Source: an uncultured Bacteroidales bacterium
GTDB taxonomy: Bacteria; Bacteroidota; Bacteroidia; Bacteroidales; UBA4417
DNA: 64,000 nucleotides
Direction: 5' to 3'
Assembly: GCA_903946925.1 (NCBI GenBank)
Contig: CAJAXK010000103.1
Location: 2,388 to 66,387 of the forward strand
The position numbers were made by a program, and so were the translations under genes. This document shows, piece after piece, positions 1 through 64,000 of the stretch (positions are counted from its first letter, which is position 1; each line of letters opens with the position of its first letter). The notes under the pieces are model-generated. The model searched no databases, was not told where the DNA came from, and saw only the letters and a list, made by a program, of their open reading frames with translations.

Positions 1-1001
1 AGCATCGAACAGTTGTCAACAGTTACAAATGCTGCACCATCAGCAATATTAACACACGAATAACCAAAGTCGGTTGCAACCACATCCTTTGCCCAGCAGT
101 TTTGCGCATTATCAATAAATACCGCATTCCAGCCATGGTCTTCATCAGTTGGGGAAGTGTAAGTTGAACTCATTTTCAGGTTCTCGACCCCACAATTCTG
201 GATGCGTGAAGATGAAAATTTTACCACATATCCGTTGGCATATTGAGGATCAATCAAATCCATGACCGGCGCATCAAAAGTGAGCGCATTCCCCTGGATG
301 GCAACAATTTGCCTTTCGTAACTTATTTTGTAGGCCGAAGCTGTCCAGTTTGTGGCAGTAGGATCATAATTTGTTAGCAAATCCATGCCAAGCATATGGA
401 TCCATGCATCATTGGGTTCGCGCCGCAAATGAACCCAGTCGCCAACAACAAAGGAATGTCCGGCTTCAACGCTAACCGTTTTTGCTCCTATTGGCACAAA
501 AGCGTCGGTAATTTTTTTCTGGGTTGCAGAAAATTCATTTTTACCTGAACTTCCTTTTATGATAATCAAACTGTATTGGGTAGTTCCGGTTGCCCTCAGA
601 TTGGTGGATATTCCTTCGCCACGCAATACAATACCACTTGCCGAAACTTTAATGGACTGGCTAATCTGATATGTTCCACTTTTAAACAAGATTGCTCCCC
701 TTAAGCCATTTGCCAGGAGAGGCATTGCCGCCACTTCGTTGATAGCAGCCTGAATATTTGCGTAATTATCGCCCGAAACTGCATTTATGGTTTTAACAAC
801 CTCGACTTCTGGAATTTCAGACTCACCATTTTTGTATCCAACACCACTAAAGTCGGGTATTCTGTTGCCTTTTTCATCCGACTGATATACCAGTTTCCCA
901 TTAGAATCTAATGAAACCAAAGTAGAAGTTTGTCCCAATACAAATTCGGATAAGCCTACAAAGCAGATTAGTAAAATAATTATGCTACCTAGTTTTGTCA
1001 T
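1..1001 (-). CDS. Secreted pectin-lyase-fold (right-handed beta-helix) protein, partial; 3' end lies off the left edge
   Basis: Not in the ORF track (no stop in window). Manual translation from ATG at 1001: MTKLGSIIILLICFVGLSEFVLGQ (signal) ...GNRIPDFSGVGY...GDNYANIQAAIN...RGAILFKSGTY...SGIVLRGEG, the typical N-terminus of pectate-lyase-superfamily beta-helix proteins. Confidence 0.8.
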   Translation of the reverse strand, partial: MTKLGSIIILLICFVGLSEFVLGQTSTLVSLDSNGKLVYQSDEKGNRIPDFSGVGYKNGESEIPEVEVVKTINAVSGDNYANIQAAINEVAAMPLLANGLRGAILFKSGTYQISQSIKVSASGIVLRGEGISTNLRATGTTQYSLIIIKGSSGKNEFSATQKKITDAFVPIGAKTVSVEAGHSFVVGDWVHLRREPNDAWIHMLGMDLLTNYDPTATNWTASAYKISYERQIVAIQGNALTFDAPVMDLIDPQYANGYVVKFSSSRIQNCGVENLKMSSTYTSPTDEDHGWNAVFIDNAQNCWAKDVVATDFGYSCVNIADGAAFVTVDNCSM

Positions 1002-1030
1002 TTAGTCAGGAAGTCGGCTTTTAGTTGTTT

Positions 1031-1783
1031 TCACTTTGTTTGATGGTTCAGGCTCTGGCAATATTCGTAAGACAACACAAATTCACAACCTTCAGAAATC
1101 AGAAATTCGATGATTTTGTTAAATTGCTCCAGCTTTTCGGGTGTCCACTTATTGGGATGACCTTGTAAAATCATGTAATCCGTGAACTTATCTTTGTTTT
1201 TGGTGTAATTTTCTTCGAAATATCCGAACTCGGGGTTTCCTGTTCCATTTTCGATTTTTACCCGATTATCGAGGCATAAAATTCCATTCTTTTCATTCGT
1301 AGTTTTGCCGCCAAACAGAAAAACCTTGTAGTTTGGGTTCTCAATTAAAACCCGGTTGGTAACAGAATCGCCATTATTGTAAGGAGTTCCGAATGTGTGC
1401 ATTTGTATGCCCAACAGCTTTTTTACCAATTGATCAGCTTCTTCAAAATGGGATTTTTGGTATTCGTAAGCCGTTCCCATAAATTCAGGCCTTACATGAT
1501 CCAAGCCGTGATGCCAGATTTCGAAAAGGCTTTCCCCTTTTGCATTTTTCGCATTCAGGTAAGGGTTTAAAATCTTAGCTGCACTGCTATCGTTACGATT
1601 GGCAATTATTCCAAGTCCGGCTTTGATTTGATTCTGTATCAAATAATCTAGCGTTGGCACAAATTGGCATATTCCCTCTTTGACGGATAAATCATCCAGT
1701 TTGAGAATGATTTTTGGGGAAGCTGTCGAAAAGTTTAACCCCCAAAAAACGATAAATAGTAGCAGTGCTGCAGTTATTCGCAT
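1031..1783 (-). CDS. Polysaccharide deacetylase-like (NodB/DUF2334-type) protein with signal peptide
   Basis: LKLDD, HGLDH, TPYN and ILQGHP motifs of the CE4-like fold; start overlaps the stop of the upstream sulfatase. Confidence 0.7.
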   Translation of the reverse strand: MRITAALLLFIVFWGLNFSTASPKIILKLDDLSVKEGICQFVPTLDYLIQNQIKAGLGIIANRNDSSAAKILNPYLNAKNAKGESLFEIWHHGLDHVRPEFMGTAYEYQKSHFEEADQLVKKLLGIQMHTFGTPYNNGDSVTNRVLIENPNYKVFLFGGKTTNEKNGILCLDNRVKIENGTGNPEFGYFEENYTKNKDKFTDYMILQGHPNKWTPEKLEQFNKIIEFLISEGCEFVLSYEYCQSLNHQTK

Positions 1784-3168
1784 TATTCTTTTTTGTTTTT
1801 CTTTTTAGCTTCTTTATCCGCCTTGCTTTTAGCCTTATCCGCATGACGGCCGCTTCCATCACCGTTATCAATGTATCCCCCGGCAGGGTTCAAGCGGTCG
1901 AGTTCAGTTTGCAGGCTTTTTCGTGCATCAATGGCTTTTGGGTCTTTTGTATCAACAGGAATCAGAATTTCTTCAAAAGGCGCTTTACTCATATCGTATA
2001 ATTCTCCGGTCTGATTTAATTTGTAATCGACATTCCTAACATAATAGTTGTTGGCCAATTGAACAAAAATGGATGCTCGGGGATTTCCCTTTTCGCCATG
2101 CAACTGTGCGTTAAAACTTTGGCCATCAAGAATTTTATCTTTCGGAAGTTGAGCCCCGGCTATCTCGGCGAATGTGGGGACAAAGTCAACTGCACTTATT
2201 AAATCACCCGAAACTTTTCCTTTTGGGGTAACACCAGGCCAATACACAATTAGGGGCTCAAGGCTTCCACCTTCCTGCATCGACCCTTTCTGCCCTATCA
2301 GTCTGCGCCCACCGATGGTTGCAGCGTTAGCCCTGCCTCCGGCGGTTCCATTATCGCCAAAGAAAACAATGATGGTATTATCGCTCAGTTTCAGTCGGTC
2401 GAGTTCAGATCTTAATTGGCCAACCAGTTTATCCATATAGGCTACGTTATCAGCATAAATGTTTTTGCTGTCGGCTTTGCTGTCGGGAGTAGGCAATATT
2501 TCGGTATGTACATGCGACAGGGAATAGTACGCATAAAACGGTTTGTCCCGATTTTGAGTCATAAATTCAACCAGTCGTTTGTGCATCACATCCGGCATAT
2601 ATTCTTTATCGTTGAGTTCTGTCTCAACTCCGTTCAGGAGATACGTTTTGCCTTTGTCCTGAGTATTCCAATAAACCCCGCTTCCCTTAAATTTAAGATA
2701 ATCATCGAATCCCCAATCAGATGGGCCGAGTGGAAGTTGTCCCCATTTGCCAATTGAGATGGATGCGTAACCTGCTTGTTTGAGGTATGCTGGCATCATG
2801 GTTTCTTCTGTTGGTTTCATCTGGCCAGTAGCATCCTGGTTGGTAGCGCCGGTTCGAAACAAATGCCTGCCTGTTAGGATGGTTGCACGTGAAGGACCAC
2901 AAAGCGGGGCTGTAAAGGCATTCGTAAACCGGACTCCCTGACTCGCTAATTTGTCAATATTCGGAGTTTTATAATTGTCAGCTCCGTAGCAACCTACTTC
3001 GCCAATACCTAAATCATCGGCAAGGATGAAAATAATATTGGGCTTCTTTTGCTCTTTTTTTTGCGCTTCAGCTATTGACGGATTCAGCGATGCTAAGATG
3101 ACAGATAAGACTATCAATACAATAGTCCTAAACAAATTGGTGTTCGGAATTTTCTTCATAATATTCAT
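1783..3168 (-). CDS. Family S1 sulfatase (arylsulfatase A-like)
   Basis: KPNIIFILADDLG, CGPSRATILTG (CxPxR), GKW and GDNG motifs; signal peptide. Confidence 0.95.
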   Translation of the reverse strand: MNIMKKIPNTNLFRTIVLIVLSVILASLNPSIAEAQKKEQKKPNIIFILADDLGIGEVGCYGADNYKTPNIDKLASQGVRFTNAFTAPLCGPSRATILTGRHLFRTGATNQDATGQMKPTEETMMPAYLKQAGYASISIGKWGQLPLGPSDWGFDDYLKFKGSGVYWNTQDKGKTYLLNGVETELNDKEYMPDVMHKRLVEFMTQNRDKPFYAYYSLSHVHTEILPTPDSKADSKNIYADNVAYMDKLVGQLRSELDRLKLSDNTIIVFFGDNGTAGGRANAATIGGRRLIGQKGSMQEGGSLEPLIVYWPGVTPKGKVSGDLISAVDFVPTFAEIAGAQLPKDKILDGQSFNAQLHGEKGNPRASIFVQLANNYYVRNVDYKLNQTGELYDMSKAPFEEILIPVDTKDPKAIDARKSLQTELDRLNPAGGYIDNGDGSGRHADKAKSKADKEAKKKNKKE

Positions 3169-3180
3169 GTAGTTATTGTT

Positions 3181-4425
3181 TTAATTTTTGTTGTTAAAAT
3201 CAATCCAGAGCAATGAGCTTTTAAATGACACTGATTCACTATTTTTATTGTTGCTGCTATTTTTGTCCAGAGATTTCCATAATTCAAACCATTGATTGTC
3301 ATCCCCGGCCAATGCTGCAAAAAGCATAAAATGTCGTGCTGAGGGTTTGTTATTCCAATGTGAAACATCTTTTTTATAAGGCCATTTTGTTTTATCATTT
3401 AAATAGGGCATTATAAAATCTAATCCTTTCGTTAACCCACGTCCATCAGGAAGGGAATAATTCCAAACACTGAATGTTTTGTCGGAGAGAGACCAGGCAA
3501 GTGAAGCCATAGCATCGAGATTGAAAAGTGAATATGAGTAGGGATTGGTTCTTTCCAATTCGAGGGGAAAACTTCCATCTGCTGCCATTTGGTTGGGCAA
3601 TAAAGTATTTTTGTACTGATCCAGGCATTGTTGCAACACTTGTTCATCGCCTACCAAACGTGCATACACAGCTAATTGGGCATGCCACCACATACCGTGG
3701 TTGTTTTTTGCATTCATCTCATCTATCCCATAAGGATGTGTGGTAAGCCAGGAAAGGAATTGTTTGAACCATTCTTTGATCGAAGCTATATCTTGGCTTG
3801 TCAAGGAATTTGATTTCTCCAGAATCATAACCGAACGGGCAACATCCATCAACGGAACAGCATCAATAATTCCAACTCCTCGTCCAGTACAAATCCCTTT
3901 AATTGCTTGAGAATATAGCATGTTGGGATTCATCAGGGTTGCAGTATCAATAAACCATGCTGTTAAATGCTTCATGGCCGATTTGGCATATTTTTCTTTG
4001 CCGGTTAAAAGCCATGCTGAAGTTTCGGTACTTACAATCCGTGAAAAATACACTAGACATTTATCATGATCCTGGAAACGCTCAGGATTTCTTATTCCAT
4101 CTTTTCTTATGTAAGGTCCATTTGGATTGGCCGGATCGGGCCACCAATAAGGCCCGTCAGAATGAAAATCATGCTTTCCGCCTATATTTCCAGGACTTGA
4201 AAATGAGGTGATTGTCTTGGGTTTAACATTCAGAAGTTTATTGGCTGTTCCAATTACCCTATCACGCTCAACTTCAATGATCTTCGTTACTAAAGAATCA
4301 TAAGAAGTTTGATTCTGATTGACTTCTGTGCCTTTTCCAATGTTCAGGGCAAAGCCTGTTGGGAAAGATACAAGAAGTATCAGTATTAGGATGAGTATTT
4401 TAAAACCTTGATTTAGCATTGCCAT
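3181..4425 (-). CDS. Alginate-lyase-domain polysaccharide lyase, PL38-like (alpha/alpha toroid)
   Basis: KHDFHSDGPYWWPDP..GPYIRKDG, GRGVGIID, NNHG, QMAADGSFPLELERT and YSLFNL motifs. Confidence 0.85.
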   Translation of the reverse strand: MAMLNQGFKILILILILLVSFPTGFALNIGKGTEVNQNQTSYDSLVTKIIEVERDRVIGTANKLLNVKPKTITSFSSPGNIGGKHDFHSDGPYWWPDPANPNGPYIRKDGIRNPERFQDHDKCLVYFSRIVSTETSAWLLTGKEKYAKSAMKHLTAWFIDTATLMNPNMLYSQAIKGICTGRGVGIIDAVPLMDVARSVMILEKSNSLTSQDIASIKEWFKQFLSWLTTHPYGIDEMNAKNNHGMWWHAQLAVYARLVGDEQVLQQCLDQYKNTLLPNQMAADGSFPLELERTNPYSYSLFNLDAMASLAWSLSDKTFSVWNYSLPDGRGLTKGLDFIMPYLNDKTKWPYKKDVSHWNNKPSARHFMLFAALAGDDNQWFELWKSLDKNSSNNKNSESVSFKSSLLWIDFNNKN

Positions 4426-4428
4426 TTA

Positions 4429-6072
4429 TTATTTCCTTTTCACCTGGGTTGCCAAAAAGTTTAGCATTTTTTCATTCATATCTGCAACAGGAACTGAGTA
4501 ATGTGGATCATCAGCCACATTAACAGTTTCATTAGGATCTTTCTGATAATCATATAATTCAGCTCCAACTATCAGTTTTTGATCAAAGGCCTGGCTGCTT
4601 CTGAAATTATCTTTCATCCAGATAGTATAACGGTAACGGTCTGTCCTGATTGAATACCCCATGCATTTCCCTACAGCATAACCCAGGCGTTCCGTCTCAC
4701 CGCTTGAACCACTTCGAGGATACTGGCTCACGGAAAACTCCTTTACTTTTTTATTCGGCTGTTTCATTACCGGAACCTGACTTTTTCCATCAAGTTGAGT
4801 TGGAACCGGAACTCCGGCTAAATCGCACAAGGTTGGGAAAACATCAACAAATTCAGAAGGTGATGATGAAACGGATGGTTTAATTCCCGGCGATGAAATA
4901 ATAAGTGGGGCATGAGTTGCCTGTTCGAAGTTCGTGTGTTTACACCAGAGATTATGATCACCCAAGTGCCAGCCATGATCGCCCCATAAAACAATAATGG
5001 TATTTTCAGTTAATTCTAACGAATCCAAAGTGTTTAATAAAACTCCTACCTGAGCATCGGTATACGAAACAGCTGCATAATAGCCATGAATAAGTTCTTT
5101 TTGTTTATCAAGAGGCAGTGTCAGCCCATAATCCATTTGGTCAGTGAATTCCAGTAATGCCGGGATATCAGAATAAGCACGAAGTTCGCCTGCATTGTGA
5201 TAGGCAAGATCAGGACCGTTTTTCGATTTTTCCTGAAATTCAGCAACAGGCATTTCATCCCGATTATACATGTCCCAGTATTTTTTAGGAGCTACAAAAG
5301 GCAAATGTGGTTTTGAAAAACCTACTGCAAAAAAGAATGGTTTACCCTCCGTTTTCAGTTTCCCTAAAATCTCTTTAGCCCGCAATACATTTGCACCGTC
5401 ATTGTAGGCATTATCTGCAACATTGGCACACTCAACCGATGGTTTAACCAATTTTGAAACATAGGCATCAATTTCGCCTTTGGTAATTCCTTTATCCTTA
5501 GCTTCTTTGGTATATTTTTCCACCAATTCCTTGGTTTCGGGCGACTGGTATTGACCTAAAGATGGAAACCCTGTTTCCTGTGAATAATATTTTGCTTCTG
5601 TTTTAAAATAATTATAATACGGCACGCTCCAGGATGGCGCATCCATTTGTTTGTCAACACATCTCGAATCATATATTTTACCAATCCCTTGGGTTGAATA
5701 TCCCTGACTGATAAGGTATTGGGGTAAACTTAAAATATCAGGATTCACATCGCGCATCCTCGTTTTCAAGTCCCAAATCCCGGTATTATCCGGACGCAGA
5801 CCTGTCATAATACTGGCCCGTGTTGGTCCGCATACGGCCTGCTGGCAGTAATTTTGCATAAAAACTGTACCCATGGCTGCCAGTCGATCGATATTTGGCG
5901 TTTTAATCATTTTATTGCCGTAACATCCAAGTATTGGTTTAAGGTCGTCTATTGCAATGAACAGGATATTAGGTTTGGCACTCTTCTTCTGCGAAAAAAC
6001 AGGCGTTGTTAGCAAGCCAAGTAAAACAAGGATTACAATTTGATATACAGCTATGTTTTTAAACTTCATCAT
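4429..6072 (-). CDS. Sulfatase, iduronate-2-sulfatase-like (S1_7-like)
   Basis: AIDDLKP, CGPTRAS, GKIY, KPHLPF and GDHGWHLGDH motifs. Confidence 0.93.
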   Translation of the reverse strand: MMKFKNIAVYQIVILVLLGLLTTPVFSQKKSAKPNILFIAIDDLKPILGCYGNKMIKTPNIDRLAAMGTVFMQNYCQQAVCGPTRASIMTGLRPDNTGIWDLKTRMRDVNPDILSLPQYLISQGYSTQGIGKIYDSRCVDKQMDAPSWSVPYYNYFKTEAKYYSQETGFPSLGQYQSPETKELVEKYTKEAKDKGITKGEIDAYVSKLVKPSVECANVADNAYNDGANVLRAKEILGKLKTEGKPFFFAVGFSKPHLPFVAPKKYWDMYNRDEMPVAEFQEKSKNGPDLAYHNAGELRAYSDIPALLEFTDQMDYGLTLPLDKQKELIHGYYAAVSYTDAQVGVLLNTLDSLELTENTIIVLWGDHGWHLGDHNLWCKHTNFEQATHAPLIISSPGIKPSVSSSPSEFVDVFPTLCDLAGVPVPTQLDGKSQVPVMKQPNKKVKEFSVSQYPRSGSSGETERLGYAVGKCMGYSIRTDRYRYTIWMKDNFRSSQAFDQKLIVGAELYDYQKDPNETVNVADDPHYSVPVADMNEKMLNFLATQVKRK

Positions 6073-6107
6073 TGTTTCTCTAATAAACCTGCCATCCTTT
6101 TAGCATG

Positions 6108-6779
6108 TTACTTCTGATTGTTTACCGGAACTTTAAACTCGATAACAATATTAAAAAGTGGGGTATCGGTGCTTAAGTTTTTCACAACATGAACCACTGG
6201 CTCGGCAAACTTTACCGTATTCGGCACCTGAATGCCTCCTCCGGGACTTCCGTTTGGTTTGTTGCGAGGATCAGTAAGTTGTACTTCGTTTAGGCGAACC
6301 ACAACCCGCTGAGCATGGCTGTGAAGTTCGCGTGTATCGCCAGGCGCGAGCTTTTCTTCGAAAACACGAAACTCATCATCTTCATAGACAATAGTGTTCT
6401 TTACAGGTTCGAGCCATTCATCCGGTCCTTTAACCGGAGGATGATTTTTCTTAAAAGCCACTTCAAAATACTCGCCACCAGAAACCTGGCAGGATTCTCC
6501 TGGCTGAAAAACAGCAATTTCACCTCGACTGAGAGTTTTATTGATTTTGCCGCTCCTTACATTTAATTGATTCAGTGCAACCACCACCCGTGTGCCAAAG
6601 AGTTTTTTATCGGAAGTATTTTCAACCGTTGAGTTTAGCATAACTCTCACATAACTATTTTCCAAAGCTACTGAATCAGTATTCTTTGAAAGATTTGGCA
6701 TTCTGATTATTGCAGCTGATGAGGCCGAGACACCAATAGCAAGAATCAAATACGTTATTATAAGCGGTTTGTTGATCAA
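6108..6779 (-). CDS. Secreted protein with a cupin-like fold
   Basis: Signal peptide; two related halves (LENSYVRV / YEDDEFRV); ELHSHAQRVVV...HVVKN cupin-like metal motif in the second half. Non-ATG start. Confidence 0.6.
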   Translation of the reverse strand: MINKPLIITYLILAIGVSASSAAIIRMPNLSKNTDSVALENSYVRVMLNSTVENTSDKKLFGTRVVVALNQLNVRSGKINKTLSRGEIAVFQPGESCQVSGGEYFEVAFKKNHPPVKGPDEWLEPVKNTIVYEDDEFRVFEEKLAPGDTRELHSHAQRVVVRLNEVQLTDPRNKPNGSPGGGIQVPNTVKFAEPVVHVVKNLSTDTPLFNIVIEFKVPVNNQK

Positions 6780-6867
6780 TGTGAGATTTTTTTTTTAAAA
6801 TTCAATTATCAGTATGGATTCTTTGCTTACCCCGAAATTGCAATTTACTTTTTCCTTTCACTATTGT

Positions 6868-8448
6868 TTATTCCACCTCATTTCTATTGCTTTTCCCTGT
6901 TTTAATGTCTGTCCGAATCGGGGTTTTGAAATCAGCTATTTTTGCAAAATCGGTACAGCTCTTGTATTCGCGCTGCATTGTTTCAAGGAAGAGTTTTTCC
7001 ATCCTTTTTTGTTCTTCAGCATATTCAGGCTTATCGATGACGCTCATTGTTTCCAGAGGATCTTTTTCGTAATCATACATTTCACGGGCCATCACATATT
7101 TTTTATCATAAGGCATGTTAGTCCTGTAGCTGTCTTTCATCCATTCGGTATAACGGAAACGACCGGTACGAACGGTATATCCCATCACTTTGCCATTCTC
7201 ACGGGGATACTGGCTGAAGGTATATTCATGTAAATTGGCATCCGGTTTTTTAATTGCAGGAACTAGGCTTATTCCGTCAAGATAGTTGGGTACAGGGATA
7301 TTTGTCAACTCGCATAAGGTTGGAAAAACATCAGTAAACTCGCATAATGTAAGAGGCCTTAAACCTGGCTTTGTACCGGGAACACTCATCATCAGCAGTG
7401 TATGAGTAGCTTCTTCGAAATCGGTGTGCTTGTTCCATAAGCCATGATCGCCAAGGTGCCAGCCATGGTCGCCCCAGAGCACTATTATTGTGTTTTCGCG
7501 AATTCCGAGTTTATCAAGTTCGTCGAGCAACTGTAAAATCTGGGCATCCATGTACGACATTGAAGCATAATAGCCGTGAATCAGTTCCCGCTGTTTGTCT
7601 GCCGGTAAATGATCAAGTTCTTTTTCTGAATAGCTGTCGAAATCAGGAATATCAGAGTAATTTTTCAATTCGCCGGAGCGATGGTAGGCTATATTGGGAC
7701 TGTTTTGGGCTTTTTGCTGGAAAGGTGCGAGTTCGAATTTGCTCCTGTCGTACATATCCCAATATTTCTTTGGTGCTACAAACGGAAGATGAGGCCTCAA
7801 AAAACCAACAGCCAGAAAAAACGGTTTTTCATTCTTGCTTAAGCTATCAAGCAATTCGATTGCCATCCCTGTTAGTTTACCATCATGATAAGTATTATCT
7901 GGAACATCGGCGCACTCAACGGCTTTCCCTCTCCCTTTCTCATTCGGCACATAAGGAAGTGCATAAACAGGGCACTTGGCATCCCGATACGGAATACTCC
8001 ACGATGGGCCATCATGCCCTGGACCCGTACTGCCCATGTGGTAAATTTTACCCATTCCGGCAGTTTCGTATCCCATTGATTTAAAATACTCCGGAATTGT
8101 GACTGCGTTTGGATTAACTTGCCTGAAATCAGTTACCAAATCCCAAACCCTGGTTTTATCGGGACGCATACCCGTCATGATACTTGCCCTGGTTGCAGCA
8201 CAAATAGCCTGCGAACAATAACTTCTTTGGAAAACAACACCTTGGTTTGCGAGCTTATCCATCCCCGGAGTTTTTGCAATCATATCACCGTATGCAGCAA
8301 TGTTTGGTTTAAGATCATCTACGGCAATAAAGAGGATATTCGGTTTCTTAGGTTTGGGCACAGAATCAGTGGCAAAAAGCAGGAGAGGCACTAAAATTGT
8401 AAAAGCCAAACTAAGACTGATCGATTGAAAATAGTTGTTTGTTGTCAT
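6868..8448 (-). CDS. Sulfatase, iduronate-2-sulfatase-like (S1_7-like), paralog 1
   Basis: AVDDLKP, CAATRAS (CxAxR), GKIYH, RPHLPF and GDHGWHLGDH motifs. Confidence 0.93.
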   Translation of the reverse strand: MTTNNYFQSISLSLAFTILVPLLLFATDSVPKPKKPNILFIAVDDLKPNIAAYGDMIAKTPGMDKLANQGVVFQRSYCSQAICAATRASIMTGMRPDKTRVWDLVTDFRQVNPNAVTIPEYFKSMGYETAGMGKIYHMGSTGPGHDGPSWSIPYRDAKCPVYALPYVPNEKGRGKAVECADVPDNTYHDGKLTGMAIELLDSLSKNEKPFFLAVGFLRPHLPFVAPKKYWDMYDRSKFELAPFQQKAQNSPNIAYHRSGELKNYSDIPDFDSYSEKELDHLPADKQRELIHGYYASMSYMDAQILQLLDELDKLGIRENTIIVLWGDHGWHLGDHGLWNKHTDFEEATHTLLMMSVPGTKPGLRPLTLCEFTDVFPTLCELTNIPVPNYLDGISLVPAIKKPDANLHEYTFSQYPRENGKVMGYTVRTGRFRYTEWMKDSYRTNMPYDKKYVMAREMYDYEKDPLETMSVIDKPEYAEEQKRMEKLFLETMQREYKSCTDFAKIADFKTPIRTDIKTGKSNRNEVE

Positions 8449-8491
8449 TCTTTAATCGTATTTCAAATTGCATTTACTCAAATTCCCGGAA

Positions 8492-10093
8492 TTAATCTTC
8501 GCTTTGCACTTTCACCTTCACTTTGCCTTTTTTATTTTTGCTCTTATCTGATCCGGTTGGAATAGGTTCTTTAAAATCGGCAATTTTTGAGTATTCGATA
8601 CAACTTGTGTATTCCTTCTTCATATTATCAATGAAAAGTTGTTCCATTTTTTTCTGGTCCTGCAGGTATTCAGGTTTGTCGATAATGCTGACTGTTTCAT
8701 TCGGGTCTTTTTCGTAATCGTACATTTCGCGTGCCATTACATATTTTTTGTCATAAGGCATGTAGGTCCTGAAACTGTCTTTCATCCATTCGGTATAGCG
8801 GTAACGTGCTGTGCGGATGGTATATCCCATTACTTTACCTTTTTCGCGGGGGTACTGGCTAAATGCAAAATCGCGCAGTTGGGCATCCGGCTTTTTAATG
8901 GCAGGAACTAAGCTTATCCCATCCAGGTATTTGGGTGCAGGTATATTCATTAGTTCACAAAGTGTTGGATAAACATCAGTGAATTCGCACAAAGTCAACG
9001 GCCTTATCCCAGGTTTTGTACCCGGTACACTCATCATCAGTAGCGTGTGGGTAGCTTGTTCGAAATTGGTATGCTTGTTCCATAATCCGTGATCGCCCAG
9101 ATGCCAGCCATGGTCGCCCCATACAACGATAATTGTGTTTTCACGGATTCCAAGTTTATCAAGTTCGTTGATTAACATTAGGATTTGAGCATCGGTGTAT
9201 GATGTAGCTGCATAATATCCATGTATCAGTTCCCTTTGTTTGTCAGCCGGCAAATGATCCAGATCGTTTTCCGAATAGCTCTGGAATTGCGGGATATCCG
9301 TATAGCTTTTTAATTCTCCTGATACATGATAGGCTACATCCGGGCTGCCTTTTGCTTTTTGTTGAAAGGGTGCAAGCTCAAATTTGTTCCTGTCGTATAA
9401 ATCCCAGTATTTTTTAGGCGCAACAAAAGGCAGATGAGGCTTGCGAAATCCAACAGCCAGGAAAAATGGCTTACTGCCTTTGCTTAATTTCTCAAGGGAA
9501 GCAATGGCCAATTTTGTCAGCGCACCGTCAGCGTAAGTATCATCAGGAACATCGGCACATTCAGTTGCTTTGCCTTTGCCTTTTTGATTAATCTGGTTGG
9601 GCAATGCATAAGTGGGGCGTTTGGCATCTTCGAAAGGGACACTCCATGAGCGTGCATCGTGGCCGGGACCAGTACTGCCTATATGGAAGATTTTACCCAT
9701 TGCGGCTGTTTCATATCCCATCGATTTGAAATATTCTGGCATGGAAACCGCATTTGGGTTAACCTGGCGAAAATCGGTTACCAAATCCCAAACCCTGGTT
9801 TTGTCAGGACGCAAACCTGTCATTATACTTGCCCTGGTAGCAGCGCAAATGGCCTGCGAACAATAACTTCTCTGAAAAACGACCCCTTCATTGGCCAGCC
9901 GGTCCAAACCCGGGGTTTTGGCATTCAAATCGCCATAAGCGCCCACGTTTGGCTTGAGATCATCAACCGCAATAAACAGGATATTCGGTTTTTTCGGTTT
10001 CGGTTCAGGACTTGTGGAAAATTGCAGGAAAGATGCAAAACCGATCAAAACCAGACTGAGACTAATAGTTCGAAGAATTTTCTTTTTCATCAT
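8492..10093 (-). CDS. Sulfatase, iduronate-2-sulfatase-like (S1_7-like), paralog 2
   Basis: Same motifs as 6868..8448, with long near-identical protein and DNA stretches. Confidence 0.93.
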   Translation of the reverse strand: MMKKKILRTISLSLVLIGFASFLQFSTSPEPKPKKPNILFIAVDDLKPNVGAYGDLNAKTPGLDRLANEGVVFQRSYCSQAICAATRASIMTGLRPDKTRVWDLVTDFRQVNPNAVSMPEYFKSMGYETAAMGKIFHIGSTGPGHDARSWSVPFEDAKRPTYALPNQINQKGKGKATECADVPDDTYADGALTKLAIASLEKLSKGSKPFFLAVGFRKPHLPFVAPKKYWDLYDRNKFELAPFQQKAKGSPDVAYHVSGELKSYTDIPQFQSYSENDLDHLPADKQRELIHGYYAATSYTDAQILMLINELDKLGIRENTIIVVWGDHGWHLGDHGLWNKHTNFEQATHTLLMMSVPGTKPGIRPLTLCEFTDVYPTLCELMNIPAPKYLDGISLVPAIKKPDAQLRDFAFSQYPREKGKVMGYTIRTARYRYTEWMKDSFRTYMPYDKKYVMAREMYDYEKDPNETVSIIDKPEYLQDQKKMEQLFIDNMKKEYTSCIEYSKIADFKEPIPTGSDKSKNKKGKVKVKVQSED

Positions 10094-10230
10094 TCTTATT
10101 TCGTTTTTTGTGTTTACAAATTTTGACTTTAAATCTTTAATCTGGTTTAATTTTCAGCACATTAATTTCTGATTAAGAGCAAACAGCATTTTACCTACTC
10201 CCTTCTCAAAATTGCCTTTACTATCTTATT

Positions 10231-10337
10231 CTATCTCAAAAATACCTTGAAGCAGGGTTACACACTACACATTATATGGCTTATTCTTCAAAAAATCGGT
10301 CATAATACAAATCATCAATCAAAATGATGTAATAATG
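10231..10337 (-). promoter_or_regulatory. Diverged fourth copy of the PUL promoter module, with -7 box TATTTTTG (10237-10244, minus strand)
   Basis: ttatatggcttattctt..aaaaatcggtcataatacaaatcatcaatcaaaatgat aligns without gaps to the 23278/31409/36048 copies, and the TAnnTTTG box falls at the same offset. Confidence 0.65.
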
Positions 10338-10513
10338 AAAGCACAAAGCGAACACTTTATAATTAACCTTCATTATTGTATGCATAATATCATTATCCTG
10401 CCTCCTAAAAGTTCCTTACAATCAAAAACAATTGAGGGAAAAACCGAAGGTTTGCAAAAGAATTGGATAATGTAATAATCTGTTAAGTCCGCTTCAGCGG
10501 AAAACGCAATTAT

Positions 10514-11986
10514 TTAAATCTCTAAAAAGGTAGCACCCACCGAATCTTTACTAGGAGCATCAAGGCTGGTTTCGCCAGAAACCTGGCTGGCTCCAGGCAA
10601 CTTATATCCGGCTCTGCTCCTTCCCCTTATGTCTTGGGTAATTTCAGGGTAATCACTAGTTATGTATGCTGACAAACCTGTCTTTGCTCCCGGTTCGTAA
10701 ATATTTGGACTTGTGCCGACTTGTATCATTTTCGGGTCAATACCTGTAATTACCTGATTTTCTGAAAATCTGAAATTTTCATATTTCCCCTGGTTCATAA
10801 GGTTGTTTTTCCATTTTACATCCATATCGGCACCCGAAATCTTATCGATTTCAACATTGGTTTTGGTTGAAGAAGTATTGTAAACATGATTAAAGGCAAT
10901 CACCGATCCGATTGGTGGCAATTTGAATGAAGAATTGTTGTAGTTGATACTGAACGATTGTGAACAATCAACCATGGTATTAAAAGCTACAAGTGCATTT
11001 TTAACCTGAAAATACTCGTAAGCCTCTGAGTTTTCTTTGCCCCGCACCAGGCAAATTGCAGCACGGAAATCAGTTCCATTCAGGTTTTCGAAATAATTGT
11101 TGTAAACTTTATGATTTTCGCCGATAATGCGCACACCACCAGTTCCCGGAACGTTGTTGCCGATAAAATAGTTGCCATCCACCGTACAGTTGTTGCCATG
11201 GCGGAGTGTAAGCGTTCCTTTGCAAGCAACAAAAATATTGTTCGAATAATTATTACCGCACGATTTGTTTGAGATGATCTCTGTTTCGCCATTACAATCT
11301 TCAAAAAAATTGCCTTTGACGGTTACTCCGGCAGTTTGCATCGAAGTGTGGCTATCGCCAATGCGAATAATTTCCTGGCCATTCAATTCCTTTCCAGATT
11401 TATCTTTGTTCGGATTCCGGTAACCAAAATAATTGCCTTCAATGATGTGGTTGGGTATAACATCCTTATCCAACCAAACCACAAGCAGTGTTCCTGAATT
11501 GGTTTTATTCGCAAAAGTACAATTGGCCACAATGTTGTCCTTTCCGTACATAGAAACCCACTTGTTGTCAACGGTTTTCTCTGCCGGGTTACAGCTTACG
11601 ATGGCTGTATTATATAAACTACAGTTTTCAGCAATGGATGTGGTTGAGGTTCGGAAGGATATAATATCTTTATCCTTTAGTGTTCCGTTATAAAAATATA
11701 ACCCGGAGATTTCGAGGAAACTCCCTGAAAAACTTAGCGATGAATTGCCAGTAAGGATAACTTTCCCCGGTGTTTGAGCCAATAACACAACTGGGTGTAA
11801 TTTCATTCCAACCCCTCTGAAAACTATGTTCTGATCAATCCAATTTCCATTTTTCATAACAATAGTATCGCCCGACGACCATTTTTTTAGGTTAATCTCC
11901 GCTGCGGAAGAAACCAGCAAATATTTTGCGCTGACCATGTTAACTGAACAACAAAGACATAATATGAATGATATGTATTTTGTCAT
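10514..11986 (-). CDS. PL6 polysaccharide lyase (chondroitinase B / alginate lyase-like beta-helix)
   Basis: NGQEIIRIGDS, GETEIISNKS, GTLTLRHG and GGVRIIGENHKVYNNY PL6 motifs. Likely true start is MTKYISF at 11986 (signal peptide); the track start is 12067. Confidence 0.88.
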   Translation of the reverse strand: MTKYISFILCLCCSVNMVSAKYLLVSSAAEINLKKWSSGDTIVMKNGNWIDQNIVFRGVGMKLHPVVLLAQTPGKVILTGNSSLSFSGSFLEISGLYFYNGTLKDKDIISFRTSTTSIAENCSLYNTAIVSCNPAEKTVDNKWVSMYGKDNIVANCTFANKTNSGTLLVVWLDKDVIPNHIIEGNYFGYRNPNKDKSGKELNGQEIIRIGDSHTSMQTAGVTVKGNFFEDCNGETEIISNKSCGNNYSNNIFVACKGTLTLRHGNNCTVDGNYFIGNNVPGTGGVRIIGENHKVYNNYFENLNGTDFRAAICLVRGKENSEAYEYFQVKNALVAFNTMVDCSQSFSINYNNSSFKLPPIGSVIAFNHVYNTSSTKTNVEIDKISGADMDVKWKNNLMNQGKYENFRFSENQVITGIDPKMIQVGTSPNIYEPGAKTGLSAYITSDYPEITQDIRGRSRAGYKLPGASQVSGETSLDAPSKDSVGATFLEI

Positions 11987-12057
11987 GTTTCCTGTATTTG
12001 ATTTCTTAAAGCTGGCTGAACCGTAACATTTCCTGCTAAAATATTTTTTCAGCCTTA

Positions 12058-13737
12058 CTATTTGCACAACACAAACTTTGTGGTTTTTGTGAATTTATCG
12101 GTTTTTAAAATGGCAACATACATTCCGCTTTTCAAACCAGAAATATCCACTACCTGCTCTTGCTTTCCGGCTGATTGATTTATGTGATTGAGTACTTTTT
12201 TCACAGTAATGCCATTAGTATTGATTATGCTAAGGCAAACGTTTGAGGCTGAAGCAAGATCATAAATAATATTTATGGTGTTACTTGATTGATTTTGAAG
12301 TACTTTCAACTCAAAACCCTCAACTTTCGTGTTGTCATTACTTGCTGAAGTTTGAATCAAATATGACGGTCCAACTTCAGATAATTTCAGTGGATGATTT
12401 GTAGAAGCACCGGTGGTATATTCATCGCAACCCACATCCTTTAATGTAACTAAAACAGGTCTTGGCTGTCCGCTGATATCCAGAAGCAAAGCCGGATCAT
12501 CATCTACATTTGTGATATCAAGGATTGCGGGGTAATTGGCACTTGCTGCATCAATGGCTGGGCTTGATGCTGTTAAACCATAAAACCCATCTGTGTTCAA
12601 GGCAAGTGCCGGATCAACTTTGGTCATTCCCGATGGAATTGAAACCCCTAAAGTTCCGTTATAAATATTTCCAGCCCAAGCTATTCCAAGAGTAGAGCCT
12701 GTGAAAATATCTCCCGAATTTTTTTTGAAAATATTGTTCGCCCAGGTATTGTCGGTAGCACCATGGTCAAGATCAATATCCCCACATTCGACGAAGGTGT
12801 TGTGGATAAAATTAATATTGTTCAAAATATTAGTAGTGTTAGCGGTGTAATAAACATAAGTAACTGCATCAGTATTACCGCCAATACCCGAACGTTCGAA
12901 GTAATTATTGTAACAGTAAATATTGTTTGCTTCCTTCACCCTTATGCCGCCGGCACCGATAAAAAAGTTGCCATAAGCAATGTTGTTATCGCCATTTCGG
13001 AAACAAAACATGGCTTTTTGATTGTTGACCGAAGTGTTGTAACGCAATATATTTTCCCTGCATTTTACCGAAATAGCCTCACTATCACCTAATCCTGTAT
13101 TGCTGAAATAGCAGAACTCAACGGTTGTTCGGGAAACATAAGTGGAAGTTGAGCCATTGCTGATGCGGATACATTCGTTTCCATTGTCGCCGCCAGCACC
13201 CGGCATATTCTGGAAAGAGCAATACCGGATAATGTTATAACCAGGTAAAGTTTCGTCAGGAGCAATGTGGATGAGGTTTCCTGAAGGTGCGCTGGCAGGC
13301 TTATTTTCAAAATTACAAAACGAAATTTCATTGTAACGCCCCGCCAAATTGATGTATTTCTGGGCTGAATAGCCTTTGAAATTTAATTCCGTCAGTGTAT
13401 TATGGCTTCCGTATACGTTTGTTACCACTCCGCCAATAGTACCTGTGGTGAACTGAAAACCGCTTAAAGTAATATAATTGCCCGTGATTTGAATGTCATT
13501 TGTTCCACTCAAAAACACACCTCCGGGCGTTGCTGCCTTTACCGTGATATTATTGGTGCTAATTATTAATGTTGAATTGAAATATGTACCATTGGCGAGT
13601 TTTATGGTATCGCCTGATGAAGCATTGTCAATAGCTGATTGTAACTGTGGGACAGAAAAAACCAGAACTACATTTTGTGTAAACACTAGAAAAGGAAGCT
13701 GAAAAAGGGCTATCAGTACTATTATCCGTAAAGTCAT
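12058..13737 (-). CDS. PL6-like beta-helix lyase with T9SS type A C-terminal domain
   Basis: NGNECIRI, DSEAISVK, FCFRNG and GGIRV motifs; ends ...VDISGLKSGMY...TKFVLCK. Confidence 0.82.
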   Translation of the reverse strand: MTLRIIVLIALFQLPFLVFTQNVVLVFSVPQLQSAIDNASSGDTIKLANGTYFNSTLIISTNNITVKAATPGGVFLSGTNDIQITGNYITLSGFQFTTGTIGGVVTNVYGSHNTLTELNFKGYSAQKYINLAGRYNEISFCNFENKPASAPSGNLIHIAPDETLPGYNIIRYCSFQNMPGAGGDNGNECIRISNGSTSTYVSRTTVEFCYFSNTGLGDSEAISVKCRENILRYNTSVNNQKAMFCFRNGDNNIAYGNFFIGAGGIRVKEANNIYCYNNYFERSGIGGNTDAVTYVYYTANTTNILNNINFIHNTFVECGDIDLDHGATDNTWANNIFKKNSGDIFTGSTLGIAWAGNIYNGTLGVSIPSGMTKVDPALALNTDGFYGLTASSPAIDAASANYPAILDITNVDDDPALLLDISGQPRPVLVTLKDVGCDEYTTGASTNHPLKLSEVGPSYLIQTSASNDNTKVEGFELKVLQNQSSNTINIIYDLASASNVCLSIINTNGITVKKVLNHINQSAGKQEQVVDISGLKSGMYVAILKTDKFTKTTKFVLCK

Positions 13738-13942
13738 AACTACATTCTTAATTGAGTCTGTCCATAAAGCTAAATCTTATTAAATCTCGCTGTGATTATT
13801 GGGATTGACAAATAACTCACTAAAAAAAAAGCCGCAATTTGCAAATCGTACATTTTAAATTTCATCACTATCGCGTTATAAGACATAAATCTTTCTTTAG
13901 TAGTCTGAAGAAGATCAATGTTCCCAAGTTGGAATTTGAAAG

Positions 13943-13994
13943 AAAAAAAACCTGCACAGTTATCATAGATTTTTCGAAATATGATTTGTGCAGG
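13943..13994 (-). terminator. Intrinsic terminator after 14037 gene
   Basis: cctgcaca...tgtgcagg stem with an A8 tract on the + strand (U-tract on minus). Confidence 0.6.
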
Positions 13995-14036
13995 CTCAAC
14001 CCAATTATTAATCAACCAAATCTTCTGTTCAATCCA

Positions 14037-14855
14037 TTATTTCACTACATGTTCCCATCTGTTGCTAAAACGCAAACCGGCAATTTTACCCCCGAGATTG
14101 GGACGCTGGCGGATGTAGATACTTCTGATTCTTTTAAGATCAGCATTACCCGTAACACTGGCTATTGCTGTCTCCCCTGATTCTTTTCCCCCAATTTTGG
14201 GGTTGATATACAAAGAAGCAGATTCAGCGCCTTTGGCTGAAGGGTTTACTTTAACAACAACAAAAACTGTTGTTCCGTAAGGAAAATCAGGTGACCAGGT
14301 TGTAGTAGTTTCTTTCCATCCCAAACCCAGGTTATAAAAGCCTTTATTTTCTGAAGATCTCACGCAAACACGTCCACGCTGCTGATTTCCTGTATAATTT
14401 CCATCAAGCGATAGAAACTGATCACCCGAATTTGATGCTTTGGTAATATTAACTAAGGCACCCAGATAAAATACTTCGTCGGTGTAGTCGCTCGATGATG
14501 TAAGGCTATAAATGGATGCCCGAACGGCAGCAGTTTCCGGATTGAGGATAATGGCTTTTCCCGCATTATTATCCACGTAAGTAGAAAAACTTAATTTACT
14601 TGGTTCTAAAACAGGAGAAACAGTTGGAGCATCTGCGGGATTGATTTTACCGTTGCGGTTCCATTGATTTTCCTTAATCGGGTTCGTATCATCCTGTGTA
14701 GTATTTGTATATTCCCCCTTTTCCAACGATAACTCTGAGCCAACAGCTCCAACAGTAAATAAAGTTTTGTAGTCGATTGGTAATTTTTGAGGATACTGTG
14801 CACTGGCAATCAAGGTGGCCATGCAAAACATTAGGATTGTTATACTTTTTTTCAT
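14037..14855 (-). CDS. Secreted single-domain protein; distant member of the shared N-terminal beta-sandwich family
   Basis: Likely start MKKSITIL at 14855 (track 14927). GKAI..YLGALV..VVVKV..ASLYINP..IRSIYIRQ..GLRFSNRW parallels the N-domain of 15043/24162/28659/32453. Confidence 0.7.
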   Translation of the reverse strand: MKKSITILMFCMATLIASAQYPQKLPIDYKTLFTVGAVGSELSLEKGEYTNTTQDDTNPIKENQWNRNGKINPADAPTVSPVLEPSKLSFSTYVDNNAGKAIILNPETAAVRASIYSLTSSSDYTDEVFYLGALVNITKASNSGDQFLSLDGNYTGNQQRGRVCVRSSENKGFYNLGLGWKETTTTWSPDFPYGTTVFVVVKVNPSAKGAESASLYINPKIGGKESGETAIASVTGNADLKRIRSIYIRQRPNLGGKIAGLRFSNRWEHVVK

Positions 14856-15042
14856 CTGTTTATTTTTTAATTTTTTACGGGTCAGATGGAATACGCCATG
14901 AGAATAATCATTTCGGTTGGTGAGCAAGTTTTCTGCTCATGGCTATTTCATACAATTTTTTTTATGCCCCATACTAATGACTGTGGGTTTTTGAAATACG
15001 AACAGCTTGCTAAGGCCAGTATTGTTAGTTATTATTGATTTC

Positions 15043-16098
15043 CTATTGGTTAATCAGTATTTTGAATGATTTAGTAACACCCCCTGCCGTAAACCGGGCT
15101 AAATATATCCCGGTTGTTAAACCCGAAACATCAAAGGATTCGGTATAACTTCCAGCCTCATGGCCAATGTTCTGAATCAAAGTATTGACAAATTGACCAT
15201 TAATATTATACAGCACAAGGTTCACATTGGAGTTGTCAGTTAAACTATATTCCAGGTTTAAAGTAGTGGCTGATGGATTGTTGAAGATTTTGACCCTGTT
15301 TTTTGCTGTAACCAATTCTGATAAACCCACCTGGCTTACTTTCGCAACAGCATTTGCCCAGGAACTTGAAACCCTTGCACCGCTTACATTGAAATTAGCT
15401 TTATTATTGCCGTTTACCCTGAACCTTATAGAGCTTAGATCCGATTTTAAAGCCGAAGGGTTAGAAATATCATCAATAACATCGGGAATAGGTTCTGTAG
15501 TTGATCCTAAAGTTGGATTTATGAAAAGCGATGAAGTTTCAGTGGCGAAATCATATTTCAAAACCACAAGAATTACGGCAAGTGTATCAGTAAATTCGGG
15601 TGCTCTCCATTTAACATCAGCACCCGTACCACTTCCCCTGGTAGTTCCCAATTTGAAGTTGGCAGTTACTGATCCCTTTCCTACCCAGACCTTTGGCCCT
15701 GAGTTTGCACTATCGCCAAGCCCAATGACTTCAGACTGGCTTTGTTTCTGGGCGACTCCTGCCTTAAATAGAAAGCTTAAATATACAGTACTGGTAACCG
15801 GCGTTTCAGTAAATAATTTATAACAATAGTAACCAGTTGCACCTGATAGGTACACATTGTTCATTGTTTTACCTTTATCGGAAAGCACGTAAGTACCATC
15901 AGTGGTTATGTATGTCAATGGAGGTGTAACAATGTTTCGCACAGGTACAACGGCAGGAGCGGTTCCTCCGCTTGTCCAACCAGGTGCAAAATCAAGATCT
16001 GAAACTGAGTAATCGAAAGTTTCATCCAGTAAAACCTGCCCTTGTGAAATCAGAAAAAATGAGCAAAGAGCAACAATTAAAGTGATTTTTTTATTCAT
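15043..16098 (-). CDS. T9SS-secreted protein: shared N-terminal domain plus type A CTD
   Basis: QVLLDETFDY...VYLSFLFKAG...GTTRG...LKYDF...SLFINP...GARVSSSW; CTD DVSGLTTGIY...KILINQ. Confidence 0.8.
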   Translation of the reverse strand: MNKKITLIVALCSFFLISQGQVLLDETFDYSVSDLDFAPGWTSGGTAPAVVPVRNIVTPPLTYITTDGTYVLSDKGKTMNNVYLSGATGYYCYKLFTETPVTSTVYLSFLFKAGVAQKQSQSEVIGLGDSANSGPKVWVGKGSVTANFKLGTTRGSGTGADVKWRAPEFTDTLAVILVVLKYDFATETSSLFINPTLGSTTEPIPDVIDDISNPSALKSDLSSIRFRVNGNNKANFNVSGARVSSSWANAVAKVSQVGLSELVTAKNRVKIFNNPSATTLNLEYSLTDNSNVNLVLYNINGQFVNTLIQNIGHEAGSYTESFDVSGLTTGIYLARFTAGGVTKSFKILINQ

Positions 16099-16178
16099 GG
16101 CGAATCAGGATTAGGTAAATTTTTGGTAAATCAATATAAAGCTGTTTCATAAACAACCACATAACCGGCCAAAGTCCT

Positions 16179-17558
16179 TTACTTGCTAACTACAAGCTTG
16201 ATTGTTTGGGAAGAGCTGCCTAAACTAAGTCGTGCAAAATAAGATCCATTGTCAAGAGTCGAAACATCAATTGATTTCGAATAGTCTCCGGCATTTTGAA
16301 ATTCGGAATTTATTAGGTTTTTAACAAATTGACCATTGAGGTTAAACAAATCCATTTTCACAAGGGTATATGACTGCAGTTTGTATTCCAGGTTCAGGAA
16401 TTGAGAAACAGGATTTGGATAAACATGGAATTGAGCTTTTTGCATGAGTGGGGAGATGGATGCGTTGGATGAATAATAACGTGTATCGCCAACTGTAAGA
16501 CCATCGCTTCCAACAAAGAAACTCCTATTGGTCAAGCCAAAATTTAGGGTTGCGACATTCGTATAGATAGGAACAGTTGTTATAGTGTTAGTTCCTGTTG
16601 GGGGAACTGCAAAGCCAAGATAGCAATAGTCTTTAACCATTGGAGGGGCAGTCAGGTCAGGGTTTACAAAACTTAGGGTTAAATCAACCTGATCGAAAAT
16701 ACAGTTGGTTATGCTAATCAGACCCGACATCATCCTGAACCTGAAAATTTCATCGGAAGTTAATGTGATGTTATAGAAAGTACAATGATCGATGGTTGCA
16801 TTTCTTCCTTTAGCCCAAACGCCACTTGTTGACTTGTAATGGATTACAGAGTTAGCGTTTCCAACACTGTTGACAATATTGGAAAACGTGCAATTTTTCA
16901 AGGTAATATCCCTATTGGACACGGTGGTGATTTGGGTTGTTGAATTACCATCCTGAGTGTTAAAAAACAACATTCTTCCACTGCAATTATTAAATGTTGT
17001 TTCTTGAATGTCCATGGAGGAGTTTGTGGCCTCAAGCCTTATGGTTCCATTTCCTGCTGCATTGTTAAAATCGTGAATGAAGCAATTTTTTATAATAATT
17101 GAACAATTTAATGCAGTTGTTGTGCTCCTCACCAAAATAGGCTGATTCCCTGTATTGGTATTTAAACCATTAAATTCAATGCCTTCGAGGTTTAAAACAA
17201 AATCTGGGGTATAAATCACAAAAATTGTTGCAGTACTGGATGCGCTTGTCCCACTTGCTGAAATAATCGGTTTGGAGAGAAGGCCCGCTTTTGCCCGGAT
17301 GGTTGCACTTCTTCCTATGGAATCCAGTACGCTGCTTGTTCCCTGTATTACATATTCCCCACCTGATGTCGAAAGTTCGTAGATATCGAACAACCCACCT
17401 TTTAGGTCAGTCAACAATTCAGCAACCTGGCTTACAGTATATTCTTTTGAAGTCTGAGCTTCAGAAGAAATGGGGTTAAAAAGCAAAACGCAGGATAGAA
17501 ATCCTGTTATTAAGATTGCTTTCAATTTGAAATTCATAAAAGTAGAGTTCTGTTTCAT
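16179..17558 (-). CDS. T9SS-secreted beta-helix (pectin-lyase-fold) protein
   Basis: Repeated I.NC.F.N turns (IKNCFIHD, LKNCTFSN, IDHCTFYN, ITNCIFD), VGDTRY, and CTD VYPNP...KLVVSK. Confidence 0.75.
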   Translation of the reverse strand: MKQNSTFMNFKLKAILITGFLSCVLLFNPISSEAQTSKEYTVSQVAELLTDLKGGLFDIYELSTSGGEYVIQGTSSVLDSIGRSATIRAKAGLLSKPIISASGTSASSTATIFVIYTPDFVLNLEGIEFNGLNTNTGNQPILVRSTTTALNCSIIIKNCFIHDFNNAAGNGTIRLEATNSSMDIQETTFNNCSGRMLFFNTQDGNSTTQITTVSNRDITLKNCTFSNIVNSVGNANSVIHYKSTSGVWAKGRNATIDHCTFYNITLTSDEIFRFRMMSGLISITNCIFDQVDLTLSFVNPDLTAPPMVKDYCYLGFAVPPTGTNTITTVPIYTNVATLNFGLTNRSFFVGSDGLTVGDTRYYSSNASISPLMQKAQFHVYPNPVSQFLNLEYKLQSYTLVKMDLFNLNGQFVKNLINSEFQNAGDYSKSIDVSTLDNGSYFARLSLGSSSQTIKLVVSK

Positions 17559-17667
17559 AATTTAGGGGTTAGGTTAATTGGGTTGAATGGTTGATTATCT
17601 GTCATTCTTGAAGCACTATTGGTGTTCTAAAGTTTTGAAATATTTTTGGGATCCGGAAAAATTTAAT

Positions 17668-17705
17668 ATTTTTCATTGCCGGTTTTTTGTCCGGCAATGA
17701 AAAAT
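17668..17705. terminator. Perfect 15-bp inverted repeat (terminator or mRNA-stabilising hairpin)
   Basis: atttttcattgccgg-ttttttgt-ccggcaatgaaaaat immediately after the stop of 17712..18320. Confidence 0.75.
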
Positions 17706-17711
17706 GCCGGT

Positions 17712-18320
17712 TTATTTTATAATAGCAGCCTCAAAAGTTTGCTTTGCTGTTGTGAGTATTGTTACACCTTCAGCAATTTGTCGGTCGATATTTGTGATTA
17801 AATCGCGTGTTTTTTTTGCATCGGCAATGGCTTTTGTAAAATCCGCCTTCGCAGCCTCCGAAACCTGGCCTGTTGCAGTACCAACTGCTGTTGATGCATT
17901 TAATAATTCGCACTCCACAACCAAATCATTCAAAGGTCGTCGGTCCGAAATAAACAAGCTATTGTGGAAAGCCTGCCCTGGCACACCAAACGACTTATAG
18001 GTATCGGTGATGTTCTTCATTGTGATATTCGGCCTGACTACCAGCGCGAGAGCCGTATCCAAAACTTTGAGGTATGCCGCTTTCTGGCTGGCAAACTTGC
18101 TTGTACTTGCTACCATGAAATTGCCTTTATCATAACCAATAACCGTGCTATCAACCATTGCTTTTTCGGTAGTTGCAAACAGGGTCAATTCCTGCCTGTG
18201 CTCTTCTACAGTTTTAGGTTGAGCGGCTTCTTCATCCTTTGTACATGAGCTGCCCCAAATAACCAGTGATACCATCAAAGGCAACCATATCATTCGTAAA
18301 CCAAGATTTATCTTTTTCAT
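17712..18320 (-). CDS. Lipoprotein downstream of SusD (helical, FIVAR-like repeats); candidate surface glycan-binding accessory
   Basis: Lipobox GSSC; two helical repeats ending ...AKQTFEAA; position directly after susD. Confidence 0.7.
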   Translation of the reverse strand: MKKINLGLRMIWLPLMVSLVIWGSSCTKDEEAAQPKTVEEHRQELTLFATTEKAMVDSTVIGYDKGNFMVASTSKFASQKAAYLKVLDTALALVVRPNITMKNITDTYKSFGVPGQAFHNSLFISDRRPLNDLVVECELLNASTAVGTATGQVSEAAKADFTKAIADAKKTRDLITNIDRQIAEGVTILTTAKQTFEAAIIK

Positions 18321-18338
18321 AAATTTTTCTTTTTTAGA

Positions 18339-19877
18339 TTAATAACCAGGGTTTTGAGGAATAACCATTTCGTTGTTGGCGTCAATTTCTGTTTGAGGAA
18401 TTGGCAACAAAAGTCTTTCCCTTATGAACTGTGTTTCGTCGGGCAGTGGGATTTTATCGTATTGCGAATACAAATCGGTCCAGTCTGTCACGAATACATG
18501 TGTTTTGAGTATATCAAGTGCTTTGTTAGGATTGCCATACGAGTTTGCCATGCGCAATAAATCAAACCATCGTTGATTTTCAAAGGCAAGTTCCAGCCGT
18601 CGTTCTTTATACACCGCATCCAGGGCTTCCTCTTTAGAAGTAAAAGGTTGAAGAGGATCCATGCCTGCCCTTGCCCTTATTTTGTTCACTTCGATACTGG
18701 CTTCGCCAATCCGCCCGTCCTGTGCCATAATCTCGGCGTTTAGAAGTACCATATCGGCATAGCGAATAACTATCCAGTCATTTTCGCATTGTTCTGGCAG
18801 GACCATAGTTGGATCAATATATTTTGAAATGTATTGTATTGTATCTGTGGTAGATTTGAGCCATATCCGAAAACTTGGATCTTTACGGGTATCCTTGGGA
18901 TCTGCACGGAATAAGCGCATAAGTTCAGGTGTAGGATTGTTGTCTCCGCGCGGGGTGCCAACCTTGAGGAAGAGGTTTGCTGAATTGTCGGGGGCAAATA
19001 TTCCCCAAAACGGAGAACCTAACCCGCTACTTCCACCCAGATACCTTACTGCAAAGATGATTTCCTTATTCATTTCCTTAGTAATATCGAATATTTGGGC
19101 AAAAGCACCTGTTCCAATCAATAAACCATGAGGCGAAGTATTCAAAACTGCTTCGATCAATGGTTTTGCTTTAGCCAGGTTTTCATTGCCGCCCTGCATC
19201 ATATAAGCTTTGGCCAACAAACTCATTGCCGCCCATTTCGTGATGCGACCGGCATCGCTTGATGAATAAGTGGAAGGGGCTTGTTCGATTGCTTTAAGCA
19301 AATCAGGGATAATAATGTCGTTATAAATCTCATTTACAGGCGATCTGGGGATTTTCTTTGCTTCCTCAGCACTTATTACCGAAGTAACTTTGAACATATC
19401 GCCCCATAGATTAACCAGGGTATAATAATGGTAGGCTCTGATAAACAGTAACTCTGCTTCGTACTGCGCCCTTTGCGCTTCAACAGGAATGTAGGTATTG
19501 TCGGCTACCGAAGGTAATATTGCATTCACGTTCGAGATGTTCTGAAACAGTTTGTACCAGTACTGTTGCATCATAGGCAAACTGGTGGATGTTCGGAAAA
19601 AAGCCAGATCGCAATAATCCACACGGTCAACACCTGAAGTCCCGGTTGAGGCCACGCAGGTATTATCACTCCTGATTTCTGTGTATCTCCATTCGTCCTT
19701 TAAGGCTGTAGCTATTCCGGCATAACAACCCATAACCCCCTGATTGATACGTGCTGGAGTGGTATAAAAATTGACTTGAGTCAAAACTGAGGCAGGCTTG
19801 TCTTCCAAAAAATCTTTACATGCCCCTAACAGTATCAGAGTGGTGAAAGCTATGAGTATATATACTTTATTTTTCAT
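18339..19877 (-). CDS. susD: SusD/RagB family glycan-binding lipoprotein
   Basis: Lipobox LGAC; RAYHYYTLV, GRITKWAA, IRYADMVL, ERRLELAFENQRWFDL, PIPQTEI and QNPGY motifs. Confidence 0.95.
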   Translation of the reverse strand: MKNKVYILIAFTTLILLGACKDFLEDKPASVLTQVNFYTTPARINQGVMGCYAGIATALKDEWRYTEIRSDNTCVASTGTSGVDRVDYCDLAFFRTSTSLPMMQQYWYKLFQNISNVNAILPSVADNTYIPVEAQRAQYEAELLFIRAYHYYTLVNLWGDMFKVTSVISAEEAKKIPRSPVNEIYNDIIIPDLLKAIEQAPSTYSSSDAGRITKWAAMSLLAKAYMMQGGNENLAKAKPLIEAVLNTSPHGLLIGTGAFAQIFDITKEMNKEIIFAVRYLGGSSGLGSPFWGIFAPDNSANLFLKVGTPRGDNNPTPELMRLFRADPKDTRKDPSFRIWLKSTTDTIQYISKYIDPTMVLPEQCENDWIVIRYADMVLLNAEIMAQDGRIGEASIEVNKIRARAGMDPLQPFTSKEEALDAVYKERRLELAFENQRWFDLLRMANSYGNPNKALDILKTHVFVTDWTDLYSQYDKIPLPDETQFIRERLLLPIPQTEIDANNEMVIPQNPGY

Positions 19878-19940
19878 TTTTATTGGGTTTTAAATCATTA
19901 TTGTGATGGTGTATTTGTAATGATATTTTGCAAAAATGTC

Positions 19941-22900
19941 CTAGAATGTAACATCAACTCCAAAGGCAAATGTCCGGTTAATAGGGTAAACACCTCTTTG
20001 ATATCCGTCAATTAAAGGGCTTGAATATGGGCCACTCGTTTTTCGTCCTTCTGGATTTACGCCATCATATTCATCAGACATCAGGTACAACAGGTTCTGT
20101 GCTGAGAAATACACACGTAAAGCAGAAAGTTTTATGGAGCGTACAAACTTTTTTGGAGCGGTGTAACCAAAGGTTAAATCGCGAAGTGCTGTATATGATC
20201 CGTTTACAATACCATAATCAGTAAGTAACAGGAATTTCCCGGCAGTATTGGTTCCATAAACGGTTTTGCCATCACCGGGGAAAGCAGGACTTACAAAACG
20301 GTTATCGGTATAGGCAGTATTAGTACGAAGCGTTTCATTGTAATTCATGTTACCATCAATAATATCAACACCCTGTACACCCTGGAAAAGAAAACTCAGG
20401 TCGAAATTCCTAAATGTGAACGTATTTGTTAGCCCCCATGTGAAATCAGGGAAAGGGTCTCCAAGAACAACGCGGTCGTAACTATCAATCTGGTAGTCAC
20501 CATTCTGGTTCACAACTTTTAGTCCTCCAATAACAGGAGTAAAATCGCCCCAATTAAATGGCATTCCGGTTTCCGGGTCTTTCATAGCCTTGGCAGCAGC
20601 AACATCTTCAAAAGTGAGATATACGCCGGCTGACTGGAACCCAAAATACTGAATGGCCTGTTCGCCAACGATAGCCCTGTAAACTTCGTTACGTTCGCCA
20701 AAATTATCTTCGTGGTCTTTGTTTCCATAGCCCAAAAGCTCGTTTTTATTCGCCGAGAGATTGGCTGTCAAATTCCATTTGAAATTTTTCTTATCAATAT
20801 TTACTGAGGAGAGTTCCAGTTCAATGCCATTATTGCTCACCTCACCAATATTATTCCAGTACGTTTGGTGTCCGGTGATGTACATTGATGGGGATTGCAA
20901 CAACATTGCCTTGGTTGTTGAATTGTAATATTCAACCGAAAGGTTCAAACGGCTCTTAAAAAATCCAAGATCAATACCAAAGTTAGCCTCCTGGGTTTGT
21001 TCCCACGTAATGTCGGGGTTTCCCAAGGCTGTGTTGTTGGAAGCCAAACCTGGATGAAGGGTCCCTATACCGCTCCCTGTTGGGTAATTGCTGGTATTTA
21101 AATAATTCATGTACGAATATTGGGGGATGTTGTTGTTCCCTGTCAAGCCGTAACTCACGCGCAACTTTAAATTCGTTAGCCAAACGATACCTTTCATAAA
21201 CTGTTCTTCAGATGCACGCCAACCAACGGAAGCAGCCGGGAAATTTCCCCATTTATGCCCTTCGGCAAACTTAGAGCTTCCATCGCTGCGGAAACTTGCC
21301 GATACAAGGTATTTTCCCTTATAAGAGTAGTTAATACGCCCTAAAGCCGAAACCATTGATTCGGTATAATAATAAGAAGTGGTACCAGGCAAATCCGGGC
21401 TGTCGAGGATAAGGGTTGAAGCCATGTTAAATGAAATAATTTCTTCGTCAGGAAAACCGGTGGCTACAATTGTATTTGCCTTGTTACTGATTTTTTGCGC
21501 TGTAAATCCCAGTAAAGCACCAAAATCGTGATTGCTTATTTTTTTTGCATAGTTCAAGGTATTTTCTGTCAACAAATCGGTCATGAATGTTCCTGTACGG
21601 GTAAGCTTATTTGGATCACCGGCTTTTGATGCTTCAGTTTGTAGTTTTTCATTGAATTCGCGATAAGTAACATAAGCGCCATTCGATGTTTTAAACTGAA
21701 GCCCTGGTATAATATCAATGGTCAGATACATATTGGATTGCATCCTGTAATCATCGGTCAGGATACTGGTACGGTCGCGTTGCGACACAGGATTATGCAT
21801 TGAAGACCCGGAAGCACTGGCAGAAGTAACACTCCATATTTCGTTATTTAATCCCATCCCGCTTAAATCAAGCCGGCCATAATGATACGGATGAGCATAA
21901 GTGCCTACAGGCTGGCCAGTTATAGCAGACGTTGCCTCGGTATGAGCAATTGGCATCCAGGTTGGGAAACGCAGATAACTGGTAAGATCTACACCGGGTG
22001 TTTCCTTTTTGCTGTAACTTGGATTCAGGTTAAACCCTAAAGTAATGTTTTTGGAAAGCTTCATATCCACTTTTGCGCGAAAACTGTACTTGTCGTACGA
22101 ACTGTTTTTCATTATGCCGTCCTCGCTGTTGAAATTTCCTGAAATATAATAATTGGTTCCACTGCTTCCCCCCGAGGCACTTAACTGATAATTGTTTTTC
22201 ATTCCATTTGGCCTAAGCGCTTCGGAAACCCAATCAGTTTCTTCACCAATATAGTTTATTAGCAAATATCCAAGCTGATCGCCTTCGTTAGTTAAATCGA
22301 AAGGCATTGTTGCCGAAGTTCCGTCAACCGAAGGATCCAATCTCCTCTGTTCAGCTTCCTGGGCGTACAGTTTCGTTTGTTCCGATTGGCTCAGAACCCC
22401 TGGCAATGTATAAGCACTTGTAATACCGCTATACATTTTAAAATTATATTTTGGTTTTTTGATGTTCCCCGATTTTGTGGTAATCAGTATAACCCCGTTT
22501 GCCGCGCGGGAACCGTACAAAGCAGATGATGCCGCGTCCTTCAATACTTCAATTGATTCCACATCACCCATGCTAACCATCGACATGCCATCGGCAACCG
22601 GAAATCCATCCACTACTACAAGCGGATCAATGTTTGTGCTAATTGATCCCATTCCACGCACCCGGATTTGAGGAGCTTCGCCTGCATAAGGATCAACATT
22701 TGCAACTTGCACCCCCGACATTTTCCCTTGCAAAGCCTGATCGAGCCTTGATACCGGAATTTCATCCAGTTTCTCAGCCTTTATGGAAGCGATTGAACCC
22801 GTTAAATGTGATTTTTTCTGTTTCCCATAAGCTACAACAACAAATTCGTCCAGTTTTTGGGCATTCTGTTTCAAGATAACATTAATAACTGACTGTGCTC

Positions 22901-23255
22901 CAACTTGTATTTCCTGAGTTACAAAACCAATAAATGAAAATACCAAGGTAGTGCTATCATCAGGAACATCAAGACTATAAGTACCATTGCTGTTTGATAC
23001 CACACCCGAGGTAGTACCTTTAATGATAATGCTCACACCGGGTAAGGGTACCTGCTGTTCATCGGTGACAGTACCGGTTACATTTTTTTTAGAAACCATG
23101 GTTTCAGATGATAGCGGAACTGTTCCGGTAAAATTGCCTGCCTCTAGGTTTATACCATTAAGCAGCAGAAACAACGCTGTTAGTGCTCCAATCCATCGAA
23201 ACTTAAAGGTTTCCATTTTTAGATAGGTTTTGCAATTCATCACATTTTTTTTCAT
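19941..23255 (-). CDS. susC: SusC/RagA TonB-dependent transporter
   Basis: Carboxypeptidase-like N-domain, IRVRG, PLVVVDG, IEVLKDAASSALYGSRAANGVILITTK, C-terminal ...GVDVTF. Confidence 0.97.
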   Translation of the reverse strand: MKKNVMNCKTYLKMETFKFRWIGALTALFLLLNGINLEAGNFTGTVPLSSETMVSKKNVTGTVTDEQQVPLPGVSIIIKGTTSGVVSNSNGTYSLDVPDDSTTLVFSFIGFVTQEIQVGAQSVINVILKQNAQKLDEFVVVAYGKQKKSHLTGSIASIKAEKLDEIPVSRLDQALQGKMSGVQVANVDPYAGEAPQIRVRGMGSISTNIDPLVVVDGFPVADGMSMVSMGDVESIEVLKDAASSALYGSRAANGVILITTKSGNIKKPKYNFKMYSGITSAYTLPGVLSQSEQTKLYAQEAEQRRLDPSVDGTSATMPFDLTNEGDQLGYLLINYIGEETDWVSEALRPNGMKNNYQLSASGGSSGTNYYISGNFNSEDGIMKNSSYDKYSFRAKVDMKLSKNITLGFNLNPSYSKKETPGVDLTSYLRFPTWMPIAHTEATSAITGQPVGTYAHPYHYGRLDLSGMGLNNEIWSVTSASASGSSMHNPVSQRDRTSILTDDYRMQSNMYLTIDIIPGLQFKTSNGAYVTYREFNEKLQTEASKAGDPNKLTRTGTFMTDLLTENTLNYAKKISNHDFGALLGFTAQKISNKANTIVATGFPDEEIISFNMASTLILDSPDLPGTTSYYYTESMVSALGRINYSYKGKYLVSASFRSDGSSKFAEGHKWGNFPAASVGWRASEEQFMKGIVWLTNLKLRVSYGLTGNNNIPQYSYMNYLNTSNYPTGSGIGTLHPGLASNNTALGNPDITWEQTQEANFGIDLGFFKSRLNLSVEYYNSTTKAMLLQSPSMYITGHQTYWNNIGEVSNNGIELELSSVNIDKKNFKWNLTANLSANKNELLGYGNKDHEDNFGERNEVYRAIVGEQAIQYFGFQSAGVYLTFEDVAAAKAMKDPETGMPFNWGDFTPVIGGLKVVNQNGDYQIDSYDRVVLGDPFPDFTWGLTNTFTFRNFDLSFLFQGVQGVDIIDGNMNYNETLRTNTAYTDNRFVSPAFPGDGKTVYGTNTAGKFLLLTDYGIVNGSYTALRDLTFGYTAPKKFVRSIKLSALRVYFSAQNLLYLMSDEYDGVNPEGRKTSGPYSSPLIDGYQRGVYPINRTFAFGVDVTF

Positions 23256-23277
23256 AGTAAGGTTAGTATTGATGCCC

Positions 23278-23384
23278 GAATGATAAAATTATATAGATGG
23301 GCTTGCGTAATCTCTAAATTATCAGCCTTGTTTTTAAAAAAATAGGTCAAATTGAAACTTATCAGTCAGGTTGATTGATAATTG
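23278..23384 (-). promoter_or_regulatory. Conserved 107-bp promoter/operator module upstream of susC
   Basis: Ungapped match to 31409..31515 and 36048..36154; -7-like TAATTTTA (23284-23291, minus strand) and palindrome ttatcagtca-ggt-tgattgataa. Confidence 0.8.
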
Positions 23385-23981
23385 TTAAACACTTTTACTC
23401 AGGAAAAGGAAACTTGATAATTACCTTTGGCTTGATAGATTCCCACAGACAAATAGTATCTAATATTGAGTTCTTTATTGGCTGTTGGGTAAAGTATGAC
23501 GAGAAAAAAGTGGCAAGAATCTGGAGATAAACATTCCGTTTTGCTCTCCACAAAAATGTTTATCTAATTCTATCATGCTTTAATCCTTCAAATGAAAGGC
23601 AAATCGAATTTTTGAATATTTCAGGTTAGAAGCATCCTCAATCAGCTAATAAAACTGCTGTCTCCTCGGAATATTACATCCACAGATACACGCTATTCAA
23701 GTTCTGTGAGTTTACGAAGCAATATTCAACAAGTAAACTTCTACTGGCAAATATACAGAAATCGAACGATTGCTTTGCAGGGTTTGAATAATTACAAAAT
23801 ATTCATTGCTTGATAACAATGCTGAAGGTACTTAAAGTGTCTAAAAAACATAATGTCAAAGCATTAACAAACATCAAATTGCTAATTTTGTTAAAAACTG
23901 CTATCTGAAAATTTGAAAATTTGAATGAATGTTTACTCTTTTAAAATGTCGAAAGTCTGTTTTGTAAGGATAAAAATGTTG

Positions 23982-24025
23982 CATAAAAAAAACACAGTTA
24001 CCGGCATAAAGCAGATAACTGTGTT
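23982..24025 (-). terminator. Intrinsic terminator (homologous to 32036..32078)
   Basis: A8-cacagttacc...gataactgtg stem with U-tract on the minus strand. Confidence 0.7.
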
Positions 24026-24161
24026 GTGAATAGTTTGATTTACCGTTTACTGACTTCCAATAAAAATGGTCAAGGCTGGACAATTAAAGATAACCAACTA
24101 ATTTCAATCGTTCTTTATCAATAATATCGTATTGAACGATTGGCTATTCCTGCTAAACAAT

Positions 24162-27100
24162 TTATTGTGTTACAACAACTTTTTGTGTTACGGTCAATTT
24201 TTTGGTAACCACTTTTACGATATAAACACCGCTTGCATTTGTGTACAATTTGGTTTCGCCTGAGTTTAGACTGGAACTTGCAACTAATTGGCCTGATGTG
24301 GAATAAACATAAATATCACCTTCAGCAATCCCATCCTGTACAACATGTATGGTGCCATTAGCTGAGAAAGTGCGTATCCCCGAATTATCAAGCTCTTTGT
24401 TACTGGTAATTACGGTAAACCATACTTTAAAACGGTTCTCTAAATCACCCGGTGCAGCGGTGAAGGAATATACTGGGTTTATCCGCAAATCTTGTACGCT
24501 ACCCAATTTCAAATCCTGAAGAAAAATTGGGACTGTAGGGTTGAAACTTTCGATACCTTCCGCCGAAATTGTATAAGTAGACGCGGCACCAACCATTAGT
24601 CCAAGAGGAACATTTTGGCTTGTAACGTAGGAAGGCAAAGTATTTACAGCAGCTTTTGTATCCGTCAAGATCGAGTACATTTGAGGAGCCATAGTAATTC
24701 CAGCAAGTTTGTATGCATCCAATGCCTGATCGAAACCCGTTGTTGAACCCGTAACAAAACGAATGTAAGCAACATCCGAATAACCGTTTCCATTCACGGT
24801 AAGTTTAAGCCTATCCTGCAACGAAGCAGTATTCTTAAGGAAAGTTCCACCTAGCGTTTTTGATGCTGAAGTGAGTGTAAGGGAATTTGTAGCAGAACCG
24901 GTTCGTACAACGAATCCTTGAAGCGATGCAATGATGCCGGGGAAATCGCTTGTACCAATCGAAAGTGGGTTATAATTTGCTCCGTTCCACACATAAGCAA
25001 ATGCATTTAAATCGCCGCTGAGGGTACACAATTCCGGATTTATCCCCGAAGGATATGGGTTTCCAACCAAATGATAGCCCGATTCGTTGCCTGGAGGTGT
25101 GGTGGGATTAGTGTATGACAAATTGGTATAAGCTACCGGTGTTGGTTGCAAGGCTCCTACAAAACTTAAAGTGCGGGTATTTCCTGTTGGATAATTGATG
25201 CTATATCCTGTTAATGGAAGTATTGGGTCATTGAGAACCAAACTTGCCCAGGTACCATTAGGCTCCAGGTATTTTTCTAAATTCGAACCATTGAACACCG
25301 ATGTTGACGAATTGATAACATTGGTTGTAATTGGCGAAACAAAATGATGCTTTATTTCGGGTCCTGCAGTTATGTCACGTTCAATGGTAACATCGCCGGT
25401 AATGGTTCCATTAGTGATAAACGAAGCACCTGATGCAACTGTAAATGTTCCGGAACCAACGTTGATGCCACTATTAGTGCTAAAATTCCCTCCAATTGCA
25501 GCGGTTGCGCCTGTAGCAAAAGCAATATTTATTCCGCCTGCTACCTGAGCAATACTGAGTGCTGAACCTACCGGAACATCTAAATCAACTCCTGTTTCCC
25601 CCTTAATAGTTAAAGTTACTGGTGCTGAAGCTTGAAGTTCAAGGTTGGTATTGTTCGATAGCAACAATTGCCCTATGGTTTGATCAGGTACATTGGTAAC
25701 AATTATATTACCTCCGCTATTAAACTCAAGTACATCGTTGATTTGTGGATTTGTACGTGTTGGCGACCAGTTACCAGGAATGGCCCAGGATGCAGTTCCG
25801 CTTTGATTCCAGAAATAGGTACCTGCCGGGGGCGCTAATGTGGTAGTAGTAGCTGTTGGGCTTGACACGGTGTAATAATTATAGGTCGCCGCATTTAATC
25901 CATCTGAATTAACTGACATAATACAAAAACTATATGTCGAATTTGGTGATAGACCGCCAATAGAAAATGCTGCAGTTGTACCAGAACTGATATTCGCCGC
26001 TACAGATCCATCCCCCAATACAGTGCCTGCCGGATAAACAGTAGCGTCCATTGGGATTCCAGTTGGCGCTGATGAACCTTGTTTTTGCAAGATAAAATAT
26101 CCATCGGCAGCCACCGCCGTCCAGCTAAGTTCAACAGTTGTAGCACCGGTTGCAACAGCAGTAAAATTAGTTACCTGATTTATCGGTTCGTCGGCCAAGG
26201 TATAAAAATCGCTTTCTAAAGTCAAAGTTGTACCAACGCTATTGCTTGCATACGCTTTATAGAAAATATGCGATTTGGCAGGAAGCGGTGTGCGCACATG
26301 CGAAAAAACACCAATTGAAGTTGAAGTGTCTGCCAGTTTATTATTGGTTATAGTAACCCCTGTTGATGTGTTCCAAACGGTTCCCCTTTCAATAATTGCA
26401 TTATCTCCATCGTAAGTAATATTACCGCCCAATGTAGCCGAATTGTTTAGAACATTCGTGGCAGTTGGATCCTGTATTGATGGGGCAATTGGACTGAGAG
26501 TGGTAAACGGTGCTGAAGCTGCGGAAAGGTAAGAGTCGGCAAAATTCACAAAATTGTCACCTTTAGCCATAACCTTGTATGTGTATGTACTGTCAGGGAT
26601 AAGCCCTGTTATGGCCAAAGCCGAAACAGCCTGACCAGTAGTGTTGGTTTTGCTGATAAGGCTTGTACGTTTGTAAAGGAATACCTCATAACCTGTTGCA
26701 TTTGTTACAGGTGTCCAGTTTGCGGTAAATCCGGTACGGGTAATATCTGTTGCAATGCCTACAACCGGTGCTGGTAGTGTAACCGGATTTGTCAACCTGG
26801 TAATTACCTGAACTACTGACATACCGCCTGAGCCATTGTTCCTCACCCGAAATTTAGTTGGAACTGCCCTGCTTATGGGTATAACATAAATAGAATCCAA
26901 ACCTGAGGCTTTGCTTGCTGTGTTATACACATAAGTCCCGATCAAATCCCATACGCTTGTGGATGTATTATATTCTTCCAGCACAAAACTTCTTTCGGCC
27001 GTACCTGTATATGCGTGTATTTCAATTTGTTCAACCGAATTTATTTCCGGAAAAACGACAAGGCTGTTATATGAATTCTTATCCAGGTTAAAATCATTTA

Positions 27101-28598
27101 TATGTTCTTCGCCCCTTCGATCTTTTTTGTTCGCTTCCCTAACCACCGCTTTTTCGAGGATAAAACCATTTATTGAATAGGATGGGAATGTTCCATTTGC
27201 AGGGGTTTCAGGAACAGGTATACCCCAAGTTCCATCGCCGAGGTCAGTATGTATTGTATCTAAAATCACATAACTGGTAATAAAAACTGCTGAAGCTGCT
27301 GATGGGGTGGAATCAAAATAGGTGGTCCCGTCGCCTTTGGCTATTACTACAAAAGTATAGGATGTGCCGAACGACAAGCCAGTTACGGCCAAACTTGAAG
27401 TTGCCTGACCCGTGGCATTGGATGTGCTTACAAGCTGAGTGCCAAGATATACCCTGACTTCATACCCTGTAGCATTGGCAACGGGAGTCCAATTTGCGGT
27501 GAAACCGCTTGCCGTAATATTCGTTGCAATTCCTACCACAGGCGGCAAAAGGCCTAAAGTTGTAAATGCAGTAGATTCAGCGGATGGGTCGGAATTTGTA
27601 TAATTTATACCATCCCCTACTGCTGTTACCTTATATGTATAAGTGGTACCAGATGAAAGCCCCGATATGGCAACGCTTTCGGTAACCTGCCCACTTGCAT
27701 TGGTAGTATTAACAAGAGTGGTTCCAGAATAAACTTTAACAATATACCCGGTTGCATTAGCTACCTGGGTCCAGTTTGCTGTAAAACCCGAGTTCGAAAT
27801 TGCAGATGCTACGCCAACTATTGGCGATGGCAGTTTAGGTATCTGAACGGCTACTGCAGAAGCCCATGAGGTTGATACCCGTGCTCCACTAACATTATAC
27901 TTTGAGACAGAGGTGCCATTTGCCCTGAACCAGAAGTTGTTCAAAGAAGTTCTTATTGTAGCCGAGGTATTATCAAAGACCTCAGGTGTTGTTGGTTCTG
28001 TGCCGGAAATTATAGGATTTATATAGATTGATGAAGTTTGGGTTGCAAAATCATACTTTAAAACAATCAGAAAGACCTCGTTTACGTCTGCAAACTCGGT
28101 TGTTCCCCATTTGATGTCAGCACTCGACTGGCTTCCCCTGGTTGTACCAAATCTGAAATAAGTTGTATTTATAGCACCTTTTCCAACATATACTTTTGCA
28201 CCTGCATTTGTATTTATTGCCATCCCAAAAACCTCTGATTGTGATTGAACCTGAGTAACCCCTGGTTTATATATAAAAGTTAAATATACGGGACCAGTTG
28301 TTACAGGTGTAGAGGTAAAGGGTTTTAAGGAATAATAAGCTGTGGCAGATGAAATATCGCAATTTATTGTTTTTCCTGCACCGGAAAGGAAATACGGGCC
28401 ACCAGAATTTGAGTAGGTAAGTGCCGGTGATACAATATTTCTTCCTGTACCTGTGGTGAGTGTTCCAGCAGTTGTCCATGTAGGTTCAAGTGCCAGATTT
28501 GAAACTGTGTAGTCAAAGGTTTCATCATACAAAACCTGTCCTTTGGAGTTCAGAAATAAGGAACACAGTGCTAGTAAAAGTATTAGTATTTTTTTCAT
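24162..28598 (-). CDS. Large T9SS-secreted FN3-repeat protein (family paralog P1)
   Basis: Shared N-domain; FN3 repeats (GFTANWT..NATGY.V.VY...GL..GTTYTY.V.A); central KKDRRG module; GYHLVGNPYPS domain; type A CTD ...GVYIVKV...KVVVTQ. Confidence 0.88.
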   Translation of the reverse strand: MKKILILLLALCSLFLNSKGQVLYDETFDYTVSNLALEPTWTTAGTLTTGTGRNIVSPALTYSNSGGPYFLSGAGKTINCDISSATAYYSLKPFTSTPVTTGPVYLTFIYKPGVTQVQSQSEVFGMAINTNAGAKVYVGKGAINTTYFRFGTTRGSQSSADIKWGTTEFADVNEVFLIVLKYDFATQTSSIYINPIISGTEPTTPEVFDNTSATIRTSLNNFWFRANGTSVSKYNVSGARVSTSWASAVAVQIPKLPSPIVGVASAISNSGFTANWTQVANATGYIVKVYSGTTLVNTTNASGQVTESVAISGLSSGTTYTYKVTAVGDGINYTNSDPSAESTAFTTLGLLPPVVGIATNITASGFTANWTPVANATGYEVRVYLGTQLVSTSNATGQATSSLAVTGLSFGTSYTFVVIAKGDGTTYFDSTPSAASAVFITSYVILDTIHTDLGDGTWGIPVPETPANGTFPSYSINGFILEKAVVREANKKDRRGEEHINDFNLDKNSYNSLVVFPEINSVEQIEIHAYTGTAERSFVLEEYNTSTSVWDLIGTYVYNTASKASGLDSIYVIPISRAVPTKFRVRNNGSGGMSVVQVITRLTNPVTLPAPVVGIATDITRTGFTANWTPVTNATGYEVFLYKRTSLISKTNTTGQAVSALAITGLIPDSTYTYKVMAKGDNFVNFADSYLSAASAPFTTLSPIAPSIQDPTATNVLNNSATLGGNITYDGDNAIIERGTVWNTSTGVTITNNKLADTSTSIGVFSHVRTPLPAKSHIFYKAYASNSVGTTLTLESDFYTLADEPINQVTNFTAVATGATTVELSWTAVAADGYFILQKQGSSAPTGIPMDATVYPAGTVLGDGSVAANISSGTTAAFSIGGLSPNSTYSFCIMSVNSDGLNAATYNYYTVSSPTATTTTLAPPAGTYFWNQSGTASWAIPGNWSPTRTNPQINDVLEFNSGGNIIVTNVPDQTIGQLLLSNNTNLELQASAPVTLTIKGETGVDLDVPVGSALSIAQVAGGINIAFATGATAAIGGNFSTNSGINVGSGTFTVASGASFITNGTITGDVTIERDITAGPEIKHHFVSPITTNVINSSTSVFNGSNLEKYLEPNGTWASLVLNDPILPLTGYSINYPTGNTRTLSFVGALQPTPVAYTNLSYTNPTTPPGNESGYHLVGNPYPSGINPELCTLSGDLNAFAYVWNGANYNPLSIGTSDFPGIIASLQGFVVRTGSATNSLTLTSASKTLGGTFLKNTASLQDRLKLTVNGNGYSDVAYIRFVTGSTTGFDQALDAYKLAGITMAPQMYSILTDTKAAVNTLPSYVTSQNVPLGLMVGAASTYTISAEGIESFNPTVPIFLQDLKLGSVQDLRINPVYSFTAAPGDLENRFKVWFTVITSNKELDNSGIRTFSANGTIHVVQDGIAEGDIYVYSTSGQLVASSSLNSGETKLYTNASGVYIVKVVTKKLTVTQKVVVTQ

Positions 28599-28658
28599 AT
28601 AATATTGTTTTTAAGCGAATTACTGGATTGGTTGTTTTTTTTATTGAATATTCAGCTT

Positions 28659-31349
28659 CTAAGGCATTTTCTTACCGGCAAATCCAGTTGCATTTGCATT
28701 TATAAGTTGCAAATCTGTTTCATTTACCATCCCATCCCCATTCACATCATTTGCAACATAACCGGTAACAAAGTTTGATGCATCGTTGTCAACAACAACC
28801 AAATCACCTGCATCAACAATGCCATCCTGGTTTACATCGCCGGCATACATACCAAACACACCGCTTCCAAGGTCTTTCATGTTATTGCCAAATGCTTGTG
28901 AAACTGAGGTGCTGAAATTATAATCCATTGTGGTTCCTGCAAATGAAACCGGGACGGAACTCCAAAGTTCGACGCTGTTGCGATGTTTGATTACGATGTA
29001 GTAGGAACCAGAAGCAAGATATGAGATAGAGTCGATTGACAGAGTTCCACCTGTGCTTAAATCTATTGCATTAAAAGTAAAAGCGGTTGCGTAAGGCGCT
29101 GTTGAATTGTGCAATTCAATGCTTACCTGATCAGCAATTTCAGGGGCAAATTGAGCAGCCGAACTCTTTTGAGCCTGGTTCATTGTATTGGATCCTGCGT
29201 AAAGACTTTCGAGGAAAACTGTGAGGTTGAGGGTTTTAACAGGTGGTGAAAGCAGGGTAAATGGTGCTGAAGCTACTGATAGATACGAGTCGGAGTAGTT
29301 TACAAAACCATCGCCTTTTGCAAGAACCTTGTACGTGTATGTTGAATCGGGGATAAGCCCTGTTATGGCAGCGGACGAAATGGTTTGACCACTTACGCTG
29401 CTTGTGTCAACTAAATTTGTACGCTTATAAACAAACACCTTATAGCCTGATGCATTGGTTACGGGTGTCCAGTTGGCAGTAAATCCAATATGAGTAATAT
29501 CCGTAGCAGTACCTACTACCGGCGATGGCAGCGTGGCAGGATTTGTATGCCTGGTAATTACCTGTGCTATATTCATCCCGCCACCTCCGGTGTTTCTCAC
29601 CCTGAACTTGGTTGGGACTGTTCTGGTGATAGGTATAACATATATGGAATCGAACCCCGAGTTCTTGCTTGCTGTGTTATATATGTAATTCCCAACTAAA
29701 ACCCATGCACTTGTACCTGAATTATACTCTTCTACTGCAAAAGGTCTTTCGGCTGAACCTGTATATGCATGCAATTCAATTTGTTTCACTGAATCTACAA
29801 CCGGAAACACAACTGCGCCTGCATTGGAGAGATTGTCAAGAGCAATGTCGTTAACATGCGTTTCGCCTCTCCGGTCTCTCTTGGTAATAGCTCTGATAAC
29901 AGATTTTTCCATAACAAAACCGTTTATTGAACTTGATGGGAAAAAGCCGTTTGCAGGTGTGGAAGAAGCAGGTGTACCCCAGGACCCATCTCCAAAATCG
30001 GTGTGAATAGTATTCACATTCATATAGCTTGTAATGAAAACCGGAGAAGCAGTTGAAGGTGACGAATCAAGATATGTTGCACCATCACCCTTTGCTATTA
30101 TCACAAAAGTATAAGAAGTACCAAATGACAAGCCAGTAATCGCCAGACTTGCAGTTGCCTGACCGGGGGCATTTGTGGTGCTAACGAGAAAGGTCCCCAG
30201 GTATACCTTAATATCATAACCACTAGCGTTAGCAACGGCTGTCCAGTTTGCAGTGAAACCGTTTGCTGTAATATTTGTTGCAACTCCAACTGTTGGTTGC
30301 GTAAGGCCCAATGTTATAAATGCAGCCGATGCTGCTGAAGGATCTGAACTGGAAAATGTTGTGCCATTGCCAATTGCTGTAACCGTATATGTATAAGTAG
30401 TTCCTGATGCAAGACCAGATACGGTTACGTTCTCAGTAGCCTGTCCGCTGGCATTTGTTGTGTTTACAAGGGTAGCCCCGGAATAAACTTTAACCGTATA
30501 CCCTGTAGCATCAGGTACCTGGGTCCAGTTAGCAGTAAAACCTGTAAGCGAAATTGAGGATGCTGTACCAACAATAGGTGAAGTTAGTTTAGGAATCGCA
30601 ACAATCGCCACTGCATCAGTCCAAGAACTGGAAACTCTTGCACTACTTAGATTGAAATTTGCTTTATTATTACCGTTATATCTAAATCGAATTGTACTAA
30701 GTGTATTTTTGCCTGTTCCTGATACACTGTCAGCTGCGTTTGCAGCCGGTTGTGAAGAAGATCCTAATGTTGGAGTGATAAAAATCGATGAAGTTAATTT
30801 TGTAAAATCATATTTTAGAACAATTATAAATACGGCATTCAAGTCAAAGTATTCTGTCACCCCCCATTTTATATCTGCACTGCCTGTATTGCCTCTGGTC
30901 GTACCGAACCTGAAACCAGTTGTAAGTCCCTTCCCAACCATTACTTTAGGCCCAGTGCTAGCTCCATCCCCGAGTCCAATTACTTCAGATTGACTTTGAC
31001 CTTGAGCTACTCCGGCTTTGTATAAAAAGGATAAATATACTGATCCGGAATTAACGCTACCAAATGCTTTATAGCAAATATAATCGGCAGCCCCATTTGT
31101 ATAATCACTATTTATTTTTTTTCCCTGACCGGAAAGCAAATAAGTTCCATCGGTAGTTACATAAGTTAATGCAGGAGTAGCAATATTTCTTCCCGTGCCG
31201 ACGACCGGGGGTGTTCCCGATGAAGTCCATGTTGGTTCTAGATCAAGTTTTGCAACACTATAATCAAATGTTTCATCCAGCAATACCTGTCCGAAAGTGC
31301 TCGTAATCAACGAGAACAGGGCAACTATTAAAGTAAAGTTTTTTTTCAT
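28659..31349 (-). CDS. Secreted FN3-repeat protein with C-terminal dockerin-like Ca-binding repeats (paralog P2)
   Basis: Shared N-domain, 3 FN3, central module, then LNLTVFLESLY...YYIVIKHRNS domain and GDVNQDGIVDAGD / NDVNGDGMVNETD; no type A CTD. Confidence 0.88.
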   Translation of the reverse strand: MKKNFTLIVALFSLITSTFGQVLLDETFDYSVAKLDLEPTWTSSGTPPVVGTGRNIATPALTYVTTDGTYLLSGQGKKINSDYTNGAADYICYKAFGSVNSGSVYLSFLYKAGVAQGQSQSEVIGLGDGASTGPKVMVGKGLTTGFRFGTTRGNTGSADIKWGVTEYFDLNAVFIIVLKYDFTKLTSSIFITPTLGSSSQPAANAADSVSGTGKNTLSTIRFRYNGNNKANFNLSSARVSSSWTDAVAIVAIPKLTSPIVGTASSISLTGFTANWTQVPDATGYTVKVYSGATLVNTTNASGQATENVTVSGLASGTTYTYTVTAIGNGTTFSSSDPSAASAAFITLGLTQPTVGVATNITANGFTANWTAVANASGYDIKVYLGTFLVSTTNAPGQATASLAITGLSFGTSYTFVIIAKGDGATYLDSSPSTASPVFITSYMNVNTIHTDFGDGSWGTPASSTPANGFFPSSSINGFVMEKSVIRAITKRDRRGETHVNDIALDNLSNAGAVVFPVVDSVKQIELHAYTGSAERPFAVEEYNSGTSAWVLVGNYIYNTASKNSGFDSIYVIPITRTVPTKFRVRNTGGGGMNIAQVITRHTNPATLPSPVVGTATDITHIGFTANWTPVTNASGYKVFVYKRTNLVDTSSVSGQTISSAAITGLIPDSTYTYKVLAKGDGFVNYSDSYLSVASAPFTLLSPPVKTLNLTVFLESLYAGSNTMNQAQKSSAAQFAPEIADQVSIELHNSTAPYATAFTFNAIDLSTGGTLSIDSISYLASGSYYIVIKHRNSVELWSSVPVSFAGTTMDYNFSTSVSQAFGNNMKDLGSGVFGMYAGDVNQDGIVDAGDLVVVDNDASNFVTGYVANDVNGDGMVNETDLQLINANATGFAGKKMP

Positions 31350-31408
31350 AACTTTTGGTTTAAATCGGTTTTATGGTTAGGTGTTTTGGTTTCTAAGTTT
31401 GGTTAGCG

Positions 31409-31515
31409 GAATGATAAAATTATACAGAACATACTTGCTTTTATTGAAGTTATCAGCCTTGTTTTAAAAAAAATAGGTCAAAATAAAACTTATCAATCAA
31501 ATTGATTGATAATTG
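31409..31515 (-). promoter_or_regulatory. Conserved 107-bp promoter/operator module upstream of P2
   Basis: ttatcagccttg..aaataggtcaaa..ttatcaatca-aat-tgattgataa (perfect 10-3-10 palindrome). Confidence 0.8.
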
Positions 31516-32035
31516 AAAAGGTATTTATACCTAAAAAAGGGAATAGCTGGAATAGATAAATTTTTGTTGAAGATATTTCTAAATTAAACACGATAAAACC
31601 AAATTTGCAAAAATGATCATCACAAAAGAGGTCGAATATAATGGTTTTTAAAGATAGCTTTTACATAAGACAACTCAATGGTTCAGGGTGATATGTGTTA
31701 CCTCCCTTCAAAATCGTGTTAAGTCAATCCTTGCAAAGGTTATTACAGTAACTCACCTACAATTGGGCATAACTTGATTATATTTTCGTTTTTGGACTTA
31801 CTAGCAGGTTATTTTGAAAAACATATATGCTAAACAAACACTTTTTCACAGATTGTCAATGAATGCCTTTGTGTTACATTAGAATCTCTAAAATCGTTAG
31901 ATGTTGTATCAGGCTTTTGCAAGATTCAAGAAAAAAAAATCTGCCCTGTAAATAAGCAGTTTGCTTTAGTTTGTTTTCTTAAGTGTTTTTGTGGAAAAGG
32001 CTGCATGATAGGTTCGGAAGGAGGAGTTGAAATTA

Positions 32036-32078
32036 CATAAAAAAACACAGTTACCCAAAATAAGCGGGATAACTGTGC
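32036..32078 (-). terminator. Intrinsic terminator after the small sorting-signal gene
   Basis: A7-cacagttaccc...gggataactgtg stem. Confidence 0.7.
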
Positions 32079-32115
32079 TAATCATTCAACATGAGCCTTG
32101 AAGGGCAATCGTTAT

Positions 32116-32355
32116 TTATTCTCCGAAAGTATTTACACGCTCCCCGTGTACTTTTCTTACTCCATAAGCTATTGCTAAAGTTAACAATATTAATGTACCG
32201 TTACCGATTGGTGCGCTCGGGCCAACAGGATTGTTTGTTGGTCCACCAGGTGCATTTGGTGAAAAACCACCATTCGGATGAGGCTGTGCAAACATAAGCA
32301 GAGGTGCTGTTATCAAAAAGGCTGCAATAACAGTTACCAGTATCTTTCTTTTCAT
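32116..32355 (-). CDS. Small PID-CTERM-like protein (signal peptide, Pro/Gly linker, PIGNG motif, TM helix, basic tail)
   Basis: ...AQPHPNGG...PSAPIGNGTLILLTLAIAYGVRK; directly downstream of a T9SS cargo gene. Confidence 0.75.
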   Translation of the reverse strand: MKRKILVTVIAAFLITAPLLMFAQPHPNGGFSPNAPGGPTNNPVGPSAPIGNGTLILLTLAIAYGVRKVHGERVNTFGE

Positions 32356-32452
32356 ATCTTTTTGTTTTATTTTTGTTTCTAATCTTTACTTAAGGATTTT
32401 GGGGTCAGGGTTTTGGGGTTGTTGTGTTGCCCCTCACCCCTCGCCTTGTCTA

Positions 32453-35400
32453 TTAGTTAACAAACACTTTTTTAACCAACGTATTATCCTTGCTAATCAC
32501 TTTTACTATATAATTACCTGTTCGATTGAGGCCAATCTCATTCATGCCTTTTGCTGATGTTTGGGTCGAAATCAACTCACCTAGTACATTATAGACGAAA
32601 ATATCGCCTTCAACCCGGTCTTTGAAATTAACATAAACTGTTTTTCCGTAACTATATATAAGTGCAGTCGAACTTTCTATATCGTTTGTTGACAACGGGC
32701 CAAAATGTAGTACAAAACGCTGCGCTGTTTCGCCTGGAATAAAGTTAAACGAATAGGAACTTTTCAACAAATCCGTAAGGATCCCAGTTTTAGTATCTTC
32801 CAGGGTTACCTTCGAAAACTCACCTGTTTTGGCAGCTTTGATACTAAAAAAACCTGCTTCAACTGCTGTAAATCCAACAGGAACATCGGATGTTGCGGGC
32901 AAACCATTAATTGCCAGTTTTTCACCCATTGGGGTTATTGAATAAATCTGCGGCAATTTAGAGTTTTTGGTGCTTATAATCTTATATGCATCAAATTGCC
33001 CATCATGCTCTATACCTGCTTGTTCATTGAAATAAACCAATGCCTGATCGGAGTAGTTTGATCCGGTTGCTTCGAGAATCAATAATTTCGGGTTCCCTGA
33101 TTTGTAGAAATTGTTTGCTCCTGAATGTGAGCGTTGTGCATTACCCAGTTCAAATATCCCAGGTGCTGTTGCTTTTACAAAAAATCCTTGCATCGGAGGA
33201 ACAAATTGCGAATTGCTCTGACCTGGTATCCCTTTTATATAAGGAAGATAATTACTGGAAGCAGCATCAAGTACATAAACCACATTATCCATTCCTGCAG
33301 GGATAATAACATTTTCCCAATCCAGTGAAGACACAAATGGATTTCCCATCAAATTGTAACCGTCGCTACCAAAAGTGAATGACCTGGTTTTAGTTCCCAG
33401 GTTCAAGTCGCCGGTGAATGAAACAGTATTTGTAGTACTTAAGGTTGAATAAAGAGCATAGCCTTCCATTACGTTCAAAAGAGTAGCGTCACTTGTAATA
33501 TCGGAAAACAAGGAAGAGGTTTCAGAGTAATTCTGCATGTACATACCCGAAAATACACCTGCTGTTGCAACCACAACAGGGGATGATACAAGATGCCAGT
33601 CATCGGTGCTTGGTGGAGGATCGCCAGTAAAATACCTTTGCACTGTTGCAGTACCGGATACGGTTAAAAATCCGTTATCCAGCAAAGTAGCAGTACCGGC
33701 AGCAGTTGACCCAAAAAGTATGTTATGACAGGTTCCGGCTGCCGAAAGTGTTGGATACCTTACTAATCCTGCTGGTATGGTTACATCAGTAAATGCGCCC
33801 GGTGTGGATGGGTTCCAGTTTCCAGGTATGGACCATTCGTTGCTTTCAGCACCTGTCCAGGTAGCAGAAGCAGGAGGTGAAAGTATTGTAACAGGTGTTG
33901 ATGCTGAAGAGAGGTAGGAGTCGGCATAATTTACATAACCATCACCAGTAGTCCGCACTTTGAACGTATACGTCGAATCGGATATAAGCCCTGTTATGAC
34001 TTTGGATGCTGTAGATTGGCCACTCACACTGGTTTGGCTGACGAAATTGTCGCGTTTGTAAACAAATACCTCATACCCTGTTGCGTTAAGTACTGGAGTC
34101 CAGTTTGCTGTAAATCCGAAGCTTGTAATATCCGATGCCGCTCCTATTACAGGAACCGGAAGTGTAACCGGATTTGTAAGCCTTGTTATTACCTGGGCTA
34201 TATTCATCCCACCACCACCGGTGTTTCTTACCCTGAACTTGGTAGGGACAGACCTGCTGATAGGAATAACATATATTGAGTCATAACCCGAAGCCTTGCT
34301 TGCCGTGTTATATGTGTATGTACCAATAGGAATCCATGTACTTGTACCTGCATTATACTCATCCAATGCAAAAGTTCTTTCGGCTGTGCCTGTATATGCA
34401 TGCAATTCAATCTGTTCCACTGAATTTACTTCCGGAAAAACAACAACTCCTGCATTGGTGAGATTGTCGAGAGCAATATCGTTTATGTGTGTAAACCCTC
34501 TCCGGTCTTTTTTAGTAATGGCTCTGATAACTGCTTTTTCCATGACAAACCCGTTTATCGAACTTGATGGGAATAAGCCGTTTCCAGGAGTGGCACCTGC
34601 TGGAGTTCCCCATGTTCCATCGCCAAAGTCGGTATGGATTGTATTTACAATACTATATGTCGTGATAAAAGTCGGCGATGCAGCTGAAGGTGACGAATCA
34701 AGGTATGTTACACCATCTCCTTTTGCAATTACAACAAAAGTATAGGATGTGCCAAATGAGAGACCAGTAATTGCCAGGTTCGTGGTAGCCTGACCGGGAG
34801 CATTTGATGTGCTTACTAGCAATGTACCCAAATATACCTTAACATCATACCCAGTTGCATTGGCAACCCCAGTCCAGTTTGCTGTAAAACCGCTTGTTGT
34901 AATATCTGTTGCTACTCCTACTGTTGGTTGTAAAAGCCCCAAGGTTGTAAATGCAGCCGATGCCGTAGAAGGATCTGAACTGGAATAACTAGTGCCATTG
35001 CCAATTGCTGTAACCGTGTAAGTATAAGTAGTACCAGATGCAAGACCGGATATGGCCACACTTTCAGTTGCCTGCCCACTGGCATTGGTCGTACTTACAA
35101 CTGTTGCTCCCGAATAAACTTTAACGCTGTAACCGGTTGCATTAGCCACCTGGGTCCAGTTTGCAGTAAAGCCCGTAACCGCAATTGAAGATGCTGTCCC
35201 TACAACAGGCGAAGTGAGTTTAGGGATCTGTGTAAAAACTGCTTCAGCCCATGTTCTTGATACCCTGACCCCACCAATATTATATTTCATACTTGAGGTG
35301 CCTTGAGCCCTGACCCACAAATTATTAAGGGAAGTTCTGGCTGTACCGGAATTGTCCGAAATATCGGCTACAGGTTCAGTACCGGAAATGATTGGATTTA

Positions 35401-35989
35401 TAAAAATGGAAGAAAATTGAGTAGAAAAATCATATTTCAAAACTATAAGAATGACCTCATTAACATTAGCAAATTCGGTAGAAGCCCATTTAACATCACC
35501 ACCTGACTGGCTTGATCGGGTAGTACCAAATCTAAATGAAGTAGTTGTTACAACCCCTTTACCAACATAAACCTTTGGGCCTGCACTAGTTCCGGTTGAC
35601 ATTCCAAAAACCTCTGAATTAGTTTGATTTTGGATTACACCGGCTTTATACATGAAAGTTAAATAAATCGGACCTGTTGAGATAGGAGTTGCAGTAAAAG
35701 GCTTTAAAGAGTAGTAGCTAGTGGCATTAGTAATATCGGAATTCATTATTTTTCCTGTACCAGATAGATAATATATTCCTCCCGAATTTGAGTACGACAA
35801 GGCTGGTGAAACAGTTGGATCTAGTATATTCCTTCCTGTTCCAGCAAGTAAAGTTCCTGAAGTTGTCCAACCAGGTGCAGAAGCCAGATTTGGAACTGTA
35901 TAATCAAAGGTTTCATCCAGCAGTACTTGTCCGAAAGTACTCGTAATCAACGAGAACAGGGCAATCATTAAAGTAAAGTTTTTTTTCAT
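32453..35989 (-). CDS. Large T9SS-secreted FN3-repeat protein (paralog P3)
   Basis: Shared N-domain, 3 FN3, central module, WTGAESNEWSIPGNW, GYNLMGNPFVSSLDW; CTD GNYIVKV...KKVFVN. Confidence 0.88.
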   Translation of the reverse strand: MKKNFTLMIALFSLITSTFGQVLLDETFDYTVPNLASAPGWTTSGTLLAGTGRNILDPTVSPALSYSNSGGIYYLSGTGKIMNSDITNATSYYSLKPFTATPISTGPIYLTFMYKAGVIQNQTNSEVFGMSTGTSAGPKVYVGKGVVTTTSFRFGTTRSSQSGGDVKWASTEFANVNEVILIVLKYDFSTQFSSIFINPIISGTEPVADISDNSGTARTSLNNLWVRAQGTSSMKYNIGGVRVSRTWAEAVFTQIPKLTSPVVGTASSIAVTGFTANWTQVANATGYSVKVYSGATVVSTTNASGQATESVAISGLASGTTYTYTVTAIGNGTSYSSSDPSTASAAFTTLGLLQPTVGVATDITTSGFTANWTGVANATGYDVKVYLGTLLVSTSNAPGQATTNLAITGLSFGTSYTFVVIAKGDGVTYLDSSPSAASPTFITTYSIVNTIHTDFGDGTWGTPAGATPGNGLFPSSSINGFVMEKAVIRAITKKDRRGFTHINDIALDNLTNAGVVVFPEVNSVEQIELHAYTGTAERTFALDEYNAGTSTWIPIGTYTYNTASKASGYDSIYVIPISRSVPTKFRVRNTGGGGMNIAQVITRLTNPVTLPVPVIGAASDITSFGFTANWTPVLNATGYEVFVYKRDNFVSQTSVSGQSTASKVITGLISDSTYTFKVRTTGDGYVNYADSYLSSASTPVTILSPPASATWTGAESNEWSIPGNWNPSTPGAFTDVTIPAGLVRYPTLSAAGTCHNILFGSTAAGTATLLDNGFLTVSGTATVQRYFTGDPPPSTDDWHLVSSPVVVATAGVFSGMYMQNYSETSSLFSDITSDATLLNVMEGYALYSTLSTTNTVSFTGDLNLGTKTRSFTFGSDGYNLMGNPFVSSLDWENVIIPAGMDNVVYVLDAASSNYLPYIKGIPGQSNSQFVPPMQGFFVKATAPGIFELGNAQRSHSGANNFYKSGNPKLLILEATGSNYSDQALVYFNEQAGIEHDGQFDAYKIISTKNSKLPQIYSITPMGEKLAINGLPATSDVPVGFTAVEAGFFSIKAAKTGEFSKVTLEDTKTGILTDLLKSSYSFNFIPGETAQRFVLHFGPLSTNDIESSTALIYSYGKTVYVNFKDRVEGDIFVYNVLGELISTQTSAKGMNEIGLNRTGNYIVKVISKDNTLVKKVFVN

Positions 35990-36047
35990 ACTTTTTGGTT
36001 TAATCGGTTTTATGGTTGGTTGATTTGGTTTCTAAGATTACGTAGCA

Positions 36048-36154
36048 GAATAATAAAATTATACAGAATAAACCAGCTATTATAGAAGTTATCAGCCTCG
36101 TTTTTAAATAAATAGGTCAAAATAAAACTTATCAATCAAATTGAATGATAATTG
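36048..36154 (-). promoter_or_regulatory. Conserved 107-bp promoter/operator module upstream of P3, divergent from the HTCS
   Basis: Ungapped match to the other copies; similarity to the P2 upstream region extends about 35990-36190. Confidence 0.8.
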
Positions 36155-36320
36155 AAAAGGCATTTCCACCTAAAAAAGAGGAATAGCTGAAATAAATTGC
36201 TTATTTTTGAAAATATTTCCGACTGATACCCGGTTCCTCAAATTTCAAGGAACAACTTTTGGACAAAAAGATCAGCTTTGCCCCTTCTTAAGGGCATTTT
36301 AGAACCCAAAACACAAACAC

Positions 36321-39300
36321 ATGCGAATACATATACTCCTGCTGGCCTTTATTTTTTCGTTTTGCGGCTTTTCGTTTGCAACCATTCCCGATAATATTAA
36401 TTTTTCGTTTCGTAGGATTTCCCCTGTGGGCGGATTTACGTATGGGTCGATAAATTCCATCTGCGAGGATGCGAATGGCTTTATTTGGTTTGGCACAATT
36501 CATGGCTTATACCGTTACAATTCGGTTGATGTACAGAAATTCCTGCATAGCCCACAAGATTCTACCTCTATTCCCGACAATTCGATTCGCACCATTTTTC
36601 TTGATTCGTCGGGAACGCTTTGGATTGGTACTGCCCAAGGGGTTTGTATTTACGATAATGATAAAGACCAGTTTATTACACTCAAATTTAGGGATAAATC
36701 GGGGGAAAGCCTGGGGAATAATATCCGTGATATTTTTGAAGGCAAGGATAAAAACATCTACCTCCTTAGCAACACCATGTTGGGGAAATACAATAAGGAA
36801 ACCAAAAAGTTTGAAAAAATAGTGGTTGCAAAATCCACAACTGAGAATTTTGCCTGTGCTAATTACGATTCGAAAGGGCGGTTTTGGATTGGTGGGGCTA
36901 ACGGGACCGTTTGGATGCTTGAAGCAACAGACCAAAAATTACGTGTGTTTTGCCATCATCAGTCGGAATTGATACGGAAGTTATTTTCCGATGAAACAGG
37001 GCTTTGGATTGGATATGATTTGTCGGGGCTTGATTTTGTTGGATTTCAGGGAAATTTGATACGGCATTATGGTAGCAATCCCAACGATACATATAAAATC
37101 AATCACAACCGTGTCCGCGATATCAATAAAGATGAGGCCGGGCGGATATGGATTTCGACATACAAAGGCATTTCGATTATCAATAATGGCAAAAGTTATA
37201 ATATCCTTCCGAAAGAAATTTCCGGTTTGCCCTATAACAGTATCTATAAAATATTCCGCGATTCAAAAAACGGCATCTGGATTGGAACCTGGTCGGGTGG
37301 ACTTGCTTACAGATCCGATTTCGATAACCGGTTTTTTCATTTTCGAAAAGATCAGACCGATTCGGAAATGGAGGACGAATTTGTGAGTTCGTTTGCCGAA
37401 AAATCGGACAAAACTGTTCTGATAGGAACCGAATTTGGTAACCTTAATCTTCTCGACCGGGAATCAAATAAAATGATCAACGTCCCTTTTAAAACAGAAA
37501 ACGGGAAAAAATTTGAAAATATCAAGTCGTTGTACTTCGACAAGGAAACAGAAACCCTTTGGGTGGGCACATTTTTGGAAGGTTTGTGGTATCAGACTAA
37601 AAATGACAATACTTTACATGAACTGAAAAAATTTAATCAAGATAGAATAAGCATATATGCGCTTGCCAAATCAGGCATCAACTTGTGGATTGGCACTTTT
37701 GGCAAAGGACTATACCATTACAACACCCAAACAGGCATAATGAAACAGTATGTTCAAGTAGCACGTAATGCAAAGTCGTTAAGCAATAACCAAATACGCT
37801 CAATTATTAGCGACAATGAAAACGGAATCTGGATTGGGACTAAAAATGGATTAAATTATTTCGACCCAAAAACCGCAGAATTTCAACGATTTATGAACTT
37901 GCCTAATGCCACCAATTGTATCAGCAACGACGAAATACTATCCTTGTATCAGGATCGCAAAGGTAAAATCTGGATTGGAACCAGTGGGGGCGGCTTGAAC
38001 AAATACGATAAAAAAACAGGGAAATTCGAGTCGTTTGGGGTAAAGGATGGCTTATCGGGTAACGATGTGTACGGAATACAGGAAGACCAAAATGGAATAC
38101 TCTGGATAAGTACCGAAAATGGCATCTCAAGCATTGATCCGATAAAGAAAACGATACGGAATTTTTACAGGGAAGATGAACTTAAAGGCAACCAATTCAA
38201 TCCGGGAGCGGTATTTCAAACCAGCTCAGGCGAAATACTTTTTGGCAACACTAAAGGGTTCACGCTTTTTACTCCGGGGCAGATGAAAACCAACCCTATT
38301 CCACCAAAGGTTATCCTAACCTCCCTATCAATCAACAATTTGGCTGTAACCAACCATACTGAAGGATCACCATTGACAAAATCACTTCAAAATGAAGACA
38401 TCCTGAAACTTACATTCGATCAAAATTCGCTCACTTTTAATTTTGTGGCCAATAATTTTTTACTACCTGCCAAAAACCAGTTTAAATATAGGTTGATGAA
38501 TTACGATAATAAATGGGTGGAAGCAGGAACACAAAACTATGCGGCCTTCACTAAAATCCCTCCAGGGGATTATGTGTTCGAGGTAATTGCTTGTAACAAC
38601 GACAATTTGTGGAGCAACACACCTACTCGTTTGAAGATCAGTATTTCGCCGCCTTTTTGGTTGGCGTGGTATGCCAAACTGATTTATATATTGGCCGTTT
38701 CCTTAGCTTTCTATTATGTCCGCAAGGAAGTGGTTGCCCGTCAGAAGTTTAAAAAGGAACTCTTGCTCGAACGCCTGCGGCACGAATCGGAAGCCCAGTT
38801 GCAGGAAATGAAGCTAAGGTTTTTTACAAATATTTCGCATGAATTCAGGACGCCACTTACACTTATTTCGTCGCCAATAAACCTGTTGATCGAAAAATTC
38901 AAGCTGGAACCTTCAGTAAAGGAACATCTACTCACCATGCGGCGCAATTCGGACCGCCTGTTACGATTGGTGAACCAACTGATTGATATTCGCAAAATCG
39001 AATTGGGGAAAGCCGTTTTTCAGCCACAACACACAGATCTTATACACTTATGCCGAAACGTGATCAGTTGTTTCGAAATGGAGGCTGTTGACAAACAAAT
39101 ACGTTTGCTTTTTAATCCCGAAATTGAATTGTTGATCTTGCCTCTTGATGCAGAAAAGGCGGAAAAAATATTCTTCAATATCCTTTCGAATGCAATGAAA
39201 TTTACTCCCGAAAAGGGGACAATCGGCATCACCGTTTATTCGACCCATTCAGATGAAAATGCTGACGAAAACCTTGTTGTAGGTGAACAAATTCAAGGTA

Positions 39301-40400
39301 ATATGATTTGTGTCGAATTTTCGGACAACGGGCCTGGTATAGCACCGGAGGATCTCAAATTAATATTCGAACGCTTCGAACAAGGCAAAAAACACCAATC
39401 GTCAGGCACTGGGATTGGTTTACACATTGCTCACGAGTACATAAAAATGCACAAAGGCAACATAAGGGTGAAATCAAAAATTGGGACTGGTTCAACTTTT
39501 ACCATCAGTTTTCCGTTTAACGAAGAGCTTGATCCGAAAAAAGAATGGAAAGCAGCAAGTGATTTTAACCCTCAGTTTAATGTTCTGGCCGAACCAAACA
39601 GTTTCCGTCCACCACATGAAGAAAAGGAAAAAACATATACCATCCTTATTGTTGAGGATAATTATGACCTTAGGAATTACCTAAAAAACCTGTTAAACCA
39701 GCAATACCATATTGTTACTGCGCCAAATGGCAAGCAAGGCCTCGAAACTGCCCTGACCATACTTCCCGAATTGGTTATTACCGATGTGATGATGCCACAG
39801 ATGGATGGTTTGGAATTATGCCGGCAGCTAAAAGACAATATTTTAAGCAGCCATATTCCTGTAATAATGCTTACCGCCTTTAGCGATTCCGAAAAACAAA
39901 TCGGTGGGTTGAAAACTGGTGCCGATGCTTATATCACCAAGCCTTTTGATGAAAATATCCTGATGGCGCAAATCGAAAATTTAATTTCATCGAGGGCAAA
40001 ACTCAGGGAAGTATTCTCTGTTTCCGATACTGCCTGGGCCGAAGGAATGGATGTGATGTTTTCGGATAAAATGCTGATTGAAAAAGCCACGGCTATTGTG
40101 GAAAAACATTTAAGCGACAAATCTTTTGTAATTGATAATCTTGCCTCTAACATTGGAATCAGCACAAGTTCCCTTTACCGGAAATTGAAAATGCTTACCA
40201 ACCAATCGCCAACCGAGTTTGTGAGGTATATCCGACTAAAGAAAGCAATCAAGCTTATGAACGATGGGAACACAAATGTGGATGAAATTGGTTTCGCAGT
40301 TGGTTTCAATTCCCACTCCTATTTTACGAGCAGTTTCAAGAAACAATTTGGGATAACACCTTCCGATTATATTATCGATCTGAAGACGAAAAAGAAATAA
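36321..40400 (+). CDS. Hybrid two-component system sensor/regulator (beta-propeller, Y_Y_Y, HisKA, HATPase, REC, AraC HTH)
   Basis: Repeated LWIGT..G propeller blades, FFTNISHEFRTPL, NILSNAMKFT, GTGIGL, ITDVMMP, and VGFNSHSYFTSSFKKQFG. Confidence 0.97.
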   Translation: MRIHILLLAFIFSFCGFSFATIPDNINFSFRRISPVGGFTYGSINSICEDANGFIWFGTIHGLYRYNSVDVQKFLHSPQDSTSIPDNSIRTIFLDSSGTLWIGTAQGVCIYDNDKDQFITLKFRDKSGESLGNNIRDIFEGKDKNIYLLSNTMLGKYNKETKKFEKIVVAKSTTENFACANYDSKGRFWIGGANGTVWMLEATDQKLRVFCHHQSELIRKLFSDETGLWIGYDLSGLDFVGFQGNLIRHYGSNPNDTYKINHNRVRDINKDEAGRIWISTYKGISIINNGKSYNILPKEISGLPYNSIYKIFRDSKNGIWIGTWSGGLAYRSDFDNRFFHFRKDQTDSEMEDEFVSSFAEKSDKTVLIGTEFGNLNLLDRESNKMINVPFKTENGKKFENIKSLYFDKETETLWVGTFLEGLWYQTKNDNTLHELKKFNQDRISIYALAKSGINLWIGTFGKGLYHYNTQTGIMKQYVQVARNAKSLSNNQIRSIISDNENGIWIGTKNGLNYFDPKTAEFQRFMNLPNATNCISNDEILSLYQDRKGKIWIGTSGGGLNKYDKKTGKFESFGVKDGLSGNDVYGIQEDQNGILWISTENGISSIDPIKKTIRNFYREDELKGNQFNPGAVFQTSSGEILFGNTKGFTLFTPGQMKTNPIPPKVILTSLSINNLAVTNHTEGSPLTKSLQNEDILKLTFDQNSLTFNFVANNFLLPAKNQFKYRLMNYDNKWVEAGTQNYAAFTKIPPGDYVFEVIACNNDNLWSNTPTRLKISISPPFWLAWYAKLIYILAVSLAFYYVRKEVVARQKFKKELLLERLRHESEAQLQEMKLRFFTNISHEFRTPLTLISSPINLLIEKFKLEPSVKEHLLTMRRNSDRLLRLVNQLIDIRKIELGKAVFQPQHTDLIHLCRNVISCFEMEAVDKQIRLLFNPEIELLILPLDAEKAEKIFFNILSNAMKFTPEKGTIGITVYSTHSDENADENLVVGEQIQGNMICVEFSDNGPGIAPEDLKLIFERFEQGKKHQSSGTGIGLHIAHEYIKMHKGNIRVKSKIGTGSTFTISFPFNEELDPKKEWKAASDFNPQFNVLAEPNSFRPPHEEKEKTYTILIVEDNYDLRNYLKNLLNQQYHIVTAPNGKQGLETALTILPELVITDVMMPQMDGLELCRQLKDNILSSHIPVIMLTAFSDSEKQIGGLKTGADAYITKPFDENILMAQIENLISSRAKLREVFSVSDTAWAEGMDVMFSDKMLIEKATAIVEKHLSDKSFVIDNLASNIGISTSSLYRKLKMLTNQSPTEFVRYIRLKKAIKLMNDGNTNVDEIGFAVGFNSHSYFTSSFKKQFGITPSDYIIDLKTKKK

Positions 40401-40612
40401 TCCCTTTTAAGTAAATTAAGGGGTGTTTGAGTTTTTCAATGAGTACCCTCCCCAACCTTGCTTTCAGGGAGGGAGTAATTTGTACAATTTTGAAGTTCAT
40501 TCAAATAATGAAAAATAATCCTTACCCCTTTCCTCCCCCTGATCCATATCGCTAACAGGACAAGGGAAGAGAGAGGGTGTAAAAAAGCAAAAGGATAAAT
40601 TTTAAACCGTCA

Positions 40613-41971
40613 CTAAAATTTAAAAACCGTATTCCCGGCCATTACTTCCTGGTTCTTTTCGTAGAAAGTAACCTTTAGTCCGGTACGGAGTGCTGCGGTG
40701 GTCATTATATTAGCTATTGAATGATTGTAACCGGCCTCGATAGGAGCATTCGGGGTTTTGCGACTGCGAACACATTCCATCCAATTACGTACATGCGCTG
40801 CCGACATTGGATCGGCCGACATATTCGCAGCAGTAGCCGTTTTCATTCCTCTCGATGGCAGTTCAAATTCTTCCAGAAGGAAAGGCTGCATCCCCATGGC
40901 ATCAGCATAATTTTTAGTTAACCCGCCTTCAGGAGTTATTTTATTGGTATCGAGGTTCAGCATTCCTCCATTCGAATAATACAATTCCTTAATTCCTCCT
41001 GCCGAATTATGCATACGCGACGAATACACTACCTGGAAATCCTGCGTCGGGTCATTCATCTTTCCATATTCGAAAACAGCGGTCATGGTATCGGCATTTT
41101 TTCGTCCGTCGTTCCACATGTAAATACCTCCGTTGGCCACAACGCTTTTGGGATACGAAAGCCCTGTAAACCAGTGAACTGTATCAATCTGGTGCGACAT
41201 CCACTGGCCTGGAATACCGGAAGAGAAAGGCCAGAACAAACGGTATTCGCAATATATTCGTGGATCCCATTCTACCTTGGGGCGATTCAATAAGAAACGA
41301 TTCCAGTCGATATCTTCTTTTTGAATTTCCTGTATAAGTTTCGGTAGTCTCCATCGGCCGGGCTGATTCACATTCCACGACATTTCGACCATGGTTATTT
41401 TGCCGAATTTGCCCGATTTTATATACTCGTTGGCTGCAATGTAATTATTCCCGCTCCGGCGTTGTGAACCAATCTGTATGATTCGTCCCGAATTTTCAAA
41501 AGCTGCAAGCACCTGCCGGGCATCTTCCATGGTTTCGGCAAACGGTTTTTCAACATAGGCATCGCAACCAGCTTTTATTGCTTCGACGGTGTGAAGTGCA
41601 TGTGCAAAGTCGGGTGTGCTTATAATTACTGCATCCACCATGTTTTTTGCATACAATTCTTCATTGTTTCGGGTTGTGATAATTTTTTTCTGGTAATTCT
41701 TTTCGAAATACGCCACGGCTTCGTCACGACGGCGGCTCCATAAATCCGATACTGCCACGATTTCGAAATTCAACTCATCGGCTACGCTCATGAAAGCGGG
41801 TATCAAGGTATCCTTGGCACGGTTCGAAAACCCAATAAGGCCAACACGTATTTTATCGTTGGCTCCGATCGGGTTTCGGAATAAGGGAGAACCCATTATC
41901 GATTCACTTAATGCAAAACCAATTGTTCCTATTCCGGCTTTTTTTATAAAATCTCTTCTTGAATTTTCCAT
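40613..41971 (-). CDS. Tat-exported Gfo/Idh/MocA oxidoreductase
   Basis: SRRDFIK twin-arginine signal; DAVIISTPDFAH, YVEKP and QIGSQRRS motifs. Confidence 0.92.
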   Translation of the reverse strand: MENSRRDFIKKAGIGTIGFALSESIMGSPLFRNPIGANDKIRVGLIGFSNRAKDTLIPAFMSVADELNFEIVAVSDLWSRRRDEAVAYFEKNYQKKIITTRNNEELYAKNMVDAVIISTPDFAHALHTVEAIKAGCDAYVEKPFAETMEDARQVLAAFENSGRIIQIGSQRRSGNNYIAANEYIKSGKFGKITMVEMSWNVNQPGRWRLPKLIQEIQKEDIDWNRFLLNRPKVEWDPRIYCEYRLFWPFSSGIPGQWMSHQIDTVHWFTGLSYPKSVVANGGIYMWNDGRKNADTMTAVFEYGKMNDPTQDFQVVYSSRMHNSAGGIKELYYSNGGMLNLDTNKITPEGGLTKNYADAMGMQPFLLEEFELPSRGMKTATAANMSADPMSAAHVRNWMECVRSRKTPNAPIEAGYNHSIANIMTTAALRTGLKVTFYEKNQEVMAGNTVFKF

Positions 41972-42062
41972 TTTCGGATGTTTTTATGTTTAAAGCACCA
42001 AAAGGTATAACTACTAAAATCAGTACTTATTAGCGGTTGTTTTTAATCTTGATTCACTTAAA

Positions 42063-42141
42063 ATGTACGAATTACAAATTACGACTTACGATATTTTTTC
42101 AGCGAGTTAAACTTGTCAATCGTAATTCGTACATCGTAAAT
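42063..42141. repeat. Inverted heptamer-repeat element
   Basis: atgtacgaattac (42063-42075) and gtaattcgtacat (42122-42134) form a perfect inverted repeat within TACGA-type 7-mer arrays. Confidence 0.6.
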
Positions 42142-42222
42142 AAAATTAAAACTTGACTCAACTGACAGCCTCTCACTAATTATTTAAATTTTCTTTCCGC
42201 CTGAACTTTCCATAGAGTGAAT

Positions 42223-43584
42223 CTACAACTCCCTTATTTTCAAACTTCTGAACGACACTTTATTGCCATGATCCTGCAAAAGGATACGACCTTTATCTGC
42301 TTCCCCGAAACCGGGCCAGACTTTGTATTTGCTTGCAGCTACCAGTTCACGAAATTCCTTGCTTCCCCTTTCGTATTCCAGAACTTTCATTCCGTTCAAC
42401 CAGTGTTCCACATGGTTGTTTTTCGATACGATACGTGCACTATTCCATTCTCCTATAGGGTTTACCCTTTTGTTTTTTGCAGTAATTAGATCATAAAGCG
42501 ACGACATGGTTCGGTTCCCATCGCGGCCCAACTTGGCATCAGGGTGATTTTTATCATCTAAAATCTGGTATTCGGGTCCGATAGCTGAACCCTGGTTGTT
42601 TTCTTTTTCAGTAACAAAATATTTAATCCCGCTGTTGGCACCTTCGGTAATTTTGAAATCGGCAACGAGTTCAAAATCCGAAAACTCTTCAATGCTTACT
42701 ATATCGCCGCCATTGGCCGATTCGGTACCACCGGATGGGAGAACGACGAGTTCACCATCCTTTACTTCCCAACCTTTTTCAGGGAAAATTTCCTTGTAAG
42801 CTCCTCTCCAACCCTTTGTCGATTTACCATCGAACAGCAGTTTCCAGCCGTTTTTCTTTTCATAATCCGAAAGAGTATTAGGGATAAAATTAAGCTGCGC
42901 AATCTCTTTTGTCACCTCTTTCCGGTTTTTAGCCAGGTCCTTCGTCAGTATCCGGATATTTTTCCATTTCACCTGGGTTCCAAGGGTCCAGGGTTTTTCA
43001 CTGGCTTTGATACTGTGAACCTGCAGTGCAATAAAACCTGATCCAACCGCATCATCAATAATATCGGCTGTAGGAATATCGTTAACCCAGGTTTTAATGC
43101 TATTTCCAATGGCTTCGATGCGGTATTTATTCCATTGCCCGTTTTTAAACGCAGGTTTTGCTTCGGTGTTCGACTCCAGCGTATAAAGCCAGCCGCGGGC
43201 TTGTTCGTCGTATATACCGCCGCTCCAGCCACGCTTCGACGGGTCGATTTCAACCTGGTAGCCGTGAACAACCCCGTTTCGATATTCAGGTATGCTAAGG
43301 CTACGGATTTGTATGCCGGAATTCATTGACGTATCGACAAACAATTCCAGTTCGAGAATAAAATCGCCGTATTCTTTAACTGTACAAAGGAATGAATTTG
43401 GCGAATCCGGGACAGTTTCGCCCACAATTACGCCGTCAACAACCGTGTACTTTGCATTTCCACCCTTTTGTACCCAGCCATCAAGGTTTTTATTATTAAA
43501 TAAATTTTCCCATTCATGGCTATTTTGCGCCAAAACGGGAAAGAAAGATAGCATGATCATGTAAATAAGCAGGTTTTTTTTCAT
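42223..43584 (-). CDS. Tandem DUF1080 (3-keto-glycoside hydratase-like) protein
   Basis: Two domains, each with LF.GK.L.GW, NSG..., YQ, W N and I.LQ.H motifs; signal peptide. Confidence 0.9.
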   Translation of the reverse strand: MKKNLLIYMIMLSFFPVLAQNSHEWENLFNNKNLDGWVQKGGNAKYTVVDGVIVGETVPDSPNSFLCTVKEYGDFILELELFVDTSMNSGIQIRSLSIPEYRNGVVHGYQVEIDPSKRGWSGGIYDEQARGWLYTLESNTEAKPAFKNGQWNKYRIEAIGNSIKTWVNDIPTADIIDDAVGSGFIALQVHSIKASEKPWTLGTQVKWKNIRILTKDLAKNRKEVTKEIAQLNFIPNTLSDYEKKNGWKLLFDGKSTKGWRGAYKEIFPEKGWEVKDGELVVLPSGGTESANGGDIVSIEEFSDFELVADFKITEGANSGIKYFVTEKENNQGSAIGPEYQILDDKNHPDAKLGRDGNRTMSSLYDLITAKNKRVNPIGEWNSARIVSKNNHVEHWLNGMKVLEYERGSKEFRELVAASKYKVWPGFGEADKGRILLQDHGNKVSFRSLKIREL

Positions 43585-43673
43585 GGTAAGGTTTTTACTT
43601 GTGGTTCATTACTTTATCAGCGAAACAGGACCCCATATTCCAATTGGAAATGCATCCGTTTCCTCTTAGAATG

Positions 43674-44618
43674 CTATTTAAATTCGGCGTCGTGTGCAAT
43701 GCGTAATTCATTCATCATTTGGGGAACTAGGACGAATGGATCGTAGGTTTTTTGTCTGCCGGCGAGTTTCAGGGTTTCAACAGGTAAATAGCCGCGGTAG
43801 CCACTTTTACTGATGATTTTCATAAGACGTGGGAAATCAGTTCTCACTTCACTTTTGTTGCCAAAAACACTTTCTTTTACCTGCCAATTTACCGTATAAG
43901 GAATTACAGCCTCAATATCGGCATACGGATCCTCCACTTTAAAGTTCCCTGTATCCAGAATAATTCCCGCCCATTCAGAATTTACAGCTTTTACGATTTT
44001 TATGCACTGACCGGCAGTTTGAAGCATGTCGCCATGGTTTTGAATGCCGATTATCACCCCGTATTTTTCGCCATATACAGCGCATTCTTTAAAACAATCG
44101 ACCATCCATCCGGCAACGGTATCCCATTTGTTCTCGTACCCCGGCGGGATTGCACCAGCAAACAGGCGTATTACCGGAGCGCCCAGTTTGGCTGCTACCA
44201 CTATCCATTTTTTAGCCAGTTCAACATCTGCAGCACGAACCTTCGGATCGGGTGAAGCGAAATTATTGCGGATACCAGTGCCGCTTATATCAATCCCCAA
44301 CCTGAAAGCTTTTTGTTTAAACCTGAATATATACTCATCTGATGGCACTTCGGGATAGCCCGGGAAATAATATCCGGTAGCATCGAGAGCTTCGATGTTT
44401 TGAGAAGCGCACCAATCCAGAAGATCCAGCAAGCTAAATGCAGGATATTTATCTGTATTATCCTTTCCGGTCAATACATCGTTGAACGAATATGCATTGA
44501 GTGAAAATTTTACATGAGCACCGGGTTTTCCGGTTTTTTCATCCTGTGCATAAAGTGGGTTCATTAACACTCCGCCAAGCAGGATAACAAGCAGTGTATG
44601 CAGTTGTAATACCTTCAT
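43674..44618 (-). CDS. Xylose-isomerase-like TIM barrel (AP endonuclease 2 family sugar isomerase/lyase), secreted
   Basis: SLNAYSF, IRLFAG, IQNHGD, LDTGNF, WQVKE and GYRGYLPVE motifs. Confidence 0.88.
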   Translation of the reverse strand: MKVLQLHTLLVILLGGVLMNPLYAQDEKTGKPGAHVKFSLNAYSFNDVLTGKDNTDKYPAFSLLDLLDWCASQNIEALDATGYYFPGYPEVPSDEYIFRFKQKAFRLGIDISGTGIRNNFASPDPKVRAADVELAKKWIVVAAKLGAPVIRLFAGAIPPGYENKWDTVAGWMVDCFKECAVYGEKYGVIIGIQNHGDMLQTAGQCIKIVKAVNSEWAGIILDTGNFKVEDPYADIEAVIPYTVNWQVKESVFGNKSEVRTDFPRLMKIISKSGYRGYLPVETLKLAGRQKTYDPFVLVPQMMNELRIAHDAEFK

Positions 44619-44948
44619 AGTTTTTTTCGAGGATAGCGTTTAAATTCAGTTAAATGTTATGATTTCATTTTACCTTAAGGTCAGATAGTGGGATGGAAGC
44701 TTTTATTCCTGTTCCAGAGAATAAACCAGCCCAGTAATGGCAACGGTTGTTGCTTCAACGTTTCTCCGAATCCTAGCCAGTTGCAGCGAAAAGCAGTTTT
44801 CATAGTAGGTTAAACATTTAATTTGTTGGATGTATTAAAATCTGTTTCCAAATCCAGCCAGAGTGAGGAACCGGAACCAGGAATTAGATACCCCTCAGCC
44901 TGCCACGTGAATATATGCAGGGCAAGCTTTAGGGTATTACTCCAATTA

Positions 44949-46265
44949 TCAAATTGATTTATTCATCGGTTTAAGGTCATCATCCAGCGGAATCATTTTT
45001 GGCATCAGAAGTTGCACTATTCCCAAAACAATCAGGTAAAGGGTTCCTGCAATAAGGAATGCATAAAAATAGCCTTCTTTGCCCTGTGCATCAAGTATGG
45101 ATCCCAAACTGAAGTCTGCAAGAATTCCAGCTACTGCTCCGATCATTCCCCCGATTCCTACCACTGAGGCAGTGGCTTTCTTTGGGAAAATATCGCTCAC
45201 GAAAGTAAATACGTTTGCTGACCAGGCCTGGTGTCCGGCAGCTGCAATACCAATCAGGACAATAGCAATCCATTGGTTATCCGTTTTTGTGGCAAATGAA
45301 ACCGGAAGAATAATAACACCGCAAATCAGCATAGTTATTTTACGTGAGAAATTGATACTCCTGCCACTTTTTATCAATGCTGATGACAGATATCCTCCAA
45401 AGATGCTTCCAAAATCGGCAAGTACATAAATTATAATCAGCGGTAATGCTAATGTTTTAATATTTATACCAAACTGATCAAACAGGAATTTCCCACCCCA
45501 GAATAAATAGAACCACCAAACAGCGTCAAGAATCTTTGTAAGGCTGAATACCCATGTTTGTTTCAGCGGCAATACTTTAATCCAGGGGATTTTTTCTTTT
45601 GTTTCAACTTCTGAATCACTTAGAATATATTCAAGTTCAGTTTTGGATAATTTTTGATTTTCCTCAGGTCGCTTGTAAATTTTCAACCACATATACAACC
45701 ATAATCCCGATAAAACTCCAGTGATAAGGAATGGATATCTCCACCCATCGCCATTCTCAGCAACTACGAGCATTACCACTATTGGTGCAAGAATTGCCCC
45801 TACACTGGTTGCAGCATTAAAAATTCCTGTTGCAAAAGCACGCTCTTTTTTGGGGAACCATTCTGCGACAGTTTTGATGCTTGCCGGAAAGTTACCCGAT
45901 TCGCCAAACCCGAGTCCGAACCTTGCAAGTATAAATCCAGGTAACGCAAAACCTTTGGAAATGGTAGCGTGCAACATTCCAAAAATACTCCATATTAAAA
46001 TGGAAAGGGAAAATCCTTTTTTGGTGCCAAGCCTGTCGATAAGGCTACCCATAATCAGGAGCCCGATAGCATATGCTGCTTTGAAGGACATGTTAACCAA
46101 AGCATAGTCTTTGTTGGTCCATTCAAATAATTCCATCAGTTTTGGAGCCATAACCCCTAGTAAACTCCGATCGAAATAGTTAATGGTTAATGCGAAGAAA
46201 AGCATTGCTAATATCCGCCAGCGGTAGTTACCGGATTTTGCTGTGGGTTGCAGGGGTTTATTCAT
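44949..46265 (-). CDS. exuT: MFS hexuronate transporter (ExuT-like)
   Basis: RWRI..INYFDR, GESGNFP, EWFPKKERAFATGIFN, WWFYLFW and AHQAWSAN-like motifs; adjacent to uxaC. Confidence 0.88.
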   Translation of the reverse strand: MNKPLQPTAKSGNYRWRILAMLFFALTINYFDRSLLGVMAPKLMELFEWTNKDYALVNMSFKAAYAIGLLIMGSLIDRLGTKKGFSLSILIWSIFGMLHATISKGFALPGFILARFGLGFGESGNFPASIKTVAEWFPKKERAFATGIFNAATSVGAILAPIVVMLVVAENGDGWRYPFLITGVLSGLWLYMWLKIYKRPEENQKLSKTELEYILSDSEVETKEKIPWIKVLPLKQTWVFSLTKILDAVWWFYLFWGGKFLFDQFGINIKTLALPLIIIYVLADFGSIFGGYLSSALIKSGRSINFSRKITMLICGVIILPVSFATKTDNQWIAIVLIGIAAAGHQAWSANVFTFVSDIFPKKATASVVGIGGMIGAVAGILADFSLGSILDAQGKEGYFYAFLIAGTLYLIVLGIVQLLMPKMIPLDDDLKPMNKSI

Positions 46266-46302
46266 TTTGGTCAGGGATTTGGGTTATAAGGGTTTCTTTT
46301 CT

Positions 46303-46536
46303 ATGGTTCAAATGTTCAATGCTGCGCGTTCAAGGTTCAATGGCTCGTGTGATCCCTTGTTCAAATATTCGTTTGTTCGCTTGTTCAATTGTTCGTTTGT
46401 TCAATTGTTCAATTGTTCGATTGTTTGTTTGTTTGATCAATTATTCGTCTGTCCAACTATCAATAATATCATTCCCAAATCCTCACATCCCCAAATCTCC
46501 ACATTTTCAAATTTTCAAATTTCCACATTCCAAAAT
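46303..46536. repeat. Two octamer tandem arrays (TTGTTCAA-type and CCCAAATC/TTCAAATT-type)
   Basis: ttgttcgc ttgttcaa ttgttcgt ttgttcaa ttgttcaa ttgttcga...; then cccaaatc ctcacatc cccaaatc tccacatt ttcaaatt ttcaaatt tccacatt, overlapping the uxaC stop. Confidence 0.8.
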
Positions 46537-47930
46537 GGAAAATAATTCCTTGCATTGTGATAACATATATTAGAAACCATTTTTCCGACCATTTCCATAT
46601 CATCAGGAATTTCACCTTTTGCCATTTCATTGCCTAAGATATTGCACAGGTTTCGACGAAAGTACTCGTGGCGCGGGAACGAAAGGAAGCTCCTCGAATC
46701 AGTCAACATGCCAACAAACCTGCTAAGTAAGCCTAATGATGACAAAACATCAATATGTCGTTCAATGCCTGATTTCTGATCGAGAAACCACCAGGCGGCT
46801 CCCCATTGGATTTTTCCGGGAGTTGATCCATCCTGGAAATTGCCTATCATAGTGGCATATACTTCATTATCAGCGGGATTAAGGTTATACAGGATGGTCT
46901 TTGCCAGTTTATTATCCTTGTTCAGGCTATCGAGAAAAGATGCCATGCTTTGTGCTACAGGTAAATCACCGATGGAATCGAAACCTGTATCCGGCCCAAT
47001 TTTATTTAACATGGAAGTATTATTGTTCCTCAAAGGCCCGACATGGAATTGCTGAACCCAGCCTGCTTCCTGATCCATTACCGAGAAATAGTAGAGCATG
47101 GCCGATTTGAATTTTCGAATCTGGTCTGCATTCGGGTCTTTTCCTCCCTGAACTTTATCAAATATCATCCTGATTTCACTATCATTGAACTTTTCGGCAT
47201 AAAAAGTATCCAGCCCATGGTCGGATAAACGGCAACCATTTTTATGAAAATATTCATGTCTGAGGCGAAGGGCAGAAATCAGATCGCTGAACTGGGAAAT
47301 GCTAACTCCCGAAGATGCTTCTAATTTTGCAATATATTCATTGTACATCTCAGCATTTTCGATAGACATAGCCTTATCGGGACGCCATGCAGGAATTACT
47401 TTGATTTCGAAGCCATCATTTCTGATTTTTTGGTGGTGTTCAAGTGAGTCAACAGGATCATCGGTTGTACAAACCAGTTCTACATTCATTTTGCGAAGCA
47501 GGTTCCTGACTGAGAATTCCTTTGTGCGAAGTTTGGCGGATACTTCTAAGTAAATTTCCTCTGCAGTTTCAGCATTTAACAATTTAGTGATTCCGAAATA
47601 GCGCTGTAACTCAAGATGTGTCCAGTGAAAAAGTGGGTTGCGCAAAGTGTTGGGGACAGTTTCGGCCCACTTCAAAAATTTATCGTAATCCGACGCATTA
47701 CCACTACAAAACTCTTCGCCAATTCCATTGGTCCGCATGGCCCGCCATTTATAATGATCACCATACAGCCATGCCTGAGTTATATTTTCGAATTGTGCAT
47801 CCTCTGCAATGTCTTTCGGATTTAGATGGCAATGGTAATCAATAATGGGTAGATTTTTTGCGAATTTATTATACAATTCGGTAGCCTGATTGTTGTAAAG
47901 CAGAAAATCCTTGTCCATAAATGCTTTCAT
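46515..47930 (-). CDS. uxaC: Glucuronate/galacturonate isomerase
   Basis: PIIDYHCHL, WLYGDHYKWRAMR, CTTDDP, WWFLDQ and GMLTDSRSFLSFPRHEYFRR motifs. Confidence 0.97.
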   Translation of the reverse strand: MKAFMDKDFLLYNNQATELYNKFAKNLPIIDYHCHLNPKDIAEDAQFENITQAWLYGDHYKWRAMRTNGIGEEFCSGNASDYDKFLKWAETVPNTLRNPLFHWTHLELQRYFGITKLLNAETAEEIYLEVSAKLRTKEFSVRNLLRKMNVELVCTTDDPVDSLEHHQKIRNDGFEIKVIPAWRPDKAMSIENAEMYNEYIAKLEASSGVSISQFSDLISALRLRHEYFHKNGCRLSDHGLDTFYAEKFNDSEIRMIFDKVQGGKDPNADQIRKFKSAMLYYFSVMDQEAGWVQQFHVGPLRNNNTSMLNKIGPDTGFDSIGDLPVAQSMASFLDSLNKDNKLAKTILYNLNPADNEVYATMIGNFQDGSTPGKIQWGAAWWFLDQKSGIERHIDVLSSLGLLSRFVGMLTDSRSFLSFPRHEYFRRNLCNILGNEMAKGEIPDDMEMVGKMVSNICYHNARNYFPFWNVEI

Positions 47931-48032
47931 GTTTTTTTGATTAGGTTTTGTTTAAAGTGTGCTGAAAGACGAGTCTGGTACGGATTGAATTTCGGAACCG
48001 ATGAACCAACTGGTATTCAGATTTTGGAATAG

Positions 48033-49487
48033 TTACACATTATACGTTGACGACGAAGTATCGCCTCCACGCCCGGTCCAGTTGGTGTGAAAGAATTTGC
48101 CACGGGGTTGATCGAACCGTTCGTAGGTGTGGGCACCAAAATAGTCGCGTTGCGCCTGTAACAGGTTTGCAGGGAGGTATTCGGCTCGGTAACCGTCGAA
48201 GTAATTCAGGGCAGTTGATAATGTCGGGATTGGAATCCCATTGAGCTGGGCGGTAGCTACAACCTGTCGCCATCCGTTTTGCGACTTTTCGATTGTTTCA
48301 GTGAAGAAAGGATCAAGCAAGAGGTTTGCCAACTCAGGGTTACGGTCGAATGCATCTTTTATTTTATTCAGGAATACAGAGCGGATAATGCAGCCACCGC
48401 GCCAAAGTAAAGCGATTCCACCATAATTCAGATCCCATTTATACTCTTCGGCGGCAGCACGCATCAGACTGTAGCCTTGAGCATAGGATATTATTTTAGA
48501 TGCATACACTGCCTGTTTCAGATTTCCTATAAACTGAGTTTTGTCGCCGGTAAATAATGGTTTCGGACCAGATAGAATTTTCGAAGCAGCAACACGTTCG
48601 TCTTTGATAGCCGATAAACAACGTGAAAATACAGATTCGCCAATAAGAGTGAGCGGAATACCCAGATCAAGCGCTGTGACGGCAGTCCATTTTCCGGTCC
48701 CTTTCTGGCCAGCGGTATCCACAATTTTATCGATAAGCGGTAAGCCATCAGCATCTTTAACTGCCAGTATGTCGCGGGTTATTTCAATCAGGTAGCTGTC
48801 TAATTCTCCTTCATTCCATTCCTTAAAGACTTTGTGCATTTCATCGGCTGACATTCCGAGAAGATCCCGCATGATTTGATACGCCTCGCAAATAAGCTGC
48901 ATATCACCGTATTCAATGCCATTATGAACCATTTTTACAAAGTGACCGGCACCATTTTCGCCAACCCAGTCGCAACAAGGTGTGCCATTATCAACTTTGG
49001 CTGAAATAGCCTGAAAAATTGGTTTTACAAATGGCCATGCAGCCTTTGAACCTCCCGGCATAATCGAAGGACCCAACAAAGCTCCTTCTTCACCACCTGA
49101 AACACCGGTTCCAATATACAGAAGCCCTTTACTTTCAACATATTTTGTACGGCGATCGGTATCGGTAAATAGAGTATTGCCTCCATCGATAATGATATCT
49201 CCTGTTTCCAGATATGGCAAAAGCAAATCAATAAAATCATCTACCGCTTTACCCGCTTTAACCATTAGCATTACTTTTCTTGGGCGCTCCAGTTTTTTGA
49301 CCAATTCCTCAATGGAGTGAGTCCCAATTATATTTTTCCCTTTGCCACGTCCATTTACAAAGTTATCTACCTTGTCGGTCGAGCGGTTGAAAACGGTCAC
49401 TGTAAAGCCTTTGCTTTCCATATTCAAAACCAGGTTCTCTCCCATTACAGCGAGTCCAACCAATCCAATGTCTGCTAATTTTTCCAT
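48033..49487 (-). CDS. gndA: 6-phosphogluconate dehydrogenase, decarboxylating (NADP)
   Basis: GLAVMGENL, GVSGGEEGA, GHFVKMVHNGIEYGDMQ, QKGTGKW and QAQRDYFGAHTY motifs. Confidence 0.98.
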   Translation of the reverse strand: MEKLADIGLVGLAVMGENLVLNMESKGFTVTVFNRSTDKVDNFVNGRGKGKNIIGTHSIEELVKKLERPRKVMLMVKAGKAVDDFIDLLLPYLETGDIIIDGGNTLFTDTDRRTKYVESKGLLYIGTGVSGGEEGALLGPSIMPGGSKAAWPFVKPIFQAISAKVDNGTPCCDWVGENGAGHFVKMVHNGIEYGDMQLICEAYQIMRDLLGMSADEMHKVFKEWNEGELDSYLIEITRDILAVKDADGLPLIDKIVDTAGQKGTGKWTAVTALDLGIPLTLIGESVFSRCLSAIKDERVAASKILSGPKPLFTGDKTQFIGNLKQAVYASKIISYAQGYSLMRAAAEEYKWDLNYGGIALLWRGGCIIRSVFLNKIKDAFDRNPELANLLLDPFFTETIEKSQNGWRQVVATAQLNGIPIPTLSTALNYFDGYRAEYLPANLLQAQRDYFGAHTYERFDQPRGKFFHTNWTGRGGDTSSSTYNV

Positions 49488-49541
49488 ATTAATTTGTGGT
49501 TTTATTAATTTTTACAACATTTTTTTTCTTAGAAGCCAGTT

Positions 49542-49650
49542 TCAGACACCCGTTGGGCGTTAAGCCCAACTGTAAATCCGTGTCAGACACCCGTTGGGTG
49601 TTAAGCCCAGCTGGAAATCCGTGTCAGACACCCGTTGGGTGTGCAGACAC
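49542..49650. repeat. 41-bp tandem repeat (2.6 copies) of palindromic REP-like units
   Basis: tcagacacccgttggg starts at 49542, 49583 and 49624; internal hairpins acaccc-gtt-gggtgt and gttgggc-gttaa-gcccaac. Confidence 0.85.
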
Positions 49651-50915
49651 TAAAAGCGGTTTTTCCATGCCCATAATCCAAGAGCCGGATTGGAGATAAA
49701 AAATATTTTTTCTCCATCAACCATGTTAAATCCGTCCTTGAGCTTTTCAGGATTATATTTTTTCATCATTTCATCCAGATCGCCATAGCTGAAATTTACG
49801 CTTTCAATTTCTTCACGGGTAAGCTTTCCAGGACAATAGGTAACTTTGAACCTGTTTTCGTGTGAGCCATGGATAAGATGGGCGGCTGCACTCAGGTTTT
49901 CACGCAATTCAAGGTTGTTCTTAACCAAAGCCAGTATTTCGGGGGTTGTTAAATAGCCGTACTTTCGGATTAACCGGTCAATTTCCTTGTCTTCTCCAAA
50001 TTCCTTCAATCCGGGAGCGAGAACAATCAGTTCCCCGTTATTGGCTAGAGCCATGCGCGTTCGATAAATACTTTTGTTTCCTAACCAGGTACTTTTAAAC
50101 TCAGAAGGATCGAGGTAAACAACAACTTTCTCAAGCGGTTCATCAAGCAATTCGAAGTTCACCTTCAGCGATAATTCAGCGGCTCTATTAAAGCATTCAC
50201 TGTCATTGCCAATAAAAAGTCCCTTAACAGCCATTTTGCCATTTTCGTTGCGACCAACTACGGTGTGCGCATAAACTATGGGCAGGTGTGTTGCAAATTG
50301 TTCGGAAGCGTAATTGAGGACTTTCCGTACCGGGTTATCTGCCCGTCCCATAATCCGTTCCATGCCGTAAGCTGCTCCAAGGAAATGGCTTTTATTTATT
50401 CCTTCTTTACCACCTGTACCGACAAATATGTTCTTATTATAATTGGCCATGCCAATCACTTCGTGAGGTACTACCTGACCGATAGATAAGATCAGATCGA
50501 AATTTCCCTCCACAAGTAGTTTGTTCACCTGTGCGGGCCATGAAAAATCCACCTGATTTTCTGAAACTTGCTGAACAAATTCAGCCGGAACTTCACCAAG
50601 AGTAACAATATCTGTCCTCCAGTTATGGACACGGAAAAGGGAATGGGGAATTTTACCAAACATTGTTGTGAGCTCCGTTTCCGACATGGCAACATGTGTA
50701 CCCAGTGCGGGCAGAATATCAGTGACAGCATCGCCATAATATTCCCAAACCATTTCGGCCAGGATGCCAGCCTGTGAATGGAACCGTGTGAAATCGGGTG
50801 GCACTATCAGCACTTTCCGCTTCGGGCCTAACTTATCCAAGGCTTCATAAAGCCCTATTCTAAGTTCTTCGTTACTCATTTCGGTAGCAACAGAACCCTG
50901 GTCGTAATAGATCAT
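49650..50915 (-). CDS. LarA-family (nickel-pincer) hydroxyacid epimerase, probably D-mannonate/D-gluconate 2-epimerase
   Basis: PPDFTR, ALGTH, VVPHE, NYNKN and KSH motifs match LarA active-site residues; context of uxaC, SDR and gnd. Confidence 0.8.
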   Translation of the reverse strand: MIYYDQGSVATEMSNEELRIGLYEALDKLGPKRKVLIVPPDFTRFHSQAGILAEMVWEYYGDAVTDILPALGTHVAMSETELTTMFGKIPHSLFRVHNWRTDIVTLGEVPAEFVQQVSENQVDFSWPAQVNKLLVEGNFDLILSIGQVVPHEVIGMANYNKNIFVGTGGKEGINKSHFLGAAYGMERIMGRADNPVRKVLNYASEQFATHLPIVYAHTVVGRNENGKMAVKGLFIGNDSECFNRAAELSLKVNFELLDEPLEKVVVYLDPSEFKSTWLGNKSIYRTRMALANNGELIVLAPGLKEFGEDKEIDRLIRKYGYLTTPEILALVKNNLELRENLSAAAHLIHGSHENRFKVTYCPGKLTREEIESVNFSYGDLDEMMKKYNPEKLKDGFNMVDGEKIFFISNPALGLWAWKNRF

Positions 50916-50971
50916 ATTTTAATGATTTTCAGCATTTATTGTCCAAATTTTTTTATCAGATAAATCTGGTA

Positions 50972-52051
50972 TTACCTTTTCACCCTTGCATTCCCTTGCC
51001 AGATACTCCATACCATATCTTCGTCAGCAGGCTGGGCATAATCGGTTAAGAATGTTGTTGCCAGTGCACCGCTTGCCCAGCCAAATTGCATGCACTTTTC
51101 AGGAGTCCATTCTTTAAGGATGCCGTAAAGCAATCCGCCAACAAATCCATCGCCTCCGCCAATACGGTCGAGTACGTTAATCTCCCGTGGTTCAATCACA
51201 TGCCAATTTTCGCCTTCGAGCATGATGGAACCCCAAAGGTGTTTGTTGGTGCTGATTACCTGCCGTAATGTTGTTGCAAAAACTGAAGCATCGGGAAATG
51301 CAATTTTTACCCGCTGAATCATCTTCTTGAAACTTTCAATCTTTGAATCAATATCTTTTCCTCCGGCTTCAGGCCCTTCAATGCCAAGGCAAAGTTGGAA
51401 ATCCTCCTCATTCCCAACTAATATATCGGATACCGAAGCAATTTCAATAAAGATATCATGCAATTCTTTTTCACGGCCTTTCCAGAACGAAGCCCGGTAG
51501 TTCAGATCGAAAGAAATTCGGGTGCCGGCCTTTTTAGCAGCACGGGCCAATTCGAGGCAAAAAGTGCTGGTTTCGGGCGACAAGGCAGCAATAAGGCCCG
51601 AAAGGTGCATAATCTGTACGCCTTCCTTTACGAAAATTCGTTCCAGGTCAAAATCCTGTACATTTAATGTGCGGCCAACTTCGCCTGCACGGTCGTTCTG
51701 CACCCGCGGACCGCGCGAACCGAAACCACTATCGGCAATATTGAACTGGTGACGGTAACCCCATGGATCGCCCTGTTCAATGTCTTTTCCTTCAAACGAC
51801 ATACGTCTGCCGGCCAGGTTACTTTTAATAAACTGAGCTATCGGACTGGCTTTCACGAAAGTAGTGAGTACTTTAACTGGTAAACCAAGATATGCCGGAA
51901 TACTGGCAACATTGGTTTCGGCACTGGTAGCCTGCATTTTAAATGTATCGCTGCTATGGACTGGCTGCCCGTTTACAGGTGTTATCCGCACGCCCATGCT
52001 GGTTGGAACCAAAAGTGACCAAGTGAAATCTTTTTTAAGTTTTATGCCCAT
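50972..52051 (-). CDS. PfkB-family sugar-acid kinase (KdgK-like; possibly gluconate kinase)
   Basis: SAETNVA, ISFDLNYR..FW, GNEED and DRIGGGDGF motifs. Confidence 0.88.
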   Translation of the reverse strand: MGIKLKKDFTWSLLVPTSMGVRITPVNGQPVHSSDTFKMQATSAETNVASIPAYLGLPVKVLTTFVKASPIAQFIKSNLAGRRMSFEGKDIEQGDPWGYRHQFNIADSGFGSRGPRVQNDRAGEVGRTLNVQDFDLERIFVKEGVQIMHLSGLIAALSPETSTFCLELARAAKKAGTRISFDLNYRASFWKGREKELHDIFIEIASVSDILVGNEEDFQLCLGIEGPEAGGKDIDSKIESFKKMIQRVKIAFPDASVFATTLRQVISTNKHLWGSIMLEGENWHVIEPREINVLDRIGGGDGFVGGLLYGILKEWTPEKCMQFGWASGALATTFLTDYAQPADEDMVWSIWQGNARVKR

Positions 52052-52090
52052 GATATTATGATGTTGATTTAAACTAACAAATTTGTATCG

Positions 52091-52933
52091 CTAAACTCCA
52101 CCGTAGGCACTATAACCACCATCGACAGGAAGAATGATACCTGTAATAAATCCCGAAAGGTCGGAGAGCAAGAAAAGTGTGGCACCTTGCAAATCCTCAG
52201 GTTTCCCGTATTTGCCAACCGGAGTGTTTGATATAATTTTCAAACCACGTGGTGTTGGTGCGCCGGTTTTTTCATCGGTAAGCAAAAAGCGATTCTGGTT
52301 GGTGAGGAAAAATCCAGGAGCGATGGCGTTAACGCGAATACCGGTTTTGGCCAGGTGAACCGCCAACCATTGGGTAAAGTTATTCACTGAAGCTTTTGCC
52401 GCTGAATAAGCAGGAATTTTTGTGAGGGGCCGGAACGAATTCATGGACGAAATATTCAGGATTACCCCTTTCCCTTTTTGTAGCATATCTGTTGCAAACA
52501 CCATGCTTGGAAGGAGGGTACCGTTGAAATTCAGGGCAAAAACTTTGTCGAAACCATCCATTTCGAGACCAAAGAATGATTTTTCCAGATCGTTGATGTC
52601 GGTAAGTTGTTCAATCTGGGTTGTAGCTTTGGGTGAATTGCCACCCGCACCGTTAATCAGTATGTCTATTGCCCCAAGTTTTTCATTAATTATTTTCTTG
52701 GCATCAATAAGCGATTGTTTGTCGAGTACATTGGCTTCAACCCCAATGCAAACAATGTTATACTTTTCTGAAAGTCGGCTAGCAGAGTCTTCTGCAGCTT
52801 CCTTATTAATGTCGATGATGGCAGTTTTTATGCCCGTAGAAGCCATTGCTTCACATACCGCATAGCCAATAACCCCGGCGCCACCGGTAATTACGGCCAC
52901 TTTTCCTTTCAGGTCCGAAAAATCAAAAGTCAT
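52091..52933 (-). CDS. uxuB: SDR-family D-mannonate oxidoreductase (fructuronate reductase)
   Basis: TGGAGVIG, LINGAGGNSPKAT, NISSM..RPLTKIPAYSAAK and VDGGYSAY motifs, as in Bacteroides-type UxuB SDRs. Confidence 0.8.
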   Translation of the reverse strand: MTFDFSDLKGKVAVITGGAGVIGYAVCEAMASTGIKTAIIDINKEAAEDSASRLSEKYNIVCIGVEANVLDKQSLIDAKKIINEKLGAIDILINGAGGNSPKATTQIEQLTDINDLEKSFFGLEMDGFDKVFALNFNGTLLPSMVFATDMLQKGKGVILNISSMNSFRPLTKIPAYSAAKASVNNFTQWLAVHLAKTGIRVNAIAPGFFLTNQNRFLLTDEKTGAPTPRGLKIISNTPVGKYGKPEDLQGATLFLLSDLSGFITGIILPVDGGYSAYGGV

Positions 52934-52989
52934 TTTACAAATATTATTTTCGTTAGCAATTTGTTGTAGTTATGCGATTAAGCCGGAGC

Positions 52990-54066
52990 TTAAATCTTGA
53001 AGTTTTTGTAATATTCTATATTCTCTTTCATGATTATGTCGATTGGGCTGAAGTTTAGCTTTTCGACAGTATGCTTCAGAAACAGGTGGTTAAAAAGCGC
53101 GAACACACTTTTATATCCCTGTTCTTCAGGTTTCTGGCAAATTAAAAACTGGATTATCCCTTTTTCAATGTATTCAATATTTTCCTGCAATAAATCGTAT
53201 CCGATTAAAATTACATTTTTGATTTTATTCTTTTCGAAATAGCTGGCTACCAGGTGAACCCTGGAGTTTGCTACAAATAACCCTAAGGGTTTGTTGCTGC
53301 TTGCGAAAATGGCATCCAAAGATTCATCCAAAGCGGCAGGCGACGAAATATCAACATCCATCGAATGAAGGATTGCCTGATCAGAATTTTCTTCCGAAAA
53401 ATAAGACACAAAACCCTTTTCACGCAAGTTTAAATGGTAAACAGGCGCTGATGGATTTAATGGCTTTACAATGTATATATGGCTGATTACCTGACTTATA
53501 CTGAGGCTCATCAGCCTTGCGGCCAAATAACCACTTTGAGCTGAGTTTTGACCAAAATATGCCAGGTTTTCGCAGTTTTCGATAAACACATCAATAAAAA
53601 CATAAGATAGTTCAAGTTGATCACACTTTTCGATCACCTTCAAGGAGGATTCATAAAAAACAGGGGCGAAGATGAAACCACTGGGATTTGATCCCAAAAT
53701 TTGATTTGCTTTTTCTATGAAGCTGTTTTCGTTGCTGTAATCGAAAGTAGCAATCTGAAGCTCGAAGTTGAATTTTTTAATTTCGGCGGCGGCGGCCTTT
53801 ATTCCAGCAAGAGGTTTTTCCCAGTAGGCATTGCTTTCAGGGTCGGGAATTAGGACGGAAATAGTATATTTAGTTTTGGAAGCCAGTGATTTAGCCAATA
53901 GATTAGGGGTGTATCCCAATTCCTCAATAATACTCAGCACCTGTTCGCGGGTTGATTTAGCTACATCGCCACGGTTATGCAACACACGATCCACGGTGCC
54001 AATGGAAACATTTGCCTGTTTGGCAATGTCCTTTATACCAATTTTTAGTGCCGTTTCCTTTTTCAA
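52990..54066 (-). CDS. LacI-family transcriptional regulator
   Basis: IKDIAKQANVSIGTVDRVLHNRG HTH, YTPNLLAKSL hinge. The track start at 54129 spans the promoter, so TTG at 54066 is more likely. Confidence 0.92.
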   Translation of the reverse strand: MKKETALKIGIKDIAKQANVSIGTVDRVLHNRGDVAKSTREQVLSIIEELGYTPNLLAKSLASKTKYTISVLIPDPESNAYWEKPLAGIKAAAAEIKKFNFELQIATFDYSNENSFIEKANQILGSNPSGFIFAPVFYESSLKVIEKCDQLELSYVFIDVFIENCENLAYFGQNSAQSGYLAARLMSLSISQVISHIYIVKPLNPSAPVYHLNLREKGFVSYFSEENSDQAILHSMDVDISSPAALDESLDAIFASSNKPLGLFVANSRVHLVASYFEKNKIKNVILIGYDLLQENIEYIEKGIIQFLICQKPEEQGYKSVFALFNHLFLKHTVEKLNFSPIDIIMKENIEYYKNFKI

Positions 54067-54098
54067 TGTTTGACGGATTTGTTGGACGCAATGAATTT

Positions 54099-54156
54099 CC
54101 GTTAACGTACACGGCAAATATATGAACATTTTTTAAAATACCGTTAACGTTAACGG
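54099..54156 (-). promoter_or_regulatory. Two LacI-type operators flanking a -7 promoter box
   Basis: ccgttaacgtacacgg (54099-54114) and perfect palindrome ccgttaacgttaacgg (54141-54156), 42 bp apart; TATATTTG on the minus strand at 54115-54122. Confidence 0.85.
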
Positions 54157-54299
54157 AAAATATTTTTAAACCCACAAAAACGCATTACATTTGCAGTTAA
54201 AATGTGGTTGGGTAAGCCGCAAGATTTTTATCCCCTCCATTTACAGCATCAAAACCAGATAAAAGTTCCCTTTAACTCTCATTAACCAAAAACAATATT

Positions 54300-54818
54300 G
54301 TGGACACAGCAACAATTCCTTCAAAATCATTCCGATACAACGCATTAATAACCGATATAGCAGCCTTGGTTTTTGTTGGCCTGGTTCCAGCGGCATCGCA
54401 TTTGTTTAAAATCCCGGTTTATTATATCGAACCCATGCGCATAATGCTGGTATTGGCATTGCTATATTCTTCGCGGTGGAATGCTTATGCACTGGCCATT
54501 GTGTTGCCTTTATTTTCATTCCTGGTTTCAGGGCATCCTGCGCCAATAAAAATGATGATCATAATGGCAGAACTCTTAGTTAATGCTTGGCTATTTCTTT
54601 ATTTCTACAAAAAATTCGAAAAACCATTCCTGAGTGCTTTTGGTTCCATTCTCATCAGCAAAGTGTTCTGTTATGCCATGTACTTTGTAGTGTTTTCGAT
54701 GGCATTTGTAAAAGCCGAGGCACAAACGGCATTTTTAATCGCTCAGTTGACATTGACGATTTTATTAAGTGGAGTGGTATGGTTTATCAATTATCGAAGG
54801 AAATCAAGGGCTGTATAG
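54300..54818 (+). CDS. Small polytopic membrane protein (ECF S-component-like)
   Basis: About 5-6 hydrophobic segments, EPMR and SGHP motifs; upstream TACATTTG -7 box at 54186-54193. Confidence 0.6.
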   Translation: MDTATIPSKSFRYNALITDIAALVFVGLVPAASHLFKIPVYYIEPMRIMLVLALLYSSRWNAYALAIVLPLFSFLVSGHPAPIKMMIIMAELLVNAWLFLYFYKKFEKPFLSAFGSILISKVFCYAMYFVVFSMAFVKAEAQTAFLIAQLTLTILLSGVVWFINYRRKSRAV

Positions 54819-54849
54819 TTGATAGAAAACCAAATATTGTATCTGTTCA

Positions 54850-55078
54850 GTGCCTAAAGTTACGAGTGTTTAAAGTTCAATAATAATTTTAATTGCTTTA
54901 TTAACCAAGTACTTAGCATTTAAAAGTTTGTACGAATTGGAGATTACTGTTAGCGCCATTTTTCTGAATTATGAAGATTAAAAGGTTCGAGGCATTAACT
55001 TTAGGCACTTTAAGTACTTTAGGCACTTTAAGTACTCTTCGATCATTAAAATTTCTGTTGGCCGAACAAGTACAATAA
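54850..55078 (+). pseudogene. Probable remnant of a four-helix-bundle (23S IVS-type) gene flanked by inverted 9-mer arrays
   Basis: ORF 54971..55078 begins MKIKRFEAL, then runs into (actttaggc actttaagt)x2; reverse-orientation gtgcctaaagt at about 54850. Confidence 0.45.
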
Positions 55079-55275
55079 ATTATTTGCCATACCTATCACT
55101 CGTAGGAGTATATAATAAGTTTGTTTGCCTATACCTATCACTCTTAAGTAGTTATATACAAAAATATGCGACTTTCGCGTGTTTGCTTTCGACAACAAAA
55201 TACTGGATTTGGCATAAATAACAATTGCCTATCCTGTTAAGCCTTATCTTTGCACCCGAATTAAAAACAAGAAAA

Positions 55276-56313
55276 ATGGCTCTATCAACTCGTGGAATGA
55301 AAATTGGAATACTCACCGCCGGCGGCGATTGCCCAGGGATAAATGCTGCCATACGTGGAGTTGGTAAAACCGCTATTACCGAGTATGGGATGAAAGTAAT
55401 CGGCATTTCATCAGGTTTCCGTGGTTTGATTGAGAAGGATTACATCGAACTGGAAGAAAACCAGCTTTCGGGTATGCTAACCCTGGGTGGCACGGTTTTA
55501 GGCACTTCGCGCGATAAACCTTTCAAAAATGACCCTGCAACAGGTGTAAATGTATCGAAAATAATAAAGAAAAACTATAAGGAAATCGGTTTGGATGCCT
55601 TGGTGGTGATTGGCGGCAACGGCACACAAAAAACAGCATCAAAACTTGCTGCCGAAGGCTTGAATATTATTGGTTTGCCAAAAACCATCGATAACGATGT
55701 GTATGGCACAGATGTTACGTTTGGGTTCGACACAGCGGTAAGTATTGCCACCGAGGCTATCGACAGGCTACACTCAACCGCAAATTCGCATAAGCGCATC
55801 ATGATCATCGAACTGATGGGTCACCATGCCGGTTGGATTTCGCTGTATTCGGGCGTTGCCGGCGGGGGCGACATAATCCTTATACCCGAAATACCTTATG
55901 ATTTAGACATTGTAGCTCGCCACCTCGAAAAGCGGGCCAAGAACAAAAAGCCATATTCCATTGTGGTTGTGGCTGAGGGTATTGCAAAGCCAAAAGGCGT
56001 TTCGGCAGCCTCATTCATTTCGCAATCCATACGCGAAAGGACCGGCCTCGAAACCCGCGAAACCATACTTGGTTACGTGCAGCGCGGTGGTTCGCCCACA
56101 GCCATGGATCGCATACTTGCCACCCGCTATGGTGCCCACGCCGTTGAACTTATTGCCGAAGGCAAATTCGGGCTTATGGTGTGCAAAGATGGCGAAACCA
56201 TTACGTCAGTGCCATTGGAACAGGTTGGCGGAAAGCTTAAACTCGTACCACCCGATCATTCCATTATAAAAAAATCACGCAAAATGGGAATTTGTTTTGG
56301 GGATGTGAAGTAG
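55276..56313 (+). CDS. pfkA: 6-phosphofructokinase (PfkA family, group III-like)
   Basis: AGGDCPGIN, GGTVLGTSR, GGNGT, PKTIDND, ELMGH and LGYVQRGG motifs. A TATCTTTG -7 box at about 55244 lies inside the track ORF, so the start is likely ATG 55276. Confidence 0.93.
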   Translation: MALSTRGMKIGILTAGGDCPGINAAIRGVGKTAITEYGMKVIGISSGFRGLIEKDYIELEENQLSGMLTLGGTVLGTSRDKPFKNDPATGVNVSKIIKKNYKEIGLDALVVIGGNGTQKTASKLAAEGLNIIGLPKTIDNDVYGTDVTFGFDTAVSIATEAIDRLHSTANSHKRIMIIELMGHHAGWISLYSGVAGGGDIILIPEIPYDLDIVARHLEKRAKNKKPYSIVVVAEGIAKPKGVSAASFISQSIRERTGLETRETILGYVQRGGSPTAMDRILATRYGAHAVELIAEGKFGLMVCKDGETITSVPLEQVGGKLKLVPPDHSIIKKSRKMGICFGDVK

Positions 56314-56566
56314 GGATGTGGGATGTGGGATTGGCGATGGCGGATTGCCCCTAATCCCCAAAACCCAAACCCAAAAACCTCTCTTTAAGATTGCGGATTG
56401 CAGATTGCAGATTGCCCCTAATCCCCAAAACCCAAACCCTAAAACCTCTCTTTAAGATTACGGATTGGCGATTGCGGATTGCGGATTGCCCCAAACCCCA
56501 ACACCAAAAACCTCCCCAAAAGGATTGCAGATTGGCCCTAATCCCTAAAACCCAACCCAAAAAAAC
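56299..56566. repeat. Composite tandem repeat: GATTGCG/A heptamers alternating with CCCC(T/A)AA heptamer blocks, about 4 units
   Basis: gattgcccctaatccccaaaacccaaacc(c/ct)aaaacctctctttaagatt occurs twice nearly identically, plus two degenerate units. Confidence 0.85.
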
Positions 56567-56574
56567 ATTATAAA

Positions 56575-56621
56575 GCCCTGAAAGGGCGAAATATGACCAG
56601 CCGTGGGTGCAGCCCACGGCT
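56575..56621. repeat. REP-like double hairpin
   Basis: gccct-gaa-agggc followed by agccgtggg-tgcag-cccacggct. Confidence 0.65.
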
Positions 56622-57050
56622 GAAGGAATGAAATATCCATTTTTACAATCCATGGATGAAAGAATGTAATTTCCCCATCAATATATGCAGCCATCCGAAC
56701 ATATCAACCTAAAAAGCTATTTCCCCTCCATTTTACAGTATATTTACCTGTTTTCGTCCCTTTACAATTCCTAATGTTATTTTTAAGCCGCTAATCCACA
56801 CCTTTTTTTATCCAAACCCTATATTTTTCTTTCTGATTTATACTTAATTACTAATTTTACAAACTTATTTCTGCCAATGGGATTTCAACCAAACGGGATA
56901 GCCATTTGCTAAGAAACCGGCAAGCGAACATGATAATAACTTTATCATGGCCAACATACGGATTGCTGCCATTACCATACCACGGATATTATGTTAAAAC
57001 CTGCTTTGGAAGCACAATTCCAAGGAGACTTTAAAAATAGGAAAACCCGA

Positions 57051-60000
57051 ATGAGAAAAACATTACTGATATTTCTCCCCATATTTTTTGCTGCGTTTTC
57101 GCTGAAAGCCCAGGAAATTGTTGGCTCCAACGATACTACCATTTGCCATGGCAGCCCTGCTGAATTACATGCCTCACTAATAAATGGGAGTTATGGAACA
57201 TCAAGTTATTCGTTTGAGACGTATGCTTACACACCCGAAGCGTTTACTGGAGGAACCCATGTTGCCTTTATTGGTGATCACGACGACAAAGTTTCTGGCC
57301 CGTTTAATATTGGGTTCAACTTTTGTTTTTTCAATCAAACCTATACCCAATTTTGTGTTGGCTCAAATGGATGGGTGGGTTTTACATATAACACGAACTG
57401 GACTGCTTACAATGCTGAACTACTTCCAAATGCTGTCGGTGGGACACCACAGAATTGCATATTTGCCCCATGGCTCGATTGGTGGCCTGATAATCCAACA
57501 AATCCAACCTCTGGTGAACAGAACGTTTTTTATTATACAACCGGTACCGCCCCTAATAGAAAATTGGTTGTTTATTGGAAGAATTGCTCAATGTTTAATA
57601 ACTCTTGTCAGAATGATCCCGAAAAATATGGCACATTTCAAATTGTATTGAATGAGCAAAGCAGTGTAATTGATAACCATATCCAATATAAACCGATTTG
57701 TCAGAATGAAGTGGCCACCCAAGGAGTACAGAATTTGGGCGGAACCCAAGCATTTATTGCTACGGGTAGAAACCAAACAGTGTGGTCTGCTCAAAACGAA
57801 AGCACCCGTTTTGTCCCCAGCGGAATAAAGTGGTACACAGGCGGTTATCCCGGAGGAACAGTTGTTGGATATGGTGCCGTGCTGAATGTTTCCCCATCTG
57901 TTACAACAACCTACACTGTAGTGGTCGAAACTTGTGCCGGCGGTGGTGCAATTACCAAGAATATTACAGTTACTGTAATACCACTGCCAACCGCCGATGC
58001 TGGTCCTAATATTGTAACTTGTATGCCGGGCACTGGTGCAGCCATTACCAGCACCGCAACCAATTATAGCACTGTTGCTTGGTCAACTTCTTCTACCACT
58101 GGCGGATATTTCAATAACCCCAATACGCTTAACACAATTTACTATCCATCCCTGCCCGATATCGTTGCGGGTTCGGTTACTTTAACGTTAACAGCAACAG
58201 GTGCGCCGGGTTGCAACGCATTTGCCACAAGTTCGATGACACTTTCTGCCGCTCCTTATCCTATTGCCCTGGCAGGCATTGATGGTAGTGTTTGCTCAAA
58301 TAGCAGTTATTCGTTGAATGGTTCTGCGTCTGGTTCCGGACTTACGGTTTGGACCAAATCAGGCGATGGCGGTTTTTTAAACCCAAACAGTCCGATTACA
58401 CTATACACACCTGGCCCTAACGATATTTTAAACGGAGAAGTTGACCTTTACATAACCTCCAACGGATCAGGCCCATGTACTGGGTTTTCGGATGCAGATA
58501 CAATTCACCTTACTGTTATTCATACCCCATCGGTCTTTGCCGGCGATGATTTTCAGCATTGTGTTGGAACCGATGTTACCTTAAGCGGGGCAACTGCCGA
58601 TTATTATCAGTCGGTGCATTGGTCAACTTCGGGAACAGGAACTTTTGTGGATTCAACCCTTGTACATGCGGTTTATCGTCCAAGCGCTGCCGATATTTTG
58701 GGCAAAACGGTTGACCTTACTTTGCATATAGTGCCTACTTCGCCATGCGTAGCCATTTCGGACCATGTTCAGGTTACTTTGGTACGACCACCAACCGCAA
58801 ATGCAGGACCATCATCGGATGCCATCTGCGCATCAGGTTTTTACACCTTATCAGCATCGGACACAACCCAAAGCCCGGGAATTGTTTGGACAAGTTCTGG
58901 CACAGGCACATTTAGCGATGGCCTTGCGCTGCACCCGGTTTACACACCATCCACCGATGACACACTTGCTGGAACAGTAACGCTAACGCTCACGGCCTCA
59001 AGCAATGCGCCATGCAGCGTGGCCGTTGATGATTTAGTTTTATCCATCAACCCATTGCCGGTGCCAACTGCGTTTGGGCCTCCTTCGGTTTGCCTCAATT
59101 CAACGGGTAAAGTTTACCTTTCGCAATCCGGAATGAACGGTTATTCGTGGGAAACTTCATCGGGTGGCATTATTACCGCTGGGGGGACGCCAACCGCCGA
59201 TACGGCTATGGTAACATGGAATACGGTTGGACCGCAATTCGTAAAAATAAATTACAGCAATGCTTATGGATGTTCGGCGGTAGCGGCAACCCAATTCCCT
59301 GTTATGGTTAACCCATTGCCAAACCCTAATGTTTATGGAAATAAATCGGTTTGTCTCAATACCAGCCATATCTATTTTACCGAAGAAGGCATGACCGACT
59401 ACGAATGGAACCTTTCGCCTGGTGGCACCATAACGGCGGGAGTTGGGAACGACACCATAACGGTGCTTTGGTCGGGCGATGGTATTCAGATGGTAAATGT
59501 TAATTATGCCGATGCCAATGGATGCAGGGCAGAAAACCCTACCTATTCCGATATTACGGTTCAAGCTTTGCCCGAACCAATTTTGGGTGGGCCGTCGCCC
59601 GTTTGTTTCAATTCCATTGATAACGAATATTCAACCGATGGCGCTATGACCGACTATATTTGGAATGTTACAGGTGGCACCATAACCTCGGGCGGGATTG
59701 GGACAAGCAACAAAGCAACCGTTCATTGGGATGGTGTGGGGCCTTATTCCGTAAGCGTAAACTACACCAACAGCGATGGATGTACAGCCGCATTGCCAAC
59801 GGTTTATAATGTTACGGTAAATACTTTGCCAATCCCCGATTTAAGTGGCCCAAACCCGGTATGCTTTAACTCAGAAGGAAATGTTTACACCACAAATTCA
59901 GCAATGACGGGCTACATTTGGAATATTTCCGGTGGAACGATTTCGGAAGGAGGAACTTCGACCAGCAATACAGCAACTGTAAAATGGGATGGAACAGGGC

Positions 60001-63000
60001 CTCATTCCATAAATGTAAATTATACCGATAATAACGGATGTAAAGCTGCCGTAGCAAGCACCTACAACGTAACCGTCAACTCCTTGCCAATCCCTGCTTT
60101 GGGAGGAATAAATCCTGTATGTTTCAATTCATCCGGTAATATTTATACTACCGATGCAACAATGACAAACTACTTATGGAGCGTCAATGGAGGCACAATA
60201 ACAGATGGGGGCAACACGAGCAGCAACACCGCAACTGTGAAATGGGATGGATCTGGTCCACATTCAATTCAGGTAAATTACACCAACAGCGATGGCTGCA
60301 CAGCCCCTTTGCCCAGCATCTATAATGTAACCGTTAATCCTTTGCCTGTTCCCGCTTTGAGTGGGAATTCACCGGTTTGTTTCAATTCGTCAGGAAATGT
60401 TTACTCCACCGATGTAAATATGTCCAATTATTTATGGAGTATTTCGGGTGGTACGATTACATCCGATGGCACTTTAACCTCAAACACGGCAACAGTTACC
60501 TGGGACGGAACCGGCCCTTATTCGATACATGTAAACTATACCAATGGCGATGGTTGTACGGCAGCCTTGCCAAGTACCTTCCCGGTAACGGTAAACCCAT
60601 TGCCAATACCAGCTTTGGGAGGCACAACCCCTGCTTGTTTTAACTCCACCAATAACGTTTATACTACCAATGCTTCCATGACCAATTATATCTGGGGAAT
60701 TACAGGTGGGACGATAACTGATGGAGGCACATCCACAAGCAATACAGCAACCGTGAAATGGGATGGAACTGCGCCTCATGCCATTACGGTAAATTATACC
60801 AACGAGAATGGTTGTGTCGCTGCGCAGCCGAGCAATTTCAACGTAACAGTAAACCCATTGCCGATTCCGGCTTTAAGCGGACCAACACCTGCTTGCTTTA
60901 ACTCATCAGGAAATATTTATACCACAGATGCCTCAAAGACCAATTATATTTGGAATATTTCGGGAGGAACGATCACAGGAGGTGGTACTTCAACCAGCAA
61001 CACGGCAACAGTAAAATGGGATGGAACAGGTCCACATTCCATAAACGTAAATTATACCGATGCCAACCAATGTGTTGCGGCAGCCCCGAGTTCTTTTAAC
61101 GTAACGGTTAATCCTTTACCAATTCCGGCTTTGAGTGGGACAACACCTGCTTGTTTTAATTCTTCAGGCAATGTTTATACCACCGATGAGCTTATGTCGA
61201 ATTACGTTTGGGGAATTAGCGGAGGTACAATTATCGCAGGGGGAACCCTAACTTCCAACACAACAACTGTAAAATGGGATGGATCGGGTGTGCATTCCAT
61301 AAATGTAAAATATACCGATGGCAATGGCTGTACGGCAGCTTCGGCAAGTGTTTTCAATGTTACGGTTAACCCTTTGCCTATACCTGCGCTGGGTGGGCCA
61401 AGTCCGGTTTGTTTTAATTCGGATGGGAATATTTATACCACCGATGCCGGTATGACAAATTATATCTGGAGCATTTCGGGAGGTACAATTACAACAGGAG
61501 GAACCGCAACAAGTAATACAGCAACAGTGAAATGGGATGGCGTTTCAGCCCACTCGATAAGTGTGGTTTACACTGATGCCAACGGATGTGTTGCTGCCAA
61601 TCCATCGGTTTTCAATGTTGTTATCAACCCATTGCCAGTGCCAACAGTTTCAGGACCGGCAGTTGTTTGCGCCACATCCCCGGGCAATATTTATTCAACA
61701 CAAACAAATAAAACGGACTACAATTGGATTGTTACACCTGGAGGGGTTATCACTTCAGGCATAAATTCAGCATCAGCTACGGTTACCTGGAATACTCCCG
61801 GCACCCATACAATTGTTGCAGTTTATAAGGATGCTAATGGTTGCCAGGGTATTTCGGCAGCTTATACGGTAACGGTTAACCCACTTCCCCAACCCGTAAT
61901 TTCTGGTTTAACAACACCTTGCGAATCGGTGGTTGGAAATATTTACACTACAGCAGCAAATATGTCGGGTTACAATTGGGTTATTTCTTCTGGAGGGACA
62001 ATTTCATCCGGACAAGGATCCAATACCATTTCTGTAAAATGGAGCACACCTGGTCCAAAAACGCTTTCGGTAACTTATACCGATTTGAATTCGTGTGGCA
62101 CACAAACTCCTGGCAACCTGAACATTGATGTACATCCTTATCCCATTTCCAATGCAGGTGAAAATGGATATATTTGTAGCGATCAGCCTACTTACCAATT
62201 AAATGGCAGTGGTTTTTATTTTAACAGTTCTAAGGTTGATTGGGATTTTTATGGGCTTGGTTACCACAGCGATGGAAATTTAAACGATTCAACGGTTTTA
62301 AATCCAATATTTACTCCAAGCGGTTCCGATTTAACAGAAGTAAACAGGGTAGTAGCTTTTGTGCTTACCCTCGAAGGCACAGGAAGTTGTGCAGGTTTGA
62401 CAAAAAAAGACACCATGCTGTTGCGTATTGACCCAACTCCGGTTGCCAATGCAGGGCCGGATGGGGAAATATGTGGTCAGCGCAACTACCAATTAACAGC
62501 TTCGGCATTATTTGAAAACGATATTATTTGGAAGACCAATGGGGACGGCACGTTTAACGATACAAGCGTTTTAAGCCCTATTTATAAACCAGGACCTGCC
62601 GACGTTGGTAAAAACATACAACTTTCGATGAACCTTGCAGGGTGCAAGGGTCTTGTAAATGCAAGTTCCATGTTGTTGACCGTGCATCCGGATCCAAGTG
62701 CAACCATGAGTGGTGTATCGGCAATCTGCGAAGGCGAATCCACAACCATTTCAATAGCATTTACGGGTACAGCACCTTGGGATGTTACCTATACCGATGG
62801 GAGTAATCCGGTTACGGTGAACGGAATAATGGTTTCGCCTTTTCAATTTGATGTTACCCCAACCTTGGCTTCATCTTGGTGGTTGACTGCCGCTAATGAT
62901 AATTTCTGCGATTCCCCAGTTGACTCATTGCATGGGAGTGCGACAATTTCGGTCAATCCTCTACCGCGGGTTTTCAATGTTACGGGTAGCAATGGAGGAT

Positions 63001-64000
63001 TTTATTGTGCTGGCGATACCGGTGTTTTGATTGGGATTGATAATTCCGAAATTGGAATGACCTACGAACTGCTGCGCAATAATTTGCCTTTCGGGAAAAT
63101 ACTTTCGGGAAATGGTGGGTCGCAGGATTTTGGATATTTTTCGACTCCGGGGCAATATTCAGTTTTGGCCAATAACCCAATTGCAAACTGCCTTATCATG
63201 ATGAACGACACCATCACGGTGATAATGAATCCCATTCCCGTTACCGACTTTTCCACCAATCTGCCTTGCACCAGCGATACTACATATTTCACTTTATCAG
63301 GAGATTACCTTCCGCGCACCAGCACCTGGTTCTGGGATTTTGGCGATGGCACCTATGCCACCTACAGTGCGCCGTACAGCCCAATCCATGTCTATCCGAC
63401 CTACAGCACCTACACCGTAACGCTCAGCGTTGTTGACACCAACGGCTGCCATTACACGGTAACCCATCCGGTAGAAGTCCTACCACACCCCAACGCCTTT
63501 TTCAGCACCAACACACCCAATTGCCTGGATGGCACCACCCATTTCACCGACCTGAGCGGCAACCCACCGGGGCAAGGCTACCTCGAACAATGGATCTGGA
63601 CATTTGGCGATGGAACGCCCAACGACACCACCAATTTCCCCAACACCCCGAACATCAACCATACCTACACTTCGAGCGGCACCTATCCCGTTACCCTCAC
63701 CGTGAGGAACAACCGGTGGTGCTCGTCCTTTTACCAATCCACCGTTACGGTTACCAACCGCCCCATAGCCGGTTTTGATTATTTCAGCAACTGCGAAGAC
63801 CAGAACGCCCTTTTCACCGACAACTCCAACGAGAACCTGGGCGGCCAAATAACCGCCTGGGCCTGGGATTTTGGCGATCCCACCACCGGTGCCCTGAACA
63901 CCAGCACCGAGCAAGACCCGAGCCATCTGTACACCGCCACAGGCGATTTCATCGTGAAGTTGATCGTCCATAACCTGAACGGCTGCCGCGACAGCATACA
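57051..64000 (+). CDS. Giant secreted Ig-like/PKD repeat surface protein (>2300 aa), partial; 3' end lies off the window
   Basis: Not in the track because no stop occurs in the window. MRKTLLIFLPIFFAAFSLKAQ signal; PFNIGFNFCFF...SNGWVGF head domain; WSTSG.G.F...Y.PS..D repeats; 86-aa NPLP..C...Y.W.I.GG...V.W...VNY...GC repeats; PKD WDFGD repeats in the same frame at 63.3-64 kb. Confidence 0.92.
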   Translation, partial: MRKTLLIFLPIFFAAFSLKAQEIVGSNDTTICHGSPAELHASLINGSYGTSSYSFETYAYTPEAFTGGTHVAFIGDHDDKVSGPFNIGFNFCFFNQTYTQFCVGSNGWVGFTYNTNWTAYNAELLPNAVGGTPQNCIFAPWLDWWPDNPTNPTSGEQNVFYYTTGTAPNRKLVVYWKNCSMFNNSCQNDPEKYGTFQIVLNEQSSVIDNHIQYKPICQNEVATQGVQNLGGTQAFIATGRNQTVWSAQNESTRFVPSGIKWYTGGYPGGTVVGYGAVLNVSPSVTTTYTVVVETCAGGGAITKNITVTVIPLPTADAGPNIVTCMPGTGAAITSTATNYSTVAWSTSSTTGGYFNNPNTLNTIYYPSLPDIVAGSVTLTLTATGAPGCNAFATSSMTLSAAPYPIALAGIDGSVCSNSSYSLNGSASGSGLTVWTKSGDGGFLNPNSPITLYTPGPNDILNGEVDLYITSNGSGPCTGFSDADTIHLTVIHTPSVFAGDDFQHCVGTDVTLSGATADYYQSVHWSTSGTGTFVDSTLVHAVYRPSAADILGKTVDLTLHIVPTSPCVAISDHVQVTLVRPPTANAGPSSDAICASGFYTLSASDTTQSPGIVWTSSGTGTFSDGLALHPVYTPSTDDTLAGTVTLTLTASSNAPCSVAVDDLVLSINPLPVPTAFGPPSVCLNSTGKVYLSQSGMNGYSWETSSGGIITAGGTPTADTAMVTWNTVGPQFVKINYSNAYGCSAVAATQFPVMVNPLPNPNVYGNKSVCLNTSHIYFTEEGMTDYEWNLSPGGTITAGVGNDTITVLWSGDGIQMVNVNYADANGCRAENPTYSDITVQALPEPILGGPSPVCFNSIDNEYSTDGAMTDYIWNVTGGTITSGGIGTSNKATVHWDGVGPYSVSVNYTNSDGCTAALPTVYNVTVNTLPIPDLSGPNPVCFNSEGNVYTTNSAMTGYIWNISGGTISEGGTSTSNTATVKWDGTGPHSINVNYTDNNGCKAAVASTYNVTVNSLPIPALGGINPVCFNSSGNIYTTDATMTNYLWSVNGGTITDGGNTSSNTATVKWDGSGPHSIQVNYTNSDGCTAPLPSIYNVTVNPLPVPALSGNSPVCFNSSGNVYSTDVNMSNYLWSISGGTITSDGTLTSNTATVTWDGTGPYSIHVNYTNGDGCTAALPSTFPVTVNPLPIPALGGTTPACFNSTNNVYTTNASMTNYIWGITGGTITDGGTSTSNTATVKWDGTAPHAITVNYTNENGCVAAQPSNFNVTVNPLPIPALSGPTPACFNSSGNIYTTDASKTNYIWNISGGTITGGGTSTSNTATVKWDGTGPHSINVNYTDANQCVAAAPSSFNVTVNPLPIPALSGTTPACFNSSGNVYTTDELMSNYVWGISGGTIIAGGTLTSNTTTVKWDGSGVHSINVKYTDGNGCTAASASVFNVTVNPLPIPALGGPSPVCFNSDGNIYTTDAGMTNYIWSISGGTITTGGTATSNTATVKWDGVSAHSISVVYTDANGCVAANPSVFNVVINPLPVPTVSGPAVVCATSPGNIYSTQTNKTDYNWIVTPGGVITSGINSASATVTWNTPGTHTIVAVYKDANGCQGISAAYTVTVNPLPQPVISGLTTPCESVVGNIYTTAANMSGYNWVISSGGTISSGQGSNTISVKWSTPGPKTLSVTYTDLNSCGTQTPGNLNIDVHPYPISNAGENGYICSDQPTYQLNGSGFYFNSSKVDWDFYGLGYHSDGNLNDSTVLNPIFTPSGSDLTEVNRVVAFVLTLEGTGSCAGLTKKDTMLLRIDPTPVANAGPDGEICGQRNYQLTASALFENDIIWKTNGDGTFNDTSVLSPIYKPGPADVGKNIQLSMNLAGCKGLVNASSMLLTVHPDPSATMSGVSAICEGESTTISIAFTGTAPWDVTYTDGSNPVTVNGIMVSPFQFDVTPTLASSWWLTAANDNFCDSPVDSLHGSATISVNPLPRVFNVTGSNGGFYCAGDTGVLIGIDNSEIGMTYELLRNNLPFGKILSGNGGSQDFGYFSTPGQYSVLANNPIANCLIMMNDTITVIMNPIPVTDFSTNLPCTSDTTYFTLSGDYLPRTSTWFWDFGDGTYATYSAPYSPIHVYPTYSTYTVTLSVVDTNGCHYTVTHPVEVLPHPNAFFSTNTPNCLDGTTHFTDLSGNPPGQGYLEQWIWTFGDGTPNDTTNFPNTPNINHTYTSSGTYPVTLTVRNNRWCSSFYQSTVTVTNRPIAGFDYFSNCEDQNALFTDNSNENLGGQITAWAWDFGDPTTGALNTSTEQDPSHLYTATGDFIVKLIVHNLNGCRDSI
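59562..61625 (+). repeat. Eight exact-length 258-bp intragenic tandem repeats (Ig-like domains)
   Basis: Unit starts at 59562, 59820, 60078, 60336, 60594, 60852, 61110 and 61368; more diverged units flank them (about 59049-62130). Confidence 0.9.

Follow-up and report, generated by a model that had tools for sequence, protein, structure and literature searches.

Paralogous secreted proteins with exchangeable N-terminal heads as putative glycan binders of a Bacteroidales PUL

A PUL of an uncultured Bacteroidales bacterium devotes five genes, here P_A to P_E, to secreted proteins in which Pfam and NCBIfam profile searches found no catalytic family, as had been anticipated, and the question raised by the locus is what such a set of proteins does beside susC and susD. 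The window referred to below is the whole stretch of DNA that was analysed, 64,000 nt from a genome assembly of 6.17 Mb (~6.2 Mb). All five ORFs were confirmed on the minus strand, and the features of the locus are as follows.

36321..40400, plus strand: HTCS, hybrid two-component sensor/regulator, divergent from P_A; Pfam Reg_prop, Y_Y_Y, HisKA, HATPase_c, Response_reg and HTH_18
36040..36160 (approximate limits), minus strand: promoter/operator block before P_A; inverted repeat 36125-36151, 33-mer 36089-36121
32453..35989, minus strand: P_A, 1178 aa; signal peptide, N-module (35225-35929), FN3, FN3, central module (34169-34660), FN3, unannotated region of ~400 aa, T9SS CTD
32116..32355, minus strand: 79-aa ORF; signal peptide, Gly/Pro-rich stretch, hydrophobic and basic C-terminal tail; place in the system uncertain
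31400..31520, minus strand: promoter/operator block before P_B; palindrome 31486-31512, 33-mer 31450-31482
28659..31349, minus strand: P_B, 896 aa; signal peptide, P_D-like head (N-module 30594-31289), FN3, FN3, central module (29538-30029), FN3, region of ~128 aa, type I dockerin (28698-28844), without CTD
24162..28598, minus strand: P_C, 1478 aa; signal peptide, N-module (27840-28538), FN3, FN3, central module (26786-27275), FN3, extra Ig/FN3 region, region of ~470 aa, T9SS CTD (24171-24359)
23270..23390, minus strand: promoter/operator block before susC; palindrome 23355-23381, 33-mer 23319-23351
19941..23255, minus strand: SusC-like TonB-dependent transporter (TIGR04056, 820.6 bits)
18339..19877, minus strand: SusD-like protein (Pfam SusD_RagB, SusD-like_3)
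17712..18320, minus strand: 202-aa lipoprotein in the SusE/F position, lipobox GSSC; adjoins susD also in L001, L002 and L102
16179..17558, minus strand: 459-aa secreted protein with T9SS CTD and a weak DUF5123 (beta-helix-like) match
15043..16098, minus strand: P_D, 351 aa; signal peptide, N-module (15337-16038), T9SS CTD (15049-15288)
14037..14855, minus strand: P_E, 272 aa from ATG 14855; signal peptide, short linker, divergent N-module (14040-14798), no anchor
10514..13737, minus strand: two PL6-type (Chondroitinase_B) lyase genes, the first with T9SS CTD

Further down from the PL6-type genes lie four sulfatase genes and one alginate-lyase-like gene, which together with the PL6-type lyases form the enzymatic context of P_A to P_E. 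The PUL is syntenic in L001/L086, and the gene pair P_D-then-P_E is found again in L001, L002 and L090; the true start of P_E is ATG 14855, giving 272 aa as in the L001 and L002 orthologues, not TTG 14927. The start of P_C lies 60 nt after P_B. The type of protein represented by the 459-aa gene is a recurrent neighbour of N-module genes, and in L096 it is joined to a central module. The 79-aa ORF gave a weak PID-CTERM match under the cut-off (NF046080, E 0.0054), and a terminator-like hairpin was noted with it at 31941-31959.

Common to all five proteins is an N-terminal module of ~232 aa, in agreement with the original prediction of a five-protein family, which had the module open at 15043, 24162, 28659 and 32453; these positions are the low (stop) ends of the genes, and the module itself sits at the opposite, high end of each. 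In pairwise comparison, N-module identity is 71% for P_A/P_C, 62% for P_B/P_D and 49-55% for the remaining pairs among P_A to P_D, and that of P_E to these four is 21-28%. P_E is nonetheless a real, distant member, since BLASTP aligns it with P_D across 89 aa (E 4e-4) and an HMM built from 22 P_A-to-P_D-type modules only matches its residues 61-271 (E 1.2e-8). The predicted FN3-FN3-central-FN3 core of three proteins was recovered in P_A, P_B and P_C (residues ~253-703, per-domain identity 65-84%), with a central module of 163 aa, and the C-terminal regions of P_A and P_C that precede the CTD are homologous (28% identity, E 1e-37). Neither the N-module nor the central module matched anything in Pfam, NCBIfam or PDB sequences, so that their description as uncharacterised stands.

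The signal peptides of the five proteins are of the Sec/SPI type, ending in ...FGQ, ...KGQ, ...QGQ or ...SAQ without a lipobox Cys, and in each protein the mature N-terminus is a Gln directly ahead of the N-module. The C-termini differ as foreseen. With TIGR04183 / PF18962 as the test for a T9SS CTD and a TIGR04183 cut-off of 23 bits, P_D (38.9 bits), P_C (31.3 bits) and P_A (23.6 bits) carry a CTD, while none was found in P_B or P_E, and nothing follows the module in P_E. Residues 836-884 of P_B match Dockerin_1 with 26.9 bits in the whole protein and 31.5 bits in the tail (cut-off 22.9) and form the duplicated Ca-binding repeat of a type I dockerin. T9SS attachment machinery and possible partners of the dockerin are encoded in the genome, with three PorU sortase genes (1233-1320 bits, cut-off 420), at least 12 cohesin matches (11 above cut-off), at least two cohesin ORFs that bear a T9SS CTD, and 20 dockerin ORFs, 3 of which have an N-module.

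Expression of part of the set seems to be tied to that of the transporter. A promoter/operator block of 110 nt, which holds a perfect 10-nt inverted repeat, TTATCAATCA-N3-TGATTGATAA, and a conserved 33-mer, occurs in three copies in the entire 6.17-Mb genome, ahead of susC, P_B and P_A, and is also kept ahead of susC in the related genome G401. Through this common block susC, P_B and P_A are presumably co-regulated. The expectation of a promoter module shared with susC thus holds for P_B and P_A; ahead of P_C there is no copy.

What is new in this analysis is the swapping of heads. The N-modules were expected to present the same head on different anchors; instead there are two head types, that of P_A/P_C and that of P_B/P_D, ~50% identity apart, plus the distant P_E, and the head itself is exchanged. 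Between P_B and the gene of a relative, DNA identity is 61% in the head and 85-92% in the rest of the gene, which indicates that heads are swapped between orthologous bodies, with related strains trading the tip module. No other part of these proteins diverges as fast, and the head also recombines, as would be expected if the distal tip determines specificity.

The set resembles SusE/SusF and other Bacteroides SGBPs in its PUL with susC/susD and in being multi-domain, beta-rich, poorly conserved in sequence and devoid of a catalytic domain, and SGBPs are likewise presumed to hold substrate at the cell surface. However, SGBPs carry the SPII signal and lipidated Cys of lipoproteins, and their genes directly follow susD, a slot that is filled here by the 202-aa lipoprotein, whereas P_A to P_E have SPI signals with T9SS CTDs, a dockerin or no anchor, and P_A, P_B and P_C lie upstream of susC, with duplicated promoter copies. 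Without a lipobox Cys the five proteins are not SusE/SusF-type lipoproteins, in line with the original prediction, and profile searches gave no SusE/F family match for their modules. A second likeness is to the CBMs of T9SS-secreted or cellulosomal enzymes, which are modules of 160-230 aa found alone or FN3-linked to different catalytic domains and dockerins. CBM96 is described as an alginate-specific carbohydrate-binding module (PMC9971899), and CBM96-FN3-dockerin proteins adjoin N-module proteins in the same genome (C247, C324). The modules do not belong to CBM96, with PF24517 matching 0 of 47 family members and an hhalign probability of 0.09% against the genome's two CBM96 modules; the window's modules matched no Pfam CBM family at E<=10, and a single stray CBM match, to Agarase_CBM (E 0.074), was seen among the 47. 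In the N-module, the pattern around VLKYDF...SLFINP can be aligned to a strand pair, W-H-V-x-x-x-Y-D...L-Y-V-N-G, in 11 Laminin_G_3 (ConA-like) domains from the genome, but with an hhalign probability of only 2% (E 0.024, 35 columns) and no Pfam match this resemblance may serve as a lead, not as membership. The type I dockerin of P_B, together with the cohesin and dockerin ORFs of the genome, recalls the cohesin-dockerin cellulosomes of Clostridia and Ruminococcus; in contrast to these, the host is Gram-negative, a T9SS CTD takes the place of an SLH or sortase anchor in at least two cohesin ORFs, and the cargo is non-cellulolytic.

The architectures in which the modules recur favour a binding role. 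N-FN3-central-BD_FAE esterase proteins were found (L096_9983, L095_1628, L101_9998, P0049, P0148), as were proteins with the central module and esterase without the N-module (L098_2549, L100_8384) and a Beta-helix-FN3-central-CTD protein (L096_249); among the matches listed, PF20434 is present on 10 of 120 P_A-core homologues, and an N-module-esterase-dockerin protein is encoded in the same genome (C247). The N-module is also fused to DUF2334. With BD-FAE esterases as fusion partners of either module, and a beta-helix protein as a further partner of the central one, the two behave as carbohydrate-binding modules do, and would qualify in the CAZy sense as discrete modules appended to different carbohydrate-active catalytic domains. 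Genomic neighbourhood is less uniform. The N-module superfamily is large and unnamed (702 clusters) and present in 75 of 401 Bacteroidota genomes, and neither SusC nor SusD was seen at any of 20 sampled superfamily loci in other Bacteroidota, where the neighbours include DUF5689, endonuclease I and exo/endo-phosphatase. In the window's clade, PL6, alginate-lyase-like (PF05426-type), sulfatase, SusC/D or HTCS genes occur at 9 of the 15 metagenome loci with close N-module relatives, the remaining 6 being contigs of <=5.1 kb, and in related organisms the N-module and central module adjoin PL6, alginate-lyase-like, sulfatase and acetylesterase genes. The superfamily as a whole is not generally PUL-linked, whereas the window's clade is, and because most of the superfamily lies outside carbohydrate loci, glycan binding cannot be assumed for all of it. 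The original prediction had named co-occurrence with sulfatase/PL6 PULs as its own test and lack of PUL association as a reason to abandon it; the co-occurrence is seen in the clade, and half of the latter clause applies at the level of the superfamily. Its observation is thus confirmed and its interpretation partly supported.

On this evidence we lean towards reading the five genes as a paralogous PUL set of secreted, surface-displayed, non-catalytic glycan-binding proteins. The N-module, or head, and the central module would act as carbohydrate-binding modules for the PUL substrate, probably an anionic, uronate-containing polymer that is sulfated and probably acetylated, with the FN3 domains as spacers. 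The T9SS sortase would attach the CTD proteins to the cell surface, P_B would dock onto a cohesin scaffold, and polymer would in this way be retained at several distances on the cell surface, available to SusC/D and to the lyases that the T9SS secretes. The head would set ligand or target specificity and move as a cassette between paralogues and strains. Against binding stand the prevalence of the superfamily outside carbohydrate loci and the absence from P_B and P_E of a CTD for outer-membrane crossing; in addition, with a net charge close to zero the modules show no electrostatic sign that they bind polyanions.

Two other explanations need to be weighed, and we regard both as unlikely. One of the unannotated modules, most likely the N-module, could be a catalytic domain of a new kind with the PUL substrate as its target, such as a beta-jelly-roll-type polysaccharide lyase or other polymer-modifying enzyme, the paralogues then being isoenzymes on different anchors. 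Small secreted enzymes can share the build of P_D, a single module followed by a CTD, as the PL7-CTD proteins at the related locus L103 (339-343 aa) illustrate; a polar set conserved at >=90% across 333 N-module segments (Y43, Y86, K161, N174 and R222, mature P_D numbering) could form a catalytic site; and the N-module is similar to PL7 alginate lyases (Alginate_lyase2) in size and in a short motif, Y-K-A-G-V-x-Q, which resembles the PL7 signature. There are also single weak matches among the 47 members scanned (PL28, E 0.02, in 1 of 47) and PF14099 on 23% of members in one Atlas neighbour cluster. However, no lyase HMM matched consistently, PF08787 being found at E<=10 in 0 of 47 members and in none of the window's modules, and L103_3648, the sole near-cut-off PF14099 match, is not an N-module member once CTD columns are removed. 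The motif lies mid-domain, not near the C-terminus, and P_E lacks Y43 and K161 in the alignment. The catalytic set of PL7 is Gln/His/Tyr/Arg; histidine is absent from the N-modules of P_A to P_D and from the conserved columns of the 333 segments, so a PL7-type Gln/His/Tyr site is impossible and the modules are not PL7 members. The fusions to esterases and a beta-helix protein are typical of accessory modules, and the mostly non-carbohydrate loci of the superfamily speak against a new enzyme as they do against binding.

In the second alternative, P_A to P_E would be general surface adhesins or coat proteins for attachment to particles, to other cells or to matrix polymers, DNA among them, or else variable surface decoys that mislead phages and grazers; their presence in the PUL would reflect co-expression during particle colonisation and not substrate capture for import. 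Outside PULs, the superfamily is a common N-terminal part of T9SS cargo (start at residue <=40 in 111 of 150 representatives), lamin-tail-domain and giant repeat proteins join DUF5689 and endonuclease I among its neighbours and fusions, and cassette-like replacement of heads in close relatives is a pattern that surface proteins under diversifying selection typically show. This is opposed by the repeated linkage of the window's clade to lyase, sulfatase and esterase genes across organisms, by the fusion of its modules to carbohydrate esterases, and by the duplication of the susC promoter/operator block ahead of P_A and P_B.

Going beyond the glycan-binding reading of the five genes, it is conceivable, if rather doubtful, that the N-module and central module found two new carbohydrate-binding families (or, for the N-module, a lyase family) for sulfated or acetylated polyuronates, and that freshwater Bacteroidia display both on a hybrid T9SS and cohesin-dockerin scaffold with the distal head as a recombining cassette. 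P_B, with a dockerin and no CTD, might then ride to the surface on a CTD-bearing cohesin partner. If true, this would be a Gram-negative, cellulosome-like apparatus for glycan capture, re-targeted by head swapping between paralogues and strains.

The genes of interest stand in a series in which every gene from 35989 down to about 1 lies on the minus strand.

Genes of the locus in minus-strand order, with positions in the window
Past the HTCS gene: uronate catabolism genes (UxaC, PfkB kinase, SDR, MFS transporter)
36321-40400, plus strand: HTCS (hybrid two-component sensor/regulator), divergent from the minus-strand genes
32453-35989, minus strand: P_A (1178 aa)
32116-32355, minus strand: 79-aa ORF between P_A and P_B, with a signal peptide and a Gly/Pro-rich middle
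28659-31349, minus strand: P_B (896 aa)
24162-28598, minus strand: P_C (1478 aa)
Next, minus strand: susC, then susD, then the gene of a 202-aa lipoprotein
16179-17558, minus strand: 459-aa protein with a T9SS C-terminal sorting domain (CTD); DUF5123 match weak and sub-threshold
15043-16098, minus strand: P_D (351 aa)
14037-14855, minus strand: P_E
Next, minus strand: two PL6 (Chondroitinase_B) genes, then sulfatases and an alginate-lyase-like gene (PF05426, 3181-4425), then another sulfatase
1031-1783, minus strand: DUF2334 protein; then 3-1001, minus strand: a partial ORF, ending the series

The lyase and sulfatase genes, together with those of uronate catabolism, therefore identify the locus as a polysaccharide-degrading gene cluster (PUL) for a uronate-containing, sulfated polymer. 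The partial ORF has weak similarity to the BT3328 hyaluronate endo-lyase family (NF058554, E 7e-14, well short of the cut-off); DUF2334, which stands beside it here, is also fused to N-modules in the homologous proteins P0003 and P0248. The 459-aa protein, for which a sequence search found no PDB relative, constantly accompanies N-module genes, and a homologue of this beta-helix-like protein is fused to the central module in another locus (L096_249, L096:249-3146). In PULs of this type the 459-aa protein is a candidate for an as yet unclassified beta-helix enzyme. The 79-aa ORF ends in a 'PIGNG + hydrophobic + basic' tail, weakly resembles the PID-CTERM sorting domain (NF046080, E 0.0054, 16.6 bits, short of the cut-off of 26) and is followed by a terminator-like hairpin (31941-31959). 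A strong hairpin with a 15-16-bp stem at 17668-17705, between the genes of the 202-aa lipoprotein and the 459-aa protein, may be an intra-operon terminator or attenuator. An Rfam scan of 13000-41000 gave no match, and no module relics were found in the long spacers 23256-24161 and 31350-32452. Elsewhere in the window, an ORF of more than 2336 aa (56991-63998, plus strand), with PKD_6/PKD repeats and NHL-like stretches, extends beyond its end.

The original prediction described P_A to P_E as a family with a shared N-terminal module, a common core in three members and differing C-termini, and all of this was recovered. The N-module, or head, is about 232 aa long and lies directly behind an SPI-type signal peptide, so that the mature end starts Q-V-L-x-D-E-T-F-D-Y; it is 49-71% identical among P_A, P_B, P_C and P_D. 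P_E, proposed as a distant member, is 21-28% identical to these, and its membership is borne out by BLASTP against P_D (E 4e-4) and by an HMM built from 22 P_A-to-P_D-type modules only, which matches P_E residues 61-271 at E 1.2e-8. Its start is the ATG at 14855, giving 272 aa, the same as its orthologues. The predicted core of P_A, P_B and P_C runs FN3-FN3-central module (163 aa)-FN3 over residues ~253-703, and its parts are 65-84% identical as against 51-70% for the N-modules of these three. The T9SS CTD scores 38.9 bits in P_D, 31.3 in P_C and 23.6 in P_A (cut-off 23), P_B ends in a type I dockerin (26.9 bits, cut-off 22.9), and P_E has nothing C-terminal of its N-module. P_A and P_C also have in common an unannotated region of about 400 aa ahead of the CTD (28% identity, E 1e-37).

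Both modules are, as foreseen, undescribed in the libraries searched (Pfam, NCBIfam, PDB sequences). Neither matched Pfam at E<=10 or NCBIfam at E<=0.01, sequence and profile searches of the PDB returned CTD matches or noise only, and 47 members of the N-module alignment A4, each scanned singly, had no common family besides the CTD. In hhalign the two modules showed no resemblance to one another (probability 0.16%). Names of relatives (40 proteins in one search, 120 listed in another) were only generic: 'hypothetical protein', 'fibronectin type III domain-containing protein', 'T9SS type A sorting domain-containing protein' and, in one case, 'beta strand repeat-containing protein'. Precomputed Pfam lists of the homologues hold linker, CTD, dockerin, PKD, esterase and a few other families, each on part of them only, and no Pfam family is common to all N-module carriers among the homologues listed. 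Among candidate kinships of the N-module, Laminin_G_3 was marginal in hhalign (2%). Two others were rejected: CBM96 reached 0.09%, and a link to PF14099 through L103_3648 was an artefact of CTD columns in A4 and vanished with an N-only HMM. Structural comparison in the ESM Atlas rests on the homologue P0154 (pTM 0.63), the N-module of P_D having no Atlas model, and the neighbours of that model (TM 0.55-0.63) all fall in unannotated stretches of other proteins; the leads it gave to DUF6645, Sialidase-like_CBM (35% of one cluster) and Polysacc_lyase (23% of one cluster) were not supported by Pfam scans. In the literature, no account of this family was found in the titles and abstract openings surveyed or in the passages of PMC13377030 that were searched.

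The family is large. With a profile of the five N-modules, the number of matching clusters (50% identity) falls from 702 at E<=1e-3 to 234 at E<=1e-10 and to 76 at E<=1e-30. At E<=1e-8 the profile matched 75 of 401 Bacteroidota species genomes (the window's own included), which belong to 53 of 180 genera; among the matches listed, two cover C-terminal columns only. Copies in the window's own genome number 11, five in the window and six elsewhere, and two more matches there involve nothing but the CTD. Of the 150 best representatives, 111 have an N-module that starts at or before residue 40, and 48 have a central module, which invariably follows the N-module. Relatives of the P_A core (residues 1-705) at E<=1e-10 fall into 329 clusters at 90% identity; those listed all come from MAGs labelled as Paludibacter sp., Bacteroidales, Bacteroidia or Tenuifilaceae. 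A narrow three-sequence profile of the central module found no match in the other 400 Bacteroidota species genomes, and a first metagenome scan for this module was also negative.

The expected co-occurrence with PL6 and sulfatase loci held for the window's clade but not for the superfamily. In a small, non-random sample of 15 metagenome loci with close relatives of P_D and of the N-plus-central architecture, nine carry PL6, PF05426-type or PL7 lyases, sulfatases, SusC/D, an HTCS or the 459-aa homologue, and the remaining six are contigs of at most 5.1 kb. The gene pair P_D-then-P_E recurs in L001, L002 and L090, and the 459-aa gene lies ahead of a P_D-like gene in L001, L002 and L102. In contrast, none of 20 superfamily loci from 20 other Bacteroidota genomes, top-scoring rather than random, had a SusC/SusD homologue within ~10 kb (phmmer, E<=1e-4), and Pfam scans covering 92 proteins from 18 of these loci, in each case the product of the N-module gene and those of the two nearest genes to either side, likewise showed no SusD. 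Outside PULs, the N-module may be connected with extracellular nucleic acid or some other polyanion. Superfamily neighbours include DUF5689 (three loci, one a fusion), endonuclease I (two) and an exo/endo-phosphatase (one), found beside or fused to the N-module at L058, L061, L075, L064, L069 and L065, as well as non-SusC TonB receptors (three loci), CBM9-like domains (two) and a pectic acid lyase (one). Within the window's own genome, contig C324 (loci L019 and L020 cover C324 and C247) bears a second PUL-like locus with SusC/D, a CBM96 protein and an HTCS, then an N-module gene, and on contig C348 an N-module gene adjoins that of a lamin-tail-domain protein.

Head swapping, newly found in this analysis, sets the heads apart from the rest of these proteins. 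There are two head types, P_A/P_C (71% identical) and P_B/P_D (62%), with about 50% between types, and the P_B body is nearest to that of P_A (79%) despite its P_D-type head. P0189 and P0191, 899-aa dockerin proteins from other samples, are P_B orthologues (core 91%, tail 93% identical), but their heads are 52-54% identical to that of P_B and 80-88% to that of P_A; conversely, P0200 has a head 90% identical to that of P_B on a body of only 65%. In a FastTree of 331 N-module segments the P_B head falls within the P_D clade (25 rows, local support 100), and the P_A head groups with P0189, P0191 and the paralogue of the related genome G401 (support 99). The colinear array of a relative, L003, is 83-92% identical to the window in DNA across the P_A, P_B and P_C segments, except in short signal-peptide stretches (P_A 77%, P_B 80%) and in the P_B N-module, where identity is only 61% over 676 aligned bases with 49 gaps, flanked by that signal peptide and an FN3 at 85%. 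Because heads and bodies differ in their nearest relatives and the P_B head DNA falls to 61%, the distal N-module is a recombining cassette. The stretch 24000-36400 was well represented in four runs of one lake-water study (word share 0.95-0.98), two of which may be its source, and less so in five runs of three other studies (0.25-0.57). Runs X3, X5 and X7 contain contig pieces that match the window's P_B head exactly or almost exactly, run X9 has no cover over 30624-31037 and its contigs depart from the window sequence inside the P_B head, and in X5 a single low-depth contig connects 30336 with 34968, the offset at which P_B and P_A are homologous; these contigs, low-depth, single and placed at 85% likeness, hint at alternative head arrangements.

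A promoter module common to these genes and susC had been predicted, and three copies were found genome-wide, before susC (23270-23390), P_B (31400-31520) and P_A (about 36040-36160). The conserved block of ~110 nt holds a perfect 10-nt inverted repeat, TTATCAATCA-N3-TGATTGATAA, plus a 33-mer, and a mismatch-tolerant scan of the 6.17-Mb assembly placed both only at these three sites. In G401, which has a syntenic PUL (~75% protein identity), the block is kept before susC and was not found before the single large paralogue; because of this distribution, the susC control region is taken to have been copied in front of P_A and P_B within the window's lineage. P_C starts 60 nt after P_B, and we infer co-regulation of P_A, P_B(-P_C) and susC. 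No RNA run was among the listed runs containing 24000-36400.

Anchoring may be affected by the presence of several sortases in a genome whose cargo has both strong and borderline CTDs: three tandem full-length PorU sortase genes lie on contig C259 (51391-62739, 1233-1320 bits). The same genome has 12 cohesin matches, with cohesins on contigs C57, C451, C300, C84 and C235, and 20 dockerin-bearing ORFs, three of which carry an N-module (P_B, an esterase on C247 and a 3554-aa protein on C293). Since two cohesin ORFs match a CTD profile (C451, 647 aa; C300, 744 aa) in the genome that encodes the P_B dockerin, a T9SS-anchored cohesin scaffold taking up P_B is plausible. For P_B and P_E, which have no CTD, this scheme offers no route across the outer membrane.

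Domain fusions bear on function. An N-FN3-central unit is fused to a BD-FAE carbohydrate esterase in L096_9983 and P0049 by Pfam, and by phmmer in L095_1628 and L101_9998 (both E<=1e-133 to the L096 esterase part) and in P0148 (E 8e-113); the fusion also appears in 10 of 120 listed P_A-core homologues. L098_2549 and L100_8384 have this esterase joined to a central module without the N-module. Downstream of the fusion genes in these loci come genes for SASA-type acetylesterases and alginate-lyase-like proteins, which suggests that the substrate is a uronan that is acetylated as well as sulfated. The N-module protein on C247 has Big_5, cadherin-like, BD-FAE and dockerin domains and adjoins a CBM96-FN3-dockerin protein. 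By these arrangements the N-module and central module behave as accessory modules. CAZy uses the term CBM for modules that occur singly, joined to nothing but anchors, or attached to various catalytic domains. Both modules would be CBM-like by architecture, with binding putative.

The most likely reading, to which we give slightly better than even odds, is non-catalytic capture and display of acidic polysaccharide, in which T9SS-anchored and dockerin-tethered proteins, co-regulated with SusC/D, would hold the polymer at the surface. That the modules are instead a new catalytic family is unlikely: the architecture of P_D is enzyme-like and a polar set (Y43, Y86, K161, N174, R222) is kept in at least 90% of 333 segments, but the N-modules of P_A to P_D are without histidine and match no lyase HMM. 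Head exchange would suit a module that determines specificity and, just as well, a surface epitope exposed to diversifying selection. That the family consists of general or variable surface adhesins is, in our judgement, improbable.

Capture and display of this kind would make the locus a variant of PUL-associated glycan binders rather than a categorically new system. PUL models rest on the lipoprotein binders of gut Bacteroides. Here, in contrast, the putative binders are T9SS-anchored or dockerin-tethered, their modules are absent from Pfam, NCBIfam and the PDB, the susC promoter is duplicated in front of two of them and the head recombines between strains. This different solution has hundreds of unnamed relatives, which come from MAGs that are Paludibacter-like or belong to Bacteroidales and Tenuifilaceae. 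Unnamed modules, diverse anchors, a duplicated promoter and head swapping make the family a good target for structural and biochemical work. Were the modules catalytic, they would form a new enzyme family. Proof of binding would instead yield two new CBM families with ligands such as alginate-like, sulfated or acetylated EPS, all acidic polymers, along with a first functional cargo class for Bacteroidota cohesin-dockerin systems and a handle on how uncultured Bacteroidia of anoxic freshwater seize such polymers.
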